Below are positions 1 to 64,000 of a stretch of DNA of 64,000 nt, piece by piece. The notes below the pieces were generated by a model. It had not been told where the DNA came from. It saw only the letters and a list, made by a program, of their open reading frames with translations, and made no database searches. Source of the stretch: a virus; IMG/VR virus record IMGVR_UViG_3300021960_000043, positions 1 through 64,000 of that record, one strand, 5' to 3'. A program made the translations under genes and the position numbers. Within the stretch, counting starts at the first letter, position 1, and the number at the start of each line of letters is the position of its first letter.

Positions 1-324
1 TACTTATATTATTATTATGTATAGATATAATAATGAATGATTATAATAATGTATGTTAGTTGCCCTTTACTTCACCTACTTACATATCCTTATTCTCTTA
101 TACACGTATAGGGTTCTTACATTTACCTATGATATATGTTCAACCTTCTTGTCATGGGTATGATGTATGTGATTCATTTATTATAGGCACATCAGCGAGC
201 CTGTCTCTCTCACACACTCAGAAATATATCCCCAACCATACGGTTGTGCGGAACGATAGTGTGCGTAGGGTGGATTCGGGGCTATGATTTGAGTACGAAG
301 CCGCGTGAGCATGGGTACGAAGCC

Positions 325-358
325 AAAAAAAAAGCCCCACCCCGCAGAGGGGTGAGGC
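325..358 (-). terminator. Hairpin plus U-tract terminator for the minus-strand gene 526..1326
   Basis: Minus strand reads GCCTCACCCC-TCTGC-GGGGTGGGGC followed by T9 (plus strand: A9 at 325-333, stem 334-358). Confidence 0.7.
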
Positions 359-368
359 ATAGTATGGT

Positions 369-495
369 TGGGGTTGTGGTTGGCCGCGACTCTTTTGTTC
401 GCTACTGAGTGTCTTACATATTGGTTGCACTCGACCAACCACAATTGCCCCTAATGGAGACACACTTGAGTGGAATGACAAAAACCACTCAAGTG
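369..495 (-). ncRNA. Candidate structured RNA or 3' UTR element
   Basis: Perfect 11-bp inverted repeat at 463-473/485-495. A second long stem on the minus strand, GGGG(caa)TTGTGGTTGGTCG ... CGGCCAACCACAACCCC, has a single mismatch that is a G-U pair only on that strand. Confidence 0.35.
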
Positions 496-525
496 CTTAC
501 GAGATTCCGACAGACTATTGTATAC

Positions 526-1326
526 TCACAGTAAAGAAACTAAAGTTTCTTTGTTCATGAGCATAGCCTGTTTCACGTCAATTCCAAGATTCTTGGAAAC
601 AACCGCAGCCAATTCTGCTTTCGTACTCTCAACTGTGAGAGTTGCAGGTGTAGGTGTAGGCTCAGTTGGGATAGTGGTTGAGCCGTTTGCACGTAGTTGC
701 TCAAGCATATCTTCCACGGTCAAGGGCATTTGTCCCTGTGTGGGTTCTTTCACCGTAACTTTGGTGTTGGCATACACATCGAACTGAGCAGCGAAGTCAT
801 TTGCAGGTGCAGGTGTAGGTGCAACTGCCTGTGTGGTTACTTTCTCAGGTAGTGTGCCTTCAATTGCACGAAGCAAGACAGCCTCTTGGCGTAGTTGCTT
901 ATCCACTTTCCACCAATCATCACCGAATATATCTCTGCACACGCTGTTCAAGTGTTTCTTGCCACCAAACTCAGCAGACCTGTATAGGCTGTTGACTGAT
1001 GTGTGCATACGCTTTGGTATCACTAACTCAGATGCGCCGGTGTTCTTGTTCGTATGGAACATTTCAACGGATGCAATAAATCCTTGCAGGTCTTTCGTGT
1101 AACCGTTCTTGGCACGTAGGGCTTCAAGTATATCTGCAATTGCGTAGATAAACACATCATTTGTGCCTGTACGTAGAGGTGAGCAGCCAATCATACGTAT
1201 GCCTGTGAGGGCTACGTTGTCTTCTCCTTTACCTTCTGCATGGCATAGGGCAGCATACACGTCAAGTGCTATGCTTGGGCGGTCGTTCTTTGGGCTATCA
1301 TTCTTGTTGTTAGTCATGATTGACAT
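526..1326 (-). CDS. Hypothetical protein, divergently transcribed (probable early gene); Pro/Thr/Ala linker and C-terminal HeH/Rho-N-like helical motif
   Basis: 266-aa ORF with its own TATA box and terminator; C-terminus LTVESTKAELAAVVSKNLGIDVKQAMLMNKETLVSLL. Confidence 0.7.
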   Translation of the reverse strand: MSIMTNNKNDSPKNDRPSIALDVYAALCHAEGKGEDNVALTGIRMIGCSPLRTGTNDVFIYAIADILEALRAKNGYTKDLQGFIASVEMFHTNKNTGASELVIPKRMHTSVNSLYRSAEFGGKKHLNSVCRDIFGDDWWKVDKQLRQEAVLLRAIEGTLPEKVTTQAVAPTPAPANDFAAQFDVYANTKVTVKEPTQGQMPLTVEDMLEQLRANGSTTIPTEPTPTPATLTVESTKAELAAVVSKNLGIDVKQAMLMNKETLVSLL

Positions 1327-1346
1327 GGGACTCTCAATACTGCAAC

Positions 1347-1357
1347 CTTTATATAAG
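1347..1357 (-). promoter_or_regulatory. Archaeal TATA box for 526..1326 (probably leaderless)
   Basis: Minus strand CTTATATAAAG lies about 22-30 nt upstream of the ATG at 1326. Confidence 0.6.
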
Positions 1358-1364
1358 AATCAAA

Positions 1365-1770
1365 GGCTTCGTACCCGCCCCATTATGAAGGTGATAAAGA
1401 GGGTATTGACACACCCAACCATACGGTAGGGGGTTAACGGCGTAAGGGATTACAGGCTGCATTAGGCTGGTGCAGCATGACGCTCAAAGGGGTGGTTGAA
1501 GGGTGGTTGAAGGGTACGAAGTAGCCCACACGTAGGCTTGTTGCGTGGTTGAACCCAACAGCCCAACGCTCGTACCCAACAACCCACTTCGTACCCCCAA
1601 CCCCGCTTCGTACCCCCCTACCGTACCCGCCCTTAGAAGGAGAGATAGGCCGTACCCTCCACCGTACCCTCTTTTAGTCGCGCACAGATTTCCCACATTT
1701 TTTTCGTGGAAAGGGCTTTTTGGGTGGTTGGAACGTACCTGCAAAAAAAAATTGCAGAAAAAAATTGATA
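1365..1770. repeat. Non-coding region with clustered (CTT)CGTACCC repeats followed by A/T tracts
   Basis: CGTACCC at 1370, 1571, 1590, 1609, 1622, 1651 and 1663; inverted GGGTACGAAG at 1512 (also at 313); T-tract near 1698-1704 and A-tracts at 1743-1764. Confidence 0.8.
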
Positions 1771-1793
1771 ACACTAACCTCTATCCGCCTAAC

Positions 1794-2108
1794 ATGAGTG
1801 TCGCCTTTACTGAAGCGTGGGCTGTTTTGAAGATGGGTATGCCATCTATGCCTTCACCGCCGTCAGATATGGGTGAAAAAAGCCCAAATGGTGGCGGAGA
1901 TGAAGAATACAGCCACAAAGATTTGGATGCTGAAGCACTCATTGATTTCTTAGTGCAGACCTTAGGAATGGAATATCAGGATGCAAAAGTCTTGGTTACA
2001 CACCACAAAACTAAAGAAATGGCTAGTGCAAGTAAAAGAAAGGCAAAAATGGCAGCCGAAAATATGGCTGATGAAGCACCAGCACCACCACAAATGGGGG
2101 GATATTAA
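1794..2108 (+). CDS. Small protein with N-terminal AFxxAWxxLK tag
   Basis: Start re-assigned from 1545 to the ATG at 1794 (MSVAFTEAWAVLKMG); TTGATAA lies about 25 nt upstream. Confidence 0.75.
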   Translation: MSVAFTEAWAVLKMGMPSMPSPPSDMGEKSPNGGGDEEYSHKDLDAEALIDFLVQTLGMEYQDAKVLVTHHKTKEMASASKRKAKMAAENMADEAPAPPQMGGY

Positions 2109-2470
2109 TGACAGCATTTGAAACAGCATGGAATATATTAAAAAGCAATACACTAGAAAAACAATCGTATCATCCAGCGATACACGGTTTAATGAACAGA
2201 AAAAGAATTGCTGATGGTTTTAATGTTGATATGGAATCTCCATATTACCAACCTAGTGATTTTGTAGATGAAGCGGAAGGTATGGGTTATGAGCCGAAAG
2301 GTGCTAGTGGGCCTAATTCACTTAGAGCCGCAGAACAATCAGGTGAATTAAAAAGACAATCTACGGGTTTTAGACAAGGACAATACCCACAATATACCCC
2401 TGAATTATACAACGCATTAATGAGTTTACAACAACCTAATGACCCTTCTAAAGCAATACCGCGTGATTAA
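2108..2470 (+). CDS. Small protein with N-terminal AFxxAWxxLK tag
   Basis: Begins MTAFETAWNILKS; TAATG coupling to the upstream gene. Confidence 0.8.
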   Translation: MTAFETAWNILKSNTLEKQSYHPAIHGLMNRKRIADGFNVDMESPYYQPSDFVDEAEGMGYEPKGASGPNSLRAAEQSGELKRQSTGFRQGQYPQYTPELYNALMSLQQPNDPSKAIPRD

Positions 2471-2471
2471 A

Positions 2472-2936
2472 ATGACAGCATTCGATAAAGCATGGGATTT
2501 TCTCAAAGCAGATGAGTCATACACAGGGCAACCAAAGTTTGGTGGAAACCAAAAACAACCCCTTGATATGCACGAATATCCTCCCGGCTCAGGTAATTTT
2601 ATGTCTTTACAAGACATGTTAATGGCTAGAAACGCAGATGCTCGCAAAAATATGCAAAGAATGGATAATAACATGCGTGGGAGAAGAGGGCCAAATGTTG
2701 GTGGACAACCTTCTACAAATGCTATAGCGAGTAGATTACCCATAACCCCTAATCCACACACAGAAGTAGGAAGGAGAATAATAGAAAATTACCCACCAAT
2801 TCCAAATACAATCACGGTGGATGGAAAAGAGATGGACAGAAAAAAGTTTTTTAATCAAAATAGAAACAACATTATGGTGAGTCCAACGGGTAATTTAAGC
2901 GATATTCCTGAAGAGCAAAGATGGAATCCTTTGTAA
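2472..2936 (+). CDS. Small protein with N-terminal AFxxAWxxLK tag
   Basis: Start re-assigned to 2472 (MTAFDKAWDFLKA), directly after the previous stop. Confidence 0.8.
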   Translation: MTAFDKAWDFLKADESYTGQPKFGGNQKQPLDMHEYPPGSGNFMSLQDMLMARNADARKNMQRMDNNMRGRRGPNVGGQPSTNAIASRLPITPNPHTEVGRRIIENYPPIPNTITVDGKEMDRKKFFNQNRNNIMVSPTGNLSDIPEEQRWNPL

Positions 2937-2990
2937 AAACACGATTTAGGAATGTTTATTTATAAACCCCCTCTCGTATTTAACCCGTAA

Positions 2991-3173
2991 ATGACTATGG
3001 CAACACCATTTGAAAGGGCTTGGTTACTAATCAAAGGACAACCTCTCGGTATACCTTTTACCGAACAAGAAAACATTTTTATCAACAAAACTCTATACGA
3101 AGCCATGAGTAGTTCTGATGAATTAAAAAAGAGAGAAGCCAAAGAATTATGGCATCATTTTTTGAGTTATTGA
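2991..3173 (+). CDS. Small protein with N-terminal PFxxAWxxIK tag
   Basis: MATPFERAWLLIKG; TTTATAAA about 25 nt upstream. Confidence 0.6.
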   Translation: MTMATPFERAWLLIKGQPLGIPFTEQENIFINKTLYEAMSSSDELKKREAKELWHHFLSY

Positions 3174-3490
3174 CCGAAACCAGCGGTTGTACTTTGTTGA
3201 CTTGAGGCTTTATCTGCCGTTCTTCTACGCATTTCTTCGTCAGATTGGCGATTTCTTTCAGCAGATGCATTCAAACTAGACATCGCTGCATCCATTGGGT
3301 CAAAGTCTGCTACCTTTTGAGCAGCAACCACACCGACCTTTTTTGCGCCTTTTTTACCAAGTTCTTTTGCACCTTGCGTAAGTGCTGCTCGACCTGCTGC
3401 TGTGCCGACAGCAGTAGCAGTTGAAGCAGCGGCACTACTAGCCAAACTACCTAATGCCCCAAGTGCTGCTCCTATAAATGGTATCGGCAT
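3167..3490 (-). CDS. Ala/Gly-rich small protein with hydrophobic N-terminus
   Basis: 107 aa, MPIPFIGAALGALGSLAS...; no competing + strand ORF over most of its length. Confidence 0.6.
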   Translation of the reverse strand: MPIPFIGAALGALGSLASSAAASTATAVGTAAGRAALTQGAKELGKKGAKKVGVVAAQKVADFDPMDAAMSSLNASAERNRQSDEEMRRRTADKASSQQSTTAGFGQ

Positions 3491-3544
3491 ATGATATTCG
3501 GAGATAGCGTAACATCAAAAACGTGTTGCTTCTTCCGCTAAAGC

Positions 3545-3754
3545 GTGAATGAAGATTTCGTTTTAGTATTCAAGGCAAAATCTTACATTCAAGATAGACC
3601 AAAAAGACTTGCTCAGGCTAAAGTTCAGCGTTTATCCCGTAAAACTAAGAATCGTAAAACTAAGAAAAGATATGCTCGTAACCTTTCTAGAGGAAATATC
3701 AGACCAAAGATGCGTAGACAAACAGGCTTAGTAAGGGTGGTGAGGCAAAGATGA
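3545..3754 (+). CDS. Highly basic small protein
   Basis: 69 aa, Arg/Lys-rich; ATGA overlap with the next gene. Confidence 0.6.
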   Translation: MNEDFVLVFKAKSYIQDRPKRLAQAKVQRLSRKTKNRKTKKRYARNLSRGNIRPKMRRQTGLVRVVRQR

Positions 3755-4530
3755 AAATACAACCTCACGAATATGGCCCTGTAACAGAATATCATGGAAC
3801 TATAGATTTACCAAAAGTTCTTTCTGAAGGGATTAGAGGTGGAAACCCGAAAACTCGCTCAAATCGCTATATACCTGAAGGTATGAGAGAAGAAGAATTG
3901 ATTTCTTATACTCACCCAAATAGAGAAATGGCTTTAGCCTACGCACAAGACAGGGCAAATAGAATGAAACTTGACCCGAAAAAAGTTGGCGTTGTTGGTG
4001 TTAGAGGTACTCAATTACCTGAAGCAGTTGAACACCAAGAGCCAAAAGAGGGCATTTTTGCAGGTACAAGTAGTTTAGTTAGACCGGGTAGTATATCTCC
4101 TGAATATCTAATTCAAGCATCTGAGGATAAGATGAAACCAAAGAAAAAGAAAGGTGTTGTTTTGATAATTTCAGTTGGCCCGAAAATGCCACGTAAACCA
4201 ACAGATGAGGCCACACCTAATAAAGAAGTCAAAAAATCATTTAGTAAACCAATGGACATAGCCTATCAACTATTGAAAAGAAATCTATCACCAGCAGCAC
4301 GAAAACATAAGTTGGAATATGACACAAAATATCAGTCTAGCCCGGAACGGGTCAAGTACAGAGTAGGTTTGAACCGTGAGCGTAGACGCAGGGGGATTTA
4401 CGGTTCAGGCAACGGGAAAGATGTCAGTCATACCGAGGGTGGGAAACTCACTTTGGAAAATGAGCATGATAATCGGGCTAGGCACTTTAAGAATCGGGGT
4501 ACACTTCGTAAGGTCAAGGTGAAAAAATGA
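3751..4530 (+). CDS. Multi-module protein: ADP-ribosyltransferase-like fold, linker, and HNH-like C-terminal module
   Basis: N-terminal YHGT..VLSEGI..SYT..A.AYA..V.V..I.PEYL pattern; internal tag PMDIAYQLLKR; C-terminal GNGKDVSH...NRAR. Confidence 0.55.
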   Translation: MKIQPHEYGPVTEYHGTIDLPKVLSEGIRGGNPKTRSNRYIPEGMREEELISYTHPNREMALAYAQDRANRMKLDPKKVGVVGVRGTQLPEAVEHQEPKEGIFAGTSSLVRPGSISPEYLIQASEDKMKPKKKKGVVLIISVGPKMPRKPTDEATPNKEVKKSFSKPMDIAYQLLKRNLSPAARKHKLEYDTKYQSSPERVKYRVGLNRERRRRGIYGSGNGKDVSHTEGGKLTLENEHDNRARHFKNRGTLRKVKVKK

Positions 4531-4700
4531 ACAGTTGTGATTGCGGTCATTGTGTTGGTATGGACACAGTTTGGAAAAAATTATGCCCTGCTGGAAAAGC
4601 AGCCGCTAAGAAAAAGTTCGATGTTTACCCATCTGCGTATGCAAACGGTTGGGCTGTACAATATTGTCGTGGTAAGTTTAAGGGGAAGAAGAAGAAATGA
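4527..4700 (+). CDS. 57-aa basic Cys-containing protein (not in ORF track)
   Basis: MNSCDCGHCVGMDTVWKKLCPAGKAAAKKKFDVYPSAYANGWAVQYCRGKFKGKKKK; ATGA overlaps at both ends; the YPSAYAN motif recurs in small basic proteins of marine viruses. Confidence 0.8.
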   Translation: MNSCDCGHCVGMDTVWKKLCPAGKAAAKKKFDVYPSAYANGWAVQYCRGKFKGKKKK

Positions 4701-4858
4701 AACTCAAAAAAGACAAATGTTGTTGTGGTGGTACTAAGAAAACACCTTGCGTTTGTATGATTGAGGGTAATCAATGTTCAACATCTTCTCCTAAATGTCC
4801 TTGTTATGCTTTGATAGACAAACAAAAGAACATTAAAAAAATGGTAGGAGTAGTATGA
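4697..4858 (+). CDS. 53-aa Cys-rich, metallothionein-like protein (not in ORF track)
   Basis: MKLKKDKCCCGGTKKTPCVCMIEGNQCSTSSPKCPCYALIDKQKNIKKMVGVV; 8 Cys; ATGA overlaps at both ends. Confidence 0.7.
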   Translation: MKLKKDKCCCGGTKKTPCVCMIEGNQCSTSSPKCPCYALIDKQKNIKKMVGVV

Positions 4859-5439
4859 CACGATGTACTTGTCATGATGTGCTCATTGTAAAGAACTTAA
4901 ACCGCTGGTTTAAGGAAAAATGGGTAGATGTGTCACGTACTAAAGATGGCAAGCACCCACCATGTGGTAGAAGCAAGGGAAAACTTTCAGGTAAAGGTTA
5001 TCCTAAATGTAGACCTTCAATCAAAGTTTCAAGTAAAACGCCTAAAACATCAGGTTCTATGTCATCGGGTGAGAAGCAAGCGGCGACAAAAAGAAAACGT
5101 GCAAAAAAGCAAGGTGTGGGTGGGAAACCAACAATTGTTAAGACAGACTACACTATGCGAAGCGACATGGATGCTTTTACCGCAGCGTGGGATATACTCA
5201 AAGCATCAACAGAAAGAAAGAAATTAAGTCTGAACAGAAGGCCAAACACCGGGCCAATTTCTTTTACTAACGAAAGACAGAAAACCCGTGAACAAAGAAT
5301 GATACAAGACATGATTAATGAAACAGGAAATAAACAACCACTCGATGTGATGAATCAAAAGGGTAGAGAACAAACCCCAAAAGAAGAAGAGTACCATTAT
5401 CAACAAATGTTACAAGATTATCAAGATGAAGGGTATTAG
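4855..5439 (+). CDS. Basic viral module (RWFKEKWVD...CGR...YPKCRP; DUF5872-like) fused to a second tagged module
   Basis: Recognisable motif in the N-terminal half; internal MDAFTAAWDILKAS at 5167. Confidence 0.75.
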   Translation: MTRCTCHDVLIVKNLNRWFKEKWVDVSRTKDGKHPPCGRSKGKLSGKGYPKCRPSIKVSSKTPKTSGSMSSGEKQAATKRKRAKKQGVGGKPTIVKTDYTMRSDMDAFTAAWDILKASTERKKLSLNRRPNTGPISFTNERQKTREQRMIQDMINETGNKQPLDVMNQKGREQTPKEEEYHYQQMLQDYQDEGY

Positions 5440-5441
5440 AA

Positions 5442-5939
5442 ATGAATGATTTTAACATATGTGATTGTTGCACACCTATGCAACAAGCATCAGCGGCTTT
5501 GTTAGATTCTGTTTTTGAAAAAGCCTCAAAATATGATTTCCCATGTCCTCATTGTGGGAGTGAAAACCCAATGGTTGCTTACACTCCTGATTATACAGGG
5601 TATCATGGAAGTTGTGCAAACTGTCATCAAGAAATTACTTCACCAGCAGGTAGCACTAGATATGTCGCTAAAGGTGAAAAGCCATTTCATGGCTACAACC
5701 CAAACAGACATAGTAGAAGTGGTGGACTAAATGCAAAAGGACGTGCAAAGTTTAAGCGAGAAACAGGTGCAAACTTGAAAAGACCTGTTACAAAGAAGCC
5801 AAGTTCACTAAAACCCGGCAGTAAAGCAGCAAAAAGAAGAAAGTCATTTTGTGCTAGAATGGGTGGAAGTAAAGGTCCAACTAGTAAAGATGGGAAATTA
5901 ACACCAAAGGGTGCTGCTCTAAAACGCTGGAATTGTTAA
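5442..5939 (+). CDS. Zn-ribbon plus basic viral module (GGLNAKGR...RRKSFCARM...WNC; DUF6321-like)
   Basis: CPHC/CANC Zn ribbon between FEKA and VAKG; conserved basic C-terminal motif. Confidence 0.75.
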   Translation: MNDFNICDCCTPMQQASAALLDSVFEKASKYDFPCPHCGSENPMVAYTPDYTGYHGSCANCHQEITSPAGSTRYVAKGEKPFHGYNPNRHSRSGGLNAKGRAKFKRETGANLKRPVTKKPSSLKPGSKAAKRRKSFCARMGGSKGPTSKDGKLTPKGAALKRWNC

Positions 5940-5995
5940 ATATGATTACCAACGCTTTTCTTTCTATTATGCCGAATTGGTTAAAGGCTTTGATA

Positions 5996-6080
5996 GCATT
6001 ATTTTAATTATTCAATATTACTTATATATATAATAATAATATATTTATATGTTATATAATAACAATGAAATAATGAAAAC
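5996..6080. other. Extremely AT-rich intergenic element
   Basis: About 85 nt of almost pure A/T; shares TACTTATAT and ATAATAA/AATGAA with positions 1-55. Confidence 0.6.
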
Positions 6081-6135
6081 ATTTTCGCACATTTCTTATA
6101 CTAACCCCTAGTGCGGTCAAACAAGAGGTCATATC

Positions 6136-6768
6136 ATGGATTGGAATGCCGATGGAGAAATAGATAACTCAGAATTAAGATTAACAGGACTGATTTTAGC
6201 ACAATCAGCACTCATTGGAGTGGCAGTAGGGGTTTTTGACTCCGGCGTTTGGTTGCCATCGGGTGAAAGCCAAGACTCATGGGTCAACGGTATGACCTAT
6301 TCTATGGCAGCCTTAGCAGTTCAAATTGTGGCATTTTACTTATTCAAAATGTTCTTTGAGCAATCAATGAGACAAAGAGTTAGTATGCAAAATCGTCAGA
6401 AAGAATATGAAATGAGGATTCGTGGTATGCAAGGCGACCATGAACAAAGAAGAATGGAACTTCAGTTAAGGGTACAAGAAATGCAACTAGAAAGAGATTT
6501 AGCCGCATTTAAGCAAAATCCGACAGGATATTTTCAACAACCCACTTCACCTCCTGAATTACAACAACATAGCACTCCTTCAGGTGCTATGAGTTTAGGG
6601 TTAGATGCTTTAGCACATCAACCTCAATCTGTAGTACCACCTAGAAACTTAGATGAAATATATCAATTAGCAGATTCACTTCAAAATATGCCAACACCAC
6701 CTGCTGATGGAAAACCAACAACGAGGTTGAAAAAGGATGGTACACCTGACCTCAGATACAAGAGTTGA
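6136..6768 (+). CDS. Two-TM membrane protein with coiled coil and C-terminal KKDGTPDLRY motif
   Basis: Two hydrophobic segments followed by a heptad-rich region; GAGGT RBS. Confidence 0.8.
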   Translation: MDWNADGEIDNSELRLTGLILAQSALIGVAVGVFDSGVWLPSGESQDSWVNGMTYSMAALAVQIVAFYLFKMFFEQSMRQRVSMQNRQKEYEMRIRGMQGDHEQRRMELQLRVQEMQLERDLAAFKQNPTGYFQQPTSPPELQQHSTPSGAMSLGLDALAHQPQSVVPPRNLDEIYQLADSLQNMPTPPADGKPTTRLKKDGTPDLRYKS

Positions 6769-6773
6769 ATTAG

Positions 6774-7031
6774 ATGGGTAAAATATTCAAAACACCAAAA
6801 GATGATTCTGTGGAAGAAACACTTAGAGCCATGCATTTAGCAAATACATTTGATAACACATACGAATGGACAGTTGGTTGGGTTAGAACAATTATTGTAG
6901 CAGGTGTAACTGCTTTAGCGGTTAGTGCTGCTGAATCTTATACAGAGTTCACATTGTGGGGTTGGACTGTTGAATGGTTTTTAGAAAAAGTCGCTAATTT
7001 CGCACAATGGCTATCTGATTTAGTGAGTTGA
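6774..7031 (+). CDS. Small membrane protein
   Basis: Hydrophobic WVRTIIVAGVTALAVSAA and a Trp-rich amphipathic C-terminus. Confidence 0.75.
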   Translation: MGKIFKTPKDDSVEETLRAMHLANTFDNTYEWTVGWVRTIIVAGVTALAVSAAESYTEFTLWGWTVEWFLEKVANFAQWLSDLVS

Positions 7032-7035
7032 ATAA

Positions 7036-7749
7036 ATGTCAATGACAGGTAGCGTATTGGTGGGGGCTGCCCTTTTTGGACAAAATCTATACAATTCTTG
7101 GCGACCTAGAAAAATAGGAGTTTATGGGACTAGCATGGTGGGTAAAACCACTCTTGATAGATATATGACAACACCGGGTGAAATGGAAGAAATACCTGAA
7201 GAAGAAAGAACCTCTCATGCTAAAATATTAGGTAAGTTTCTTTTACCAAAACCTACTAGAAAAAGAGTAAAATGGCAAGGTGAAAGAAGATTAGTTCATT
7301 CTGCTGATATGGGAGGACAACAAAGATTTTGGAATCTTTGGATGGATGATGCCGTAGCAAGACAGGTCGAAGCAATTGTTTACATGTTTGATGATAGAGC
7401 ATTCAAAGGTGGTGGTGAAGGAATGGAACAAGTTGCTGGATTTACATTCTTAGTAGATAATATAATTAAAAGACAGTATCGTTATAGAAACGTAAAGGCT
7501 TGGTGGAAAGGTAGAAAATATTCTCCTAAAGTAATTATGTTAGTCGCTAATAAAGCGGATAGATATTTCGATGATACTGCTGCTAGGTTATGGCCTCAAG
7601 GAAGAATTGGTGAACATAAAATATTTGACCCTTTTAGAGATGATTTAATTCGTTTACAAAAAGCAGGTGTACCAACTAAAAGGTCTTTCATGGCTACTAG
7701 AATAGGTTGGAATGTTGAGCCAACATTGATAGAACTTTTAACTTCGTAG
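7036..7749 (+). CDS. Small Ras-superfamily GTPase, Arf/Sar1-like
   Basis: G1 GTSMVGKTT, G3 DMGGQ followed by RFWNLW, AIVYMFD, G4 VANKAD, G5-like MATRIG; hydrophobic/amphipathic N-terminal extension. Confidence 0.85.
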   Translation: MSMTGSVLVGAALFGQNLYNSWRPRKIGVYGTSMVGKTTLDRYMTTPGEMEEIPEEERTSHAKILGKFLLPKPTRKRVKWQGERRLVHSADMGGQQRFWNLWMDDAVARQVEAIVYMFDDRAFKGGGEGMEQVAGFTFLVDNIIKRQYRYRNVKAWWKGRKYSPKVIMLVANKADRYFDDTAARLWPQGRIGEHKIFDPFRDDLIRLQKAGVPTKRSFMATRIGWNVEPTLIELLTS

Positions 7750-7757
7750 GTGGAAAA

Positions 7758-7934
7758 ATGAGTAGGAATAAAACAACATTAGTAGGCACAGGTGGTGGCT
7801 CTAAGAGTTTGAGAACTACAGTACCTTCTTGGATAGTTGAACAATTTGGTTTAAAATCAGGCAAAAAATTGTTTTGGAGACTAGAAACTAGTGAAAATGG
7901 GGAATTGTATATCAAGGTGAAGCCTGAGGGATAA
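7758..7934 (+). CDS. AbrB/MazE/SpoVT-family swapped-hairpin DNA-binding protein (58 aa, not in ORF track)
   Basis: MSRNKTTLVGTGGGSKSLRTTVPSWIVEQFGLKSGKKLFWRLETSENGELYIKVKPEG; AGGTGG RBS. Confidence 0.8.
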   Translation: MSRNKTTLVGTGGGSKSLRTTVPSWIVEQFGLKSGKKLFWRLETSENGELYIKVKPEG

Positions 7935-7936
7935 AC

Positions 7937-8938
7937 ATGGTTTTAGATGTACCCGATAATATGTATCGTGCTGTAACAGGCACAAGAATACAACCAAATC
8001 AATCTTTAGCAGCCATAAATGAAGCCGCTATGGTGGCTTTGTCACAACAAGGAAATAATAACTTAAATTATGCTGCTTTAATGGAACAGGCTGTAGCACA
8101 ACAACAGATGCAAGCGTTAGCCCAAACTAAAAATCTTGAAGTGCCAAAAGTTAATTTTTACCCTAGCACACATCCTGATGGTAGAAAAGCAAGGAAACAA
8201 GACATAAAACAAGCCTATCGTTTACTTACGCCAGCAAAAAGATTTATGTTAAGCCCTGCTAGATTGTTTGGTAGAAAATATATTTACAATAAACAAACAA
8301 ATCTTTGTGTTGTTGATGGTTGTGATTGTGCTGAGTTAATAAAAAGTGATAATTTATATCAAAGAATTACTGATGATGAAACAGGTAGAAGTCTTTGGGA
8401 GATGTATTGGAACAATCCAATTACAGGGGAAGTTGAGGCTTTTTTAGCACAAGATAGAGTTACTAGTGGTAGAAGAATGAAAGGAACATACTGTCCTGAA
8501 CATTTACATCTTTATCATTTGTTATGTAAATGGGAATCAGAACAAGAAAGAGAAGATGAATTAAAACCATCTAGGTTTAGAGATAAAATGAAAAAAGGTG
8601 TTAGTTTAGTAACAGTTCCTGTTACAGCCTTAACAAACACATCACAACCCACTCATAGTTTAGTTGAAAAATATCAAGTCTTTTTTGAAGAAATACAAAA
8701 AGATTCTAACAAATCAAAAGGCATAAATATTTGGCATATACCAAATCCTGAAAGTGGAAACAATGATATTACTATGATACAGTTTGATATGAGAATGTTT
8801 CAAAAAGAAATACTTGAAGCCTCATTACCCACACCCGCTTTTTCTAACATGTTAAATCAAGCCAATATACCTAATATAAACCAACAGCCTCAAACCATGA
8901 CACCTGTTCCCCTTAATCAAGAGGTGGCACAACAATGA
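7937..8938 (+). CDS. Hypothetical protein with putative Zn-binding site
   Basis: CVVDGCDC ... CPEHLH; Gln-rich termini. Confidence 0.75.
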   Translation: MVLDVPDNMYRAVTGTRIQPNQSLAAINEAAMVALSQQGNNNLNYAALMEQAVAQQQMQALAQTKNLEVPKVNFYPSTHPDGRKARKQDIKQAYRLLTPAKRFMLSPARLFGRKYIYNKQTNLCVVDGCDCAELIKSDNLYQRITDDETGRSLWEMYWNNPITGEVEAFLAQDRVTSGRRMKGTYCPEHLHLYHLLCKWESEQEREDELKPSRFRDKMKKGVSLVTVPVTALTNTSQPTHSLVEKYQVFFEEIQKDSNKSKGINIWHIPNPESGNNDITMIQFDMRMFQKEILEASLPTPAFSNMLNQANIPNINQQPQTMTPVPLNQEVAQQ

Positions 8939-9552
8939 CATTAGGAATAGGTACAAACCAAACTCAAAATAACGGCTTTACAGGTTTGGGATTAGGTGCT
9001 GCAACACCATCAACTAATCCTTTTGGTGCTCAACAAAGTCAACAAATGAATCCCCTTATGGGCGGAATGTTGCAAGGTGCTGGTTTTAATCCCGCCCACG
9101 CTCAAGCACCTATAGCCCCTCCCTCAGATACACAGATACTTGCAGCGATGATGAATACAATACAACCTATTGATAGATTTTTCATTGGACAAAGTATGCC
9201 TATATTTGTAGAAATGATTTCTAATATTACAGCGTTTTCTTTGTTGAATGTGTTAAAAAACTCATCTTTCAAAATAGACGATGATGGGAATATGAAAATG
9301 GATGTATCTTCTTTACCTAGTGATTTACAAACTCTTTCTGCTGAAAACATAATAGCACAATTGAACACTTTACAAAATATTTCACAACAAGCGGTTACAT
9401 CTGCTTTACAAGAAAGAGATAGAATAATTGCTATCTCTGAACAAAGTCTATTACAATCTGCACTCACAGGTGCTTTAACAGACCAAACTTTCCTAGAAAA
9501 TGCGGGCAACGCTATGGGTACAACAGCCCGAAGTTTCTTTGGACTAAGGTGA
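8935..9552 (+). CDS. Hypothetical helical protein with Gly/Gln-rich N-terminus
   Basis: 205 aa; GAGGTGG RBS; ATGA overlap. Confidence 0.75.
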   Translation: MTLGIGTNQTQNNGFTGLGLGAATPSTNPFGAQQSQQMNPLMGGMLQGAGFNPAHAQAPIAPPSDTQILAAMMNTIQPIDRFFIGQSMPIFVEMISNITAFSLLNVLKNSSFKIDDDGNMKMDVSSLPSDLQTLSAENIIAQLNTLQNISQQAVTSALQERDRIIAISEQSLLQSALTGALTDQTFLENAGNAMGTTARSFFGLR

Positions 9553-9806
9553 TTAAAATGAAAATAACCCCGACAGAGTATATACCAAAAGAGTTTGCAG
9601 AAGTTTCTATGCACTTTTTCTCTCCAAAGAGAAGTGTGATTATAGATATGGTAATGGTACAATTAATTAGTGCTATGATTGTTGGATTACTAATTCTTTT
9701 ATTCAAAGGTGGGGAATTAAATGCATCTGAAACATCCATGTACATGATTGGGATTTTTGTATCTTTTATTCTTTTGACTACGGTTTATGCTAGAATAACT
9801 AGATAG
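9549..9806 (+). CDS. Small two-TM membrane protein (holin-like topology)
   Basis: Two hydrophobic helices in 85 aa; last gene of the operon. Confidence 0.7.
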   Translation: MIKMKITPTEYIPKEFAEVSMHFFSPKRSVIIDMVMVQLISAMIVGLLILLFKGGELNASETSMYMIGIFVSFILLTTVYARITR

Positions 9807-9838
9807 TATTATCAAATGTACGCCTCATCGACTATTAC

Positions 9839-10516
9839 ATGGGGGATGCCGTAACCAAACGCTCATGTTCTTTTTGTATGTCCTCTGAAAGAGAGGTATA
9901 CGAAGAAGCCTTGTTAAATGGAGACATGAATCCTAAACAAATAGATAAAGAAATGGGTTGGAGAACTAACACTTCTGAAAGACATTATAGAAACCATATG
10001 GGAGAGTTTCACCTAGCATCGAATCACACGTGTAAAATATGTACAGACCCAAAAAGAGCAGAATATGAATCTCGATATTTTGCTGATGGTACAGAATCTG
10101 AAGCCATAGCGGAAGAATTAGAAATACCGGAAAATAGTGTGTACCATCATATGAAGTTTCATTTTCAACCGTTGGTTCAAAAATCAGCAGCAACTGAGGT
10201 CGCAATTCAAGTCGGAACAGAAATGACAACTCTAAGAGAAAATGTCGAAAGATTAAATCAAAGACTTAACACTTATCTTGATGAAACTAGTGTACATGAA
10301 GATGGGTTTGTCAAAGATGCTGTAAGTTTACACAAAGAAGTTAGAGAATCTATTAAAGACTTAATGAAAATGCAAGACCAATGGGGTACTAAAAATGAAA
10401 CCCCACAAATTAATCAAACAATCAACGTGTTAAAAGTGGAACTATCTAAAGAATCACCTGAAACATGGAAGAGAATTAGAGAGTCTTTGTTGGAAAGTGG
10501 AGAGGATGCCACTTGA
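9839..10516 (+). CDS. Putative terminase small subunit or DNA-binding protein with duplicated CxxC-HTH-HxxxH units
   Basis: CSFC...HYRNH and CKIC...HMKFH repeats enclosing HTH-like helices, then a coiled coil; first gene of the operon leading to TerL. Confidence 0.55.
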   Translation: MGDAVTKRSCSFCMSSEREVYEEALLNGDMNPKQIDKEMGWRTNTSERHYRNHMGEFHLASNHTCKICTDPKRAEYESRYFADGTESEAIAEELEIPENSVYHHMKFHFQPLVQKSAATEVAIQVGTEMTTLRENVERLNQRLNTYLDETSVHEDGFVKDAVSLHKEVRESIKDLMKMQDQWGTKNETPQINQTINVLKVELSKESPETWKRIRESLLESGEDAT

Positions 10517-10920
10517 TTTCTATAGGAGATTTAATGCAAATAACACACCCCGGTCATAGACATTATAATTCTGATAATTCATTACACGATAGTGATTTAC
10601 CTTTATTTTTAGATTATTGTGTTAATGTTATAGAGAAGTTCAATTATCATCATTTTAATTCTTATAACAATAAATTAGAAAATGTAGATTGTATAATAAG
10701 AATAGTAGATTTAACTACACGATTACAACAAAGTGATGAACCAAAAGAAGTTTTTGATATTCGTGCTGAATTGAGAAAAGAATTATCTAATTTTGAATAT
10801 CTTTGTGATACGATGGCTAGGTGTTTTGTAAGTCCTAATTTTGTCATAGAGTTCTATCATAGGCTTTCTAATAAACTCAACAATGAAATAAAAGTATATG
10901 CGGGGTTAGACTATGACTGA
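10513..10920 (+). CDS. Hypothetical protein
   Basis: 135 aa, TTG start with GAGG RBS, overlapping both neighbours. Confidence 0.65.
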   Translation: MISIGDLMQITHPGHRHYNSDNSLHDSDLPLFLDYCVNVIEKFNYHHFNSYNNKLENVDCIIRIVDLTTRLQQSDEPKEVFDIRAELRKELSNFEYLCDTMARCFVSPNFVIEFYHRLSNKLNNEIKVYAGLDYD

Positions 10921-12925
10921 CCGTAGGGTGTACATTTCCAAGTCGGGAATGACAGGTACGGGTACAGACACAAGAATGTATTCACCACGTTCAGAATCTT
11001 CCCATATGTACCGAAATAACCACGAAGAGGACACTTATGGTATGGAGGATGGAAAAGTTCGTGATGATAAATATGAAAGAAAACTCCAAGAAAAAGAAAA
11101 AACAAAAGAGAAGAGAAATAAAATAAAACATATTCGTATAAAACCTAGTGATTTACCTGAAGAAGAAGATGAAGAAAGAGATGATTCAGAAAAAATAGAT
11201 GTAGATAGAGAACTTTCTGCACAAACAGGCCCACCGGGTAATTTAGGTTTTGAGACTAGTCTTGCTATGGGTGCAAAAGGGCCGGGTGCAGCCGCTGGTA
11301 ATTTATTTGCTATGGGAGAAAGCATGGATATTATTCAATTACTTAAAATGGGTAAATATGGTAGAAGAGGTGTTGGTAGTGATAGAAGTTTTGTGCCTAC
11401 AACTAGACAGAAGGATGTTGCTGTAACAAAAAGAAAAACACCTAAAGAGTTGCTAATGCAAGCACTTACAGGCACACTTGGTTTAGAACCTAGTTTGACT
11501 CAAGCACAAAAAAGAGATTTAGTGGCTGTTAGACGAGCGTTAGATAAACACGGAAACAGTCTTAATATTCCTAAAACAACCATGATTAGAGATTTAAGTA
11601 ATTATATGCCTATTTCTCAAACTACAAAAGATAAACGTGGTGAAAAAGGAGATAGAAGATATACTTCTGTTGTACCCGGTCAAAAAGGTATGAATATCAG
11701 TACAGGTCAACCTACATTTAGAAATCTTACATCTAGACAAAGAGATATTACAGGTTTAGAAGGTATGGATTTAGTGCAAGCATTAGACCATGAAAATTAT
11801 ATGGATGCTTTATCTAATATGTCAAGATACACACAAGCACAAAACTTACCTGAAAGTGAACCTGAAAGTGAACCTGAAAGTGAACCTAAGAAAAAAACAG
11901 GCATTTTACCAAAAATGAGTTCTGAGTATGAAAGAAGGATGAATGAATACTTTAATGCTAATTCAGGCTCAGATAGCAACATATCTACAGGTGAACCTAT
12001 GGGAGATGCTTGGTCTACTTTAATGAAAGCAACAGAAAAAGAAATGGAAAAAAGAAGAGCCAAAGAACAAAACAAGAAATGGCGACCATCAACAGGTCAG
12101 TTTGACACACCACCGGGTGGTAGTCTAGGGCCAAAAGGTTCTACAGGAAGAAGAGATAAGGCTTTACGTTCATCTATTAAACAAGGTAAAAAAACAGGTT
12201 TAGAGTTAGCACATGTGGCTGTGGAGAGAAGCCATAGAGGTAGAAAAGTCAAACAACCGCTTTCAAAAGACCCGCAAAAGTATAGGGAATATCAAGGTAC
12301 AATGGAAGCGAGGAAAAGAGTAGGTAATGTTAGAGTACCAACCGCATCACAAAGAAGATTCGGACAACGTAAATATTTCGCAGGGCCAACGGGCGGTGGT
12401 AGATTACCTGCGGGAGTTGGGGTGAAAAGACCAAGAATCCATTCACCGAGAATGTCATCAGCCCCCTCAGTACCTCATCTGAATAGAAGAAGCACTCCAT
12501 CTGCTGGTTTATCGGTTGGAAAAATGGGGCTTAGAAGAATGGGCGCACCACCTGTTGCTGTGTCAGCACCACCTGTACCACCACCACCACCACCACCACA
12601 ACCACCTATTCAAGACCCATCACAAATACAAATGAGTTCTGATTTAGTGGCGGTTAGTAATCTGTTAAAAGCAGGGCCAACTCATGCAGACATAGTTGAA
12701 TTGAGAAGTTTAGTAAGACAAATGAAAAGGGCTTTGAAAACTAAAGACACGACATCGAAGGGTATGGGTACAAAAGATACTAGTGGGGCAGGTGAAGATA
12801 AACCGAAATATAATTCTGCTAGTTTTAGAACTACATCAAGACCTGAGGGGGCAACTGAAGATGCTACAAATGATTCTCAGGCTTTTGGTGTTCATCCTGA
12901 AAATCGTGGAGGCCCAACTCCATGA
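10913..12925 (+). CDS. Low-complexity modular protein with three internal helix-LK tags (putative internal head protein)
   Basis: MGESMDIIQLLKMG, STGEPMGDAWSTLMKA and MSSDLVAVSNLLKAG separate acidic, basic and Pro-rich blocks; (ESEP)3 repeat at about 11849-11886. Confidence 0.7.
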   Translation: MTDRRVYISKSGMTGTGTDTRMYSPRSESSHMYRNNHEEDTYGMEDGKVRDDKYERKLQEKEKTKEKRNKIKHIRIKPSDLPEEEDEERDDSEKIDVDRELSAQTGPPGNLGFETSLAMGAKGPGAAAGNLFAMGESMDIIQLLKMGKYGRRGVGSDRSFVPTTRQKDVAVTKRKTPKELLMQALTGTLGLEPSLTQAQKRDLVAVRRALDKHGNSLNIPKTTMIRDLSNYMPISQTTKDKRGEKGDRRYTSVVPGQKGMNISTGQPTFRNLTSRQRDITGLEGMDLVQALDHENYMDALSNMSRYTQAQNLPESEPESEPESEPKKKTGILPKMSSEYERRMNEYFNANSGSDSNISTGEPMGDAWSTLMKATEKEMEKRRAKEQNKKWRPSTGQFDTPPGGSLGPKGSTGRRDKALRSSIKQGKKTGLELAHVAVERSHRGRKVKQPLSKDPQKYREYQGTMEARKRVGNVRVPTASQRRFGQRKYFAGPTGGGRLPAGVGVKRPRIHSPRMSSAPSVPHLNRRSTPSAGLSVGKMGLRRMGAPPVAVSAPPVPPPPPPPQPPIQDPSQIQMSSDLVAVSNLLKAGPTHADIVELRSLVRQMKRALKTKDTTSKGMGTKDTSGAGEDKPKYNSASFRTTSRPEGATEDATNDSQAFGVHPENRGGPTP

Positions 12926-15216
12926 ATTACATAATGTTACATTCAACAAACCTAAAGAAAAGCGATGGGAATGTAATTGCATGGGATGGACAATACCACG
13001 CACAAAGACATCCTCCTATAGAATCGTTTCAATCTCCTGACCCTAAGTTTCCTGAATTACATGCACCTCCTTTTGCTCATACAGGTGGACATGGAGAGAA
13101 AGACACAGGAATGCCGGGTGTTGGTAATCTAATCAAAGGTGGATTTGATTTAGAAAAAACAGATAGTGGAAAAGTAATACCTGTGTGGAAAGATGATTTT
13201 GGTGGAACACATTATCATGGTATAGACGGGGTTGCACATCATTATGGTAATTTACTTAGAAAAGCAGGTGTGGGTGGGTGTCCTATAGATGATATAGATG
13301 AAGCGATAAAACGCACAAACGCTGAACACGCAAATGTAGAAAACCATTTACCTAATTTTTATGACCCTGCATGGAGAAAAATTGCACTTAGTGATTATCA
13401 AGGTAATAATGAAGAAGGCTCAAGACAACATTACATAGAACACGGTGGAGGAAAAAAATTAGTAACGGGGTACACAAATTACCACAAGCAAAGAAGTCCT
13501 TTTGGGACATTCATTGATTCTTTATCTGTACCTTTTCAAAAACATTTGAGAAATATTGCAATAGAAAAAGGAATAGACCCACAAAGAATTGGTGGTAAAT
13601 TAACACATTTTCTAAAATATCCACACATTAAAAGAAATCTACTTTCTTACGCCGTTCATCCGAAAGAAGGCCATAATGTGCTTAGTGGAAATGTGTTCCC
13701 ATCCGGGCATTTTCAAGGAGGGAAAGGACACGCTGCTAATGAAGAAATGGTTACAGGTTTAACTAATTTAGGTCATAGTGTAGATAGAAGTATAGAAGGG
13801 TTAAGTGCTCATTCAGGTGCAGCGCATAAACTACCGGATGACTTTTATAAATTAAAAACTAGAAAAGGTGGAAGCACAGATGGTGGGGCTTATTCTGTTG
13901 TAATGAATGAACTTTTAGATACTTTTGACCCTACCCGTATTGGGGATGCTTTAGCCACAGGAAGAATAAAACAATCATTAAGCCCTATAAAACACCCTGC
14001 TTTAATGAATACGATGTTTAAGGGAAGAAGGCTTGCTGAGTGGGTACTAGACCCGAATATGAGACAACAATTACTAAGTGAATTACAAGGTACTTCTGCT
14101 TTTAACAAATTAAATGGTAGTACGAAAAAACATTCTGCTCATCAAAAACTTATGAATGCTTATACTGAACTTCACACAGGTGTACCCACCGAAGAAGAAT
14201 TAGAAAACACAATGGATTTTGATAGTTATAGAAGTACAATTGGAACTATGAATGGGAGAAAAGGCACTCATCATACTGCTGGAAACATTTATGCTTTGGC
14301 TATGTTAGCAGGTAAAAATGAAGAAGTAGGAAACATGGTTGGAAACACTAGACTTAGAAGTTCAGAATTAACTCCTGAGTTAGCAGCAAAACATGGGATA
14401 AGTTTGTTACAAGAAGCACCTGAAATCACAGCAGAAAGAAGAAGAGTGATTGAAGCGTTGCATGATTATCTAGGTGAAGCACAAGGGCATAATGTTAGAG
14501 TTCCTTTACCTGAGGTTCTACCAACACAAGCAACATCAACACATTCAGTAACAGGTGGTAGGTATCAAGGTGGTACATTGGCTGATTATATTCCTTATCA
14601 AGCCACATATAATTCACCAGCATTAGGTGATGCTGAAAGTCGAACAATGGGAAATACAATTCAAACTAATAAAAATCCAATATTAGAACAACAAGCGGTG
14701 ATGCAACCTCAACCACCGCAGACACAACAACCTCAAGGCCCGATACCTTTACCTCCGGGTGCAGCAGCAACAAGGATGGCGGCTGCTGGAATGAGTGATG
14801 AGCAATTACAACGTATTGCTGCGGCAGGTGGAGAAAGAGTTTCGACTCCTGAAAATATCGCTAGATATAGGCAAACTTTTTCAGACCCGCAGCAGACTTT
14901 TTTAAGTCAGTTCACTAAGGGGGGTAATAACATGACTAGTGCTCAGGACAGAATTGTTAAAGCATTAGAAGATGTACAGATGAAGGATGCATTAAGTGAT
15001 GATAGTGTTTTGAAGCATTTAACAAACTCAAAATTATCAATAGAGTCTAGTGAAGATATTGCTATTATTTCTAAAAAATTAGGTTTAGCACCTCAAGATG
15101 TTAGATTGATTCACAACGCTAAAGGTGATTGGATGAGACTAACAAAATCTTTTGGATATACAGAAACAACAATCAAGGTAGTTAAGGCATCATTTAGGAG
15201 TGGTTTGAATGAGTAA
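12922..15216 (+). CDS. His/Gly-rich hypothetical protein (putative virion internal protein)
   Basis: 764-aa ORF in the packaging operon; C-terminal module preceded by an RBS-like AGGGGGGT and an in-frame ATG at 14932. Confidence 0.7.
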   Translation: MNYIMLHSTNLKKSDGNVIAWDGQYHAQRHPPIESFQSPDPKFPELHAPPFAHTGGHGEKDTGMPGVGNLIKGGFDLEKTDSGKVIPVWKDDFGGTHYHGIDGVAHHYGNLLRKAGVGGCPIDDIDEAIKRTNAEHANVENHLPNFYDPAWRKIALSDYQGNNEEGSRQHYIEHGGGKKLVTGYTNYHKQRSPFGTFIDSLSVPFQKHLRNIAIEKGIDPQRIGGKLTHFLKYPHIKRNLLSYAVHPKEGHNVLSGNVFPSGHFQGGKGHAANEEMVTGLTNLGHSVDRSIEGLSAHSGAAHKLPDDFYKLKTRKGGSTDGGAYSVVMNELLDTFDPTRIGDALATGRIKQSLSPIKHPALMNTMFKGRRLAEWVLDPNMRQQLLSELQGTSAFNKLNGSTKKHSAHQKLMNAYTELHTGVPTEEELENTMDFDSYRSTIGTMNGRKGTHHTAGNIYALAMLAGKNEEVGNMVGNTRLRSSELTPELAAKHGISLLQEAPEITAERRRVIEALHDYLGEAQGHNVRVPLPEVLPTQATSTHSVTGGRYQGGTLADYIPYQATYNSPALGDAESRTMGNTIQTNKNPILEQQAVMQPQPPQTQQPQGPIPLPPGAAATRMAAAGMSDEQLQRIAAAGGERVSTPENIARYRQTFSDPQQTFLSQFTKGGNNMTSAQDRIVKALEDVQMKDALSDDSVLKHLTNSKLSIESSEDIAIISKKLGLAPQDVRLIHNAKGDWMRLTKSFGYTETTIKVVKASFRSGLNE

Positions 15217-15997
15217 GGTGCTTGTAATTAGAAAACAAGATGCGGGGGCTGTTCAAACTGCCGTTACTTCTCAAGGTATAGCACCACAAATTAATTTATC
15301 AGGTGGAAGCAACATACCAATCTCTTCTTACTTTAGACCTTTTGACCCAAATCTAGGATATACAGGACAAAGACCTGATGTGCAAAATATGGGTACAGCC
15401 GATGAGCCAATGTATAATTTCGCAGGTCAAAACTATGCTGATAAAAATCAAGCACAAGCAGCATACGACCAAGCACCTGCTTACAACTTGACAACTGCTG
15501 GAAAGGTTGCTGGTGCTGCTACAACTGCTTTACCCGCAGCATGGTCTTTTTTGAGTGCGCTATCAGATGATTCTCAAGGAGATGTATTTTCGGCTGCTGG
15601 TAGAGGGGCTTTAGGAGCGCAAGCAACAAGAGCCACTTTGGGTGGTGCTGAAAGAGCAGCAGCAAATCTTGGAAATACCGTTAGTGGAAAGTTTGCTGAT
15701 TTTATGGACTCTACTGCTGGTAGCACATCAGGTAATGTTCATCAAAATAACTTTGAAGCAGAAACAGGAAAAAATGCTGACAGTGGTATGCACCTTTATA
15801 ATGATAGACAATCAATTAATGACCCTGTTAATGCTCAGTTAACAGAAGCGAATAAAGTGATAGCAGAAAAACCAAGTGTTGTTCCCGGTCAAAAAGCACA
15901 AGACGCAGCATCAAAAACTGTGGATGATGTTACAAAACCTCAAGAAGATTTACAAAGGCGAGTAGTAAAATCTGTAAGACATTGGAGATATTACTAA
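15209..15997 (+). CDS. Ala/Gly-rich protein (possible ejection or pilot protein)
   Basis: 262 aa with amphipathic Ala/Gly segments; immediately upstream of TerL. Confidence 0.65.
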   Translation: MSKVLVIRKQDAGAVQTAVTSQGIAPQINLSGGSNIPISSYFRPFDPNLGYTGQRPDVQNMGTADEPMYNFAGQNYADKNQAQAAYDQAPAYNLTTAGKVAGAATTALPAAWSFLSALSDDSQGDVFSAAGRGALGAQATRATLGGAERAAANLGNTVSGKFADFMDSTAGSTSGNVHQNNFEAETGKNADSGMHLYNDRQSINDPVNAQLTEANKVIAEKPSVVPGQKAQDAASKTVDDVTKPQEDLQRRVVKSVRHWRYY

Positions 15998-17481
15998 TGG
16001 TAAAAGATGTTGAAGCCTTTATTCTAGAAATGGACAGGGAGATGTCTAAGAAATCTTTTCGATATTTTTTTGTAGATATTATGGGGATGCTTTACAGCGG
16101 GCATCATGAAACTTGGGATAAAGGTTTAGAAGAAAACCAATACTACTGTGTTAAAGCATCTCGCGACCACGGTAAATCTGTATTTTTTATGTCATATGCT
16201 TTATGGATAGCGGCATTTAATCCCGGCACTCATATAATGATTTTTTCTCACTCTATGGAACAGACTCTTGAACATATGAGATTTATTAGAAGTAATATAG
16301 ATACTGTTGAGATACTTCGTGATTTGAAACCAACATCAGGAAAACCGTGGGCTAAATCATATTTTGAGTTGACTAATGGTTCTCGTATCATGGCAAAGTC
16401 GGTTGGTGGTGCTACTAGAGGTTTCCACCCCGATGTGGTTGTTTGTGATGATATTCTATGGGGTACTACAGGAACTGAATTACAAAGAGCAGCCGATTGG
16501 TTTTATGGTGTTTTACTTCCTGTTCTTCACCACAGTTCTAGGTTGATGATGGTCGGTACACCATTCAGTTACAATGACTTATATGCTGAGTTAGAACAAA
16601 AAGAGACATTTTTGGTTGAAACTTTCCCTGCTATAAATATGAAAGGAGAGGCTCTTTGGCCTGAGAGATGGGATTTAGAATCTTTGGAACAAAGACGTTT
16701 ATCTATGCCAGCGATACAATTTAGCCGTGAGTATCTATGTGAACCGATTCACGATGTAGCGAGTATGTTTCCTATGGATATTTTAGAAACCGCTAGAGAC
16801 AAAGATTTGGTTTTGTTAGATAGGGCTGATACTAATTTTAATGAAGAAGGGCAACCTGATGGTATTTGGGGTCAACATTTCATAGGACATGACCCTGCTA
16901 TATCTTCTGATAAAAATGCTGATTTTACCGCTATGACTGTGATGAGAATGTTACCAAATGAAGATGTAAAACAGATTGTACACGTTGTGCATGAAAGGGG
17001 AATGTCGTCATTAGCACAAAAAAGAATGATGGTTATTCTAAATAATAAGTTTCAACCTGATTTAATAGAATTAGAAGGCAACAATTTTCAAAGAATGTTA
17101 GAAGCAGAAATGAGAGAAATGGCAGCGGATATGCCAATAAAAGTCTTTATGACAACAAGAACAAAAAAGGAATCACTTTTCATGTCTTTATTACTCGCAT
17201 TTGAACAAGGCCATATCAAGTTACCTTATGGTAATGAGAGAAGCCGTGAGTATACACATAAGGTGGAACAAGAATTGAATCGTTTTGGTATGCAAAAGAA
17301 TGGTAGACTAGAGAGTGTTGGTGTAAACGATGACTTGGCGATGAGTCTAGCACTTGCTAATTGGGCGACTAAAGAGTTCAAAGGTAAAGTGGTATTACTT
17401 GATGATGTCATGGAAAACTTTGAAAATTGGTTTGACGGGAATCAAAACAATAGAGGGAACGGGGGTTGGATGATACCATGA
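15997..17481 (+). CDS. terL: Terminase large subunit
   Basis: Walker A ASRDHGKS, Walker B VVVCDD, motif VGTP, LWPERW, RNase H-like nuclease IGHDPA...DDLAMS; likely start is the ATG at 15997 (TAATG). Confidence 0.95.
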   Translation: MVKDVEAFILEMDREMSKKSFRYFFVDIMGMLYSGHHETWDKGLEENQYYCVKASRDHGKSVFFMSYALWIAAFNPGTHIMIFSHSMEQTLEHMRFIRSNIDTVEILRDLKPTSGKPWAKSYFELTNGSRIMAKSVGGATRGFHPDVVVCDDILWGTTGTELQRAADWFYGVLLPVLHHSSRLMMVGTPFSYNDLYAELEQKETFLVETFPAINMKGEALWPERWDLESLEQRRLSMPAIQFSREYLCEPIHDVASMFPMDILETARDKDLVLLDRADTNFNEEGQPDGIWGQHFIGHDPAISSDKNADFTAMTVMRMLPNEDVKQIVHVVHERGMSSLAQKRMMVILNNKFQPDLIELEGNNFQRMLEAEMREMAADMPIKVFMTTRTKKESLFMSLLLAFEQGHIKLPYGNERSREYTHKVEQELNRFGMQKNGRLESVGVNDDLAMSLALANWATKEFKGKVVLLDDVMENFENWFDGNQNNRGNGGWMIP

Positions 17482-17536
17482 ATTATAAGAATAATACAAC
17501 AATAATAGTAGATGATAATAATAGTTTTACTTTAAT

Positions 17537-18697
17537 ATGAGAGAGATTGAGATGACAGAACTTTTTTCTACAACAGGGGAGGGTTGGTTTGAAACACATG
17601 TGGGGTGTTCTGCTTCTGATATTGTAAAAAGATTAAGAAAAAATAGAAGAGTCAACAAAAGCCAAAAAAATGACATTGATGATTTAATTGGAGACATTCG
17701 CACAATCAAATCTTTAGAGTTTGATTCAACCATTACAATGCATTCATGGTTAGAAGATTACAAAAATGTAATAAAATCTTTTTCACCTTCAGAAAAAGAC
17801 ATGAAAGCATTAAGAAAGTTTGGTGATTCTAGAAAGGTTACTTTACAAAGAGCATGTATTCAATGGAATCAATCTAATGAAATACTCAAAATGCTTGATG
17901 AGTTTGAAGGAGTGTGGGGTCAAGATGAAAAAGACTCTTGGGTAAAAGCCATGCAACAAAAGAAAGATGCAAAGAAAGTTTGGAAAACCACTTTACATCA
18001 AATGGATAGGTTGAACGAAAAAGATGCAGAGGTCTTGAAAAAAAGCGCATCTATGTTGGAACAAAAAGGTGCTATGACATCTAAAGCAATTTTTCAAACT
18101 TTACATGAAAATAAAGATATTACCAAAAGTATGACTGTGGGAAAATTAGGAAAACTACTAGCCATGTATGGTGAAGAATTAGATATTTTAACAGGTAACA
18201 CACGCTCTACATTTGTAAAAGCAGACAATCATGGTTTGATTCTCAAAGACCCTTTTGCTTACGCTGCTGGATTTTTAGATGCTGATGGTTATATTAGTAT
18301 CACAGGAAGGGGAGAACCAAGAGCAGGTTTCATAGCAACGGGTACTAGAGGGAGAATACATTGTGAACATTTACAAAAAACTTTAGATTGTGGTCGTTTA
18401 CAATTAGACCAAAAAGTGTACAAAGACAGTCAAAGGAGTCAACACCGCTTGCAATTCTATTCTAAAGCAGATATACGAAAGTTACTAACTTCCTTATTAC
18501 CTCATTTGCAAATGAAAAAAACACAAGCCAAAGCGGTGTTAGCCTACATAGAAGAAGATGATAAAATGAGAAAAGAGGAACTTAAAAAACTAGTTAAATA
18601 TAATAATTGGTCTGACGATACATCCAAGTCTGATGCCTTACTCGCTGAGTGGGGAGTACAAGCAGATACTGTTGCTAAATGGGGAGAGGGATTATAA
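17537..18697 (+). CDS. Protein with C-terminal LAGLIDADG homing-endonuclease-like domain
   Basis: YAAGFLDADGYISI motif, then LLPHLQMKKTQA; long helical N-terminal part. Confidence 0.8.
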   Translation: MREIEMTELFSTTGEGWFETHVGCSASDIVKRLRKNRRVNKSQKNDIDDLIGDIRTIKSLEFDSTITMHSWLEDYKNVIKSFSPSEKDMKALRKFGDSRKVTLQRACIQWNQSNEILKMLDEFEGVWGQDEKDSWVKAMQQKKDAKKVWKTTLHQMDRLNEKDAEVLKKSASMLEQKGAMTSKAIFQTLHENKDITKSMTVGKLGKLLAMYGEELDILTGNTRSTFVKADNHGLILKDPFAYAAGFLDADGYISITGRGEPRAGFIATGTRGRIHCEHLQKTLDCGRLQLDQKVYKDSQRSQHRLQFYSKADIRKLLTSLLPHLQMKKTQAKAVLAYIEEDDKMRKEELKKLVKYNNWSDDTSKSDALLAEWGVQADTVAKWGEGL

Positions 18698-20538
18698 TGG
18701 CAGAAGATGATAGTAGGATAAGTCGTTTTCTAACAAATCTCTCAAAACCCTTCCGTAGACGTTCAACTCCTGAACCTACAATGCCCTTGTACACTACAGG
18801 TATACAAGAACCTGTAATGGCGCAAGGAATCACATTACCTGCTCTTTATGCGGTGGCTCAAGAAAATCTAGTTCTTAGAACTATAATATCAAAATTAACA
18901 CAAGAAATGTTCAGAAGAGGATATTATTGGGAAAAGAAGTTTCAATTTTGCTGTGTGTCATGTGGTGAAGAATATAGTGATAGCGTTGACGCTTGTAAGT
19001 TATGTGGCTCTCCTGTGAGAGAACCTGATGTAGAACAAATGCTTTATCCTAAATGGTTGTTAAAACAAGAAAACTCAATGGAACAATCTTTCTTACATAT
19101 ATTATATGAAATAGAAAATGATTTGAATATTGTTGATGATGCGTTTTTGATATTGATAAAAGAATACCATGTAGACCCTGACACTAGTGAAATAGCATTT
19201 TATAGAATCAAAGAAGTAATTCGTGGCGACCCTATTTTTATGCGTATAGTTTCTGATAAAAGAGGTGTAAGAGGTGGTAGGTACAAAGTCTGTGCATTAC
19301 ATCGTGACCAAATTGCATATCCCGGTCAAAATGAAACTTGTGAAGTGTGTGGGAACGAAATGCAAGATGTACACTATGTCAATATGGCAGGTAGTGGTAA
19401 AACTCAATATTATATTGAAGGTGAGGTTATACATCTTAGTAAATATAACCCAAGTAAACTATATGGTAAGTCTCCTGTAAATACTATGTGGAGGCAAGCG
19501 ATGTCTCTTACTGCTATGGATAATTATATCTACACAGCGTATCAAAAGAGAAGGTCGCCAAAAGGTATAATTTCAGTTACCACAGATAATCTTGAATCTA
19601 TGAAGTCTTTTTGGAAATCTGTAGATGAAAAAATGGAACGTGACCCGCATTACATACCTAAAGTTGGTATAGAAAGTTCCACCGGAAGAGGGGGTGTCAA
19701 TTGGGTGAAGTTTATGGACACATTAGATGAGATGCAATATATTGCTGTGAGGGATGAGATTCGTGCTAGAATGTCTGCTTTTTATGGTGTTAGCAATATT
19801 TTCATGATTGATAATGGTAAAAGTGGTGGTTTGAATAATGAAGGTATGCAGATATTAGTAACTAATAGAGCAGTTGAGTTTGGACAAAAAGTTTACACAG
19901 AAGTATTATTCCCTAGAATATTAAAACAATTAAATGTTACAGATTGGAAATTAACTCTTTATCCGAATGAAGAAGAAGATGAAATCACTCGTTTGAGAAG
20001 AGATGAGATGGAAGTTAACCTTGCACAAAGAATGATGATGCTCGGTTATAAACCTGAACTCATGGAAGAAGGAGAAAGAGATATTAGATTTACTTATAAA
20101 AAAATAGACCCACAACAAGAAATGCCGGGTGGACAACCGGGAATGCCACCGGGAATGCCACCGGGAATGCCACCGGGAATGCCACCGGGAATGCCACCGG
20201 GAATGCCACCGGGAATGCCACCGGGAATGCCACCGGGAAAGCCACCGGGAAGGCCACCGGGAATGCCACCGGGAATGCCACCGGGAATGCCACCGGGAAT
20301 GCCACCGGGAATGCCACCGGGAATGCCACCGGGAAGAGGGCCGTTACCACCGGGAATTGTAAATCCGGGCGGTCAAGGAGTTGGAATTAGAAACAGAGGG
20401 CCAGCCTCACCTCAGTCTAGAACAAGCATGGGTGCAGGTTCTCCTATAACTAGTGTACAACAAAGAGGGCCACAACCTACGATAGCCCAACAGAATCAGA
20501 AGAAATTAGGCGATGCAGGGCGTTTGAAAGGGGCATAA
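18697..20538 (+). CDS. Portal protein with two Zn-ribbon insertions and a Pro/Gly-rich tail
   Basis: Lies after TerL; portal-like motifs EVIHL...LYGKSP, PKGII, DEMQY...[10 protein letters not shown]; CxxC pairs. Confidence 0.85.
20134..20339 (+). repeat. 12-bp tandem repeat (CCACCGGGAATG, about 17 units) encoding PPGM
   Basis: Near-perfect array with two internal variants (PPGK, PPGR). Confidence 0.95.
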
Positions 20539-20580
20539 TTAATTAGTGGGTATATAGTGGGCTACAACAGAGTTGGTATT

Positions 20581-20940
20581 ATGGAACTACGGAAAATGAA
20601 TCCAATGGCAAGAAAACTTACGTTACATGTTGAAAGTCTTAGTAAAAGTTTAGACGATAATGATTCTGCAAGTAGCAGACACCATTTGAATGAAATACTC
20701 AAATATGCAGACTTTATGCAGAATGATTTAACAAGCGAAATCCGTAAAAGCGAAAGTGTAGAAGATTACGCTGGTGTTAATCAATTTGCAGGTGGAGTTC
20801 CTGTTGTGAAATACAATGAAAGAGGAAGTAAGTTTGATACAGGTCAAAGAAGTTCTGTGTTAAAAGGTACAGTAATTCCATCTCGTACTAACACTAACAT
20901 GCGTAGTGTATCAGGTACATTCGGTAGAAGAGTGGAGTGA
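20581..20940 (+). CDS. Hypothetical head-module protein
   Basis: ORF between portal and protease; likely ATG at 20581. Confidence 0.65.
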   Translation: MELRKMNPMARKLTLHVESLSKSLDDNDSASSRHHLNEILKYADFMQNDLTSEIRKSESVEDYAGVNQFAGGVPVVKYNERGSKFDTGQRSSVLKGTVIPSRTNTNMRSVSGTFGRRVE

Positions 20941-21272
20941 GTATAATGAGTGAGAGTGATTCTGACAATGCTCAGAAACTTTTGAATGCTCTCATTAACA
21001 AAATGGAAAGCATGGATGAAAGAATGCAATCTATGGAAAGAGAAATGAACTCTCCACATAAAATCCTTAAGAAAGCAGGTTATGTTACTATGAGAACTCC
21101 AATGACTGAGATTTCACTCACCGATGGTTTTAGAGGTAATTCTATTCCTGAAAATAATCAAATACTTAAATCACCTCAACAAGAATATAGTAATGAAGAG
21201 ATTCACAAAATGTCATGGGAAGAGATTCACGAAATGGCAGAAAACTACGAAGAAAGAAAGGAGTTGTATTAA
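20937..21272 (+). CDS. Mini-scaffold-like protein (coiled coil plus HKMSWEEIH motif)
   Basis: The C-terminal motif is shared with the protease/scaffold C-terminus. Confidence 0.7.
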   Translation: MSIMSESDSDNAQKLLNALINKMESMDERMQSMEREMNSPHKILKKAGYVTMRTPMTEISLTDGFRGNSIPENNQILKSPQQEYSNEEIHKMSWEEIHEMAENYEERKELY

Positions 21273-21755
21273 ATGGTTAGACCAAGATTCACACAAGTAA
21301 GCGATGAAGTTAGTGTTATGTTACAAAAAGCACAAACTATAGCAAATAGATTAGATACTTTAGAAAAGGCAAAGTGTCCTCATTGTGATGGTGATGCTGC
21401 AAGAAGTAAGTGTATTTGTGGTAAAGTTGAGAAAGAAGATAAGTGTCCTTCTTGTGGTATGAAAAAATCTGAATGTTTGAATAAAATGGGTTGCGGTATG
21501 AAAAAATACGGCAGTATGAAAAAAGGTGAGCATCACAAAGCAACAACATTTGACACAAGACCGGGTGGTGTACAATTTATGTCTGAAACAGGCGGTCAAA
21601 CTTACAATGCTCAATATCAAACTAATCAATCATTATTAGATTCAGATGATGTAGCAAATAAAGGTGCTAGAAGATTTAGTGTTAATCTAGATGCTCTTGC
21701 ACCTAACATGAATCCTCATGAGTCAGCCGCAATCGGCCATCTTACTGAGGGATGA
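21273..21755 (+). CDS. Cys-rich head-module protein
   Basis: Coiled coil RLDTLEKA, then CPHC, CIC and CPSC clusters. Confidence 0.7.
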   Translation: MVRPRFTQVSDEVSVMLQKAQTIANRLDTLEKAKCPHCDGDAARSKCICGKVEKEDKCPSCGMKKSECLNKMGCGMKKYGSMKKGEHHKATTFDTRPGGVQFMSETGGQTYNAQYQTNQSLLDSDDVANKGARRFSVNLDALAPNMNPHESAAIGHLTEG

Positions 21756-21910
21756 ATGTGAAAGTTGGTATTGTGAAAGGGGTTTCAACCACCGAACATT
21801 GTCAACTATGCGGAGGTAATACATCCACAGGATGTTTAGCACCTGAAAATCAGGGTGGGAGTTTGCTGTCCTGTTCTATTAGGCAGAACCCCGCAATTGG
21901 AGGGAGGTGA
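21752..21910 (+). CDS. 52-aa Zn-finger-like protein (not in ORF track)
   Basis: MNVKVGIVKGVSTTEHCQLCGGNTSTGCLAPENQGGSLLSCSIRQNPAIGGR; overlaps both neighbours by 4 nt. Confidence 0.6.
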   Translation: MNVKVGIVKGVSTTEHCQLCGGNTSTGCLAPENQGGSLLSCSIRQNPAIGGR

Positions 21911-24900
21911 ATGATTTGGATTCAGACCAAAATATTCATCTTCAAGCAAGAGACAATTTGTTAAAATCTTTCATCTTTGCACAAGAAGATATAGACCATG
22001 AATTGAATGACTATGTTTTATCAGTCATTAATTTGTTCAATAAAGGCATATATGAAGAAAATTACATTGATAGATTTTTCATTGATAAAAGTCTTTTAAT
22101 TTTGAAAGACGAAGATGTTAAAAGACAGATTTTAGATTTAGATAGATTCAAAGAATTAGAAGAAAGTCTACCATTAGATGGAAGAGAACAAGAAAGAAGA
22201 AAGAAACGAGAATCTTTCAAACCTACCTATGAGTATATGTTAAGTGGTAGAAAAACCGGACATAGAGATAGACTTGATTTTGAAAATGAAAAAACGGTAC
22301 AAAGACCAGCAAAAATGTACCCTGCTAAACATAGATGGGCTGGAAAACATGTAGTGTCAGATGATATGATTTCTAGATGGCCTAAAAGTGTAACAGACTC
22401 ATCTAGTTATAGAGACAATCCTTTTTCCAACATTTTACATCCTTTATTAAAAATTAATTCTAAACACGGTTATCCTGAGTTTGTTGAGAAATTAAAAAAT
22501 TATTATTTGTCTAGTGAAGATGACACACCGCTTTCACAACTTCACGGTGAAATAGAAATGAGGCATAACAACTATCACAAAAAAAATGGAGATATGGTGT
22601 TAGACAACAAATATTTAGGTGATTTAAGTGAACATAGTGAAGGACACGGTGCTCTTGAACACACATTATATGAAAGGGCTTATCAAAAATGGATAGAAGA
22701 TAACCGAGTTTCTGTTGATGAAATGATTAAAAATGGCTCTACAGATAAAGATGTTAGAAATAAACATTTTGAAGAGGCTGCTAATAAATGGACTAGTGAC
22801 GACTATCAAGAAGTCGAAGGGAGTAATTTACAAGATAATAGATTATACGCTGATATTCAAAAATTAATTAATAGTGGCGGTTTCAAAGAAAGTGAAAATG
22901 CTAGAGATTATCTTTTAGAATATAAAAATAAAGGTAAATACGGTGAGGGAGAAATTGAACATTATGATAAACAAAAATACCCACTAGGTGTTTTAGAAAA
23001 CCACTCTCATAAATTAGGATGGTTAGGGTATAATTTAGGTTTAGAATGGTTAGAACCTAAAGACAGAAGTAAAGTTATTGAACATTTATTAGAACACCGA
23101 AGTGATGGAAAAGAATCTCACCAATCACATGTTACGTTAAGTGATGGTGTTAAGTTGCCTATGGCTAGATTAAAAAGAAATGCAGCAAAAAGGGCTATGC
23201 CTGAAATGTTGTGGGCTATAGGTAGTCATGATAGAGCATTACCTAACACTAAAGCACATAGAGAAAACAAAGAAGAAATTGGTGACTTTGATACTGATAA
23301 AAGAGTTCATTTCTTTAACACAGGTATGAAAGAAACAATGGTAAAGACAGGTAAAGGGGATGAACAAATATCTCTTAATGAATCTTTACTTAAAAATATA
23401 AATGATAAATTACATAAAAACATGTACGACCAAGAAGATTTTCTTGAAAATCCCGCAGCCGAGCAGGGGATTAAAGATGCTAACTCATTAAGATTTTTAC
23501 CTATAACAGATTATGAAATGCAAGGTGTTAAAGAAAATTATCAAAAAGGGTTGCGTAATGCATTCAAAAATCAAATGTTCACAGATAAAATGGGTCAAAG
23601 ATTACCACTTGCTGAAATGAAAAGGGTAGATGCAAAGATACTTCATGCTGCTCTAAAAACCTTCAATCGAAATGTAAAAAACAGGAGACAAACTTTCCAT
23701 GCTACAAGTAGTATAGAAGATTTGAAAAAACATTATGCTGTAGAAGAAGGTAAACACCCAATTCATGAGTTATTAGGTAATTCACTAGATGGCTCATTGA
23801 TAGATGCAGAACACATTGAAAGTTTAGAAAAAAGATTAGAGCAAGGTTTTAGTGTAGGAGATACACAAAAAAATGTATCAAATCACTTACAACCTTTTAC
23901 TAGAATAAAAGGTCCAACTGAAGAATCAGTAGATAGTGATACTGCAACTCATTTTCATAAAACTAAACACGGTTTAGAAGGATTACAAAACTTTTGGGCG
24001 CATGGTTTTCAAAGAGGTGGATTATCAACTTCTCCTGAAACTTACATGGATTTTTTACATGAAATGACAATAAATCCTGAAGAGCCTAATCAATCACTTT
24101 TTGGAGTGAAAAATGAAAAAAGCGGCATAATAGATTTACATAGTAATATTGCTGGTTTATTCGGTTTAATAAATAGTGAAACTTTACCACCTTATCAAAA
24201 GTTTGCTCACACACCAAAACAAGTCCTATCTATACATGACAGTTCTCAACCTAAAATGAAAAAAAGAATAAGAATGGATATGCCTAGAAATCTAAAAAAT
24301 CATAATATTTCTGAACATAGTAGAACACCGGGTGTATCTCATAAGATTAAAAACTCTGAGATTGGAAAGTTATCACATTTGGGTATTGGCATGGCTGACA
24401 ACGGATTACATAGCAACATAAACCCAACTGCTAGGGTAGGTAGTACACTAGGTTATACTTTTGATACTACTATATCTTCCAATTCATCGGGTATTCTTAG
24501 AGATTCTATATTAAGAGGTATAGGTCATAATCCGGGTGATAAAGACATAGCAACAGGAAGAACAAAATTAGGCTCACCTGTTTCTATGTATGGTCTAGAA
24601 GATTTATTCACAGAAGGAAAAGTTCCTTTACCTAATATTGGTGATAAATCAGACTTTTTGCAATTCATGACTGATAAAAACACATTTGCACGTTCTGAAA
24701 GTGAGCAAATGAAAACACTTAATTTAGACATGGAACAAATAATTGAAGAATTAAATTATTCTGTATTACAAGAAGAAAATAATATGGGTGGTCTTTCAGA
24801 AGTAGAAAAAGAACATCTTACTGATAGATACCAAGAACTTGAAAATCAAAAACTAGAAATCATTAGACAAATGAATAATATTGATGATAGTGATACAGCC

Positions 24901-27321
24901 TTAGGTGTAGAAAATGGAATCATGTTAAGAAATCTAAGAGAGAAAAAATCAGACTTAAACGCTATACATGACATAGCAAGAGAACACATCATACCGGGTA
25001 TGAAAAAAGCAAACCCCGATGCTTTTCCTTTGGATAACCCATCTCAATTTTTAATTGATTCAGCACAAGCGTTACACGATGCTGAGTTATTTGCTTTACA
25101 CTCGGATGGTTCAATACATGGGAAAAATAGTTTAGGTTTGACCCATAATGAAATAGAGACTGATAGTATACAAACTAAATTGGGCCAATCACCACATCGT
25201 GATATGGCTCAAAGTGTTAGAGATAACGGCATAAATCTAGATTTAGAAAGAGAAGATAAAGATGAATATATTAATGAACTTTTTGAAGAACTAAGTATAC
25301 CTCCTTCAAATTACAATAAAAAAATAATAGAAGGAGTGTTACAATCAGGTAAAACACATCTTACTACTATGGGTAATTTATTAGCACAAGAAGAGCATGT
25401 TCCTAACCACGTTAAAGACCACAAAAGTATGATTGAACATTATGAAGAACAACTTAACCAATCTACATACGGTGAGGGTAGAAAAAACCTAGCATTAGAT
25501 AAAAGCCATCTTTTGAATCGTATGCCAGCAAGAAAACATTTGTTGTTAAGTCAAGCAACAAAAGATGAATTAGAACATTGGGGTTTGGATTATCACCAAT
25601 TACCAAGAAATATTTACGGTAATGAATCAAAAGGAACTAGTGTGAAAGATTCAGGTATACCTAGTAAAACTAAAAGATTCATGGATAGTTTAGTTAGTTA
25701 TGATGAGGGTGCATCTCCTGATATAGAAAATACCGAAGATGTAGGTAGAGTAACAAGAGATGAAGTAACTCATGGCTCAGATAAAATTAATTCTGTGCGT
25801 TCTAATGATGGTATAAACCCCTATCTATATTATTCTAGTAGTGCTCAAAAATTACACAATGGAAAAGTAATGTTTCCTCCAAGCACTAGTATGAATATAG
25901 ATAGAGATGGAAATGCACAATGGGGAAATAACACACAGCAGAGTTATATGATACCCGCTTCGGAAGAAGGTTTAGTTGCCATGCATGGAGAAAACACCAT
26001 ATCACAAATACAAGGTTTAGCAAATCAGCAGGGTTTAGACACTATGTATGTTAGTCCTACTAGTAATTTAGATAGAATTAGTCCTGAAAATCCTATAGGT
26101 GAAGCAGTCAACTATGAGACTATAGCCACTAGTTTTGATAAGATAACCAATAGTAGTCTATTGAAAAACTTACCAAAAGAAATGCCATTACTTGACCCTT
26201 ATCACAAAGTTTTCGATTATGAGAATGTGGAAGAGTTGAAAGGATTTACAGGAGATTGGGTTGTTGCTGCTATGGAAGTAGGTCAAAGAGTCAAAGTTAC
26301 TCGTAAGGGTACATTCATAGAAGTCAAGTCTAACGATGGGGATAAAATAGGTTTATCTGATTCTATGCGCACATCTATTAGAAAATTAGGAAGTAAAAAC
26401 TTCATTATGGATGGGGTTCTTAATGATAAAGGAATTACTATGATGGATTTGATGTATTATGATGACACCGATGTAACAGACATGGATGTAAGAGAAAGGA
26501 TGAAATTATTAAGAAGTCAATTTGATAGCCATGAAAATATTTTCATCCCTAGTCCTTCTACTCTAAGAATGACAGACGAAGATGGTTTAGAAGAAGCAAT
26601 AAAATATTTGAGAAGTGAAAATAAAGATTGTAAAATACTTATTAGAGATGCTAAATCAACTTATATGAAAGGGGAAGAAAAACATCCTAAGTGGATTTTA
26701 CTTACTAAATCTGATGATGACTTTCACATACCCTTTACTATGGAGTTAGAAGAAAATGTATTTATTATCAATTATGAACATGATATAGTTAAGTTTGATA
26801 TTGTTGATGAAGAACCTATCAACCCACGGGCCATATTAGGAGAGTTAAACAATAGCGACTATACATTAACTTTAACTAAAAGTTTAGAAAAGTATTGGCG
26901 ACCTGCATTTTACGAAATGGTGAAAGAAGAAAAAGATGAAGATGATACTGAAGATGATGAAGATGATGAAGTTATTTCAGACCGTAGAGCAGAAGTTATG
27001 GAACAAGAAAGTGCTGGAATATTAAAACCTAAGAAAGACCCTAATCTCTTACTCAAACCAAACATGATGAAAAATATTATAGAAATTATTGAAAGAAGCA
27101 TGGATGCTTTAGAAAAAGGGCATTTCCCAATGTCGGGTGGAAAAGGCTTAGGTATTGATGTTGGTAGTGATATAGAAAGTCCTAGAGGGCCGACTAAACT
27201 TACCAATGAGGCTTCTTTACCTGATTGGGATATGAAAGAAAGACCACAACAAGACCCTGAGAAACCTGAAAAGTACCCTAATAGGGAAAAGAAAGCATTG
27301 GAAACAAAAAGAACAGATTGA
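21907..27321 (+). CDS. 1804-aa head-module protein with C-terminal ATP-dependent DNA ligase-like domain (degenerate)
   Basis: At about 26170-26710: WVVAAMEVGQRV, FIMDGVL, MMDLMYYD, RERMKLL, ILIRDAKSTYMKG..HPKWILL follow ligase motifs I, III, IIIa, IV and V. Confidence 0.75.
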   Translation: MNDLDSDQNIHLQARDNLLKSFIFAQEDIDHELNDYVLSVINLFNKGIYEENYIDRFFIDKSLLILKDEDVKRQILDLDRFKELEESLPLDGREQERRKKRESFKPTYEYMLSGRKTGHRDRLDFENEKTVQRPAKMYPAKHRWAGKHVVSDDMISRWPKSVTDSSSYRDNPFSNILHPLLKINSKHGYPEFVEKLKNYYLSSEDDTPLSQLHGEIEMRHNNYHKKNGDMVLDNKYLGDLSEHSEGHGALEHTLYERAYQKWIEDNRVSVDEMIKNGSTDKDVRNKHFEEAANKWTSDDYQEVEGSNLQDNRLYADIQKLINSGGFKESENARDYLLEYKNKGKYGEGEIEHYDKQKYPLGVLENHSHKLGWLGYNLGLEWLEPKDRSKVIEHLLEHRSDGKESHQSHVTLSDGVKLPMARLKRNAAKRAMPEMLWAIGSHDRALPNTKAHRENKEEIGDFDTDKRVHFFNTGMKETMVKTGKGDEQISLNESLLKNINDKLHKNMYDQEDFLENPAAEQGIKDANSLRFLPITDYEMQGVKENYQKGLRNAFKNQMFTDKMGQRLPLAEMKRVDAKILHAALKTFNRNVKNRRQTFHATSSIEDLKKHYAVEEGKHPIHELLGNSLDGSLIDAEHIESLEKRLEQGFSVGDTQKNVSNHLQPFTRIKGPTEESVDSDTATHFHKTKHGLEGLQNFWAHGFQRGGLSTSPETYMDFLHEMTINPEEPNQSLFGVKNEKSGIIDLHSNIAGLFGLINSETLPPYQKFAHTPKQVLSIHDSSQPKMKKRIRMDMPRNLKNHNISEHSRTPGVSHKIKNSEIGKLSHLGIGMADNGLHSNINPTARVGSTLGYTFDTTISSNSSGILRDSILRGIGHNPGDKDIATGRTKLGSPVSMYGLEDLFTEGKVPLPNIGDKSDFLQFMTDKNTFARSESEQMKTLNLDMEQIIEELNYSVLQEENNMGGLSEVEKEHLTDRYQELENQKLEIIRQMNNIDDSDTALGVENGIMLRNLREKKSDLNAIHDIAREHIIPGMKKANPDAFPLDNPSQFLIDSAQALHDAELFALHSDGSIHGKNSLGLTHNEIETDSIQTKLGQSPHRDMAQSVRDNGINLDLEREDKDEYINELFEELSIPPSNYNKKIIEGVLQSGKTHLTTMGNLLAQEEHVPNHVKDHKSMIEHYEEQLNQSTYGEGRKNLALDKSHLLNRMPARKHLLLSQATKDELEHWGLDYHQLPRNIYGNESKGTSVKDSGIPSKTKRFMDSLVSYDEGASPDIENTEDVGRVTRDEVTHGSDKINSVRSNDGINPYLYYSSSAQKLHNGKVMFPPSTSMNIDRDGNAQWGNNTQQSYMIPASEEGLVAMHGENTISQIQGLANQQGLDTMYVSPTSNLDRISPENPIGEAVNYETIATSFDKITNSSLLKNLPKEMPLLDPYHKVFDYENVEELKGFTGDWVVAAMEVGQRVKVTRKGTFIEVKSNDGDKIGLSDSMRTSIRKLGSKNFIMDGVLNDKGITMMDLMYYDDTDVTDMDVRERMKLLRSQFDSHENIFIPSPSTLRMTDEDGLEEAIKYLRSENKDCKILIRDAKSTYMKGEEKHPKWILLTKSDDDFHIPFTMELEENVFIINYEHDIVKFDIVDEEPINPRAILGELNNSDYTLTLTKSLEKYWRPAFYEMVKEEKDEDDTEDDEDDEVISDRRAEVMEQESAGILKPKKDPNLLLKPNMMKNIIEIIERSMDALEKGHFPMSGGKGLGIDVGSDIESPRGPTKLTNEASLPDWDMKERPQQDPEKPEKYPNREKKALETKRTD

Positions 27322-27364
27322 TTTCCGCTTCATTCATATAGTATTGCATTATACATTATGGTGT

Positions 27365-28753
27365 GTGTTATCCACAGCAAGCCTTTATGGTGATGATACA
27401 ATCACCTTGCTCAAAGCAGGGAATGATTTGGTAGTGGCAGGGTACGCAAGCGTAGAATTAGTAGATAAACAGGGGGATTTAATAACAAAAAACGCTTTGA
27501 AAGACGGATTCAAAAAGTTCATGACCGACCCAAAATACAGAAACGTACAATTAGCACACTCAAATATACAAGTCGGAGAAGTTATTCCAAATTACACAGA
27601 TAGCGAAGGGAGGGTATGGAAAAGCGAAGTTGATGATGTCGGAATGTTTGTAGTAATACAGTTACGTGATGACATCGAGAAAGCAAAAGAAGTTGCTGCT
27701 GAAATCAGAAAAGGAAAACTAAGAGGTTTTAGCATCGGTGGACAGGCATTCAAAAGAGTAAGAAAAAGTGACCCAAAACACGGCGACTACCAAGAAATCA
27801 GCAAACTAGAATTACACGAAATAACAATCTGTGAAAAAGGAATAAACCCTGAAGCAACATTTAGAATATTAAAACAAGATAAAACAAAGGAAGGAAATAA
27901 AATGACCGAAGAAAACGAAGATATGACGAAGCAATTGGGAGATGTTCTCTCTCGTCTAGAAGGCAGACTTGACGCTATGGAAAAAGGCTCTATGCCACCA
28001 GCACTCAAAGAAGCAATCGCAGACAAGAAAGAATCTTCTGAAAAGAAAGACGACAAAGAAAAGGCATCTGCTGATAAGAAAGATGAAGATAAAGACGATA
28101 AAGAAAAGTCTGAGTTTTCTGACGTTATCACATCAGATTACTTAGATTGGATGGAAAACACCCTAAAAAGCGGCGGTGTAGACATTGATGGTGCAAGAGC
28201 ACACTTCGATGACCTCAACAAAGCAAACTTAGGTTCAGACCTAAAAGACGATGGTGCGGAAAGATTCGCAGCACAAGTCAAAGGTCGAGTGCAAGAAAAT
28301 GGCGCACCTTCCACTAATGCTATTTCCCGTACAACAGGAAGTGGCGGAAAGAAAGATGTTAAGAAATCTGATTTCCTAACACCCGATTCAGTGAGTGATG
28401 CAGATGTAGAAGCAGCATATGAAGTCTACAAAGCAGCGGCTATGGAACAAGAGTTCCGTGGTTCTCTAGAATCAAGTTTTGCAAACCGATTTGCTAATGA
28501 AAGGCAAGAAGAAATTGCAAAAGCACAAGCACAACAATTTGATGCTCGCGGCCCACTTGATGAAGTAATGAAGGCTCTAAACTCTCTTAATGAGAGAATT
28601 GACGGTATGACTTCAGCAGACGGTACAACAACCATCGCTAAGAGTGCAAACACAACACCACAAGTAACTATTCCATCAACTCAGGACATGCACAAAATGT
28701 CATGGGATGAGGTTCATGCCTTAGCAGATAGGGCTTTTGATAGGGGAGAGTGA
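27365..28753 (+). CDS. Prohead maturation protease (HK97/herpes assemblin-like) fused to scaffold
   Basis: VAGYAS..VDKQGD, AH..QVG, LRGFSIGG, LHEITIC..G.NPEA; coiled-coil C-terminal half; likely GTG start at 27365 with TTCATATA 25 nt upstream. Confidence 0.9.
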   Translation: MLSTASLYGDDTITLLKAGNDLVVAGYASVELVDKQGDLITKNALKDGFKKFMTDPKYRNVQLAHSNIQVGEVIPNYTDSEGRVWKSEVDDVGMFVVIQLRDDIEKAKEVAAEIRKGKLRGFSIGGQAFKRVRKSDPKHGDYQEISKLELHEITICEKGINPEATFRILKQDKTKEGNKMTEENEDMTKQLGDVLSRLEGRLDAMEKGSMPPALKEAIADKKESSEKKDDKEKASADKKDEDKDDKEKSEFSDVITSDYLDWMENTLKSGGVDIDGARAHFDDLNKANLGSDLKDDGAERFAAQVKGRVQENGAPSTNAISRTTGSGGKKDVKKSDFLTPDSVSDADVEAAYEVYKAAAMEQEFRGSLESSFANRFANERQEEIAKAQAQQFDARGPLDEVMKALNSLNERIDGMTSADGTTTIAKSANTTPQVTIPSTQDMHKMSWDEVHALADRAFDRGE

Positions 28754-28758
28754 ATTAA

Positions 28759-29931
28759 ATGGCAAGAGATTATGTACGCACAATAACAGATATGGAAAGA
28801 TACTACTATGGGGCAGGTAACTCAATGGGTTACTCCTACACAGGTAGTGAATTACTCAAGGCTGATAGCCCTATGCTATCAACTACCGCTGGTACTTACC
28901 AAGCAATCTACGGTAGAAAAGTATGGTCGCAACTGAACCAAGAGTTCAATGCGTTCTCTATACTACCTAAGAAACCGTGGGATAGAAGCGGATGGCGTGT
29001 TATTACTGCAAAGCCTAACGGCGGTGCTCTACATGGTGGAGTTGCAGAAAACGCAACATTACCTGAGACTGTAAAACCTACATTCCAACACATCGGTGCA
29101 AAACCTAAGACAATTGCTCATACATTCGATATGTCTGAAACAGCAATTTTCCTAGCAGACCGTGATGATGGTCTTGGAGACATCAGAGCAGTTCTGAAAG
29201 AAGAAATGGGTAAACACCACGCTGAAATGGTAAATAAAATGCTATTAGGCGATGTTGACACACCAGCAGCAAACAACTTCGAGTCATTAGACCGTATTAC
29301 TGCTGCTGACGCAGGTACAACAGGATTAACAGGATTGAAAACATCAAGCAGTGATGCACACGTTAGTGCTGCTGCTGACTTAGACATCTATTCAATTGAT
29401 AGAAGTGCTAACTCATGGAGTCACGCTGAAATGGATTGTGCTGCTGATACAGCAGATGCAAGCCGCAGAACTTTCAGCCTAGACCACTTAGATACGCTAT
29501 TCCAGCGTATTTGGGAACGTGGAGGAAACCCTAAGGTTATTCTAACAGGTTACGACACTCTAATGAGATTACAACAACTTCTACAATCACAACAGAGATT
29601 CATGGAAGAGAAGAGAGTTACCCCTACCTACAACGGTGTAAAGGGTGTACCCGGAATCGAAGCAGGTTTCATCGTAGCAACATACAACGGTGTACCAATC
29701 ATACCAACAAAGGATATGCCTGATGATGGTGGAATCAGCCGTCTATACTTCTTAGACACTGATTACATGTATTTCAGTACAGCAATACCGACTCAATACT
29801 TTGAGTCCGGTATCGAAACAGGCGACCCATTCGCAATTAACAGACTAGGACAGGAAGGACTTTACCGAACTATGGGTGAAGTATGGACTACTTTCTTTGG
29901 GGCGCAAGGCTCAGTGAGGGATTTAGTCTGA
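28759..29931 (+). CDS. Major capsid protein (HK97 fold)
   Basis: 390 aa directly after the protease; biased codon usage; YNGVPII and LYFLDT motifs. Confidence 0.9.
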   Translation: MARDYVRTITDMERYYYGAGNSMGYSYTGSELLKADSPMLSTTAGTYQAIYGRKVWSQLNQEFNAFSILPKKPWDRSGWRVITAKPNGGALHGGVAENATLPETVKPTFQHIGAKPKTIAHTFDMSETAIFLADRDDGLGDIRAVLKEEMGKHHAEMVNKMLLGDVDTPAANNFESLDRITAADAGTTGLTGLKTSSSDAHVSAAADLDIYSIDRSANSWSHAEMDCAADTADASRRTFSLDHLDTLFQRIWERGGNPKVILTGYDTLMRLQQLLQSQQRFMEEKRVTPTYNGVKGVPGIEAGFIVATYNGVPIIPTKDMPDDGGISRLYFLDTDYMYFSTAIPTQYFESGIETGDPFAINRLGQEGLYRTMGEVWTTFFGAQGSVRDLV

Positions 29932-29968
29932 GATTCGTGGAGAATTGAAGATACAGGAGGAATAAGAT

Positions 29969-30373
29969 ATGGCAGATACATTAACAGTAACAGCAGCAGG
30001 TGGAAGCATGACAGCAACCTTAGTCGGTGCATGGGAACTTAGAGCAGGTTCTCATGACACCACTGAGTGGTTAGACGGGGCAGCAGATGTAGGTTATCCG
30101 GGCGGAGGTCCGGGTACATTCAATGCTTCAAACTCAGACGGTGCAAACGGATATGACGCAGCACCTAAGATGGCAATAATTACACTAGGAACAGTAGCAA
30201 ATACTGACACCGTGACATTAAGCGGTGGTGTAAGTGCAATACTTGGAGTGTTCGCTTCAAACGGTACAGCAGCAAGCGCACAAACATTAGCAACAACCAC
30301 TAGTGGTCTAGTAATTACAATGGCAACAAGCGGCGCAGTAACAGCCGGACAACTACTTGTACTATACAATTAA
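29969..30373 (+). CDS. Putative head decoration protein
   Basis: Ala/Thr/Gly-rich beta protein after the MCP; strong GGAGG RBS. Confidence 0.6.
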   Translation: MADTLTVTAAGGSMTATLVGAWELRAGSHDTTEWLDGAADVGYPGGGPGTFNASNSDGANGYDAAPKMAIITLGTVANTDTVTLSGGVSAILGVFASNGTAASAQTLATTTSGLVITMATSGAVTAGQLLVLYN

Positions 30374-30384
30374 GGTGGTTTTGA

Positions 30385-30789
30385 ATGCCTATTATAAGAT
30401 ACAATGGGCCTTCATTCTACGGTAGATGTCCTGACCCAAGAATGGCTGACTTCACTCGCGGAGAAGAGAAAGAAGTCAGTCAAACTTGGGTTGATGAATG
30501 GCGTAGAGTCATTGGAGAGCCTAAGTTCACTTTAATTGGTGATGAAGGTGTAACCGTAGACGCTGGTTTAGACGGCATCCCTGATGCTGGATGGAGAAAC
30601 AGTGACATAAAAGCATGGTTGACTGAAAGAAATGTAACAATTTCTAGAGGTTATACTACAAAGAGTGGTTTGCTTACATTAGTTGAGCAAACTCTAAACC
30701 CACCTGCCCCTACCCCTGTTGTAGAAGAGGCAGTTGAAGAAGCGGTTGAAGTACCGATAGAAACAGAAACATTAGAAAACGGAGAGTGA
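30385..30789 (+). CDS. Protein with HeH/LEM-like motif and acidic tail
   Basis: PDAGWRNSDIKAWLTERNV...TKSGLLTLV. Confidence 0.65.
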   Translation: MPIIRYNGPSFYGRCPDPRMADFTRGEEKEVSQTWVDEWRRVIGEPKFTLIGDEGVTVDAGLDGIPDAGWRNSDIKAWLTERNVTISRGYTTKSGLLTLVEQTLNPPAPTPVVEEAVEEAVEVPIETETLENGE

Positions 30790-30796
30790 AAATAAA

Positions 30797-31078
30797 ATGG
30801 CATTTACAAGTACACAAGATACAAGACCGCATTACATAGGCGACCTTATGATGGTAACAGGAACTTTCACTAATGGCGGAGGCGATACAGGTGGAAACAT
30901 TGACCTCTCTTCTATGCTTGCAACAATAGTGGGGGCTGGCGCAAATGCTGGCTCTTCTACTGCTGGCACAGGGGCGGGGGTTGACGGTGTTTTTACATTG
31001 ATTAACGGTTCAACATTAGTATTACAAACTGTAGCCGGACAAGACGGTACATGGTACGCATTTGGTCGCCGCAGTTAA
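30797..31078 (+). CDS. Small Gly/Thr-rich virion protein
   Basis: 93 aa, beta-rich, in the head operon. Confidence 0.65.
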   Translation: MAFTSTQDTRPHYIGDLMMVTGTFTNGGGDTGGNIDLSSMLATIVGAGANAGSSTAGTGAGVDGVFTLINGSTLVLQTVAGQDGTWYAFGRRS

Positions 31079-31091
31079 GGCGGTGAAATAA

Positions 31092-31286
31092 ATGGTTAAA
31101 GCAATACAAGTTATTGGCCCATATAGCCCTAAGGAGTTTTCCGGGGCAGGTAATGACGGTGCTCTAAGCACTAGTATGACAACGGACATAGAAGCATTAA
31201 CAGGATATGTTAGTGCTAACATAATCTCCGTTGAACCTATAACAGTATTGGGTAATATATTTTTAGTGGTATATCAGAAAGAATGA
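31092..31286 (+). CDS. Small hypothetical virion protein
   Basis: 64 aa; GGTGA RBS. Confidence 0.6.
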   Translation: MVKAIQVIGPYSPKEFSGAGNDGALSTSMTTDIEALTGYVSANIISVEPITVLGNIFLVVYQKE

Positions 31287-31302
31287 ATGGGTGGGATAAT
31301 GA

Positions 31303-31587
31303 ATGAGTTTTGGCTTAAAGCACTTAGATGTTGAAGATATAGAAAGACTTCAAAAACAAGGTGTGAGAGCAGAAGAGCATTACCATCCTAACATAGTTAC
31401 TGATGAAAAAAATCCTTTGAAGGGTGTTATCACTAAACAAAGAGCCAACGCTCAAAAAGCATCTGATGTACTAAATATCAAATCCGGTACTAGATGTACT
31501 CATTGTGGTATGCTTCATTTCATGTGGAGGGAAAATTGTGCTACTTGTAAGAAACCAATGAATTATAACTTAGGGGTGAAAGAATGA
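31303..31587 (+). CDS. Zn-ribbon protein
   Basis: CTHC...CATC. Confidence 0.7.
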   Translation: MSFGLKHLDVEDIERLQKQGVRAEEHYHPNIVTDEKNPLKGVITKQRANAQKASDVLNIKSGTRCTHCGMLHFMWRENCATCKKPMNYNLGVKE

Positions 31588-33011
31588 GTGATTTTTTTGA
31601 AGTTTTGAAAGCAAGACGTAAAAGAAAAGATTACTTATCTAGAAAGTACAAAAAAACATATGTCCACCATCCCGAAACAGGATTCAAAGGCACTGCGGGT
31701 CAATTTGCTAACAGACTAATGAATCAAAGGTTTGCAGAATTAGGTATAAATCCTAAAGATTTAACTAAAGAACAAAGAGAAAATTATCGAAAAAAGATAG
31801 AAAATGATATTCTAAATATACCTGATATGACCGACCACACGTTCAATGATTTTGGTCTAAAACAAATTGATAAACCTTCTAAAGAAGAAGAACCAATCAA
31901 GTATGTTTCACATGCTGATGGCTTCAAAGGTACTATAGGTCAAAGAGCCTTTAGAATGATTCAAGATGGTATCAAAGGGGGTATGGACATCCCTGAACAT
32001 CAAAAAGAAGCATTAAGACAAAACTTAGTCTTAGACATGCAACAAAACCCTGAAAAGCATGGGCTTACTGAGATAGTTGGGGCGAAGCGGTCTGACTTTA
32101 GGAAGCCAAAATCCAAAAAAACACCCCAAGCCGCTTCTACCCCACCAAAAATTGCACCAATTTTGCCAAAAGAACCTCAACAGTCTACTCCTGATGGTTT
32201 GAATATGCAAAAAGTTATGCAAGCGATGAAATTATTACAGGATAATAATTTACCTGTAACCGCGGAAAGCATAGAGGCTCTCTTACCACATCTACCTGAA
32301 CAAGACAGTTCACCTGTACAAAGTAGGTCAAATCAAAGTGGTAATCCATATCCTACGGGCTTGACTCCTGAGGGTAAGTTCCAACCACAAAGATTGGGCC
32401 TTTCTTTTAGAGGTGATGAAGTAGAAACACCAGCACAAAAAGAAAAGATGTTGGAATACTTTAGAAATAATCCTGATAAAAGAGTTCAACATAGAAGAGA
32501 AGGAGATGAGTCAGAACAATTTTTGGCTTCATTAATGAACAACATGAGTGCTGAAAGCGATGCAAAAACTGATTTTACTCAATACTTCCCTTCTAGATAT
32601 GATGAAGAAGGTTTAGTAGGTGCTGACACTAGAAGTGCAACTGATGATATGGATAGACCTGAGATACCTGATTATTTAGACCCTGTGAAAAATAAAAAGC
32701 GAATAGAAAATATAGAACGTCAACAAAAAATATTCGATGCTAAAAGTGGTATGACTGAAGAACAATTGAACCAACAAAGAGTTAAGACGATGGCAGCACT
32801 TCAGGGTAAAAAAGTTGCTGATGATGCGGCTAGAGAAAAAGCGATGGCAGATGAAACTAAACCAGCCGAGCAAATGACAATGGCTGATTGGGAGAACCGA
32901 TTAAAAATAAGTGCTGCGAATCCTACAGGCGCACCTCCACCAACATTGAATAGCAATTTTGATAATAATATGTTTGATGAAAACGGAAACTTGAAAGAAG
33001 AATACCAATGA
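31584..33011 (+). CDS. Protein with N-terminal FFEVLKA tag and a duplicated GFKGTxGQ domain
   Basis: YVHHPETGFKGTAGQFANR and YVSHADGFKGTIGQRAFR repeats. Confidence 0.7.
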   Translation: MSDFFEVLKARRKRKDYLSRKYKKTYVHHPETGFKGTAGQFANRLMNQRFAELGINPKDLTKEQRENYRKKIENDILNIPDMTDHTFNDFGLKQIDKPSKEEEPIKYVSHADGFKGTIGQRAFRMIQDGIKGGMDIPEHQKEALRQNLVLDMQQNPEKHGLTEIVGAKRSDFRKPKSKKTPQAASTPPKIAPILPKEPQQSTPDGLNMQKVMQAMKLLQDNNLPVTAESIEALLPHLPEQDSSPVQSRSNQSGNPYPTGLTPEGKFQPQRLGLSFRGDEVETPAQKEKMLEYFRNNPDKRVQHRREGDESEQFLASLMNNMSAESDAKTDFTQYFPSRYDEEGLVGADTRSATDDMDRPEIPDYLDPVKNKKRIENIERQQKIFDAKSGMTEEQLNQQRVKTMAALQGKKVADDAAREKAMADETKPAEQMTMADWENRLKISAANPTGAPPPTLNSNFDNNMFDENGNLKEEYQ

Positions 33012-33020
33012 GGATGAAAT

Positions 33021-34589
33021 ATGCCACAAGTGTTTAGTCCGGGTGAGGGAGAAACAAGACCTCTTGACCCCGATGCTATAGTTTACACAACTGCTCAAAA
33101 AGTAGCAGATTTACTTGAGATTGGCCCACAGGAAGCAGTTGCTGTTGCTCATGATAGTGATGCTGATGGTGTATATGTCACAGGAAGTGATTATAGAAAC
33201 TTAGGTTATACTGTAGGTGATACGTTACTCATCTATTCAGATGCAGACCCATTAGGATTAGAACGTACAATCACTTCTATCACTACATCTATTAATGGTG
33301 TTAAACTCAACTTCACTAGTAACATAACTGCTGCTGACTACCAATCTGCTGATAACACATATGTGCAAAATCTAGCCTCGTTCACCAATGGTAGAACAAG
33401 AGGCGTGAAGAGAAGTAAAGTGGAAGATTTAATCAAAAGGTGTCAGGATAGAATAGATAATATTACTCATAATTCGTGGAGGCCAAACTTAGTCTCAGCA
33501 GAATATATTAATTTTGACACTTACAAACCGTATAGGAGAAGATATTACACAGATTATGTTGGTACAACCCCCCTATTATTCAGAAATGTTCAACAAATAC
33601 TCCGTCTAGAATTATGGCAAGGGGATGACTATAGAGAAATAGGCGCATCTGAGGCTCGTATTGCTTTACCTGATAGTGTTAGAGGTTTGAGTGGTTCTAT
33701 AGTTGTATCACCCGGAAATGGAAGTGCTGGTGTTCTTACAATAGGAACAGGCACAGGTCAATGGAGAGCAGATTTTGATAAAATAACATCAGCACAAAAC
33801 TTGGTTGATTTGATAAATAAAGAAGATAGAGTTAACAAAGCGGCTGTTGATTTCAGCCCTGCTTTTACTTTAGAAGGTAGTACCGATAATGTTGGTGTAC
33901 ATAATGAGTTCTACGCTACGGCTAATTCTGATTATGGTGCGGGTAAAGTGAAGATAACTAGTATGCGGTCTACTCAAGCAGGTGAATCTTGCAGCATCGT
34001 ATCAACTAACACTAACTTAGAAATTAGCCAAACACAAAGCCATGTTGCTACTTTTAGTAGCCTTTCTTCAACTACAATTACTGTGAGTGATTCTACCGGA
34101 AGTTTTACCGATGCTGGTGTTGCGGTTGATGTTAATGGAAAGGTATTCAGTTATACAGGTAAAACAGACACCACTTTCACAGGTTGTGTAATTGTGGTTG
34201 GTTCTGCTTTGACTGAAATCACAGGAGTGCTAACTCAACATATTTTACAAGTTGATTTACACGGTGGTAGTGCTAGTGGTGACAGAGGAAGATTGAGAGA
34301 TTGGTGGATAGACAATGAAATGGGTATTATCTACTTTAACAATTCATATCCTTTCTTTGAGTGGAATGCTGTTAAAGTTGCATACATCTATGGTGAAAGA
34401 TATTTAGAAAAGGCAATAGAAGATGTCTGTACAAAAATGGTAGCCATTGATATTTTAATGTCTGATGATAGAAGTGTACTAATCCCTGAAGGTACACAAA
34501 ACATAGACTTAGCATCTAAGGTACAACTCTACAAACAAGATATTGATAAGATATTACCACGTTACATAGAGGTGGTAACTTTTGAGTGA
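33021..34589 (+). CDS. Head-tail adaptor (gp6/gp15-like) with large beta insertions
   Basis: YTTAQKVADLL; VEDLIKRCQDRID; YIYG...AIEDVCTKMVAIDIL; gene position. Confidence 0.7.
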   Translation: MPQVFSPGEGETRPLDPDAIVYTTAQKVADLLEIGPQEAVAVAHDSDADGVYVTGSDYRNLGYTVGDTLLIYSDADPLGLERTITSITTSINGVKLNFTSNITAADYQSADNTYVQNLASFTNGRTRGVKRSKVEDLIKRCQDRIDNITHNSWRPNLVSAEYINFDTYKPYRRRYYTDYVGTTPLLFRNVQQILRLELWQGDDYREIGASEARIALPDSVRGLSGSIVVSPGNGSAGVLTIGTGTGQWRADFDKITSAQNLVDLINKEDRVNKAAVDFSPAFTLEGSTDNVGVHNEFYATANSDYGAGKVKITSMRSTQAGESCSIVSTNTNLEISQTQSHVATFSSLSSTTITVSDSTGSFTDAGVAVDVNGKVFSYTGKTDTTFTGCVIVVGSALTEITGVLTQHILQVDLHGGSASGDRGRLRDWWIDNEMGIIYFNNSYPFFEWNAVKVAYIYGERYLEKAIEDVCTKMVAIDILMSDDRSVLIPEGTQNIDLASKVQLYKQDIDKILPRYIEVVTFE

Positions 34590-34980
34590 TGCCTTCATAG
34601 AAAGACAATTAGATGATTATATTTGGGTCATAAAAGAATCTTATAAATCAAGTGAAATGCAAGAGTTATTGCAGAACTACATAAAAGGCTCGCCTCCTGA
34701 TTATAGGGAGAAAATTAAAAATCAAGAATTATCAACGTATGGTATGAAAACACAAGATGGTGTTGTCATAAAAGGTAATGGGGAAGAAGCAAAACCCGAA
34801 GATTTGCAAAAAATTGAAGATAATGTTGACAAAAGAATGTTAACAGAATCCCCTGCACTTAGAGAACAGAATCTACAATTAGAAGGCACTTACTTGTTTC
34901 CTGATAAAAAAGAGTTGAAAAAGAAAGCATATGAAGAATTGAAGAAAACTAAAAAACTAGCGAAGGATGGGATTAACTAA
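34582..34980 (+). CDS. Hypothetical neck-region protein
   Basis: 132 aa; TTG start with GAGGTGG RBS. Confidence 0.6.
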   Translation: MSDAFIERQLDDYIWVIKESYKSSEMQELLQNYIKGSPPDYREKIKNQELSTYGMKTQDGVVIKGNGEEAKPEDLQKIEDNVDKRMLTESPALREQNLQLEGTYLFPDKKELKKKAYEELKKTKKLAKDGIN

Positions 34981-35429
34981 TGGTGGCGACTTATAGTGAA
35001 GCATTAGATGTCATCATAGACCTTTTTTCAAGTAATTGGAATAGAGGAAATACTGATAATATCAAACCGATAGTTGTTGATATTGCTAGTACAGACCCTG
35101 AAAGGGGTAAAAGAATTGATATGAAGAAACATGACTATGTATTATGTTTTGAAACAGCACACAATGAAGAAGTTCCTGAGATATTATATGACTTTGTAAC
35201 CACTAGAATCAACATAACGGTTGATATTAGAACCACAAGAAGTAGAGACAGATTGAAGAAAATGGAGAACGAAATTAGAAGATTAGTTCACTCAAAACGC
35301 AAAGGAGATGGGGTAAATTACGATAGGTTAGTATACAAAACACGAACAGACCTATCCGATAGGAGTAAGCAATTGTTCAGAATGACCTTCCAAATAGAAG
35401 TAATTGTGTTTGCAGAACTAATACCATGA
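34980..35429 (+). CDS. Putative tail terminator protein
   Basis: About 150 aa alpha/beta pattern (INITVDIRT...FRMTFQIEV) just before the tail tube gene. Confidence 0.6.
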   Translation: MVATYSEALDVIIDLFSSNWNRGNTDNIKPIVVDIASTDPERGKRIDMKKHDYVLCFETAHNEEVPEILYDFVTTRINITVDIRTTRSRDRLKKMENEIRRLVHSKRKGDGVNYDRLVYKTRTDLSDRSKQLFRMTFQIEVIVFAELIP

Positions 35430-35440
35430 GGTGAAAAAAA

Positions 35441-37399
35441 ATGCCATCAACAGTCTATAAGGGTGATTTAACAGAAATATCATTCGGCCACGAAGCCACA
35501 GTAAAACTACCAACTTATTTTGATGAATCGTTTGTCTTTTCAGTACAGGCTGAAGATGCTAGTGCAGACACTACCACAGTCAGGTTAACAGGTTCAGGAA
35601 GCGCCACAGCGCCTATTTATAACGGTCAATTATCATTCCCTATAGGTATGCTTGTAGGTTCAGAATTAACATTTTCTGATTTGGGTACTAGTCAAAACTT
35701 CAATTTAGATGACAACTTTGCTACATCAGGTAGACGTTATACTATTGTTAAGAATGAAATAGGCTCTAATTATACAGACATAACAATTACACCAAAGATG
35801 CTTAGTGGTACATCTGCTGCTACTACAGCCCTTGGAAATGGTACATTACACATTCATGCTTTCAAAACACCCGCTATGGAAGTGGATATGGAATATTCTG
35901 TTAATGCTAATGCATCATCTGAAAGTGTTGCTACAGACCAATTTATGGGTCTTATTAACACAATATCTCTTCCTGAAACAAAAGTGGATTTGAAGCGTTA
36001 TCACGTTATAGGTCTAGGCCGAGATGTGGCTGTTCAAGTGCCGGGTAGATTCACTAATGTTGGTGGTAGTTTTGAAACCACAATGCACAATGCTAGGTGG
36101 TTGTATTATGGTTTAGGAGAAGAAACTGTTTCTTTCACACCTGATGGAAGTGCGCCTACTTTCTCAACAGCATCTGCTACATCTATTGGTGAGACTTTGA
36201 TGACAACATCTACTGATTTAACATCGCCTTTAGGGAAATATGTTTACATTCAAGATGAAACGACTGTGCCTATACATTTGTATAAAGAGGTAGGAACACA
36301 GGAAACTTACGGTGATTCAGGTGTTGGGCCTGAAGATTTAGTTACAGACACTCAAAGTAAAGAAATGAGAAGAATTGTTGCTTACTATGAAAATGACACT
36401 ACTAACACTAACTACATATGGTTAGATGAAGGTCTAAATTATGTACACGCATCAGGTAAAACTGTAAAAATGGTAGATTATTCAGCCGCCGCCGCTGCTA
36501 ACAGTACACCTGTTTTGGACAATTCGACAAAAACAATTACTAATCCTGTTAACAGAATGTTATATTCTAAGAGTACAGTTCCATCTTTTGCTATGGAAGT
36601 TAGCATTAGAAGGTTAGACAATCAAGAAGAAGATGATACAGCAAATGAAGTTGTAGATGGTGGTGCTAGTGATTCTCAACAATTAACTAGAGTTTTCAAA
36701 GGTTGTAAAGTCAAAGAGTTCTCTATGGTGGCCGATACAGATGCTGCTGTGAGATTGAATGTTGGATTCGATGCTGCACTTTGTTACACTGATACAGGTA
36801 GACTTGAGGCTAGTAATAAAGGTGATAGATTTGATGTACATAGAATCTTTGAAGATACTGCTGATACAGTAGCAAAAAGAAGAGAAGCGGGTATTGGAAA
36901 AGGTACACAAAAACCATTCATGTTTTACAACGGTCAAATACAATTAGGTGGTGTAACACTTGGACAAGTTATCTCCTTTGATTTGAAGGGTAAAACAGGG
37001 GTTGAACAATACTACACTATTTCAGGTAACAGAATGGCTGACGCAGCAACAGACCAAGTTCCTTTTGCTGGTGCTAGAAACGCTAGTCTTGCTGTAGAAG
37101 GTAAGACTGAATATGAATTAGATATGGAAATCATAGTGGATAATCCTACTTTATTCCATCAAATGAGAAGAGCAGTTAGAAACTTCGACAATGCTAACAA
37201 GATGGTTAGATTGTCTTTCGTTAAACAAGGTACAGCAGCAGCATCAGGTAGAGAAAGTATGGACATTGTAATAGATGATTATTTCATTACAGAAGCCTCT
37301 TTACCACTTCCTGACGACCAAGCCCCAATAAAATCCACCTTGAAGATTCTACCTAAGTCCATTAGAGTGTTTGCACAAGATACAGTTTTCCATTATTGA
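35441..37399 (+). CDS. Major tail (tube) protein with inserted domains
   Basis: PSFAMEV, RVFKGCKVKEFSM, PFMFYNG; gene position before the chaperones and TMP. Confidence 0.7.
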   Translation: MPSTVYKGDLTEISFGHEATVKLPTYFDESFVFSVQAEDASADTTTVRLTGSGSATAPIYNGQLSFPIGMLVGSELTFSDLGTSQNFNLDDNFATSGRRYTIVKNEIGSNYTDITITPKMLSGTSAATTALGNGTLHIHAFKTPAMEVDMEYSVNANASSESVATDQFMGLINTISLPETKVDLKRYHVIGLGRDVAVQVPGRFTNVGGSFETTMHNARWLYYGLGEETVSFTPDGSAPTFSTASATSIGETLMTTSTDLTSPLGKYVYIQDETTVPIHLYKEVGTQETYGDSGVGPEDLVTDTQSKEMRRIVAYYENDTTNTNYIWLDEGLNYVHASGKTVKMVDYSAAAAANSTPVLDNSTKTITNPVNRMLYSKSTVPSFAMEVSIRRLDNQEEDDTANEVVDGGASDSQQLTRVFKGCKVKEFSMVADTDAAVRLNVGFDAALCYTDTGRLEASNKGDRFDVHRIFEDTADTVAKRREAGIGKGTQKPFMFYNGQIQLGGVTLGQVISFDLKGKTGVEQYYTISGNRMADAATDQVPFAGARNASLAVEGKTEYELDMEIIVDNPTLFHQMRRAVRNFDNANKMVRLSFVKQGTAAASGRESMDIVIDDYFITEASLPLPDDQAPIKSTLKILPKSIRVFAQDTVFHY

Positions 37400-37408
37400 G
37401 GTGAATAA

Positions 37409-38074
<666 letters not shown>

Positions 38075-38371
38075 ACAGAAATATGATATTAGTGTAGACC
38101 CTGATAATCCTGACCTAATTATGGAGGTTTGGATAAGGGATATTAATTTCTTTGATGTTCAGAATGCTGCTCAAAGCATGTTCATCATTAAACCAAATGG
38201 TGAAACAGAACTTAACCTAGAAGGGTATTGGACATACGCTTTCACTAATTGGGTGGTTAAAACCAACCCATCTTTAACACCAACAGAAATGACACAACTA
38301 CAAGCACATGTAGCGAATCAAATAGTAGCCCACTTGCCTAAGCCTGATGAAATGGCGGAGATGATGCAAGG

Positions 38372-38378
38372 GGGTTTT
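38372..38378 (+). promoter_or_regulatory. Programmed -1 ribosomal frameshift heptamer GGGTTTT
   Basis: XXXYYYZ in the correct phase; the -1 frame is open (YEGEQLRIKGFLKHRR) into ORF 38411..38677. Confidence 0.8.
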
Positions 38379-38677
38379 ACGAAGGCGAGCAACTGAGGAT
38401 TAAGGGTTTTTTGAAGCATCGGAGAGTAAGAAACTCAGATGATTACAAAACCCAAAGTCAGTTGTTCGCCTACTTCGTATCGAAGCATTATAACATATCA
38501 ATATGGGAGACACTAAACATGCCGTTAGATATTTTTTATCAATCTTTAAATTGGGCTATTGTTATGGAAGAACGGGAACAACAAGAAAGAAGTAAAGAAC
38601 GTCTTGGAAACGAGACATCAAACGAAACCATTACACTTGACTACTCTTTCCTGAACTCGGAGGATGAGGAATGGTAG
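38378..38677 (+). CDS. Tail assembly chaperone frameshift extension (gpT-like)
   Basis: -1 frame continuation; helical AYFVSKHYNISIWETLNMP pattern typical of gpT. Confidence 0.7.
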   Translation, partial: YEGEQLRIKGFLKHRRVRNSDDYKTQSQLFAYFVSKHYNISIWETLNMPLDIFYQSLNWAIVMEEREQQERSKERLGNETSNETITLDYSFLNSEDEEW

Positions 38678-39570
38678 CACCACTTGTAGCATTAGGTCTA
38701 GCGTTGTCTAGAACTCAAACTGTCACAAAAGCCGCAATTGGTGGTGTTGCTATACTATCTACTGCTGTTTCAGGAATAGGCACAGCATTCAAAAAAGTCT
38801 TTGATATGGGAATTAAGTTTGCTAGTAAAGCGTTTACTTTCATGAAAGATTTTTGGACTGAACACATACGCCCTTTGTTTGAACCTATAATTGGTGTTTT
38901 TGAAACTATATTTTCTACAGTCGGAACTTTGTATGAGGGTTTTGTTAATCTATTGGTAGACCGTTGGGAGGCTTTCAAAAAAATAGTCTCAAGTCTTAAA
39001 GATACACTTGATAGTGCATTTGAGTTAATCACAAACCCATCTTTCGATGCATTAAAAACTCATTTTGGAAATGTACTAGTTTTCTTTGAAACTGTTTGGG
39101 ATGAAACATTTGGTAGGATGTTTGCGTTTATATCTGACATTAATGTGTTTGACGGGATTAAAACCGCATTCACCACTATGTCAAATGGTATATCTTCCAT
39201 ATATGATATGACTCTAGCACCTGTGTTTTCTATGATGCAAAGTGCTGTTGATACTGTGGTAAACGGTCTTACAACAGTTGCTAACAAAATAGCAGATGTT
39301 TTAGGTTCTGTTGCTGGCACTATATTAGATATAGGAGGTAAAGGTGTTGATTTTGTCGCTGGTATAATACCCGGCGGTGGTGGCGGCGGCGGTGGTAGTA
39401 CCGATACTGTTGCAGGTGGTGGTGGTGGACACACATTCAACATCACAGTCAACGCTGGTGGTATTACAGATAGAACGGATAAATTAGCATTGGCTAGAGA
39501 AATAGCATCATTATTACAAACAGAAGTTGCTAAAAATATTGGTGCTACAACAAGTGCGATGAAGTATTGA
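38671..39570 (+). CDS. Tape measure protein (short)
   Basis: Amphipathic repeats with periodic F/W residues; follows the G/GT chaperones; C-terminal FNITVNAG...LAREIA. Confidence 0.7.
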   Translation: MVAPLVALGLALSRTQTVTKAAIGGVAILSTAVSGIGTAFKKVFDMGIKFASKAFTFMKDFWTEHIRPLFEPIIGVFETIFSTVGTLYEGFVNLLVDRWEAFKKIVSSLKDTLDSAFELITNPSFDALKTHFGNVLVFFETVWDETFGRMFAFISDINVFDGIKTAFTTMSNGISSIYDMTLAPVFSMMQSAVDTVVNGLTTVANKIADVLGSVAGTILDIGGKGVDFVAGIIPGGGGGGGGSTDTVAGGGGGHTFNITVNAGGITDRTDKLALAREIASLLQTEVAKNIGATTSAMKY

Positions 39571-39579
39571 GGTATTAAG

Positions 39580-40695
39580 ATGGCTGCTAGTGGAACACCT
39601 ATTCGCCTTGTAAGAGAGGATGGCGAACTCATTGAGTTAAATGCCACTAAAATAGTTATGAGTACAGATAGAAGGTTTGGGCCAAAATCAGTACCCTTCT
39701 CAGGAAGCAATAGAGTTTCTCTAGATTTGAACTTGAATAAGGCTGTTATCTTAATTCAAGGTTTTTTCTCAGACGATGAGATAGCAGTTGGTGGAAAAAA
39801 AGCAGTTGCTACTATAGATTTTAATACATCAACTAGGGCTGGTTATTTTCCAAAAAATCCTTTTGCTACAGAAAGCAATATAAGAAAAGTTTTTGCCTCA
39901 GACCAAAATACTAAATTAACTCTCAAAGACTCTAATGGTACAGATAGAGTTTTGAATATGGTGTTGGGTGGTAGTAATGCATATAATAGTGGTACAAAAA
40001 CTGTTACAGTTACTGCTACAGCCACACCTGCTCAAATAGCAACACAGGTAAAATTAGGCTTAGATACTTCTTATTCTAGTTATTTTACAACTAGTATAGT
40101 TAATGGTACTACGGCGGTTGATGGAAATATTCTTAATTCCAAACTTATAATTACTCAAACTAGTGATGGTGCTGGTGGAAATAGTAGTTCTCCTTTTTTC
40201 ACTTTAGATAATAAGTTGATAGGTATGCGTATTCCAACTACAGAAGATTTTGCTGGTGGAAAAACTGCTAGTAGAAAGTCTGCTGGTGATAAAGCACAAG
40301 ATATGTACAGTATAATGAACAATAGTAGTAGAAAAACTTTGAGAGCAGCAGGTCGAAGATTAGGTACTATATTTAACTCAACTAAACATGGAAATCCGTC
40401 TAATTCACTCTTAGGTAGCACAGGAAGCGATTACATTGTTGGTATTCTCATACCTTTTAATTCTATATTAACTGATGGTGATTATACACCTAGAAACTTT
40501 TTCATGCCAACAGGGTTTTTTGACAAAGGTGAAAAAACTTCTAAAAATGCAAAAGCAGCAGGTACTCAGTTTAACGAAGTGGATAATTTCACAGGCATAA
40601 GCGGGGGTATGAAAAGTATGGAAATAATGTACGATGCTGGTGAAGCAATATATACTTTCGATATGCAATTCTTACCTTCGGATGTGATGTTATAA
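39580..40695 (+). CDS. Putative distal tail (Dit-like) protein with insertion
   Basis: Follows the TMP; C-terminal SMEIMYDAGEAIYTFDMQF. Confidence 0.5.
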   Translation: MAASGTPIRLVREDGELIELNATKIVMSTDRRFGPKSVPFSGSNRVSLDLNLNKAVILIQGFFSDDEIAVGGKKAVATIDFNTSTRAGYFPKNPFATESNIRKVFASDQNTKLTLKDSNGTDRVLNMVLGGSNAYNSGTKTVTVTATATPAQIATQVKLGLDTSYSSYFTTSIVNGTTAVDGNILNSKLIITQTSDGAGGNSSSPFFTLDNKLIGMRIPTTEDFAGGKTASRKSAGDKAQDMYSIMNNSSRKTLRAAGRRLGTIFNSTKHGNPSNSLLGSTGSDYIVGILIPFNSILTDGDYTPRNFFMPTGFFDKGEKTSKNAKAAGTQFNEVDNFTGISGGMKSMEIMYDAGEAIYTFDMQFLPSDVML

Positions 40696-43600
40696 CACTC
40701 ATTGGCACTAGTAATCACGCTTTCTTTTTCGATGGAATAAGCGATAGTATTGTTGTGCCACAAGGTTACTTTTCTTCTATAGGTAATAAGAACATAGATT
40801 CTGAACACGATATTAGAAGTCTTTTGAATGCAAAAGCAAAAGGTGGAATTGAGTCTGTTACATCAGGTCTTTACAGTAGACACATAGCAATTGAAAGTTG
40901 GTTGATGCCTGATTTTGGTGGTGTAGTTGTTGAGAAAAGAAATCAGTTTTCTCTCAAAGTTGGTGAAGTGCATGAAGCAGCACCTATCGTATTTACAGTT
41001 AGTTTGCTAAATAAAGGTAGAGTAGAAGAACATACTATAGAAACAGGTTATCATGATGGTAGTCGCTATGTTGGTGCTATATATCCTAAAACAGAAAGTA
41101 GTGGTATATTCAACACTCAACCATCTGATTTGAATAGAAATCACAGAGAGTTAATCCACGTTGTTGCAACATTTTATGGTAATAAAATAGAGATATATGT
41201 CAACGGTATTTTGATGGCACACAAAACGCTAAACAATCCTGATTACATTTTGAATGTTAGTGAAGAGAATATTTTCATTGGTGGTAAAGGCGGTGAGTTT
41301 AGAGGTGTAATCGAAAGTTTACATTTGGCTGCAAACTTTAGACCGCAGATGATTAATCCTTCAGTTCCGCTTAAAGGTGAAGATACTTTACTTCTTTACC
41401 GTTTTGAAGAGCCAATAACCGTTTTTGATGATGTTTTCAAACTAACGAGTAGTGCATCTTCAGGTGCTACAACAATAAACATCGGAACAACCGCTGCTGC
41501 TAAACTAGCCACGCTTCTCAAAGGTGTGAGTGTTACAAGCGGCACTATTGACTTCACTCAATCCCCGTTTAGTAGTGGAAATTACAAAGTTATACAAAGC
41601 ACTTCCTCAGGGATTACAAAACACGATGTCGCCCATGTACCTTACAATTTACTTCTAAGACCGGGTGGCTACGACTATACAACGAAGAAACCAAATGGTA
41701 GTCCACCTGAAAGAGTTAGACTAAAAAGCATCAATGTTGATACAGGTGTTTTAACTATAGCGAGTATACATTTAGACTTCAACACAGCCAATAATGGTGC
41801 TAGAGGACTTCTTCACGTTCACACCACAGATAGCAGATTGGTTGTTGTGGGTGCTGATTTACTGATAGATTCGGGTACAGGTAAACCGTATCAACCACCA
41901 CATTATTCTTCTAGAGCAATAGATAGAACAGGTCAAATGGTGATAGATGAAAGCACATACGAACAACATGGGTTTGTGTATTCTTCTAGAATGGCTCTTT
42001 CAACAACAGATACAGACAATCCATATGCAGCAACTTGGCCTACTACTATTTCTACAGACTTTAGCATAGGTCATTCAGGTAGACACATCAATAATCATGT
42101 TGAAGGTCATCATTATCTTAGAAAGTTTCCTAAGGCCAATGAAGAGATATTAGATTCTCAAAGTGACGGTAGTGCTGATTTAATAAGTGCAATTTACGAT
42201 GTGCCTTTAGATGGTATGAAAGAGCAACTGAGCATTAATAGCAAAGTAGACTTATACAAAGAAATAGGTGATTACACTGTTATTGATTTTGTAAACTCAT
42301 CTACTGTCAGTAGTATATACAGCAACTATGAACTTACTAGTAGCCCCGGCTCAGGAGTACAAGAAATAATTGCTATAGGTGGTAGCGGGTTTAATTACAC
42401 ACCTTTCCTTCTCAAATCTCCTGTTATATCTCCAACTGCGACACCAAATGAAAACACTAGGTCGCATCATCTAAGACCTAGTAAAGAAAGCAGAGTAGCG
42501 TTGTTACATGTTCCGGTATTAGCATCTACTTACAATTTAGCACCTTATGTGCAAATACATTACAATGCTATAGATTTGACAGGTGCTTCAATGAATAGTA
42601 GCAATAGTAGTGTACCTTTATTGATGGTTGAAAAAATGATACCTTCAGGCACTACTGTAATTGCTGAAGGTGTTTTTCTTTTTGAGACTATAAAAACAGC
42701 ATTGAACTCAGGTGATTTGACTCTATACGCACCGGGTGGTTGTATATTATTAGACAGCGGAGAAAACGCCAATGCAAGAGATTTACTAGAAGTTCATGCA
42801 CTATCATCAGACAGTAGTGAAGGATATGATGCCGACACACTTCTTGATGAATCCAACACACCACCTAATCTAACTCCTTATGTCGGTGATACTCTTGTTA
42901 ACACACCGCCTTCTATTATTACAGATTCAACAAGTAAAACAACACAACATGATTCTTCATTCCATAGAATGATGTTTGAAACTGTTAAATCTACAAAAAG
43001 TCTAGGAGATTATTCAGATTACAAAACTATGGATGTGGTTGCTACAAACAGTTCCGCAGAACCTGACACCATAGTTACATCATCCTCATCCCCTGTGTTT
43101 GAGTCTTTTGATATTATAGATAACGTAAGTATTGCTGACACACACGCAGACACAATGCTAATTGTGCAACCTTCACAACGCTCTAGGTTTTATCAATTAA
43201 AGAATGTAAAAAGCCAAAGAAACACCCTTGACAACCCAAATATAATTAGTTTGCATTATCTTCTAAGTAGAGGTAGGTTGAGAAGTGTAGATGAAACAAA
43301 AGAAGATGAAGGTGCATCTTATACAACAATACAAGCAATAGGATTACAAAACTCACTTTCGGGCAGAAATGTATCTTTCACAGGTTCAGGTAGTAACGAT
43401 TCACACATTGTCAAAGAAATAGAACCTAACGCGCCTGTTGTTAGTGTAACTTTAGGTGGTGTGGGGCAAGGTGCTGTTGATACTAAACCGACATTCTTAG
43501 AGAGTGAGTTCAGTCGAGAACCATATTCAACAAGAAGAGATTATGTTGTTACAGCAATAAAGTATGATGCAACCAACAAGAGAATATACGTTAACCCGAT

Positions 43601-46600
43601 AAACAACAATTCTGCAAATATGAAAAGTTGGGGTACGTTTGGATTCCCAAAAGCAGGTAAGATATATTTTGAAGATGGTTCTCATGCCAAGTATGATTTT
43701 AAAGCGTCAACTTATTTTGAGTTTTCAACTGCTACAGCAGGTAGTAGTGACTTTGTTAGCGGTGGTAGAGAGTACACTGAAATCTATCAATTGTTACAAA
43801 GTAGAAATCTACTTTCAGGTGTAACGTCATCAACAACAGGAGATTTGAGCATTACCGCTGTTATATCTAGTGAGCCTGATTTTGGTGTTGAATCTCAAAT
43901 AGAAGATGGAACAACTGTGAATGATAGAATGTTCCACAGTTTAAACGATGTATCACAAGATTACCAACTAGGTACTCAATATGCTTCTACTAGGGCTTTG
44001 GTGGAGATACCATTCTTCGCTAATCAATTCTTTGATAATGAGAGCGTAGGCACTTTAGTAGATGGTGATAACTCTTTCAAAATACATCTTGATGCTACTA
44101 ACACAGCACACACGTATAATCCAAGTCCTGTAGGTAGAAGGCCAAAAAGTGTAGAACAAACAGATAGAGAGGCACTATCGGCTTATGCACACGCTATAGA
44201 GAACAACACTTACATTTCTTCTGCTAAGGTTCTTTCATACGATGGTACAATAACCATCACTGTTGATGATGCTAATATATTCCCTGATGCTAACTCTTCT
44301 GATATTGGTACTGATTTTAGAAATATAGGTGGTAACGGACAAGTTCTAAGGAATAGAAGGGCTTTTACTAAAACAGGAGAGTGGGTAGTTTATACCGATG
44401 TTGATTACAGTGCTAACACCCTTACTGTTACAGACGGTGATTATTTCTCTTCTGTTAATTTCTTCAATGAGTTAGAAAACAATGAAGGCGATTTACGCCT
44501 TTATGTTGGACAAACATTACCAACAGAATTGATAGAACCAATAGGTTCTGATAAGAGTACACCTTCGGCAGACTTTGAGAGCCGTTCTGAATATTATCAC
44601 GACCAAGCAAGTATGATGACTCAGGGTGGAAATGTTGATTATGGTTTGAGGCAATATGTCAGCGCAATCGAAATCAAAGCAGGGCCGGAAAGTAACCCAC
44701 ACGCAGAAAAAGTTACAACAAAAAGGGCTAAAGGGGATATTCAATCAATTCGTTCTTTTGGTGCGTCAGACGTTAATACGGTTGTTGTCTCACTTTCTCC
44801 TGATGATTTACTTCTTTTTCCTAGTTTGGGAAATCGTTCAATAGATGATTTTACTCTTGGTACAGGAGAATTGTTTTACGAAGCCACAATAGATTACAAC
44901 GGTACTGATTACAAGTTTCATTACTACGGCCATCTTGAAGAAATAAACAACTATGATAACACAGGTGCTGCTGCTGTGTCATCTGATATAGCAAAAAATA
45001 GCATAGTGTTGGTATACTATACTTCGGGTACATATCCTACGGCTACTCCAACGGCAACAAGTGGTCTTGATTGGGTTGATTTTATCGGTAGTGAAGTTAA
45101 ATTAACAGGTAGGAAAAGAAGAGTATTCTTTGATGAATATGTGAATAATGCAACAGGAAGTGTGTTACAATTTGAAAATGAAAAGAATCCGTTGTATTCT
45201 GAATTAATAGCGAATACTAAGTTTAGTTCAGGGCTTGTGTGGGCTAGTACAAGTTCAAAAACAATAACCGTAACTAATACTACTACTTCAAAATCTTTGA
45301 ATGATTATTTTGACATGAACTTCAAAGAAGGAGATTTATTGTTTTTCAAATATTCAGGTAGTATTAGTAGCGTAAACAAAGATGAAATTGGTTATTTAGG
45401 TGTTGTGGATTATGTTACAGGTGGTACAAGTATAACTCTCAAAGCAAATGTACCTGCTTGGATGAGAGAAGAAACGACAGCACAAATAGGCGTTGCTGTA
45501 AATGATTTCAATGATTTTGATGCTGTTCTTAATTCTAGTTGGTTGCACCCTTATTGTAATGGTGGACTACGACAAGGAGATACTGTATGGGCTAATATGT
45601 CATATAGCAATCCTCATGCTATGGAAGGTTTGTTTTCAAAGAGTAGAGGTATACATAATGAAGGTCTTGTATGGAAAGGTTTCAATGGTGGTGAGGGTAG
45701 TTTAGATGCTACAAACCCAAGAGACAGTATACCGATGGAGAACTTCTTGATTGGTGATACATGTATAGAAACAGCAAGAAACCTAGCACAACACATCAAT
45801 AAGACTGTTGAAGAGAATTACAAATCTTTAGGGTTAAATGATGTAATAACAGCAGATTCATTTATCGTAGGGAAAAAATACAAAATAGTTTCTACAGGTG
45901 ATACAACATTTACATCTATAGGGGCTATAGATAATGAAGTGAATACTACATTCACAGCAACAGGTGTTGGTAGCGGGACAGGTACAGCAACACAACTTGA
46001 TGCACCAACAGTAGCATTCGTAGACCCGTATCTAGCAGGTGAGAATCATGCTAGAGTTCTGTTATACGATGCTGAACACGATAGAGAATACATCGCTTTC
46101 CAAGACATACACATGCAAGTGCAATCATCTGCTGAGACAACTAAGATTGGTTGGGATAGAAATGTGGTTGAAGGTACAAACACATCATCTACTGATTTAG
46201 TAAAAAGACTACCTGAGATAAACGGTGCTGCTGCACATGGTTATACAACACAAATAGACGTTGCTAACGGCTATCCATCACAAAACAAGTTCATTCGCTC
46301 AACTCAACAATCTAAGTTTATTGAGAGTGCATATGCACACGACTTAGCCAATAAGCAAACTGATGATTTAATTTACAGCACTTTGTATGATGACACAGTT
46401 AGACAAAATAACTTTTCAAGGTTATATGGTAAAGCACACGGACACCATGTACATGTCGGTTTGAGTATAACAGGTAATGCAGACGGGTATGCTTATTCAT
46501 TCAGTACACCACTTCGTAACAATGAATCTGTAGCATCATGGAAAATAGCAAACTCTTACCATGTGCTAAATAGAAAATTGACAAATGGTTTCATAGATGG

Positions 46601-49600
46601 TTTGTCTAAAAACATTTCAGATTCATTAAGAGATAGAGGCACATTCTTTGATACCCCTGATGGTACAAGAGTCATTCCAGCATTTTTGTGTTTGAAGGGC
46701 ATAAGAGCAGAATCTCTTGATTTAAGTGATGCTAGGATGAAACTCTTACCTCAATGGACACAGATGGACTTTGTAAGAAGATTAACAATATCTACAGGAG
46801 AGGTTGCTGAAAGTGAAAGTGTAGTTGATGTTGAAAGTGCTGTCAATGAAATTGTTAGAAAAATAAACCAATACGGTGCATTACAGGCTAGATTGTCTAA
46901 TGGTGCGTCTGCACACGACCCTTCTCCGTTTTGGGATTCAGATAAGGCATTTGCTAATCAAGATAGAGGTTCTCACATGGGCTATCTTAGAGCGCATATT
47001 GGTAGAAGCGTAGAGGATAGACAAGGAAATCAAGGACATACTATAGTAATACACAGTACAGTACCGGGCGCTACGGGTAGAAACTTTTGCGTTTGGTTAG
47101 ATAACAGTACGTCACAGACATCTTACAACCCTCAATTCTTAGTAGGACATGGAGGTAGATGGCGTAACTTTTGGGCTTTACCTGAAGAGAAGCAAGGTGA
47201 AAATATGCACCCTGCCCCTATGCCTCTTGACAAAAATGGTAGACCGTTTGCACCGATTACCACATTAAGACAATACATACAATCAGATGAAAGTGGTGAA
47301 GATGTATTATCAGTTGCTGATTTTGGTGCTTCCAAAAATACAGACCTTTTGGCTCTCAGCGATGTGTTAAGTGGAAAAAATCACAATTCTGTAAACCCTG
47401 ACTCTTTTGATTTAGAAGCATCTGCTACCATTGTTGAAGGGTTGAAAACAGGAACAGCAGCAATTGGTAGAGTAAACTTTGGTGGTCTTGTTGCAACAGG
47501 TGTACCGGGTTTTTCACCTAAAGCCGGACTTTACGGATTTGGGAAAAGAGGCGATACAACATTTGCTAATAGATATGGTGTGAGTGATATTGCGGATAAT
47601 GATTACACTTCACACATATCAACATCCTCATTAGATGAAGAAAATATAGGCTCACAAAACATATATGGTTTACAATTAAAAGACCATAAAAACAATACAT
47701 ACGGTGTTAGATATATCTATAGTAAATTAGGTAGAAGTTTTTCAAATGAAAATACTATTTTACCTGATACTTTCCGAGATGAAGTACAAGTGTATTTTGA
47801 TGATTCAAGTAATGAAGAAGGTGGGTTTACCATTGGAAAACATATGCGTGGCACAGGAGATGCAACAGGTAGGTTGTCTAGTTCTCTTACAGCATCTGAT
47901 TGGAGAGGGAATAGATGGAATGCTGTGCCTTCTCCAAATCTAGGTGTTAAACTAAGTTTTGTTGTTTCGGGAAATAATGTAACAGTAGACGATGGTAACG
48001 GTTCGGGTACAGGGTATATAACACCATACACAAGTTCAGATTTCACACATCCTGATAAATTAGGTTACTTAGGATTTCCAAAAGAAAACGGTGTCTTTCA
48101 AACAACTAAAGTGGCATCAGGTTCAACAGAAGGTGATGTTACTAGTTACGAATATAGAATTGGTGATACTTTTTACAATTGCACTAATGCACCAGCAACA
48201 GGTGATTATATTGTATCTCCGACTATGAATTGGACTACATTAGTTACAGATGAATTATTGGCTGCTGTCACAGCATTTGCAATTAACTCATCGTTTAATT
48301 CTAATAATGATGTTATAGATTATATTCCGTTTGATTGCACATCAATGTATGCTGCTGATGGTAGAACATTTGGTGAACACGGTGTTAGGCGTGATGCCAT
48401 TCGTATAAAATCATCAAAACAAATATCCAAGATGTTTTCAGCATCTACACACAAAGACTTCGGTATACAAGCAGCACATCTAGAGTTTGGTGAAGTAAGA
48501 AAAGCAGAAGTAGACACAGATGGTAATTGGACTTTTGGCACATCTAGAGCGCCTAGTAATACACAAGTGGACACAGGTAGAAGTGTTGATTGTGGTTATA
48601 TTCCAAGTACAATTCTAAGAGTTAAAACTAAGTTTTGTGGGCCTAATTCCAACACTGTTACACCGATTATAGTTGGTAGTGATAACAAACCAATAAACAC
48701 ATCTCGGTGGAAAAAGAATCTATCAGGTGAAGATTATGTTGATGTATCAGGTGATAAGATATTACCAAAAATAGACAATCCTATAGTTAGAACTGATGTT
48801 TCACAAAGTAGTCATTGGAATCACCAACACGTAATTTTAACTAATGACATGTATCATTTCCTCAAACCTGCTACCGATTACACATCAAGCGATAGTAGTG
48901 CTAGTCATATACAACCATTTGGTGAAAGAAAGAATATATACATAAACAAAGATACCTATGTTACAGCAGAGGCTTTTGTAGGGGATAATACCACACATAC
49001 ACTAAACAACACAATACGATGGACAGCAAATAGTGAAATCAATTGGCCTTCTTCTGTTGTAGACGCATTCTTACATTTACACCTATCTCAAGAGTTTGAT
49101 GGTATACGCTCACTTGGTAGTGTGCTATCTGAACCTATAGTACATTTCAAAGGTGGAAAATCAAGCCCCGACCATAGCGTACCGTTATTCTTCGGTGGTG
49201 GTTTTAGTGGGGTTGTGTTGGATGTTAACGATGGTTCAATGAATGACTATTCAGACTTCTATACACATCCTTACTCAAATGGGCCAACAGGAACTGCGGG
49301 TATACAGAATGCAAATGAAATATCTACAAGTTTTGCCATGTTAGATTGTAATGCTATCTTCTCTTTCTTCCCCGGTGCTGCGTTATGTAACCAACATCGA
49401 GGTAGTCCGTTACCACCTGTGTTCAACAAACAAAACGTGTTGTCAACAGATTTGGATAGAGGCGGTACTCTATGTGATACTAATGGTGTTGTAAAAGCCA
49501 AACCTGTACCGTTGGTCTTGAGATTCCCACACCCAACAGCCCGTTATGAGGATTACAAAAACGATGTAGATAACAAAACAACATACTTGGTGTTTGGGCC

Positions 49601-52600
49601 GGGTCAAGCATTCCCTTTCCATAATGAAAGAACTACATCTAATGGTGAGACTACTAACCCTACAGAACCACATCCGGGTAGAGTTGTAACAACAGGTAAT
49701 GGTTGGAACAAAGTACCATACTATGATGACCGATTTCACAATCAAATAAACAACAAAGATACAGGTAATTCTTGGAAAGCATATAGACCGAGATTGAAAT
49801 CAAATTATCTTGCAGAAGCGATGTATCATTGGCGTTGTGTTATCAATTGGGAATCACCTGCTGGTTACTCTCTAGGTAGAACCCATAGACAATACCCCTC
49901 ACATGGAAGAAACTACGGACAGATGATTGATGTAGACACCACTTATGATAACCGCACACAACCACTAGGCTACACACCTTTCATTGGTTACGGTATAGCA
50001 ACAGCCGCAGATACTGTGTTTCACATGGATGGTGGTTTCCATCCCGGCGGTCATTGGATGGATGAGATAATTACCTTCAACCCACCAAAACAAACAACAG
50101 AAAAAATCAGCGTTTCAGGATATAGTGAGATTAACCCAACAGCATTCAGAGTAGGTGCTGCTATGGTGACTGCTTACATAGATTGGACACAAACAACAAA
50201 CCTAGCAACAACCGATGTAGATACTGAATACATTGTTGTGGATGGAACAAGATGTCAGAACGGTGAAGAGTTAGCATCCGTTATCAGTTCGGCAATCAAT
50301 TCATTCCCCGGCAAAGGTGCGTTGAAATCTATAGGTGGCACACACCATCCTTCAATGGGTACGTCAAACAGACAAGACCGTTACGGTTGGGTTGATGTTG
50401 CTAATCCCAACTTTACAGATTCTACTTGTGATACTACTAGTGGAGATGCTACTGTAACTATGGATAGCACTGCTGAATTATTTGTTAGTATGTCTGTGTC
50501 CGGCACAGGTATTCCTAGTGGTGCGACAATATCTAGTATAACTAACTCTACCACTTTTGAATTAAGTGCAAACGCTACTGCTTCTAACACCAACACTACT
50601 TTAGTATTCGGTACAGTAAACTCATCAATTACAACAATGGGAGATATGTGGATTGAGAGTGCAGAAACAACAGACCAAGACATGTTGAATAATTTACCTG
50701 CATCGGGTTGGTTAAGAGCAAGTACCACAACAAGTCCAGCATACGCTTGTTATTACATGAAGCAAGTAATACCCGGTAGTGGTAGTAACTTCAAGGCTAG
50801 ATTCTACTTTGCCCCAAATCAATTTAGAGGCTCGGTAAGTTCAACAGCAGATAAGAAAACATTGAGAGGCTTCTTCCATGATAACGGTGCGGTAACACCT
50901 GCTACTGATGATAAATTATGGGTGTGGTCTAAGACAGGTGTTATTCGTTTCAACAATGAGAATGCAAGCACACGCGACCACATGACACAGGTTCATTTCT
51001 CAGGTATAGTAGATGCTATTGATAGAACCAAACCAATAGGTGCTGTTGGTTGGCATGGTGAAAGATATTCATATCTCAACAGTTTGAAAGTAGGTACAGA
51101 AGGTTATGCTGCTGGTTTAGGTGCATACCATCCATTCCTCAATTTTACACCATATGGTACTGCTTCAACTGTAATGAACGTGTATGGTTCTTTACCACTA
51201 ATAGCACCACTTACTGATTCTCCTGAAAGCGGTGCGATTATCAATGACGGTGAAACTACAGTCGCCACAAGAAAGTCTTACATTAGCACACCTTACACAA
51301 GTAACACGTTTACAACTGCTGCTGCTAGTTTAAGAAATTACGATTATACAGACCCAAAAAACACAACACAAAGGTCGGTAAAACCACCAAACTATGTGTT
51401 TAGTTACGCTAATACAGATACTAATAGTGTGATGGAAGATTCGTTACATCACCCACAAGGGGTATACTCATCTGCATTTTTAGTGGTGTCATATGAAAGC
51501 GAATTGTCAATGGTAGCAAAACACGATAGAGATGGTGTGGATGCTTTTGGTGATTGGTTGTACGCAAAACATGGCACTAGTGCAGACATATCAGATGGTG
51601 GCACTACCAAGTGGGATGAGAGATTTCACGGACAAGACCGTTTCATAGCACCTGCAAATGCAGGGCCAAACGTAGAGGCTTTGATAGTAGATGGAACACA
51701 AGTACCACAAGGTACAGTAGGTTCTAATTGGATTGATTCATTATTCCCACCTGCTAGTGGTGATTTCGTACATCTACATTCTGCTGTTTCTAATGACCTT
51801 TCGTTACACAATGCAGTACCCGGATTCAAAGCAACAGGAGATTTGTTGTATGACTTAGACCACTCTGTGGGGTCTTTCAATTTACAAGCAAGTGGTGTTG
51901 AAAGAAATGTATCAGAAGATTATCATTCTTCAACTTACACTTCATTGTTACATGGAGATGCAAATAAGTTTTGGATGTCTGATATAAACGGTTATCAAAC
52001 TTACAAAAATAGTCCTGTTAAAAACTTCACAGTAGAGAATGTTGTGTGGAAGAGAATGGATGGTGGCAACCTCTCATTACCCGCAATCAACGCTAGAGGT
52101 ATGGGTGCTGTACCTTTCGTTACAAGAGTCAAAAATAACACAGCATATCTAACAGGTGAAAAGATATATGGTAACGTGAGGTTTAGTTTTGAAACAACCA
52201 ATTCTGTTATGATGCCTACAATAGAAGCACAGGAACTAAAACAACCCGGTTTACCAAATTACAAAGTAAACAACGTGCTACAGATACCAAATGAAGAAAT
52301 ACAATTCCAAGAGATAACAGTAGTTGATGATAGTGGTAAGGAACACACCATAGAAGGCGGTAGTCCGTTTGGTACTGTGATTAGATGCTTTGATGTCAAG
52401 AGAGGTAAACCATCTCTTGCTAACAGCGGTGAAGCGCCCAACCTAGCAGTTAGACTACCTAATCCTGATAGCATACCCGGTAACATTGTTGTGCGTTCAG
52501 GATTTGACCCTATACAAGCCTATCAGAATGAGACACTCGGTGCAGGTGGTATGCAACATCCCGGCAAAGGCTCAACACGCTTAGGAGAGTTATTTGAGAG

Positions 52601-55600
52601 GACAACGCAACATAACCCAGTAAATCACCCATTGTATGAAGAATACGGTTGGGAACACTTTGATGAAGAATCAGGTGAGAGTAAGATTGGTGGTTTCAAC
52701 ACCAACAGTTTAGATTCTGCTTACGAACTACATGACAGGATGCTTTTATTCCATGTGTGTAAAGTCGGTGTTGGACACACTCATCGTTACCCAACTGCTT
52801 ATGCACACGCTGTTACAAATACTGTGGGTGGTGGTGTTGTTAATCAGGCTCTAACTGTATCTTCTTTCTCTAGCGGTACGTTAACAGCGAGTGCTACAAT
52901 AGATACAACAATTTTTGCTGCTGACTTCGGCACTAAAGAAGAAGATGATAACAGGCGTTACATTAGAGTATACAACGCTAGTGGTGAAAGCGGTCTAGCA
53001 TCCTACACAGGTGTTAGTGGAACTACGTTTACAACAGTCAAAGGGGATGCAAACTTCGTATCACTTGTAGCGAAAACCGACACACTAACGATAGTGCCAT
53101 CCTATCCTATTCCAGCGGGCTCTGCTAGATTCTATGCAGCAAACAGATTACGCGACCACGCAGAAGTGAGTGGTAACTCTCCTGATATGGCACACACAAA
53201 ATACGTTGACGGTAGTGAAACGCCATATCAAAGATACTCAAAACCAATAATGACACCTATGGCTTATCCTAGAATGGGGCATCACTATGTCAATGCAACA
53301 CAACCTATGCTACCCGGTCATTGGGCGCACCCTGCATATCAATCACTTTACAAGAAACACAGGTTTGAACAATCGGTAAACATTGGAAGAAAAGACAGTA
53401 AGACAATGAAAGACGCTGTTGTTGCATCATCTGAAGAAGTACCTGTAAAGGCTGATTTATCAATAGGAGACAGCCTTAACCCTGTGGAAGCAGAAGTTGT
53501 GTTTGGCTCTCTAAACGCTGCACCGAGTCCACCATCCGATTTACATGGCGGTGCGTTCACACTAATGTTTGAAACATCTGTGAAGTGGGATGGTTACGGT
53601 GTGTTAGCAAGTTTGGGTAATGCTGGTGTTATCAATAAAGCAGGTGGACATAGGATTGTGTTGGCCGCCGCTGCTAACTATACACTAGCAAATCATTTCC
53701 CTGACCCATCGGAAGTCGGTGCTTACCAAATAGTCATACAACCAAACATGTTTAGGGGGCAATTCGGCGGCGTTATAGAAAGTGAGAGTTATGCATTTAC
53801 AGGTCAACAAGTAAACACAGTAATTGGTATTAAAAAATACGATAGTGAGTTTGGTGGTTTAGTGTTAATACTAGCAAAAGCGACACAATTTGATTGTAGA
53901 GGTTGTGAAGTATTCGTAAATGAGTTGATGTTAGACGTATCTCCTGATTTTGGTAGTCAATTTACAAAAATACCACCTCTATTACTTTACAATTCATATG
54001 GTGTTAACTTAAATGAAACCCCATCGTTCACTAGAAGGAACTTCCCATACTCCCCAATGATGGTGAAGTCAACACCTTCACACACACTTAACGTGCCGTG
54101 GTGGTCTATATTGTTTGGAAAGATAGATAGTAGCACAGAATTAATTACAGATAATTCAAATTACATGGGATTGTCTCAATATGCACCTCATAATTATGAA
54201 GTGTTTGCAAAAAGTACCTATGGAAGTGTCGGACATATATTAGGAATGCAAGGGCATAATACAAAATACCCAAATATATATTCAAGTATATTAGAAAATA
54301 CATCTCCAATTGCAAAAAGTATAGTAGCAACTAAGACAAGTAATGGTGAGTTTACTGTAAATGATGGTAGTGGATTTCCCGCTAATCCTCAATTTGGACA
54401 AGAAATATACTATACAGCAGCAAATGGTAGGGTTTATTCTACTACATATACCCGCACAGGGTATGCAACAGACGGTATTAATTTAAGAAATACCTTTAAT
54501 GTAACTAATAGTAGTCAATTTTATTCTAATTTAACTACAGGTGTTACAATATATCTAAGTACAAATTATAATTCATATACTTCTAAGCAATATAGTAATG
54601 ATAAAACTATATCTAATTATGCAAAAACAATTAGTACATTATCTTCAGGTAGTAGAGATACAAATACATTACACCCGCCTGATGCATTCTTATGTTTATG
54701 GAGTCATAATTTAGGTAGACCTATGACATATTTCTCAGATACTAGAAGTGCTTGGGATAGTCAACCATCAGTTCAAGCAAGATACAACGCTGTGCCTGAG
54801 CATTATGAAACAATACATTATCATTCTGCTAATTATCAAATGAGTTTTGGCCCATTTAGTTTTATGATGAAAGCACAAAAAGCATCTAATGGTGATGGAA
54901 CGGTCAATACCATAGATAACGACCTTAATACTTATGATATATCATCAGGTATTTATGGCGCTACTCTATATGGTGGTTATTGGCCTTGTGGTAGTAGAGG
55001 TGGCCCACAAGTTAGTTGTTTGGATAGTTATACACAAAGCAGCGTTTCTTGGGCGTTACCGGGTTTTGCATCTAATGTGACAATGAATTGGGAAGATGAA
55101 GGTTGGAATAGTCTTAACAACATATACACAAGAACAACAGGTCTTACCACAAGAATTAGTAATGATACAGTTAGAAGAAACTTCGGCTATAGAGTTGGAT
55201 TAAAACAAGCATACAACCGCCCTGCTTGGGGCATTATACCTGCTCGCGGCGCTTTAGAAAAAACCGCCACAGGTTCTGCATACAACACTACTAGTTACGA
55301 TTCAGGGCCGATAGTGCAAATAGAAACACATGGTAATCTTTCATCCAAATATAATGGGATTTTAGGCCGTTTAAGCAACTTTACAGGTATGTTAAACTCA
55401 GATGTGCAAGGTGAACAAGTGCGTTACGCACAAGGCACAAGGATGACTAGACCGTTTGGTGTGCCTGTAAGAACACTATCTAACAAGAGTACAGTTGAAA
55501 GAGATTGGTGGGGTGATGTAGAAGGTTTGGAAATCACAGATTTGGCGTTAGCATCCAAACATTACCTAGTAGATTGGTGGGGTAACGATAGGGGTGAAGA

Positions 55601-57098
55601 TGTGAGAAAATCACCTGTGCGTGGATTCGGTATTAGACCTGCTTGGGATTGCGGTAACGCATACAAAGAAGGCACTAACACACCGTTTGATAGAGTGTGG
55701 AATAGTGGCTCTCCGTTATTCAATGTGAAGAACATACTCAACAGCAGCGGTCAAGTTAGCATCACTAACAGTAAAACAATACCGCGTTTTGGCGGTGTTG
55801 TAAATGATGCAAATAACGATAGTAGTAGCACCTTAGTGGATGTGTTTGCACCATTCCATTCTTTGAGAGTGGGTGATATGGGTAACGGTAGAGGTGTTAG
55901 ATACCCGACTTTCTTCAACCAATGTGTGTATACCGATGTTAGTCAGGCTGTGGTTAACACAGGTTTGGTTCTAAGCAAGCACACATCTGAACCGTTGTTT
56001 GGTGAGGGTTTGTTACGCCCCCGTAACGCTGTACTGCAAGCCGATGAAGTCAAGAGAGGTATAAGCAATTCACTCAATTTATCAGATGATGGTTTGTTGA
56101 AACCCGAAGCAACGGTCAGTAGTAGAACAGAAACAATAAGCGGAAGTTCACAACACGTTGATGCAATCAGTAGAACAAGCCCAAGAATCGGTATTGATGC
56201 ACCGTTGTTTGACACAACCGAAGAAAACTTTGTTGCTCTAAACAGCGAAGCACATAGTCTACATACAGATAGAAACGTAGGTCAAAGAGTTGTGTTGCAA
56301 AACGCATTCAAGAGAAACAGTAACAGCACAACTAACGATTTCATCACACCTACGTCTTTCACTAGACAACCGGGTGGCTCTCCACAATCAGCAATATTGA
56401 GATTTAGCCACACTAACGTATTCCGTAGTTATGGCGGTTCTTACATCTTAGAAGCAAAGAATTATTCGACTATAGTTGATGATAGTGGTTGGGGTAGAGA
56501 CAACATAGCATCACCTAGTAAATCAAGTAATCCTTATCAAAACTCAGTTAAGAAAAACAACAATCGAGCAAACAATGAAACTGATAAGTCAGTAAGATTC
56601 TTACTAAGACCGATTAGAGTGTTGGATAATAAACACGTTGAATTGTATAGAATGAACGACCAATTACATTCTGATAGTCCTCAAGAAGTTGACACGGAGA
56701 AATCTTACTACGCTGTCACATCAGGTAACAAATATGGGTTGTTTAACTATGAAGTAGATACACCTTCCACATCATCATTCTATGTGGGTGGTACAGCAGG
56801 TGCAAATGCAAACGGGCCGTATTATCCTGTGGTGTTGTTTGATGATGCTTCTTTCACAAATACTCGTTCAACAGGTCCAACAATACCAACTAGTGAATCT
56901 TCAAACTTCACCACAAATGTCAAACAAACTGTTGCTAGACTTATTGTAACAGAAAACACATTACAACATCACCGTTCTGATTCTGTAAGAAAAGGTGATT
57001 TCACAGTCCAACCAAGATTCTCTCAAACGCTGCATCCTAAAGGACACAAAGGAGATGTAAGTTTCAACACAGACGACCACACAGGTGATGCAACATGA
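40692..57098 (+). CDS. Giant (~5,470 aa) tail tip/adhesin protein with N-terminal LamG/concanavalin-like domain
   Basis: HAFFFDGISDSIVVP (upstream of the called GTG), HVVATFYGNKIEIYVNG, IFIGGKGGEFRGVIE; uninterrupted 16-kb ORF. Confidence 0.8.
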   Translation: MTLIGTSNHAFFFDGISDSIVVPQGYFSSIGNKNIDSEHDIRSLLNAKAKGGIESVTSGLYSRHIAIESWLMPDFGGVVVEKRNQFSLKVGEVHEAAPIVFTVSLLNKGRVEEHTIETGYHDGSRYVGAIYPKTESSGIFNTQPSDLNRNHRELIHVVATFYGNKIEIYVNGILMAHKTLNNPDYILNVSEENIFIGGKGGEFRGVIESLHLAANFRPQMINPSVPLKGEDTLLLYRFEEPITVFDDVFKLTSSASSGATTINIGTTAAAKLATLLKGVSVTSGTIDFTQSPFSSGNYKVIQSTSSGITKHDVAHVPYNLLLRPGGYDYTTKKPNGSPPERVRLKSINVDTGVLTIASIHLDFNTANNGARGLLHVHTTDSRLVVVGADLLIDSGTGKPYQPPHYSSRAIDRTGQMVIDESTYEQHGFVYSSRMALSTTDTDNPYAATWPTTISTDFSIGHSGRHINNHVEGHHYLRKFPKANEEILDSQSDGSADLISAIYDVPLDGMKEQLSINSKVDLYKEIGDYTVIDFVNSSTVSSIYSNYELTSSPGSGVQEIIAIGGSGFNYTPFLLKSPVISPTATPNENTRSHHLRPSKESRVALLHVPVLASTYNLAPYVQIHYNAIDLTGASMNSSNSSVPLLMVEKMIPSGTTVIAEGVFLFETIKTALNSGDLTLYAPGGCILLDSGENANARDLLEVHALSSDSSEGYDADTLLDESNTPPNLTPYVGDTLVNTPPSIITDSTSKTTQHDSSFHRMMFETVKSTKSLGDYSDYKTMDVVATNSSAEPDTIVTSSSSPVFESFDIIDNVSIADTHADTMLIVQPSQRSRFYQLKNVKSQRNTLDNPNIISLHYLLSRGRLRSVDETKEDEGASYTTIQAIGLQNSLSGRNVSFTGSGSNDSHIVKEIEPNAPVVSVTLGGVGQGAVDTKPTFLESEFSREPYSTRRDYVVTAIKYDATNKRIYVNPINNNSANMKSWGTFGFPKAGKIYFEDGSHAKYDFKASTYFEFSTATAGSSDFVSGGREYTEIYQLLQSRNLLSGVTSSTTGDLSITAVISSEPDFGVESQIEDGTTVNDRMFHSLNDVSQDYQLGTQYASTRALVEIPFFANQFFDNESVGTLVDGDNSFKIHLDATNTAHTYNPSPVGRRPKSVEQTDREALSAYAHAIENNTYISSAKVLSYDGTITITVDDANIFPDANSSDIGTDFRNIGGNGQVLRNRRAFTKTGEWVVYTDVDYSANTLTVTDGDYFSSVNFFNELENNEGDLRLYVGQTLPTELIEPIGSDKSTPSADFESRSEYYHDQASMMTQGGNVDYGLRQYVSAIEIKAGPESNPHAEKVTTKRAKGDIQSIRSFGASDVNTVVVSLSPDDLLLFPSLGNRSIDDFTLGTGELFYEATIDYNGTDYKFHYYGHLEEINNYDNTGAAAVSSDIAKNSIVLVYYTSGTYPTATPTATSGLDWVDFIGSEVKLTGRKRRVFFDEYVNNATGSVLQFENEKNPLYSELIANTKFSSGLVWASTSSKTITVTNTTTSKSLNDYFDMNFKEGDLLFFKYSGSISSVNKDEIGYLGVVDYVTGGTSITLKANVPAWMREETTAQIGVAVNDFNDFDAVLNSSWLHPYCNGGLRQGDTVWANMSYSNPHAMEGLFSKSRGIHNEGLVWKGFNGGEGSLDATNPRDSIPMENFLIGDTCIETARNLAQHINKTVEENYKSLGLNDVITADSFIVGKKYKIVSTGDTTFTSIGAIDNEVNTTFTATGVGSGTGTATQLDAPTVAFVDPYLAGENHARVLLYDAEHDREYIAFQDIHMQVQSSAETTKIGWDRNVVEGTNTSSTDLVKRLPEINGAAAHGYTTQIDVANGYPSQNKFIRSTQQSKFIESAYAHDLANKQTDDLIYSTLYDDTVRQNNFSRLYGKAHGHHVHVGLSITGNADGYAYSFSTPLRNNESVASWKIANSYHVLNRKLTNGFIDGLSKNISDSLRDRGTFFDTPDGTRVIPAFLCLKGIRAESLDLSDARMKLLPQWTQMDFVRRLTISTGEVAESESVVDVESAVNEIVRKINQYGALQARLSNGASAHDPSPFWDSDKAFANQDRGSHMGYLRAHIGRSVEDRQGNQGHTIVIHSTVPGATGRNFCVWLDNSTSQTSYNPQFLVGHGGRWRNFWALPEEKQGENMHPAPMPLDKNGRPFAPITTLRQYIQSDESGEDVLSVADFGASKNTDLLALSDVLSGKNHNSVNPDSFDLEASATIVEGLKTGTAAIGRVNFGGLVATGVPGFSPKAGLYGFGKRGDTTFANRYGVSDIADNDYTSHISTSSLDEENIGSQNIYGLQLKDHKNNTYGVRYIYSKLGRSFSNENTILPDTFRDEVQVYFDDSSNEEGGFTIGKHMRGTGDATGRLSSSLTASDWRGNRWNAVPSPNLGVKLSFVVSGNNVTVDDGNGSGTGYITPYTSSDFTHPDKLGYLGFPKENGVFQTTKVASGSTEGDVTSYEYRIGDTFYNCTNAPATGDYIVSPTMNWTTLVTDELLAAVTAFAINSSFNSNNDVIDYIPFDCTSMYAADGRTFGEHGVRRDAIRIKSSKQISKMFSASTHKDFGIQAAHLEFGEVRKAEVDTDGNWTFGTSRAPSNTQVDTGRSVDCGYIPSTILRVKTKFCGPNSNTVTPIIVGSDNKPINTSRWKKNLSGEDYVDVSGDKILPKIDNPIVRTDVSQSSHWNHQHVILTNDMYHFLKPATDYTSSDSSASHIQPFGERKNIYINKDTYVTAEAFVGDNTTHTLNNTIRWTANSEINWPSSVVDAFLHLHLSQEFDGIRSLGSVLSEPIVHFKGGKSSPDHSVPLFFGGGFSGVVLDVNDGSMNDYSDFYTHPYSNGPTGTAGIQNANEISTSFAMLDCNAIFSFFPGAALCNQHRGSPLPPVFNKQNVLSTDLDRGGTLCDTNGVVKAKPVPLVLRFPHPTARYEDYKNDVDNKTTYLVFGPGQAFPFHNERTTSNGETTNPTEPHPGRVVTTGNGWNKVPYYDDRFHNQINNKDTGNSWKAYRPRLKSNYLAEAMYHWRCVINWESPAGYSLGRTHRQYPSHGRNYGQMIDVDTTYDNRTQPLGYTPFIGYGIATAADTVFHMDGGFHPGGHWMDEIITFNPPKQTTEKISVSGYSEINPTAFRVGAAMVTAYIDWTQTTNLATTDVDTEYIVVDGTRCQNGEELASVISSAINSFPGKGALKSIGGTHHPSMGTSNRQDRYGWVDVANPNFTDSTCDTTSGDATVTMDSTAELFVSMSVSGTGIPSGATISSITNSTTFELSANATASNTNTTLVFGTVNSSITTMGDMWIESAETTDQDMLNNLPASGWLRASTTTSPAYACYYMKQVIPGSGSNFKARFYFAPNQFRGSVSSTADKKTLRGFFHDNGAVTPATDDKLWVWSKTGVIRFNNENASTRDHMTQVHFSGIVDAIDRTKPIGAVGWHGERYSYLNSLKVGTEGYAAGLGAYHPFLNFTPYGTASTVMNVYGSLPLIAPLTDSPESGAIINDGETTVATRKSYISTPYTSNTFTTAAASLRNYDYTDPKNTTQRSVKPPNYVFSYANTDTNSVMEDSLHHPQGVYSSAFLVVSYESELSMVAKHDRDGVDAFGDWLYAKHGTSADISDGGTTKWDERFHGQDRFIAPANAGPNVEALIVDGTQVPQGTVGSNWIDSLFPPASGDFVHLHSAVSNDLSLHNAVPGFKATGDLLYDLDHSVGSFNLQASGVERNVSEDYHSSTYTSLLHGDANKFWMSDINGYQTYKNSPVKNFTVENVVWKRMDGGNLSLPAINARGMGAVPFVTRVKNNTAYLTGEKIYGNVRFSFETTNSVMMPTIEAQELKQPGLPNYKVNNVLQIPNEEIQFQEITVVDDSGKEHTIEGGSPFGTVIRCFDVKRGKPSLANSGEAPNLAVRLPNPDSIPGNIVVRSGFDPIQAYQNETLGAGGMQHPGKGSTRLGELFERTTQHNPVNHPLYEEYGWEHFDEESGESKIGGFNTNSLDSAYELHDRMLLFHVCKVGVGHTHRYPTAYAHAVTNTVGGGVVNQALTVSSFSSGTLTASATIDTTIFAADFGTKEEDDNRRYIRVYNASGESGLASYTGVSGTTFTTVKGDANFVSLVAKTDTLTIVPSYPIPAGSARFYAANRLRDHAEVSGNSPDMAHTKYVDGSETPYQRYSKPIMTPMAYPRMGHHYVNATQPMLPGHWAHPAYQSLYKKHRFEQSVNIGRKDSKTMKDAVVASSEEVPVKADLSIGDSLNPVEAEVVFGSLNAAPSPPSDLHGGAFTLMFETSVKWDGYGVLASLGNAGVINKAGGHRIVLAAAANYTLANHFPDPSEVGAYQIVIQPNMFRGQFGGVIESESYAFTGQQVNTVIGIKKYDSEFGGLVLILAKATQFDCRGCEVFVNELMLDVSPDFGSQFTKIPPLLLYNSYGVNLNETPSFTRRNFPYSPMMVKSTPSHTLNVPWWSILFGKIDSSTELITDNSNYMGLSQYAPHNYEVFAKSTYGSVGHILGMQGHNTKYPNIYSSILENTSPIAKSIVATKTSNGEFTVNDGSGFPANPQFGQEIYYTAANGRVYSTTYTRTGYATDGINLRNTFNVTNSSQFYSNLTTGVTIYLSTNYNSYTSKQYSNDKTISNYAKTISTLSSGSRDTNTLHPPDAFLCLWSHNLGRPMTYFSDTRSAWDSQPSVQARYNAVPEHYETIHYHSANYQMSFGPFSFMMKAQKASNGDGTVNTIDNDLNTYDISSGIYGATLYGGYWPCGSRGGPQVSCLDSYTQSSVSWALPGFASNVTMNWEDEGWNSLNNIYTRTTGLTTRISNDTVRRNFGYRVGLKQAYNRPAWGIIPARGALEKTATGSAYNTTSYDSGPIVQIETHGNLSSKYNGILGRLSNFTGMLNSDVQGEQVRYAQGTRMTRPFGVPVRTLSNKSTVERDWWGDVEGLEITDLALASKHYLVDWWGNDRGEDVRKSPVRGFGIRPAWDCGNAYKEGTNTPFDRVWNSGSPLFNVKNILNSSGQVSITNSKTIPRFGGVVNDANNDSSSTLVDVFAPFHSLRVGDMGNGRGVRYPTFFNQCVYTDVSQAVVNTGLVLSKHTSEPLFGEGLLRPRNAVLQADEVKRGISNSLNLSDDGLLKPEATVSSRTETISGSSQHVDAISRTSPRIGIDAPLFDTTEENFVALNSEAHSLHTDRNVGQRVVLQNAFKRNSNSTTNDFITPTSFTRQPGGSPQSAILRFSHTNVFRSYGGSYILEAKNYSTIVDDSGWGRDNIASPSKSSNPYQNSVKKNNNRANNETDKSVRFLLRPIRVLDNKHVELYRMNDQLHSDSPQEVDTEKSYYAVTSGNKYGLFNYEVDTPSTSSFYVGGTAGANANGPYYPVVLFDDASFTNTRSTGPTIPTSESSNFTTNVKQTVARLIVTENTLQHHRSDSVRKGDFTVQPRFSQTLHPKGHKGDVSFNTDDHTGDAT

Positions 57099-58495
57099 CT
57101 TTGATAGAACCTGCTAACGGGGCTTTCACCGAATCTCCAAATGAGATTATGTATGATGTTAGAAAACCTGTGTTTGTAGACAACGCACTTCATTTAGGAA
57201 AATACGAATCACAAAAACTAGGTTTGCCAAAGGTAAGTTTTACCGCAACACCACACACATTGGCTACTGAAAAGAAATACAGCGTTGTTGAAGAGCAATC
57301 GTCAATGTTATTATCCCACAACAAAACAGCAGGGCATACATCTAAAGTTAGCGTTTATTCCCCTAGTGGTGTTAACACAACATCTAGATTGCTATATGAC
57401 TCTAATGATGTAAGTAAAAGGCTCTATAGAGATACTGTAGAAAATCTTCCTGAGCAAATTAGACTCAATTTATCCAACATGGAAAATCAAACATTTGCTG
57501 ATTTAGGGTTGAGTAACACATTCCATCTAGGCCAACCCGTTGACGTTGGACTAAGAACTAGTGATTTAGCACTAGAGTTAGCATCTGAGGTTGATGGTGT
57601 ACTATCTTCCGTATCAATAGGCACACCTTTGACTGTAACAAACGCAGATTCACAAAGGAGAAAACACAGTAACACTTTCTCAGCCTTTAATTTCAATAAC
57701 TTCAATCTGATGGTCGCTCTAAAGATTCTTTCAAGAAGAGACAATAGAGTTTTAGAGTTTGATAACTTTGGTAATCTATTGTTTGTACCATTTAACTTTT
57801 CTAAACAACATCACAGAGTATACAAAGATTTACGATTTGGCCCTGAGAAGAATAACCCTATAGATGACACTTTGAATAGAGTAACTGTCAAAGGTAGCGT
57901 TATTGCTTTGAATGACAAGAATATTGTAACACTTAACGATGGTGGTAGACAAAAAGGCCGCTTCAATAGTAACGTCATAGAAAATACAACCCCAATAGTG
58001 GATTTGTCTTTAATGGGTCATAATGAAGTAAGTAAAGCAGCAAGACAGATTTTGAAGGCTAATAATTTACTTAGCAAATCAATAGAGACAAAAGGCCATC
58101 CTGATTTGTGGTATCTAAGACCGGGAGATGTAATGATGTATGGTGAGAAAAGATATGTTATTATGGAAGCACAACATAGTTTAACAAATAGAATGAGTGA
58201 TTTTAATTTGCTTTCATTACAAGCGGGTATAGAAAATATATTACAATCTATTGATGAGAGTGCTGTAAGTTCAATTGATGTGAAGAGTGAAAATCTGAAA
58301 GAGCAAATAATTAAAGAAAATCTCAATTTCTTTGATGAAATTAGAGTAACCACTAAAGTCAACATAATCACAAATATTGTGGAGGATGCTAAGTTAATTT
58401 TAGGTGGTAATTCCAATAGAGTTGGTTTAGGGGCAAGTGCTAAAACAATCGGAATGAATAAGAGTGTTCCCTTAGTGGATGTAGGTGATGAATAA
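57095..58495 (+). CDS. Putative tail hub/baseplate (Tal/gp27-like) protein
   Basis: FDNFGNLLF, NRVTVKG, LRPGDV..YVIMEAQHS pattern. Confidence 0.55.
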   Translation: MTLIEPANGAFTESPNEIMYDVRKPVFVDNALHLGKYESQKLGLPKVSFTATPHTLATEKKYSVVEEQSSMLLSHNKTAGHTSKVSVYSPSGVNTTSRLLYDSNDVSKRLYRDTVENLPEQIRLNLSNMENQTFADLGLSNTFHLGQPVDVGLRTSDLALELASEVDGVLSSVSIGTPLTVTNADSQRRKHSNTFSAFNFNNFNLMVALKILSRRDNRVLEFDNFGNLLFVPFNFSKQHHRVYKDLRFGPEKNNPIDDTLNRVTVKGSVIALNDKNIVTLNDGGRQKGRFNSNVIENTTPIVDLSLMGHNEVSKAARQILKANNLLSKSIETKGHPDLWYLRPGDVMMYGEKRYVIMEAQHSLTNRMSDFNLLSLQAGIENILQSIDESAVSSIDVKSENLKEQIIKENLNFFDEIRVTTKVNIITNIVEDAKLILGGNSNRVGLGASAKTIGMNKSVPLVDVGDE

Positions 58496-58839
58496 TGGCC
58501 GTTAATGATTATCTAAAACGACTCATAGTAGAAACGATAGCCAATAACATCAATGAAGTTATAATTGGATTTGACAACACACCCCCTACAAGTAGTGATG
58601 GGAGTGCTGGTAGACCTGCTATTACAGTAACACCAACTGTTAAGATTTTAGACAATTCATCTATACTAGTGGAAGCCGAAATACCTATCACAGAAAAGTT
58701 CGATGAAACGCTAAAAGAAGTATACATTCAAATGAAAGACAGCACAGGCTTTACACCTGTGAGTCGCCACGTTTTCAGACCCGTTGTGAAAGATGACAAC
58801 ACAGAAATGAAAATACAGATTCTATATGAGGTGAGTTAA
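58495..58839 (+). CDS. Small baseplate or fibre-anchoring protein
   Basis: 114 aa; LKEVYI...RHVFRPVVKD pattern as in fibre-attachment domains. Confidence 0.55.
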   Translation: MAVNDYLKRLIVETIANNINEVIIGFDNTPPTSSDGSAGRPAITVTPTVKILDNSSILVEAEIPITEKFDETLKEVYIQMKDSTGFTPVSRHVFRPVVKDDNTEMKIQILYEVS

Positions 58840-61250
58840 TGTCCAATCCGCTAAAAACACACACAGACAATTTACAAGATGGAGACTTTATTTTCTCATC
58901 CTCGCTAACTAACATGCTAGAAGGTGTTCATGGTAATGGTATACTGTTGTTAGAGGACTACGCTGTAGGTGAATCTAGAAGAGTTACACCATCTGCTTTA
59001 CCGGGTGCGATTGCTTATGCTAGTGCTAACACTATAACAATCAAAGGTGGTCATGGTGTTCTTGATGGTACATTGATAGATTTTGCTGGTGGTTATAGTA
59101 GTAATACACCCAACACGTTAACTCTTGACTTAGATAATTCAAACTATGGTTCTGCTTTAACTTCAGGACAACAATGCCTATTCGTAATCTATGTTACAAC
59201 TGATAACTCTTCAGGTGTTAATAGAATTGGTGTTGAAAGAAGTAGTGCGGGTGCAAGTTTTCCTAATACACCAACTGATTTCTTGGATGAAGGAGGCTCT
59301 CTAGATGTAGACCAAACCTTTGTTTTAGGTGTAGTGAAGGCTGTTCACGCTGCTAATTCGACAACCATGCAGATAGACATAGAAAGTGATTCTAACATTT
59401 ATGACCTAAGAAGTTACGTTAGACCATCACCTTTGTATTTAGGGAGAATGTCAACAGGTACTGTTGGTGCTACTGCTAGTGATGCTAATAGAATCAACAG
59501 CCATACTGACCTTGACGGTGTACATGGTGGTGGAACAGAAAATGGTACTTTTTCAGCATCTAAGTTAGGTGGCCTATGGATGGGTGCTGATGAGAGTGAC
59601 AATGATGTGTTATTCTTCTCAGGTTATCAAGATTCAACAAGAAGAACACATAGACTTGGGCCTAACTTGGTTTTAGTTCAGGCTAATTCAGACGACATAA
59701 CATTTCAATTTGATGATTACAATTACTTCATATTAACGCCATCAGGAGACATTAATCTCACGGCTGATACAAACGATTCCGCTTTTCCGCCCGGTCATAC
59801 TATCTTTGTGTCTAACAAACATGCTAGTAATGCAGTAACATTTGTAACTTCAACTACCCCTAGTAGTTACTCTATTGGAGGTAACACTAGTGCTGTATTT
59901 GTTTTTGATGGTGCTAATTGGCAACAAACCATGCTTTCCTCAACAGCAACCACGACATCTAGTGGTACATCAGGGCTAGTGCAATTATCTGATGGTGCAA
60001 GTGGCTTCACTAGCGACTCTACATTTAGTTTCAACACCACATCGAATAAATTAACAGTTACAGGTGATGTTAGTATTACAAATCTGTTAAGCGACCCTAA
60101 AGCGATAGAGTTTACACCACATAGTAGTAACTTAGGAGGAACAGCAAATCAAACACTATGGATGGATAGCGGTGATTCAAATAAACTAAAATTGGGTAAT
60201 GATATTATTCTTCATAGTGGTAATACAACTAGTGCTAGTTACAGTTTTGCGGGTCTATCAGATACACCTGCTAACTTCGACAGTGCTTCTAATAAGTTCC
60301 TTCAAGTCAATAATGGTGATGGGACTGATGGAACTGCTGTAGAGTTTGGTACTATAGTTGAGGGCGATTTACCCACCACACTACCTAGTGTAACTTCTAT
60401 TGGTTCTAATGGAATTACTCTCACAGCAGCAGGTAATGTATTGATTAATGGTACGTTGGAAGTGTCAGGTGGTACAACAACTATCAGTTCAACAACCATT
60501 ACAGTTGATGACAAGAATATTGAATTAGGTTCTGTGGATTCACCTGACGATAGCACCGCAAACGGTGGTGGTATAACACTCAGGGGTGCTGGTGATAAAA
60601 CAATTTCATGGAGTAGCACCACAGGTGCTTGGGAGTTTAACAAGGGTGTATTTCCAAGTGGAAACAACACGTTAGATTTAGGTAGCAGTTCAGTAAAATG
60701 GGCTAACGGTTATTTCACCACAGTACACGGTGCTGGTAATTTCACTACAATAGCGGCTTCAGGTGATGTGGCTATCAATACTAATGACTTCGTGGTAGAT
60801 ACTGATGGGTCTAATCCCGCTAAAATCGGTATCAACCAAGCAACACCACTAGCCCCCTTACAAATAGCAAATGTCGGTTATGGTGAAGCCACAGGTTCTA
60901 TTACTTATACTAATAACAACGGTGATGGTAGTTCAGACGACCATATGGACATTATTCTTTACCCTATTGCTAACTTCAGGTCAGGTAAACTCTTGATAGA
61001 GTTTGATGGTGAAGATACAATTAATGGTGGTGGTAATAGAGTCTTTGAAACAGCCGAGGCTGTTGTAACCCATGATGGTGCAAATGCATCCATCACAGTA
61101 TACGGTTTAGTCCAATCCAACTCCGACGAAACTTTACAAGGTATCTACGATACCAAGATAGAAGGCGGTAATTTGATATTGGTGGTTACACCGCAGGTTA
61201 CAGGAATAGACTGCGATGTTAGAGTAAGTTGGCAAGCGATGGTGGCATAA
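58839..61250 (+). CDS. Tail fibre protein 1
   Basis: Ser/Thr/Gly-rich; TITVDDKNIELG..GGGITL module; C-terminal RSGKLLI..EAVVTHDG..TVYG domain. Confidence 0.75.
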   Translation: MSNPLKTHTDNLQDGDFIFSSSLTNMLEGVHGNGILLLEDYAVGESRRVTPSALPGAIAYASANTITIKGGHGVLDGTLIDFAGGYSSNTPNTLTLDLDNSNYGSALTSGQQCLFVIYVTTDNSSGVNRIGVERSSAGASFPNTPTDFLDEGGSLDVDQTFVLGVVKAVHAANSTTMQIDIESDSNIYDLRSYVRPSPLYLGRMSTGTVGATASDANRINSHTDLDGVHGGGTENGTFSASKLGGLWMGADESDNDVLFFSGYQDSTRRTHRLGPNLVLVQANSDDITFQFDDYNYFILTPSGDINLTADTNDSAFPPGHTIFVSNKHASNAVTFVTSTTPSSYSIGGNTSAVFVFDGANWQQTMLSSTATTTSSGTSGLVQLSDGASGFTSDSTFSFNTTSNKLTVTGDVSITNLLSDPKAIEFTPHSSNLGGTANQTLWMDSGDSNKLKLGNDIILHSGNTTSASYSFAGLSDTPANFDSASNKFLQVNNGDGTDGTAVEFGTIVEGDLPTTLPSVTSIGSNGITLTAAGNVLINGTLEVSGGTTTISSTTITVDDKNIELGSVDSPDDSTANGGGITLRGAGDKTISWSSTTGAWEFNKGVFPSGNNTLDLGSSSVKWANGYFTTVHGAGNFTTIAASGDVAINTNDFVVDTDGSNPAKIGINQATPLAPLQIANVGYGEATGSITYTNNNGDGSSDDHMDIILYPIANFRSGKLLIEFDGEDTINGGGNRVFETAEAVVTHDGANASITVYGLVQSNSDETLQGIYDTKIEGGNLILVVTPQVTGIDCDVRVSWQAMVA

Positions 61251-63808
61251 TGACGACAAATAACGCAGATTTCAAAGTGAAAAAAGGATTAGTAGTGGCT
61301 GATGGTGATGTAACAGTTGCCAGCGACCATTCAGTAAAAGCAGGTACATTCGATACCAATGTTGCAGCACAGGGTGTAACACTCACAGGTGTGACACTTT
61401 CAGCAGATGGTACTGATACAAACATACCAATCAATATCACACCAAAAGGTAATAGTTCAGTAGTTATTTCTAAGGCTGACATAAATGCTGGTACGATAGA
61501 TGCTACTACTGTAGGTGTTAGTTCACAGGCTTCAGGTGCTTTTACTACTTTACTTGCTACAAATACTGCTAAGATTACGGCAACAGGTCAATCACTAACA
61601 ACAAAAGGTAAAGTTTCAGTTGTAAATGCTGACGAAGATAATCCCGCAATAGAAACTAACACTCAATTTCAAGTAAATGGCCCTCCTTTATCAGGTAGTG
61701 ATGCAGCATCAAGCAAGAATTATGCGGAAGCCCGTATTCATACTGATATTGGCAACGATGATGTTGCAGGTACTACATACAACGGAATGGGTAATGCTTT
61801 AGTTTTAGACCAAGCAGAAAACATACATACTGGACAAGGTATTGCTATCTCAAAAGGTCGAAGTTCTACGGGAGACTCATGGGCTTTAGGTAGAGAAGCA
61901 AACCGTGGAAATACTGGTAATACAGACCAATTTACTATCGGTTATATCAATAAACCGTGGGATGATGCTGTGAGTCTCACAAACAACCCATTACTTGCAG
62001 CACAATCTGTTCTTTCTATAAGCACATCAGGTAATATTCTTGTGGCAAAATCAGGTGCTACTCTTGGTTTTGTTAGCAACAGTCAAACTACAAAAATTAA
62101 GGGTAGTGCTTCCGCTTCATCATCTGAAACTTACACATTACCACCTACTGATGGAAGTAATGGTCATGTTTTACAAACTAATGGTAGCGGTGTCCTTAGT
62201 TGGACTCCATCTTCATCAGGCGCAGACGGAATGGGTGCAGGTTTCCAATTAGAAGATGATGATGGCACAGAATTAACAATCACCACAAGTAAAGAAATAA
62301 AGTTTATTGGTGCGGGAATTACTACCAATTGGACAGACACAGATAATGGTACAGATGCTGACCCATACGATATGACTTTCACTTTAGATGTTGATGACCT
62401 CGGTACATCAGCCAACTTTGCAGCGGGAGATTTAATCGCCTTTGGTGATTCAAGCACAGCAGGTAATGATACTGTAAAAGGTACAGTTAACACTTTAGCA
62501 ACATTATTTGCTGGTGCGGGTCTTACTGCAACTAGTGCTGTAATCGCTGTAGATGCAGACCAAAGCGGCCAAATTACAGCAGTTGGAACTCTTACAGGTC
62601 TTACTGTAAGTGGTGCAGCAGATTTGAATAATAATCTAACAGTTGATGGTGCAACAATTTCACTAGACGCTACTACTTCTTTGAATATAGACAACTCAAA
62701 TACCACTAACGGTATCACTATAGGAACAGCAACAAGTGGTGTCCCGGTTTCTATTGGACACACAACTTCTGAAGTTACAATTAATGATAATTTAACTGTT
62801 ACAGGTGATTTAACTGTAAATGGTACACAAACCTTCATTAATTCAACAACCATAGAACTTGATGACAAGAACATAGAACTCGCTAAGGGTCTAGGTAATG
62901 ATGTTGCTGTAGACGGTGGTGGGGTAACACTAAAATCAACTGAAGGCGATAAGACATTTAACTATGTAAACACAAATACCGCTTGGACTAGTTCTGAAAA
63001 CTTTGACATAGTATCAGGTAAAAAATACAAACTTGGTGGTGCTGATATATTCACCAATGCTACAACATTAGCATCCGGTGTAGTAACATCAAGTCTAACT
63101 CAAGTTGGTGATTTGGCTAATGGTTCGATAGTGTCCGGTTTTGGTACAATCACCACAACAGCCGCCATTACAGGTGGCTCTCTCATAGCAGATAACATCA
63201 CTATTGATGGTAACTCAATAACAAGCACCAACATCAATGGTGACATCACACTTTCACCAAACGGAACAGGAGAAGTAAATATCGCTGCTGGTAATCTAAA
63301 CTATGCAGGTACGGCTGTTACAGCCACAGGTGCGGAACTCAATGTCCTCGATGGTGTAACAGCAGGTACTGTTTCTGCAAGCCTAGCATTAGTGGTAGAT
63401 GCTAACAAAGATTTAGCGACAATTAGAAATCTAACTTCAAACGGCACAGTACAAGCCGCTGCTGTTAGTGTAGACGCAGTTGCTGTATTAGACACATCAA
63501 GAGGCTCAGGTACAGATGTTTCAGGGGCTACTGTTCTTGCTAGTTACGCTGCTGCCACTTACAAAACCGCCAAATACATCTATCAAATCAAGAAAGATAC
63601 TGCGGATGACACAGACGTTGGTGAGATACTCGTTACATACGAAGGTACATCCAATGATGTATATATTCTTGAATATGGCATGATTAGCACAGGTGCTTCG
63701 ATTGGTGCTTGGTCGGTGAATTACAACTTAGGTACTGTGGAATTGAAGTACACACCTGCTAATGACGGCGACCATACTTACACAATACTCAATACTCTAC
63801 TAATATGA
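61250..63808 (+). CDS. Tail fibre protein 2
   Basis: Begins MTTNNADFKVKKGLVV; carries the same DDKNIEL module and C-terminal KTAKYIYQ..EILVTYEG..EYG domain. Confidence 0.75.
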   Translation: MTTNNADFKVKKGLVVADGDVTVASDHSVKAGTFDTNVAAQGVTLTGVTLSADGTDTNIPINITPKGNSSVVISKADINAGTIDATTVGVSSQASGAFTTLLATNTAKITATGQSLTTKGKVSVVNADEDNPAIETNTQFQVNGPPLSGSDAASSKNYAEARIHTDIGNDDVAGTTYNGMGNALVLDQAENIHTGQGIAISKGRSSTGDSWALGREANRGNTGNTDQFTIGYINKPWDDAVSLTNNPLLAAQSVLSISTSGNILVAKSGATLGFVSNSQTTKIKGSASASSSETYTLPPTDGSNGHVLQTNGSGVLSWTPSSSGADGMGAGFQLEDDDGTELTITTSKEIKFIGAGITTNWTDTDNGTDADPYDMTFTLDVDDLGTSANFAAGDLIAFGDSSTAGNDTVKGTVNTLATLFAGAGLTATSAVIAVDADQSGQITAVGTLTGLTVSGAADLNNNLTVDGATISLDATTSLNIDNSNTTNGITIGTATSGVPVSIGHTTSEVTINDNLTVTGDLTVNGTQTFINSTTIELDDKNIELAKGLGNDVAVDGGGVTLKSTEGDKTFNYVNTNTAWTSSENFDIVSGKKYKLGGADIFTNATTLASGVVTSSLTQVGDLANGSIVSGFGTITTTAAITGGSLIADNITIDGNSITSTNINGDITLSPNGTGEVNIAAGNLNYAGTAVTATGAELNVLDGVTAGTVSASLALVVDANKDLATIRNLTSNGTVQAAAVSVDAVAVLDTSRGSGTDVSGATVLASYAAATYKTAKYIYQIKKDTADDTDVGEILVTYEGTSNDVYILEYGMISTGASIGAWSVNYNLGTVELKYTPANDGDHTYTILNTLLI

Positions 63809-63833
63809 TGGAAAGTGAAATCATGGTGATACA

Positions 63834-64000
63834 ATGGCAACAAATAATGCGGATTTTAAGGTAAAAAGAGGCTTAATAGTAACAGAGGGCATAACCCTCG
63901 GTGGGCATACTTTCGACGACATAGACATAGGAACTGAGTTTGTTGATACTGATGACCACATTATGTCATCCGGTGCGATTAGAGAAAAGATTGAGTCTTA
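63834..64000 (+). CDS. Tail fibre protein 3 (N-terminus only; runs off the window)
   Basis: MATNNADFKVKRGLIVTEG..., paralogous to the N-terminus at 61250; GGTGA RBS. Confidence 0.75.
   Translation, partial: MATNNADFKVKRGLIVTEGITLGGHTFDDIDIGTEFVDTDDHIMSSGAIREKIES

Follow-up and report, generated by a model that had tools for sequence, protein, structure and literature searches.

The 64-kb window (i.e., the whole stretch of DNA analysed here) is the first part of a 95-kb magrovirus genome in which several plus-strand genes carry a common peptide, the tag, with the 12-residue consensus M-[TS]-[AP]-[FM]-[DE]-x-A-W-x-[LIVF]-L-K, ending in Leu-Lys. The genome holds six high-scoring copies of the form M-[TS]-A-F-[DE]-x-A-W-x-[LIVF]-L-K. 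Four of these open plus-strand ORFs: MSVAFTEAWAVLK (1794..1832; 13.9 bits against the tag profile, scored from 1797) begins a 104-aa ORF (1794-2108), MTAFETAWNILK (2108..2143; 23.5 bits) a 120-aa ORF (2108-2470), MTAFDKAWDFLK (2472..2507; 23.9 bits) a 154-aa ORF (2472-2936), and MTMATPFERAWLLIK (2991..3035; 16.0 bits, scored from 3000) a 60-aa ORF (2991-3173). The fifth, MDAFTAAWDILK (5167-5202, plus strand; 17.1 bits), is internal and starts the second module of the plus-strand ORF at 4855..5439, whose first module is a Pfam DUF5872 domain; the same fusion of DUF5872, tag and second module is found in L102, L108, L110, L129, and L190. The sixth, scoring 17.3 bits, is found beyond the window at 84918. 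Only plus-strand coding frames contain matches to the strict pattern F..AW..[LI]K.

Three further internal sites (4246-4278, 11315-11347, and 11990-12028) fall below the profile threshold. Because their orthologues carry either the canonical '[GS]EPM[DN][LI]AW.LLK' or 'EPM..AWS.L[LM]K', a form longer by one residue, we regard these sites as real, degenerate tags. The first of them, KPMDIAYQLLK, sits within a plus-strand protein of three parts (3751..4530), following an ADP-ribosyltransferase-fold domain (3751-4245; AF2 pLDDT 77, with ART-clan PDB matches) that has no N-terminal tag and preceding a C-terminal 'SPxAxRxHKxEYD' module; orthologues have a canonical tag at exactly this junction of domain and C-terminal module. 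The other two lie in a basic, low-complexity, polyprotein-like ORF of 670 aa (10913..12925, plus strand), and relatives have 900-aa ORFs with internal '[GS]EPM[DN][LI]AW.LLK' repeats, three in one ORF and two in another in the case of G002. The same 670-aa ORF contains VAVSNLLK at 12647-12670, which we rejected as a tag, its orthologues keeping only a conserved [IL][LQ]K[AG]. A 475-aa head-region protein (31584-33011, plus strand) begins with MSDFFEVLK followed by Ala (31584..31610), possibly a half-tag; it does not match the tag profile, and one orthologue (L005, 35% identical) reads MNNYWDFLKA. The observation made in the sequence-only reading of this DNA is confirmed, all quoted peptides being present where it placed them (coordinates checked). 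Five strong and three degenerate internal copies stand in the window; 12647-12670 has no tag and 31584 at best half of one.

The genome encodes its own PolB and chaperonin and an HK97-type major capsid protein (MCP) ∼30% identical to those of haloarchaeal siphoviruses, and its size fits the ∼90-100 kb of Magrovirales. These are among the traits given for that group, the tailed viruses of Poseidoniales (PMC5434244). In the surface ocean few viruses are more abundant than magroviruses, whose hosts are archaea. When six related genomes were searched with the tag profile at a cut-off of 7 bits, 36 matches of at least that score were found, as opposed to none in the reversed sequences that served as the null. 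Of these 36, the strand of the structural genes carries 33, grouped in a syntenic block that precedes the terminase gene (TerL), although the six genomes are related and these counts are not independent; the PolB/chaperonin replication block is free of tags except for one plus-strand gene. Restriction to late or head-associated genes with hypervariable downstream cargo had been anticipated; the tags are indeed co-oriented with the late genes, and their cargo is hypervariable.

Across IMG/VR we collected 376 distinct tags, of which 328 (87%) are N-terminal, 40 (11%) internal, and eight (2%) C-terminal, the last lying at most 10 residues from the protein end. The 344 cargo sequences fall into 149 clusters (i.e., ∼150 unrelated families), and in a set of 110 representatives conservation is limited to F4, A7, W8, and K12. 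The terminal Lys is ∼97% invariant. The residue that follows it is less constrained: it is Ala, Ser, or Gly in ∼43% of tags and one of these or Met in ∼59%, with Met alone accounting for 16% and Glu, Gln, Lys, and Asp also common. The LK[A/S/G] ending originally ascribed to the tag thus describes fewer than half of its occurrences. Other genes in common with magroviruses are present at 100 of the 119 IMG/VR loci with the pattern. In cellular genomes, where ∼139 matches were expected by chance, none of the 120 matches listed had additional features of the tag. The tag was also not found in the structural half of HVTV-1, a cultured halovirus relative. Equal frequency in replication or host proteins, which would have spoken against a virion-directed tag, is therefore not what we see; the replication block is nearly devoid of tags, and cells are at chance level among the matches listed. 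At conserved tag positions synonymous codons vary freely, so selection acts on the protein, and no conserved DNA was seen when we looked upstream of the tags.

The tag is thus genuine, belongs to one lineage, and is selected at the level of the protein. It is also modular: a given cargo can acquire or lose it, and it is placed at the N-terminus, internally, or at the C-terminus. The ART-fold domain, for example, has homologues both with and without an N-terminal tag, and in L123 the 'SPxAxRxHKxEYD' module is a stand-alone gene with an N-terminal tag. The cargo further includes one NUDIX protein and an enzyme with a predicted kinase fold, whose family retains the tag almost throughout (27 of 28 homologues, with identities as low as 35%). 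In the model of this kinase the tag helix (residues 3-12) has a pLDDT of ∼56 and the body one of ∼87, and we therefore take the helix not to be packed against the kinase fold. The portable tag proposed earlier accordingly holds up as a position-tolerant peptide on hypervariable, unrelated cargo in essentially one virus lineage. We found no published description of it.

Downstream, all on the plus strand, lie head genes with conserved Lys junctions of their own. The protease-scaffold fusion (ORF to 28753; Pfam Peptidase_S78, PF04586, E = 7.7e-9; HK97 type) opens with a leader of ∼17 aa ending TLLK/A (27365..27415). Across 45 distinct orthologues the residues ahead of this junction are conserved at 0.2-0.5, with higher values at P5, P3, and P2, and those behind it at ∼0.9. 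In the scaffold tail the site TIAK/S (28631..28645), conserved as [ILV]-x-K/[SAG] in ∼60 orthologues, is located ∼30 aa before the C-terminus and upstream of a conserved MSW[DE]EVH tail. A mini-scaffold (20937..21272) matches this layout with QILK/S (21159-21173) and then HKMSWEEIH. The first 34 residues of the HK97/SU10-type MCP (28759..28860; ORF to 29931) end ELLK34/A35, and the N-terminal leader of an 1804-aa head-module protein (21907..21966) ends NLLK/S, 'HL[RQ]ARD.LLK[SA]' being kept in orthologues down to 24% identity. The homologous places in HVTV-1 read PVFK/S (protease), EVQK/S (scaffold), and GMSK/ADNLL (MCP). Judged from these conserved junctions, the MCP, protease, and scaffold would be cleaved at the positions indicated. 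Such conserved junctions, at the MCP N-terminus, the protease boundary, and ∼30 residues before the scaffold C-terminus, resemble maturation of the HK97 and herpesvirus type, in which HK97 gp5 is cut after Lys103 and cleavage at the herpesvirus M-site frees the scaffold tail; the scaffold-tail junction in particular resembles the M-site.

How far these junctions share in the tag is a separate matter. Phi-L-K/[SAG] occurs within the first 40 residues in four of ∼12 head genes (Poisson P ∼3e-4 for a pattern chosen post hoc), and the 4-mer LLK[ASG] is at background frequency across the window. The MCP and protease had been said to carry the tag's ending, and their 'LLK' junctions are indeed conserved; however, the rest of the tag is absent: neither the start of the MCP nor the protease leader resembles its profile (both score below 0 bits), and the scaffold tail does not either. 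The description of the scaffold as studded with xxK[SAG] is likewise only partly apt, as K[SAG] enrichment is present but marginal (11 of 29 Lys, as compared to a 22% background; p = 0.04). What links the tag to the maturation sites is a two- to three-residue ending only.

Our preferred reading, which we hold tentatively and place a little short of probable, is that the magrovirus tag is a portable address by which proteins are loaded into the head, to be clipped there by its protease. The tag forms a three-turn amphipathic helix with Phe4, Trp8, and Leu11 on one face and small Ala residues at 3 and 7; one common receptor in the interior of the growing procapsid would take this helix up in a hydrophobic groove. 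The head would in this way be filled with accessory proteins, which would enter the next host cell along with the DNA. The invariant Lys would be P1 of a hydrophobic-x-Lys/small site cut by the S78 prohead protease-scaffold, so that tags at N-termini would come off and tagged polyproteins would be split into their modules. It is by way of the phage T4 capsid targeting sequence that docking partner, cleavage, and delivery to the host are inferred. In its widest form, to which we give slightly less credence, the position-independent 12-residue helix would be a universal capsid-loading code. The swappable effectors delivered to the archaeal host would number in the hundreds, unrelated enzymes (ADP-ribosyltransferase-like, kinase-like, NUDIX) and DNA-binding proteins alike, and loaded polyproteins would be cut by the head protease.

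It is unlikely, in our judgment, that the tag serves a hub other than the capsid, be it the group II chaperonin, the Arf-like GTPase and membrane-protein operon at 6136-9806, or a host factor, with a role in folding, localisation, or regulation in the infected cell. A Cpn60/thermosome homologue (group II chaperonin) is encoded in all six genomes compared, and the tag profile is unlike any head protein, as such a hub would allow; however, tags avoid the replication/early block and are clustered and co-oriented with morphogenetic genes, and Lys-ended polyprotein junctions better suit a head protease. Because no cellular protein carries the tag among the matches listed, it is not a host sorting signal.

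Loading into the capsid without cleavage is rather less likely again. The tag would then, like an encapsulin cargo-loading peptide, serve purely to dock proteins to the scaffold or to the inside of the HK97-fold shell, and its Lys would be a binding residue or helix cap. The near-invariance of that Lys, followed by A/S/G/M in ∼59% of tags, is at odds with this, as are the recurrence of Phi-L-K/small at conserved protease, MCP, and scaffold boundaries and the position of internal tags exactly at the module junctions of polyprotein-like ORFs. Pure docking would nevertheless accommodate the unrestricted residue after Lys and the occurrence of tags at N-terminal, internal, and C-terminal positions; the C-terminal tags fit docking and not a cleaved leader, because a cut after Lys there frees nothing useful. 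The unit is moreover a 12-residue helix, and proteases, as is generally known, usually read short extended segments.

We think it improbable that the tag is a processing signal only, by which polyproteins are cut into modules in the cytoplasm with no packaging. Multiple internal repeats in the 900-aa ORFs of relatives and the invariant Lys would suit such a role, but 87% of tags come right at the start of proteins with a single module, from which a cut would free just a 12-mer, and C-terminal tags exist. The sole protease among the Pfam-scanned ORFs, furthermore, is the scaffold-fused prohead protease, and in HK97-type assembly the prohead proteases of related viruses act inside proheads. That the tag has no common function and reflects chance, paralogy, or a DNA-level recombination or translation-initiation element is scarcely credible: the tag is short, and Met after Lys in 16% suggests spread by fusion onto pre-existing start codons, but the 36 real matches to none in the null, the synonymous variation with no conserved upstream DNA, and the unrelated cargo folds, together with retention throughout the kinase family, argue against it.

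Should the tag prove to code for capsid loading, sequence alone would suffice to list the proteins brought by magroviruses into the cells of Poseidoniales, a large repertoire of mostly unknown function in one of the ocean's most abundant virus-host pairs. A system like the internal proteins of T4 would then have evolved independently in archaeal tailed viruses, with a different peptide and protease family, and in the laboratory the tag would make it simple to load foreign proteins into the capsids of archaeal viruses. Even with another receptor, an address peptide present across a lineage on ∼150 cargo families speaks for a hub of some kind.

In phage T4, the capsid targeting sequence of IPI-III, Alt, and others is removed by the gp21 prohead protease, which cuts at L/I-x-E; Alt is an ADP-ribosyltransferase. 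The T4 internal proteins are unrelated, fast-evolving accessory proteins with a short conserved leader (PMC3012670). The magrovirus tag is similar in being one short leader common to unrelated proteins of one virus lineage and in having an ART-fold protein among its cargo (cf. Alt). Its ending looks like a candidate cutting consensus of the head protease itself, given the Phi-L-K/small junctions of the MCP, protease, and scaffold, although the residue after Lys is not strict. It differs in sequence (an F-x3-W-x2-L-K helix), in not being strictly N-terminal (40 internal and eight C-terminal of 376), in its archaeal host, and in its protease, which is of the S78 (HK97) type and of another family than gp21; magroviruses, moreover, are uncultured. 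To our knowledge, no single 12-residue consensus is common to hundreds of cargo families in SPN3US, phiKZ, or P1 Dar. The ejection and inner-body proteins of these giant phages (SPN3US and phiKZ) and the Dar system of phage P1 are similar in that the prohead protease reportedly processes many proteins inside the head and that N-terminal regions serve to load large polyvalent proteins (PMC7411985, PMC10052503, PMC12810830).

The tag also resembles encapsulin cargo-loading peptides in being short, borne by diverse cargo, and tolerant of either terminus, but its consensus is unrelated to their Gly/Ser/Leu-rich one. Those peptides, at either terminus, bring diverse cargo into an HK97-fold shell, and encapsulins have no protease, no DNA, and no delivery. 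Two kinds of cellular leader were considered and rejected: the archaeal class III (prepilin-type) signal peptide, as what follows the Lys is polar or charged, differs from one tagged protein to the next, and is no hydrophobic transmembrane stretch of ∼20 residues, and a host-type leader (ribosomal L27/Prp type, reused by phage 80alpha), as the 120 cellular matches listed have none of the tag's additional features. As a structural analogy only, the F19-W23-L26 of p53, a helix-in-groove short linear motif bound by MDM2, has the same F-x3-W-x2-L spacing as the tag, on one helical face.

Otherwise unrelated accessory proteins of this virus carry a common 12-residue helical tag, and all of the peptides that the sequence-only reading quoted for it were found at their positions. 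Six matches to the strict pattern F..AW..[LI]K are present in the genome, all in + strand coding frames (1806, 2117, 2481, 3009, 5176, and 84927, the last outside the window). A 14-residue profile built from IMG/VR copies and iterated to 357 variants, with the consensus M-[TSN]-[AP]-[FM]-[DEN]-x-A-W-x-[LVIF]-L-K, produced 36 matches at ≥7 bits in six near-complete related magrovirus genomes and none in the reversed sequences; the six strong copies of this genome score 13.9 to 23.9 bits. Four further copies had been proposed inside ORFs, and those at 4246-4278, 11315-11347, and 11990-12028 fail the profile but are shown by their orthologues to be real. At the first, relatives have SEPMDIAWRLLK and similar peptides, and in one relative the module downstream is a gene of its own that starts with a canonical tag. 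Orthologues of the other two have a variant that is longer by one residue (EPM..AWS.L[LM]K). The site at 12647-12670 keeps only [IL][LQ]K[AG] and is therefore not a tag, and MSDFFEVLK at 31584, also counted as a copy, is at best half a tag.

Tags are mostly N-terminal (328 of 376 distinct tags), but 40 are internal and 8 lie no more than 10 residues from the C-terminus. The usual internal form is [GS]-E-P-M-[DN]-[LI]-A-W-x-L-L-K, and in the relative G002 the tag repeats within 900-residue ORFs, with three copies in one and two in another. A degenerate DNA pattern for the tag matched more than 119 stretches of IMG/VR; among the matches listed, 86% lie at ORF starts, and the sequences downstream are mutually unrelated, which bears out the proposal that the tag precedes hypervariable cargo. 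Other genes are shared with the six magrovirus genomes at 100 of the 119 listed loci, the remainder being very short or evident chance matches. No published description of the tag was found in the magrovirus papers PMC5434244 and PMC11706807 or in the capsid-targeting literature searched.

The diversity of the cargo is such that 344 post-tag sequences fall into 149 BLAST clusters, including 90 singletons, and when 110 cluster representatives were aligned, conservation was limited to F4, A7, W8, and K12; Pfam recognized almost none of these representatives. The domain at 3751-4245 (EYHGT...GIRGG), likewise not recognized by Pfam, has a predicted fold (pLDDT 77) whose best PDB matches all belong to the ADP-ribosyltransferase (ART) clan (KptA/Tpt1, pertussis toxin S1, RES, and Arr), with KptA/Tpt1 2'-phosphotransferases at the top. 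Its homologues have an N-terminal tag, two tags, or, as in the window's own copy, none, and are also joined to differing downstream modules. Small, very basic modules occupy 4527-5939 and are shuffled among genes in relatives; they include a DUF5872 module (4855-5166) and a zinc ribbon with DUF6321 (5442-5939), the latter DUF being fused behind the ART-fold domain in three aligned database homologues. Outside the window, the + strand gene at 84915-85748 (locus L350:915-1748) is predicted to adopt a protein-kinase-like fold (pLDDT 87; top matches Rio2, AceK, and APH), and 27 of 28 homologues retain its tag, even at 35% identity. No other sizeable gene within the minus-strand replication block lies on the + strand.

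The record is a single viral sequence of 95,231 bp, with the window as its first 64 kb. Among the window's products are a large terminase, a portal, an HK97/SU10-type major capsid protein (MCP), and a protein in which an S78 prohead protease is joined to a scaffold; a DNA polymerase of family B and a chaperonin of the Cpn60 type are encoded in the minus-strand block at 67-95 kb. This content agrees with that published for magroviruses, which are viruses of marine group II archaea (PMC5434244). The closest cultured MCPs, at ∼31% identity, are those of the haloarchaeal siphoviruses HVTV-1, HCTV-1, and HCTV-5, and more than 599 close relatives of the MCP are present in IMG/VR; a PDB sequence search with the MCP and protease as queries returned no usable relatives. 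In each of the six genomes the tags are clustered in a syntenic region that precedes the terminase by a few kilobases, and 33 of the 36 tags are on the structural-gene strand, which holds ∼61-75% of coding capacity (binomial P ∼8 × 10^-4, with counts that are not independent because the genomes are related). No minus-strand gene of the replication block is tagged, the single tagged gene inside it, 84915-85748, being on the + strand. As far as sequence allows, the tag survives the comparison with early, replication, and host proteins, among which equal frequency had been named as evidence against it.

We have high confidence in interpreting the tag helix as a docking peptide that one common receptor would read. 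In the predicted structure of the kinase-like protein, the tag is modeled as a low-confidence helix (residues 3-12) that does not pack on the protein body. The nearest known parallel is the capsid targeting sequence on T4 internal proteins (PMC3012670), which has the same working outline; the magrovirus tag differs in sequence, protease family, host domain, and position tolerance, and its system is known from sequence alone. This receptor most probably belongs to the procapsid, in which case tagged proteins would be packaged, a proposal to which we give about an even chance. The lysine at the end of the helix would probably double as a prohead protease site, although this is somewhat less likely than loading; a cut there would free proteins of their N-terminal tags and split polyproteins into modules, with internal and C-terminal tags staying on the upstream module.

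The link between tag and head maturation is suggestive but thin. A tag-like ending had been reported on the MCP and the protease, and the LLK junction is indeed there, but the full tag is not, since every orthologue of both scores below 0 bits with the profile. In 45 distinct protease orthologues, conservation is low (0.2-0.5) over the ∼17 residues that precede [LIV]-L-K, rises at P5, P3, and P2, and reaches ∼0.9 directly after the lysine; the HVTV-1 protease has PVFK/S at the aligned place, behind a 170-residue N-terminal extension, and ELLK34/A35 of the MCP aligns with GMSK/ADNLL of the HVTV-1 MCP. All scaffolds have [ILV]-x-K/[SAG] ∼30 residues before the C-terminus, upstream of a conserved MSW[DE]EVH tail. 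The scaffold (28631-28750) and a mini-scaffold (21159-21272, within the + strand ORF 20937-21272) have in common the layout [IL]-x-K/S, spacer, MSW[DE]E[IV]H, which resembles the arrangement at the herpesvirus M-site, where a release site precedes the capsid-binding tail. Near the start of the 1804-residue head protein, LLK[SA] is retained even in orthologues of 24% identity. Phi-[LI]-K-[ASG] is found within the first 40 residues of 9 of 97 ORFs, namely four tags, the head-region genes at 21907, 27344, 28759, and 31584, and one other; for an early site in 4 of ∼12 head genes, a set chosen post hoc, the Poisson P is ∼3 × 10^-4.

Capsid loading without cleavage is a main rival to cleavage at the tag lysine. 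The link to maturation is weakened because C-terminal tags cannot be cleaved leaders, because the residue after the lysine is unrestricted (the A/S/G that had been proposed there is present in ∼43% of tags, with M in 16% and E, Q, K, and D also common), because LLK[ASG], rejected as a stand-alone signal, does not exceed its background frequency in any of the six frames, and because the full tag is absent from the MCP, the protease leader, and the scaffold tail by profile scoring and hhalign. Tagging of head proteins was thus rejected. With an hhalign probability of 0.03% for tag against scaffold tail, the view that this AW..LK tag imitates that tail is not supported either. The structural half of HVTV-1 has no tag. 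A second main rival is docking to a non-capsid hub, for example the viral chaperonin. Under a third, the tag would serve only for polyprotein processing in the cytoplasm. A conserved cleavage site on the N-terminal side of internal tags was looked for and not found, the preceding residues being unconserved.

Other explanations were rejected. A host sorting signal fails because cellular matches are at chance level: the same DNA pattern gave at least 120 matches in 596 Gb of cellular genomes as compared to ∼139 expected, and none of the cellular matches listed combined the additional tag features, as compared to 66% of the viral matches listed. Free synonymous variation of the codons at conserved tag positions, with no conserved DNA found upstream, speaks against a DNA or RNA element or gene conversion, and selection therefore acts on the peptide. 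A prepilin-type signal was dismissed because no hydrophobic stretch follows the tag lysine.

Several other features of the window were observed. On the minus strand, 526-1326 is a plausible 266-aa gene, and the divergent intergenic region at 1327-1793, immediately before the first tagged gene, is dense in 14-23-nt direct and inverted repeats and may, as a control region, separate the two directions of transcription. The 386-aa ORF at 17537-18697, between terminase and portal, shows weak LAGLIDADG-like similarity (E 0.0055, which misses the cut-off) and may, judging from this, be a homing-endonuclease-type insert. The 1804-aa protein (21907-27321) is encoded directly before the protease; its residues 1512-1596 resemble an ATP-dependent DNA ligase domain only weakly and below threshold (E 8 × 10^-4), and the counterpart in HVTV-1 carries the annotation 'zeta toxin'. 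A perfect 12-bp tandem array, ACCGGGAATGCC, runs for 16.7 copies (20136-20335) in the 3' part of the portal ORF (18679-20538) and would give a four-residue repeat in the C-terminal region of the portal, and the ORF at 37409-38074 contains a hexanucleotide array, GAGCCT, of 13.5 copies (37673-37753).

Follow-up and report, generated by a model that had tools for sequence, protein, structure and literature searches.

A conserved magrovirus gene cassette around an Arf/Sar1-like small GTPase, a candidate GTP-controlled membrane switch

Tailed viruses of Poseidoniales (Marine Group II) carry a deeply co-inherited gene cassette in which a small GTPase, closest to the Arf/Sar1 branch by profile and modelled structure, is encoded together with membrane proteins and orphan proteins. 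The cassette (g1 to g7, positions 6136–9806, + strand) was studied in a window of 64,000 nucleotides, positions 1 to 64,000 of the IMG/VR record IMGVR_UViG_3300021960_000043, and we found no description of it in the searchable literature. As an explanation of the whole we tentatively favor a GTP-controlled membrane switch with a late role in virion release. Its first component, a membrane switch governed by GTP, appears reasonably probable, and egress as the output of the cassette is possible but doubtful.

The whole record has 95,231 bp and encodes TerL, portal, protease, and MCP; the other strand carries a thermosome-type Cpn60_TCP1, PolB, RFC, and a PD-(D/E)XK nuclease. It shows the features that define the magroviruses (order Magrovirales), i.e., a genome of ~90–100 kb in which the morphogenesis and replication arms are divergent, a head module of the HK97 type, a PolB replisome, and a chaperonin, and its gene content agrees with the published descriptions of these viruses (PMC5434244, PMC10768690). 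Magroviruses count among the most abundant viruses of surface ocean waters, and one study reports them as the third most abundant group of marine viruses (PMC5434244). On these grounds the window belongs to a magrovirus, a tailed virus of Poseidoniales, and the haloarchaeal setting assumed in a previous sequence-only reading has to be abandoned. The cassette forms part of the morphogenesis arm; it precedes the terminase and lies just ahead of the packaging and head genes.

All seven + strand open reading frames that had been proposed are present, with intergenic gaps of only −4 to +8 nt. They are preceded by an AT-rich spacer of 196 nt (5940..6135, + strand; 25% GC vs. 36% in the operon), probably the promoter region, and a GAGG-type ribosome-binding motif is found 8–13 nt ahead of the g1 start. 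At the other end, 32 nt separate g7 from the next gene, the only one lacking a Shine-Dalgarno-like motif, and the same gap reaches 180–437 nt in half of 20 relatives, which fits, without proving it, a new transcription unit after g7. The conserved block runs past 9806, the following genes (9839–12925) being collinear too in the same close relatives.

The GTPase (g3, 7036..7749, + strand, 237 aa) retains intact the G1 (GTSMVGKTT, residues 31–39), G3 plus switch II (DMGGQQRFWNLW, residues 91–102, beginning with DMGGQ), and G4 (NKAD, residues 172–175) motifs quoted earlier. A G5 of the A-T...G...E type is found at about 219–221 and Thr74 is probably G2. The AlphaFold model (pLDDT 86, pTM 0.85) displays a six-strand, five-helix core plus family-specific inserts of ~17 and ~22 residues in switch I (about 44–70) and after helix 3 (about 146–162), and this fold together with G1, G3, and G4 identifies g3 as a G domain of the Ras superfamily. 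Residues D91, G94, R109, D119, and R121 are among those invariant across the family. In switch II, DxGG and a Trp at D+11 are conserved and the Trp ahead of the Asp is absent. The position of the catalytic Gln is occupied by Q, E, D, H, or A depending on the lineage, and because of this variation some members of the family may have weak hydrolysis or require a partner.

Among solved structures, the profile matches and two structural searches made with the predicted model place g3 closest to the Arf/Sar1 branch. The family profile searched against PDB retrieved first the Asgard GerdArfR1 (8OUN, E 1.5e-5) and Arl8A/B (about 2e-4), with Rab33B and KRas behind. A structural search independent of Foldseek ranked Arf6 (17.5) and Sar1 (17.1) over SRbeta (16.2), G-alpha (15.3), and Rab (≤14.9), a lead of Arf over Rab of 2–3 Z units on what is a predicted model. 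With phmmer, all the E-values of g3 against PDB were above 0.5, making the similarity to Arf marginal at this level; only 5 of 51 family members matched the Pfam Arf family (PF00025), all of them below the cut-off (best E 0.0048); the only Pfam match of g3 itself was Roc (20.2 vs. a 27-bit cut-off), and NCBIfam gave just the generic small_GTP domain, also below its cut-off. No close cellular relative of g3 was found. Thus, the Arf/Sar1-like identity suggested before stands as regards the nearest structures and profiles, but it does not extend to Pfam membership or to a catalytic Gln kept across lineages.

Compared with the Arf family (Arf1/Arf6, Arl1/3/6/8, Sar1, and the Asgard ArfR/AArf proteins GerdArfR1 8OUN/8OUM and HodArfR1 8OUK), g3 shares, besides its best PDB profile match, a helix at the N-terminus that immediately precedes strand 1, the NKxD motif, and a DxGGQ to which RF..xxW is attached, its Trp being at D+11 like that of Arf and Arl8. 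Strand 4 is followed by a D-x-R motif, a feature also of Arf, Sar, and SRbeta. Unlike Arf, g3 has neither the Trp before DxGG nor the myristoylation Gly2, its catalytic-Gln residue is variable, its similarity is under every curated threshold, it carries the switch I and post-helix-3 inserts, and its neighbors are orphan proteins instead of known GAPs, GEFs, or coats. The Arf-family protein 8OUN binds membranes in a GTP-dependent manner via its N-terminal helix, and ArfR proteins are described as almost exclusive, among prokaryotes, to Asgard archaea (bioRxiv 10.1101/2024.02.28.582541; PMC11914678), whereas the viruses that encode g3 are tailed and infect Poseidoniales.

The Arf-family hallmark that would link g3 to membranes is the hydrophobic/amphipathic helix predicted at residues 2–22, directly ahead of the G domain as in Arf. 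An N-terminal extension of 24–29 residues was present in the 21 family sequences compared, covering all lineages, with a hydrophobic, uncharged first half and an aromatic and basic second half, so that the helix called by the sequence-only reading is, as a prediction, kept in every lineage. The best 11-residue hydrophobic moment (muH) of the extension ranged from 0.36 to 0.85 in these 21 sequences; over g3 residues 1–15 it was 0.02–0.2, i.e., the hydrophobic part is not clearly amphipathic, and the helix could be an anchor instead of a switchable element. The uniformly hydrophobic, anchor-like first half would suit a membrane-bound platform, SRbeta-like or resembling a membrane-anchored initiator such as T4 gp40, that helps to insert viral membrane proteins or tethers head assembly or DNA packaging to the membrane instead of opening it, and the location of the cassette, with the packaging and head genes just behind it, points in the same direction. 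However, SRbeta scores under both Arf6 and Sar1, none of the neighbors could be recognized as a partner of the SRX, longin, or roadblock type, and tailed viruses are not known to need such a factor, making this platform an improbable alternative.

The genes around g3 include three membrane proteins, as had been claimed: a hydropathy scan gave two TM segments in g1, one in g2, two in g7, and none in g3. The first (g1, 6136..6768, + strand) is a 210-aa coiled-coil protein with conserved TM helices at about 14–38 and 56–75, a coiled coil rich in Arg and predicted to be cytoplasmic by the positive-inside rule, a variable Pro/Gln linker, and a C-terminal KKDGTPDLRYK motif. It was found in 78 of 80 close loci, and a shorter 2-TM analogue occupies the same place in distant lineages. 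The second (g2, 6774..7031, + strand, 85 aa) has one TM helix (34–52), in which GWVRT is the motif, and its C-terminus is amphipathic and rich in Trp; it is present in 79/80 close loci, with a recognizable analogue directly ahead of the GTPase in distant lineages. The third (g7, 9549..9806, + strand) is an 85-aa hairpin protein (TM about 28–55 and 62–84) detected in all 80 close loci and, as a 2-TM analogue, in some distant ones. TM segments are also common in the ejection proteins of tailed phages, and the cassette might encode virion-carried ejection or internal proteins that form, during entry, a channel across the host envelope, but it is hard to see what a switch GTPase would do within a capsid and we regard this possibility as very improbable.

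The remaining neighbors are of a different kind. The 58-aa g4 (7758..7934, + strand) was rightly taken for an AbrB-type protein: 17 of 18 homologues match the AbrB/MazE (SpoVT) swapped-hairpin family PF04014 (best E 1e-5), the copy in the window being below the cut-off (18.1 vs. 24.7 bits). It was found in 73/80 close loci and is absent in distant lineages, where g5 comes directly after the GTPase; g4 is a lineage-specific insert between both, outside the conserved core. The 333-aa orphan g5 (7937..8938, + strand) is the sole neighbor adjoining the GTPase in every lineage found. It contains a basic VPKVNFYP...KAR block, invariant C124 and C186, and nearly invariant H189, H191, and H194, conserved residues on which the proposed Zn binding is based; no relatives appeared in Pfam, PHROG, PDB, or Atlas. 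Finally, g6 (8935..9552, + strand, 205 aa), a Gln/Gly-rich orphan with no relatives in Pfam or PDB, combines a low-complexity N-terminus rich in Gly, Gln, Asn, and Met, a core in which LP..LQTLS.EN is conserved, and a C-terminal half that is heptad-like and rich in Gln.

The co-inheritance of these genes is deep. The order g1–g7 is collinear in 80/80 close relatives, and a core of TM, TM, GTPase, Cys/His, and Gln-rich proteins is kept down to 32–40% GTPase identity: at about 40% the order 2TM-1TM-GTPase-g5-g6-(2TM) is preserved, and at 32% the order TM-g2-like-GTPase-g5-g6-like persists in genomes whose MCP and TerL are not recognizably related to those of the window. The GTPase was present in the 17 records with a window-type MCP that reach far enough upstream and in the three records at least 90% complete. 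Lack of co-conservation had been named as a result that would count against a functional unit, and the neighbors turned out to be co-conserved, including in distant lineages. In close relatives the whole morphogenesis arm is collinear, and part of the synteny corresponds to general genome conservation.

Such arm-wide conservation of order could by itself keep beside membrane genes a GTPase acting in the cytosol, as a regulator of translation, folding, or assembly. Collinearity in close relatives indeed goes beyond the seven genes, from 3751 to 12925 and further, and residues 1–20 of g3 are modeled with lower confidence (pLDDT 57–73). Nevertheless, the order TM-TM-GTPase-g5-g6 outlasts recognizable MCP, TerL, and most flanking genes, and the N-terminal helix conserves its hydrophobic character in all lineages; we give a cytosolic role little probability.

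Among cellular systems, the closest layout is that of ArvA-ArvB-ArvC (OapABC) of Haloferax volcanii and other archaea, also an operon around a small GTPase with an amphipathic N-terminal helix and a Cys-containing neighbor. In Haloferax, ArvA drives vesicle formation and a Zn-ribbon protein is encoded in the same operon (PMC10927574). The magrovirus cassette differs in having three TM proteins and a viral owner. None of the homologues of g5 (27) and g6 (24) matched DUF2073 (ArvB) or DUF2072 (ArvC) in Pfam at E ≤ 1, nor did the nine proteins of the window that were searched. EngA is named as a structural homolog of ArvA (PMC10927574), whereas g3 ranks with Arf/Sar, ArvA being compared here by its description. 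These differences bear on a takeover of the host envelope, by superinfection exclusion, receptor masking, or ArvA-like vesiculation shedding decoy vesicles. Small membrane proteins, which the cassette has, are typical of exclusion systems. Vesicle formation in Euryarchaeota by ArvA and its operon Zn-ribbon protein (PMC10927574) would provide a precedent. Against this stand the missing DUF2072/DUF2073 domains, the different structural affinity of the GTPase, and a position in the morphogenesis arm that would be unusual for an exclusion gene, and we consider envelope takeover rather unlikely.

The membrane switch that we favor would be owned by the virus and act at the host cytoplasmic membrane. 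In its GTP form g3 would expose the hydrophobic/amphipathic helix of its N-terminus and attach to the membrane, where it would meet g1, g2, and g7 as possible receptors, exchange factors, or effectors, with g5 and g6 as candidate regulators, effectors, or scaffold. The output would be a late membrane action, e.g., a timed weakening or rupture for the release of virions. A late action is the most likely one because the cassette belongs to the morphogenesis arm and precedes the terminase, the timing being assumed from this position. Lambda-like phages have their lysis cassette in a similar location, ahead of the terminase and head genes. As in holin-type cassettes, small proteins with one or two TM segments are encoded together, and the proposed output is a timed effect on the cytoplasmic membrane. 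Unlike the lysis cassettes of tailed phages, this one has neither endolysin nor spanin, and no phage lysis cassette is known to include a small GTPase. The best match to PHROG holins was that of g1 (E 0.076), with none for g2 or g7, and none of the three matched a known holin family.

As noted before, no endolysin, or any other lytic enzyme, was recognized among the large ORFs of the window. This is uninformative, since no archaeal virus has an identified enzyme for degrading the S-layer (PMC10791045) and none would be recognizable here. A 2024 review describes the main egress players of tailed archaeal viruses as completely uncharacterized (PMC10791045). Their exit is an open question for which a conserved, virus-owned GTPase cassette supplies concrete genes, and given the abundance of magroviruses, the manner in which they kill Marine Group II, abundant archaea of the ocean, matters for the flow of carbon there. 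In its strongest form, the proposal that this core Arf/Sar1-branch GTPase and its partners make up a GTP-timed machine bending or rupturing the host membrane, the first egress system of a tailed archaeal virus, we judge unlikely.

If true, an Arf-like membrane switch would exist independently of eukaryotes and Asgard archaea. More generally, the finding of such a switch, Arf/Sar-like and equipped with a membrane helix, in viruses whose hosts are Thermoplasmatota-type archaea would extend the mechanism beyond both groups, whether by ancient transfer or by convergence. Small GTPases encoded by viruses do have a precedent in the mimivirus of Acanthamoeba polyphaga (5XC5), but this is a Rab from a virus of a eukaryote, whereas g3 comes from a tailed archaeal virus and is part of an operon of membrane proteins.

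The IMG/VR record of this virus is 95,231 bp long, with a CheckV completeness of 89%, and the window covers its first 64 kb. Nearly all large ORFs of the window lie on the plus strand, and the window codes for the large terminase (TerL), the portal, the prohead protease and an HK97-type major capsid protein (MCP); the remainder of the record is on the opposite strand and codes for a thermosome-type chaperonin, a family B DNA polymerase (PolB), an RFC-like clamp loader and a PD-(D/E)XK nuclease. Magroviruses are tailed viruses, so far uncultured, that have been attributed to archaea of Marine Group II (Poseidoniales) (PMC5434244; PMC10768690), and a homing endonuclease is known from the structural module of their groups A, B and D (Philosof et al.). 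An ORF at 17537-18697, between the terminase and portal genes, gives a weak LAGLIDADG match, which fits that homing endonuclease. The two-arm layout, the own replisome, the thermosome subunit and the LAGLIDADG-like gene in the structural arm are the magrovirus pattern, and the host frame is therefore Poseidoniales and not haloarchaea. One quarter of the window is taken up by a single ORF of 5,447 aa (40755-57098), and another one, of 1,804 aa, is found at 21907-27321. The TerL homologue of one related virus (G003:C1:60022-61449, the virus of locus L088) matches with two in-frame stops, one TGA and one TAA, which could come from a misassembly, or from a gene that is split or carries an inserted element.

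The cassette (6136-9806) consists of the seven ORFs that had been proposed, namely g1 (6136-6768), g2 (6774-7031), the GTPase gene g3 (7036-7749), g4 (7758-7934), g5 (7937-8938), the Gln-rich g6 (8935-9552) and g7 (9549-9806), separated by intergenic gaps of -4 to +8 nt and mostly preceded by a GAGG-type motif. The AT-rich spacer reported upstream is indeed there (196 nt, 25% GC), but the downstream boundary is softer than claimed. The next gene (9839-10516) has no GAGG-type motif and is unique here in lacking a Shine-Dalgarno-like one. In half of 20 relatives it is set apart by a gap of 180-437 nt; in the window it starts 32 nt after the end of g7, and its collinearity in relatives, like that of the genes following it, equals that of the cassette. 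A sigma-70 promoter and terminator scan gave counts near the shuffled expectation, under a model that carries no meaning for a virus of archaea. Hydropathy recovered the three membrane proteins, with two transmembrane (TM) segments in g1, one in g2 and two in g7, and the assignment of g4 as an AbrB/MazE-type domain was supported by a PF04014 match in 17 of 18 homologues. As to the Zn-binding character attributed to g5, C124 and C186 are invariant and H189, H191 and H194 nearly so, a pattern that would fit a metal site, although the protein matches no family.

The GTPase motifs quoted in the sequence-only reading are present in g3, whose 237-aa product is otherwise poorly placed by domain libraries. 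Pfam gave a sub-threshold Roc match alone, and across 51 members of the family Roc appeared in 33 and Arf in five, all below cut-off, while NCBIfam returned only the generic small_GTP domain. A HMMER search over 1.84 billion cluster representatives retrieved 78 clusters with E up to 0.001, made up of full-length proteins (33-57% identity) and fragments, and no cellular GTPase family near the viral one. Closer relatives come from marine metagenomes (493 clusters, with 70-99% identity among the 120 listed), and tblastn against 50,697 GenBank phage and archaeal-virus records, a set from which entries close to the window may be missing, found no match. Three contigs of 8-16 kb binned in MAGs of Maricaulis, Promethearchaeati (an Asgard bin) and Parvibaculum (L084, L085 and L086) encode the magrovirus GTPase (73-77% identity); all of them hold the viral cassette and are probably viral contigs put in the wrong bins, so that they do not inform about the host. 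We found no mention of a GTPase in magroviruses in the literature searched, including the main magrovirus full texts and the supplements of one of them. According to published work, ArfR occurs almost nowhere but in Asgard archaea, and one Asgard genome has Arf-type GTPases in a region that resembles an MGE (PMC11529989).

A profile of the family searched against all PDB sequences had as its top match the Asgard Arf-family protein GerdArfR1 (8OUN, E 1.5e-5; bioRxiv 10.1101/2024.02.28.582541), in a match that includes both N-terminal helix and P-loop, followed by Arl8A/B and then by Rab33B and KRas. An AlphaFold model built from 51 sequences reached pLDDT 86 and pTM 0.85; a first one, from 20 close sequences, was discarded (pLDDT 69.6, Foldseek matches at rmsd ~11 A). 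Foldseek alone did not discriminate among small GTPases. A structure search independent of Foldseek, over 48,161 representatives, ranked Arf6 (17.5), Sar1 (17.1) and SRbeta (16.2) first, with an Asgard Rag-like protein at 16.1, G-alpha at 15.3 and Rab at 14.9 or less on the same scale. These two independent kinds of search, by profile and by structure, therefore place the GTPase nearest the Arf/Sar1/SRbeta branch, by a modest margin and on a predicted model. The Arf/Sar1 type proposed for it holds for the architecture and the nearest PDB relatives but not for sequence membership of the Arf family, and because that test failed we refer to it as Arf/Sar1-like in architecture and not as an Arf-family member.

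Before strand 1 there is an extension of 24-29 residues, kept in every lineage, with a first half that is uncharged and hydrophobic and a second half that is aromatic/basic and amphipathic. The family conserves DxGG, the switch II Trp at D+11, R109, D119-x-R121 and NKxD. It also has two inserts of its own, one following helix 3 and one in switch I that includes a nearly invariant His61. The residue following DxGG (window 7306-7320, residues 91-95; compared across L087-L103, loci of related viruses) varies by viral lineage between Q, E, D, H and A, whereas Arf has the catalytic Gln and Sar1 a His at this place, and some lineages have D-x-A-G-D. This variation suggests that GTP hydrolysis may depend on a partner or be dispensable in some lineages.

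In a close set of 80 viral contigs (GTPase identity 69-99%), g5, g6, g7 and the next gene were found in all 80, g2 in 79, g1 in 78 and g4 in 73, in identical order throughout. A middle set of 13 contigs has GTPases with 37-42% identity to that of the window, with MCP identity of 63-64% (two records checked) and TerL identity of 45% (one). Here the order is a 2-TM protein, a 1-TM protein sharing the GWVRT motif with g2, the GTPase, g5, g6, in some contigs a 2-TM protein, and then the HTH gene (9839-10516 in the window); the AbrB gene is absent from all 13. In a distant set of four contigs (GTPase identity 32%, GC 45-52%) an MCP search of two records found nothing, and one of these two, a 110-kb contig with PolB and a chaperonin, was also without a TerL match. 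This set still has the order TM protein, g2-like protein, GTPase, g5 and g6-like protein, and g5 (36% identity, E 1e-36) is as conserved in it as the GTPase. The neighbours are thus co-conserved down to 32% GTPase identity, the conserved core being g1-g2-GTPase-g5-g6(-g7), and the AbrB gene g4 is a later insertion. Among 25 records with this MCP type, 17 have the GTPase, including the three that are at least 90% complete, and the contigs of the other eight all end <22 kb upstream of the MCP gene, short of the cassette. Of the lineages with the GTPase-g5 pair, the most distant one has a thermosome-type chaperonin gene only ~1.2 kb upstream from the cassette (L100:4250-5785; G001:57844-59283 in L103), whereas in the window's virus the chaperonin is in the opposite arm.

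The partner proteins are orphans. No relatives of g1, g5 or g6 were found in Pfam, PHROGs or PDB sequences; PDB profile searches gave nothing with g5 and g1 and only rows at chance level with g6 and g4, and an ESM Atlas search with g5 returned a viral hypothetical cluster at 0.76 and nothing else. In haloarchaea the vesiculating GTPase has as its partners ArvB (DUF2073) and ArvC (DUF2072) (PMC10927574). Neither domain was matched among g1, g5 and g6. Envelope takeover or vesiculation is a possible role of the cassette. The predicted complex of the GTPase and g5 with GTP and Mg scored 0.01 against a mark of 0.32, which speaks neither for nor against contact.

The best-supported reading of the cassette is a virus-owned GTP switch at the cytoplasmic membrane, in which the GTPase would act at the host membrane together with the co-inherited membrane and orphan proteins. 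The analysis shows the fold of the GTPase, its nearest relatives and N-terminal helix, the TM proteins and the far-reaching synteny, whereas binding to the membrane, control by nucleotide, the partnerships and the timing are inferred; a purely cytosolic role of the GTPase is also possible. The cassette is located in the morphogenesis arm, before the packaging genes, and in lambda-like phages the lysis cassettes likewise come before these. For tailed archaeal viruses, the main players of egress are described as uncharacterised (PMC10791045). With both points in mind, the most attractive output of such a switch would be to act on the membrane late and so release the virions. An assembly or insertion platform is another possible function of the cassette, and the products might also be virion ejection proteins. 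Short metatranscriptome contigs from four libraries of three studies, 88-99% alike, fall on every one of the seven genes and also on the gene after them, and they do not establish transcription of the cassette, because DNA carry-over is possible and the contigs are strandless.

Most relatives of g1 end in a conserved peptide, LKKDGTPDLRYK (6727-6765), which may be a short docking motif and is missing from a sub-group (e.g., loci L014, L017, L036 and L056). The gene directly before the spacer (5442-5939) has a C-terminal DUF6321 domain (E 5e-17), which in PHROGs is C-terminal in many phage proteins that are unrelated and differ widely in length; a link between this domain and the g1 motif, based on a loose regex match alone, was dropped.

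The gene following the cassette (9839-10516) accompanies it down to ~40% GTPase identity and encodes a 225-aa protein with a LuxR/GerE-type HTH (weak NarL and GerE matches), a C-terminal coiled coil and four invariant Cys (C10, C13, C65 and C68). A PHROG small-terminase family matched weakly in two of 21 homologues, and the product could serve as a small terminase or as a regulator of late genes or stages.
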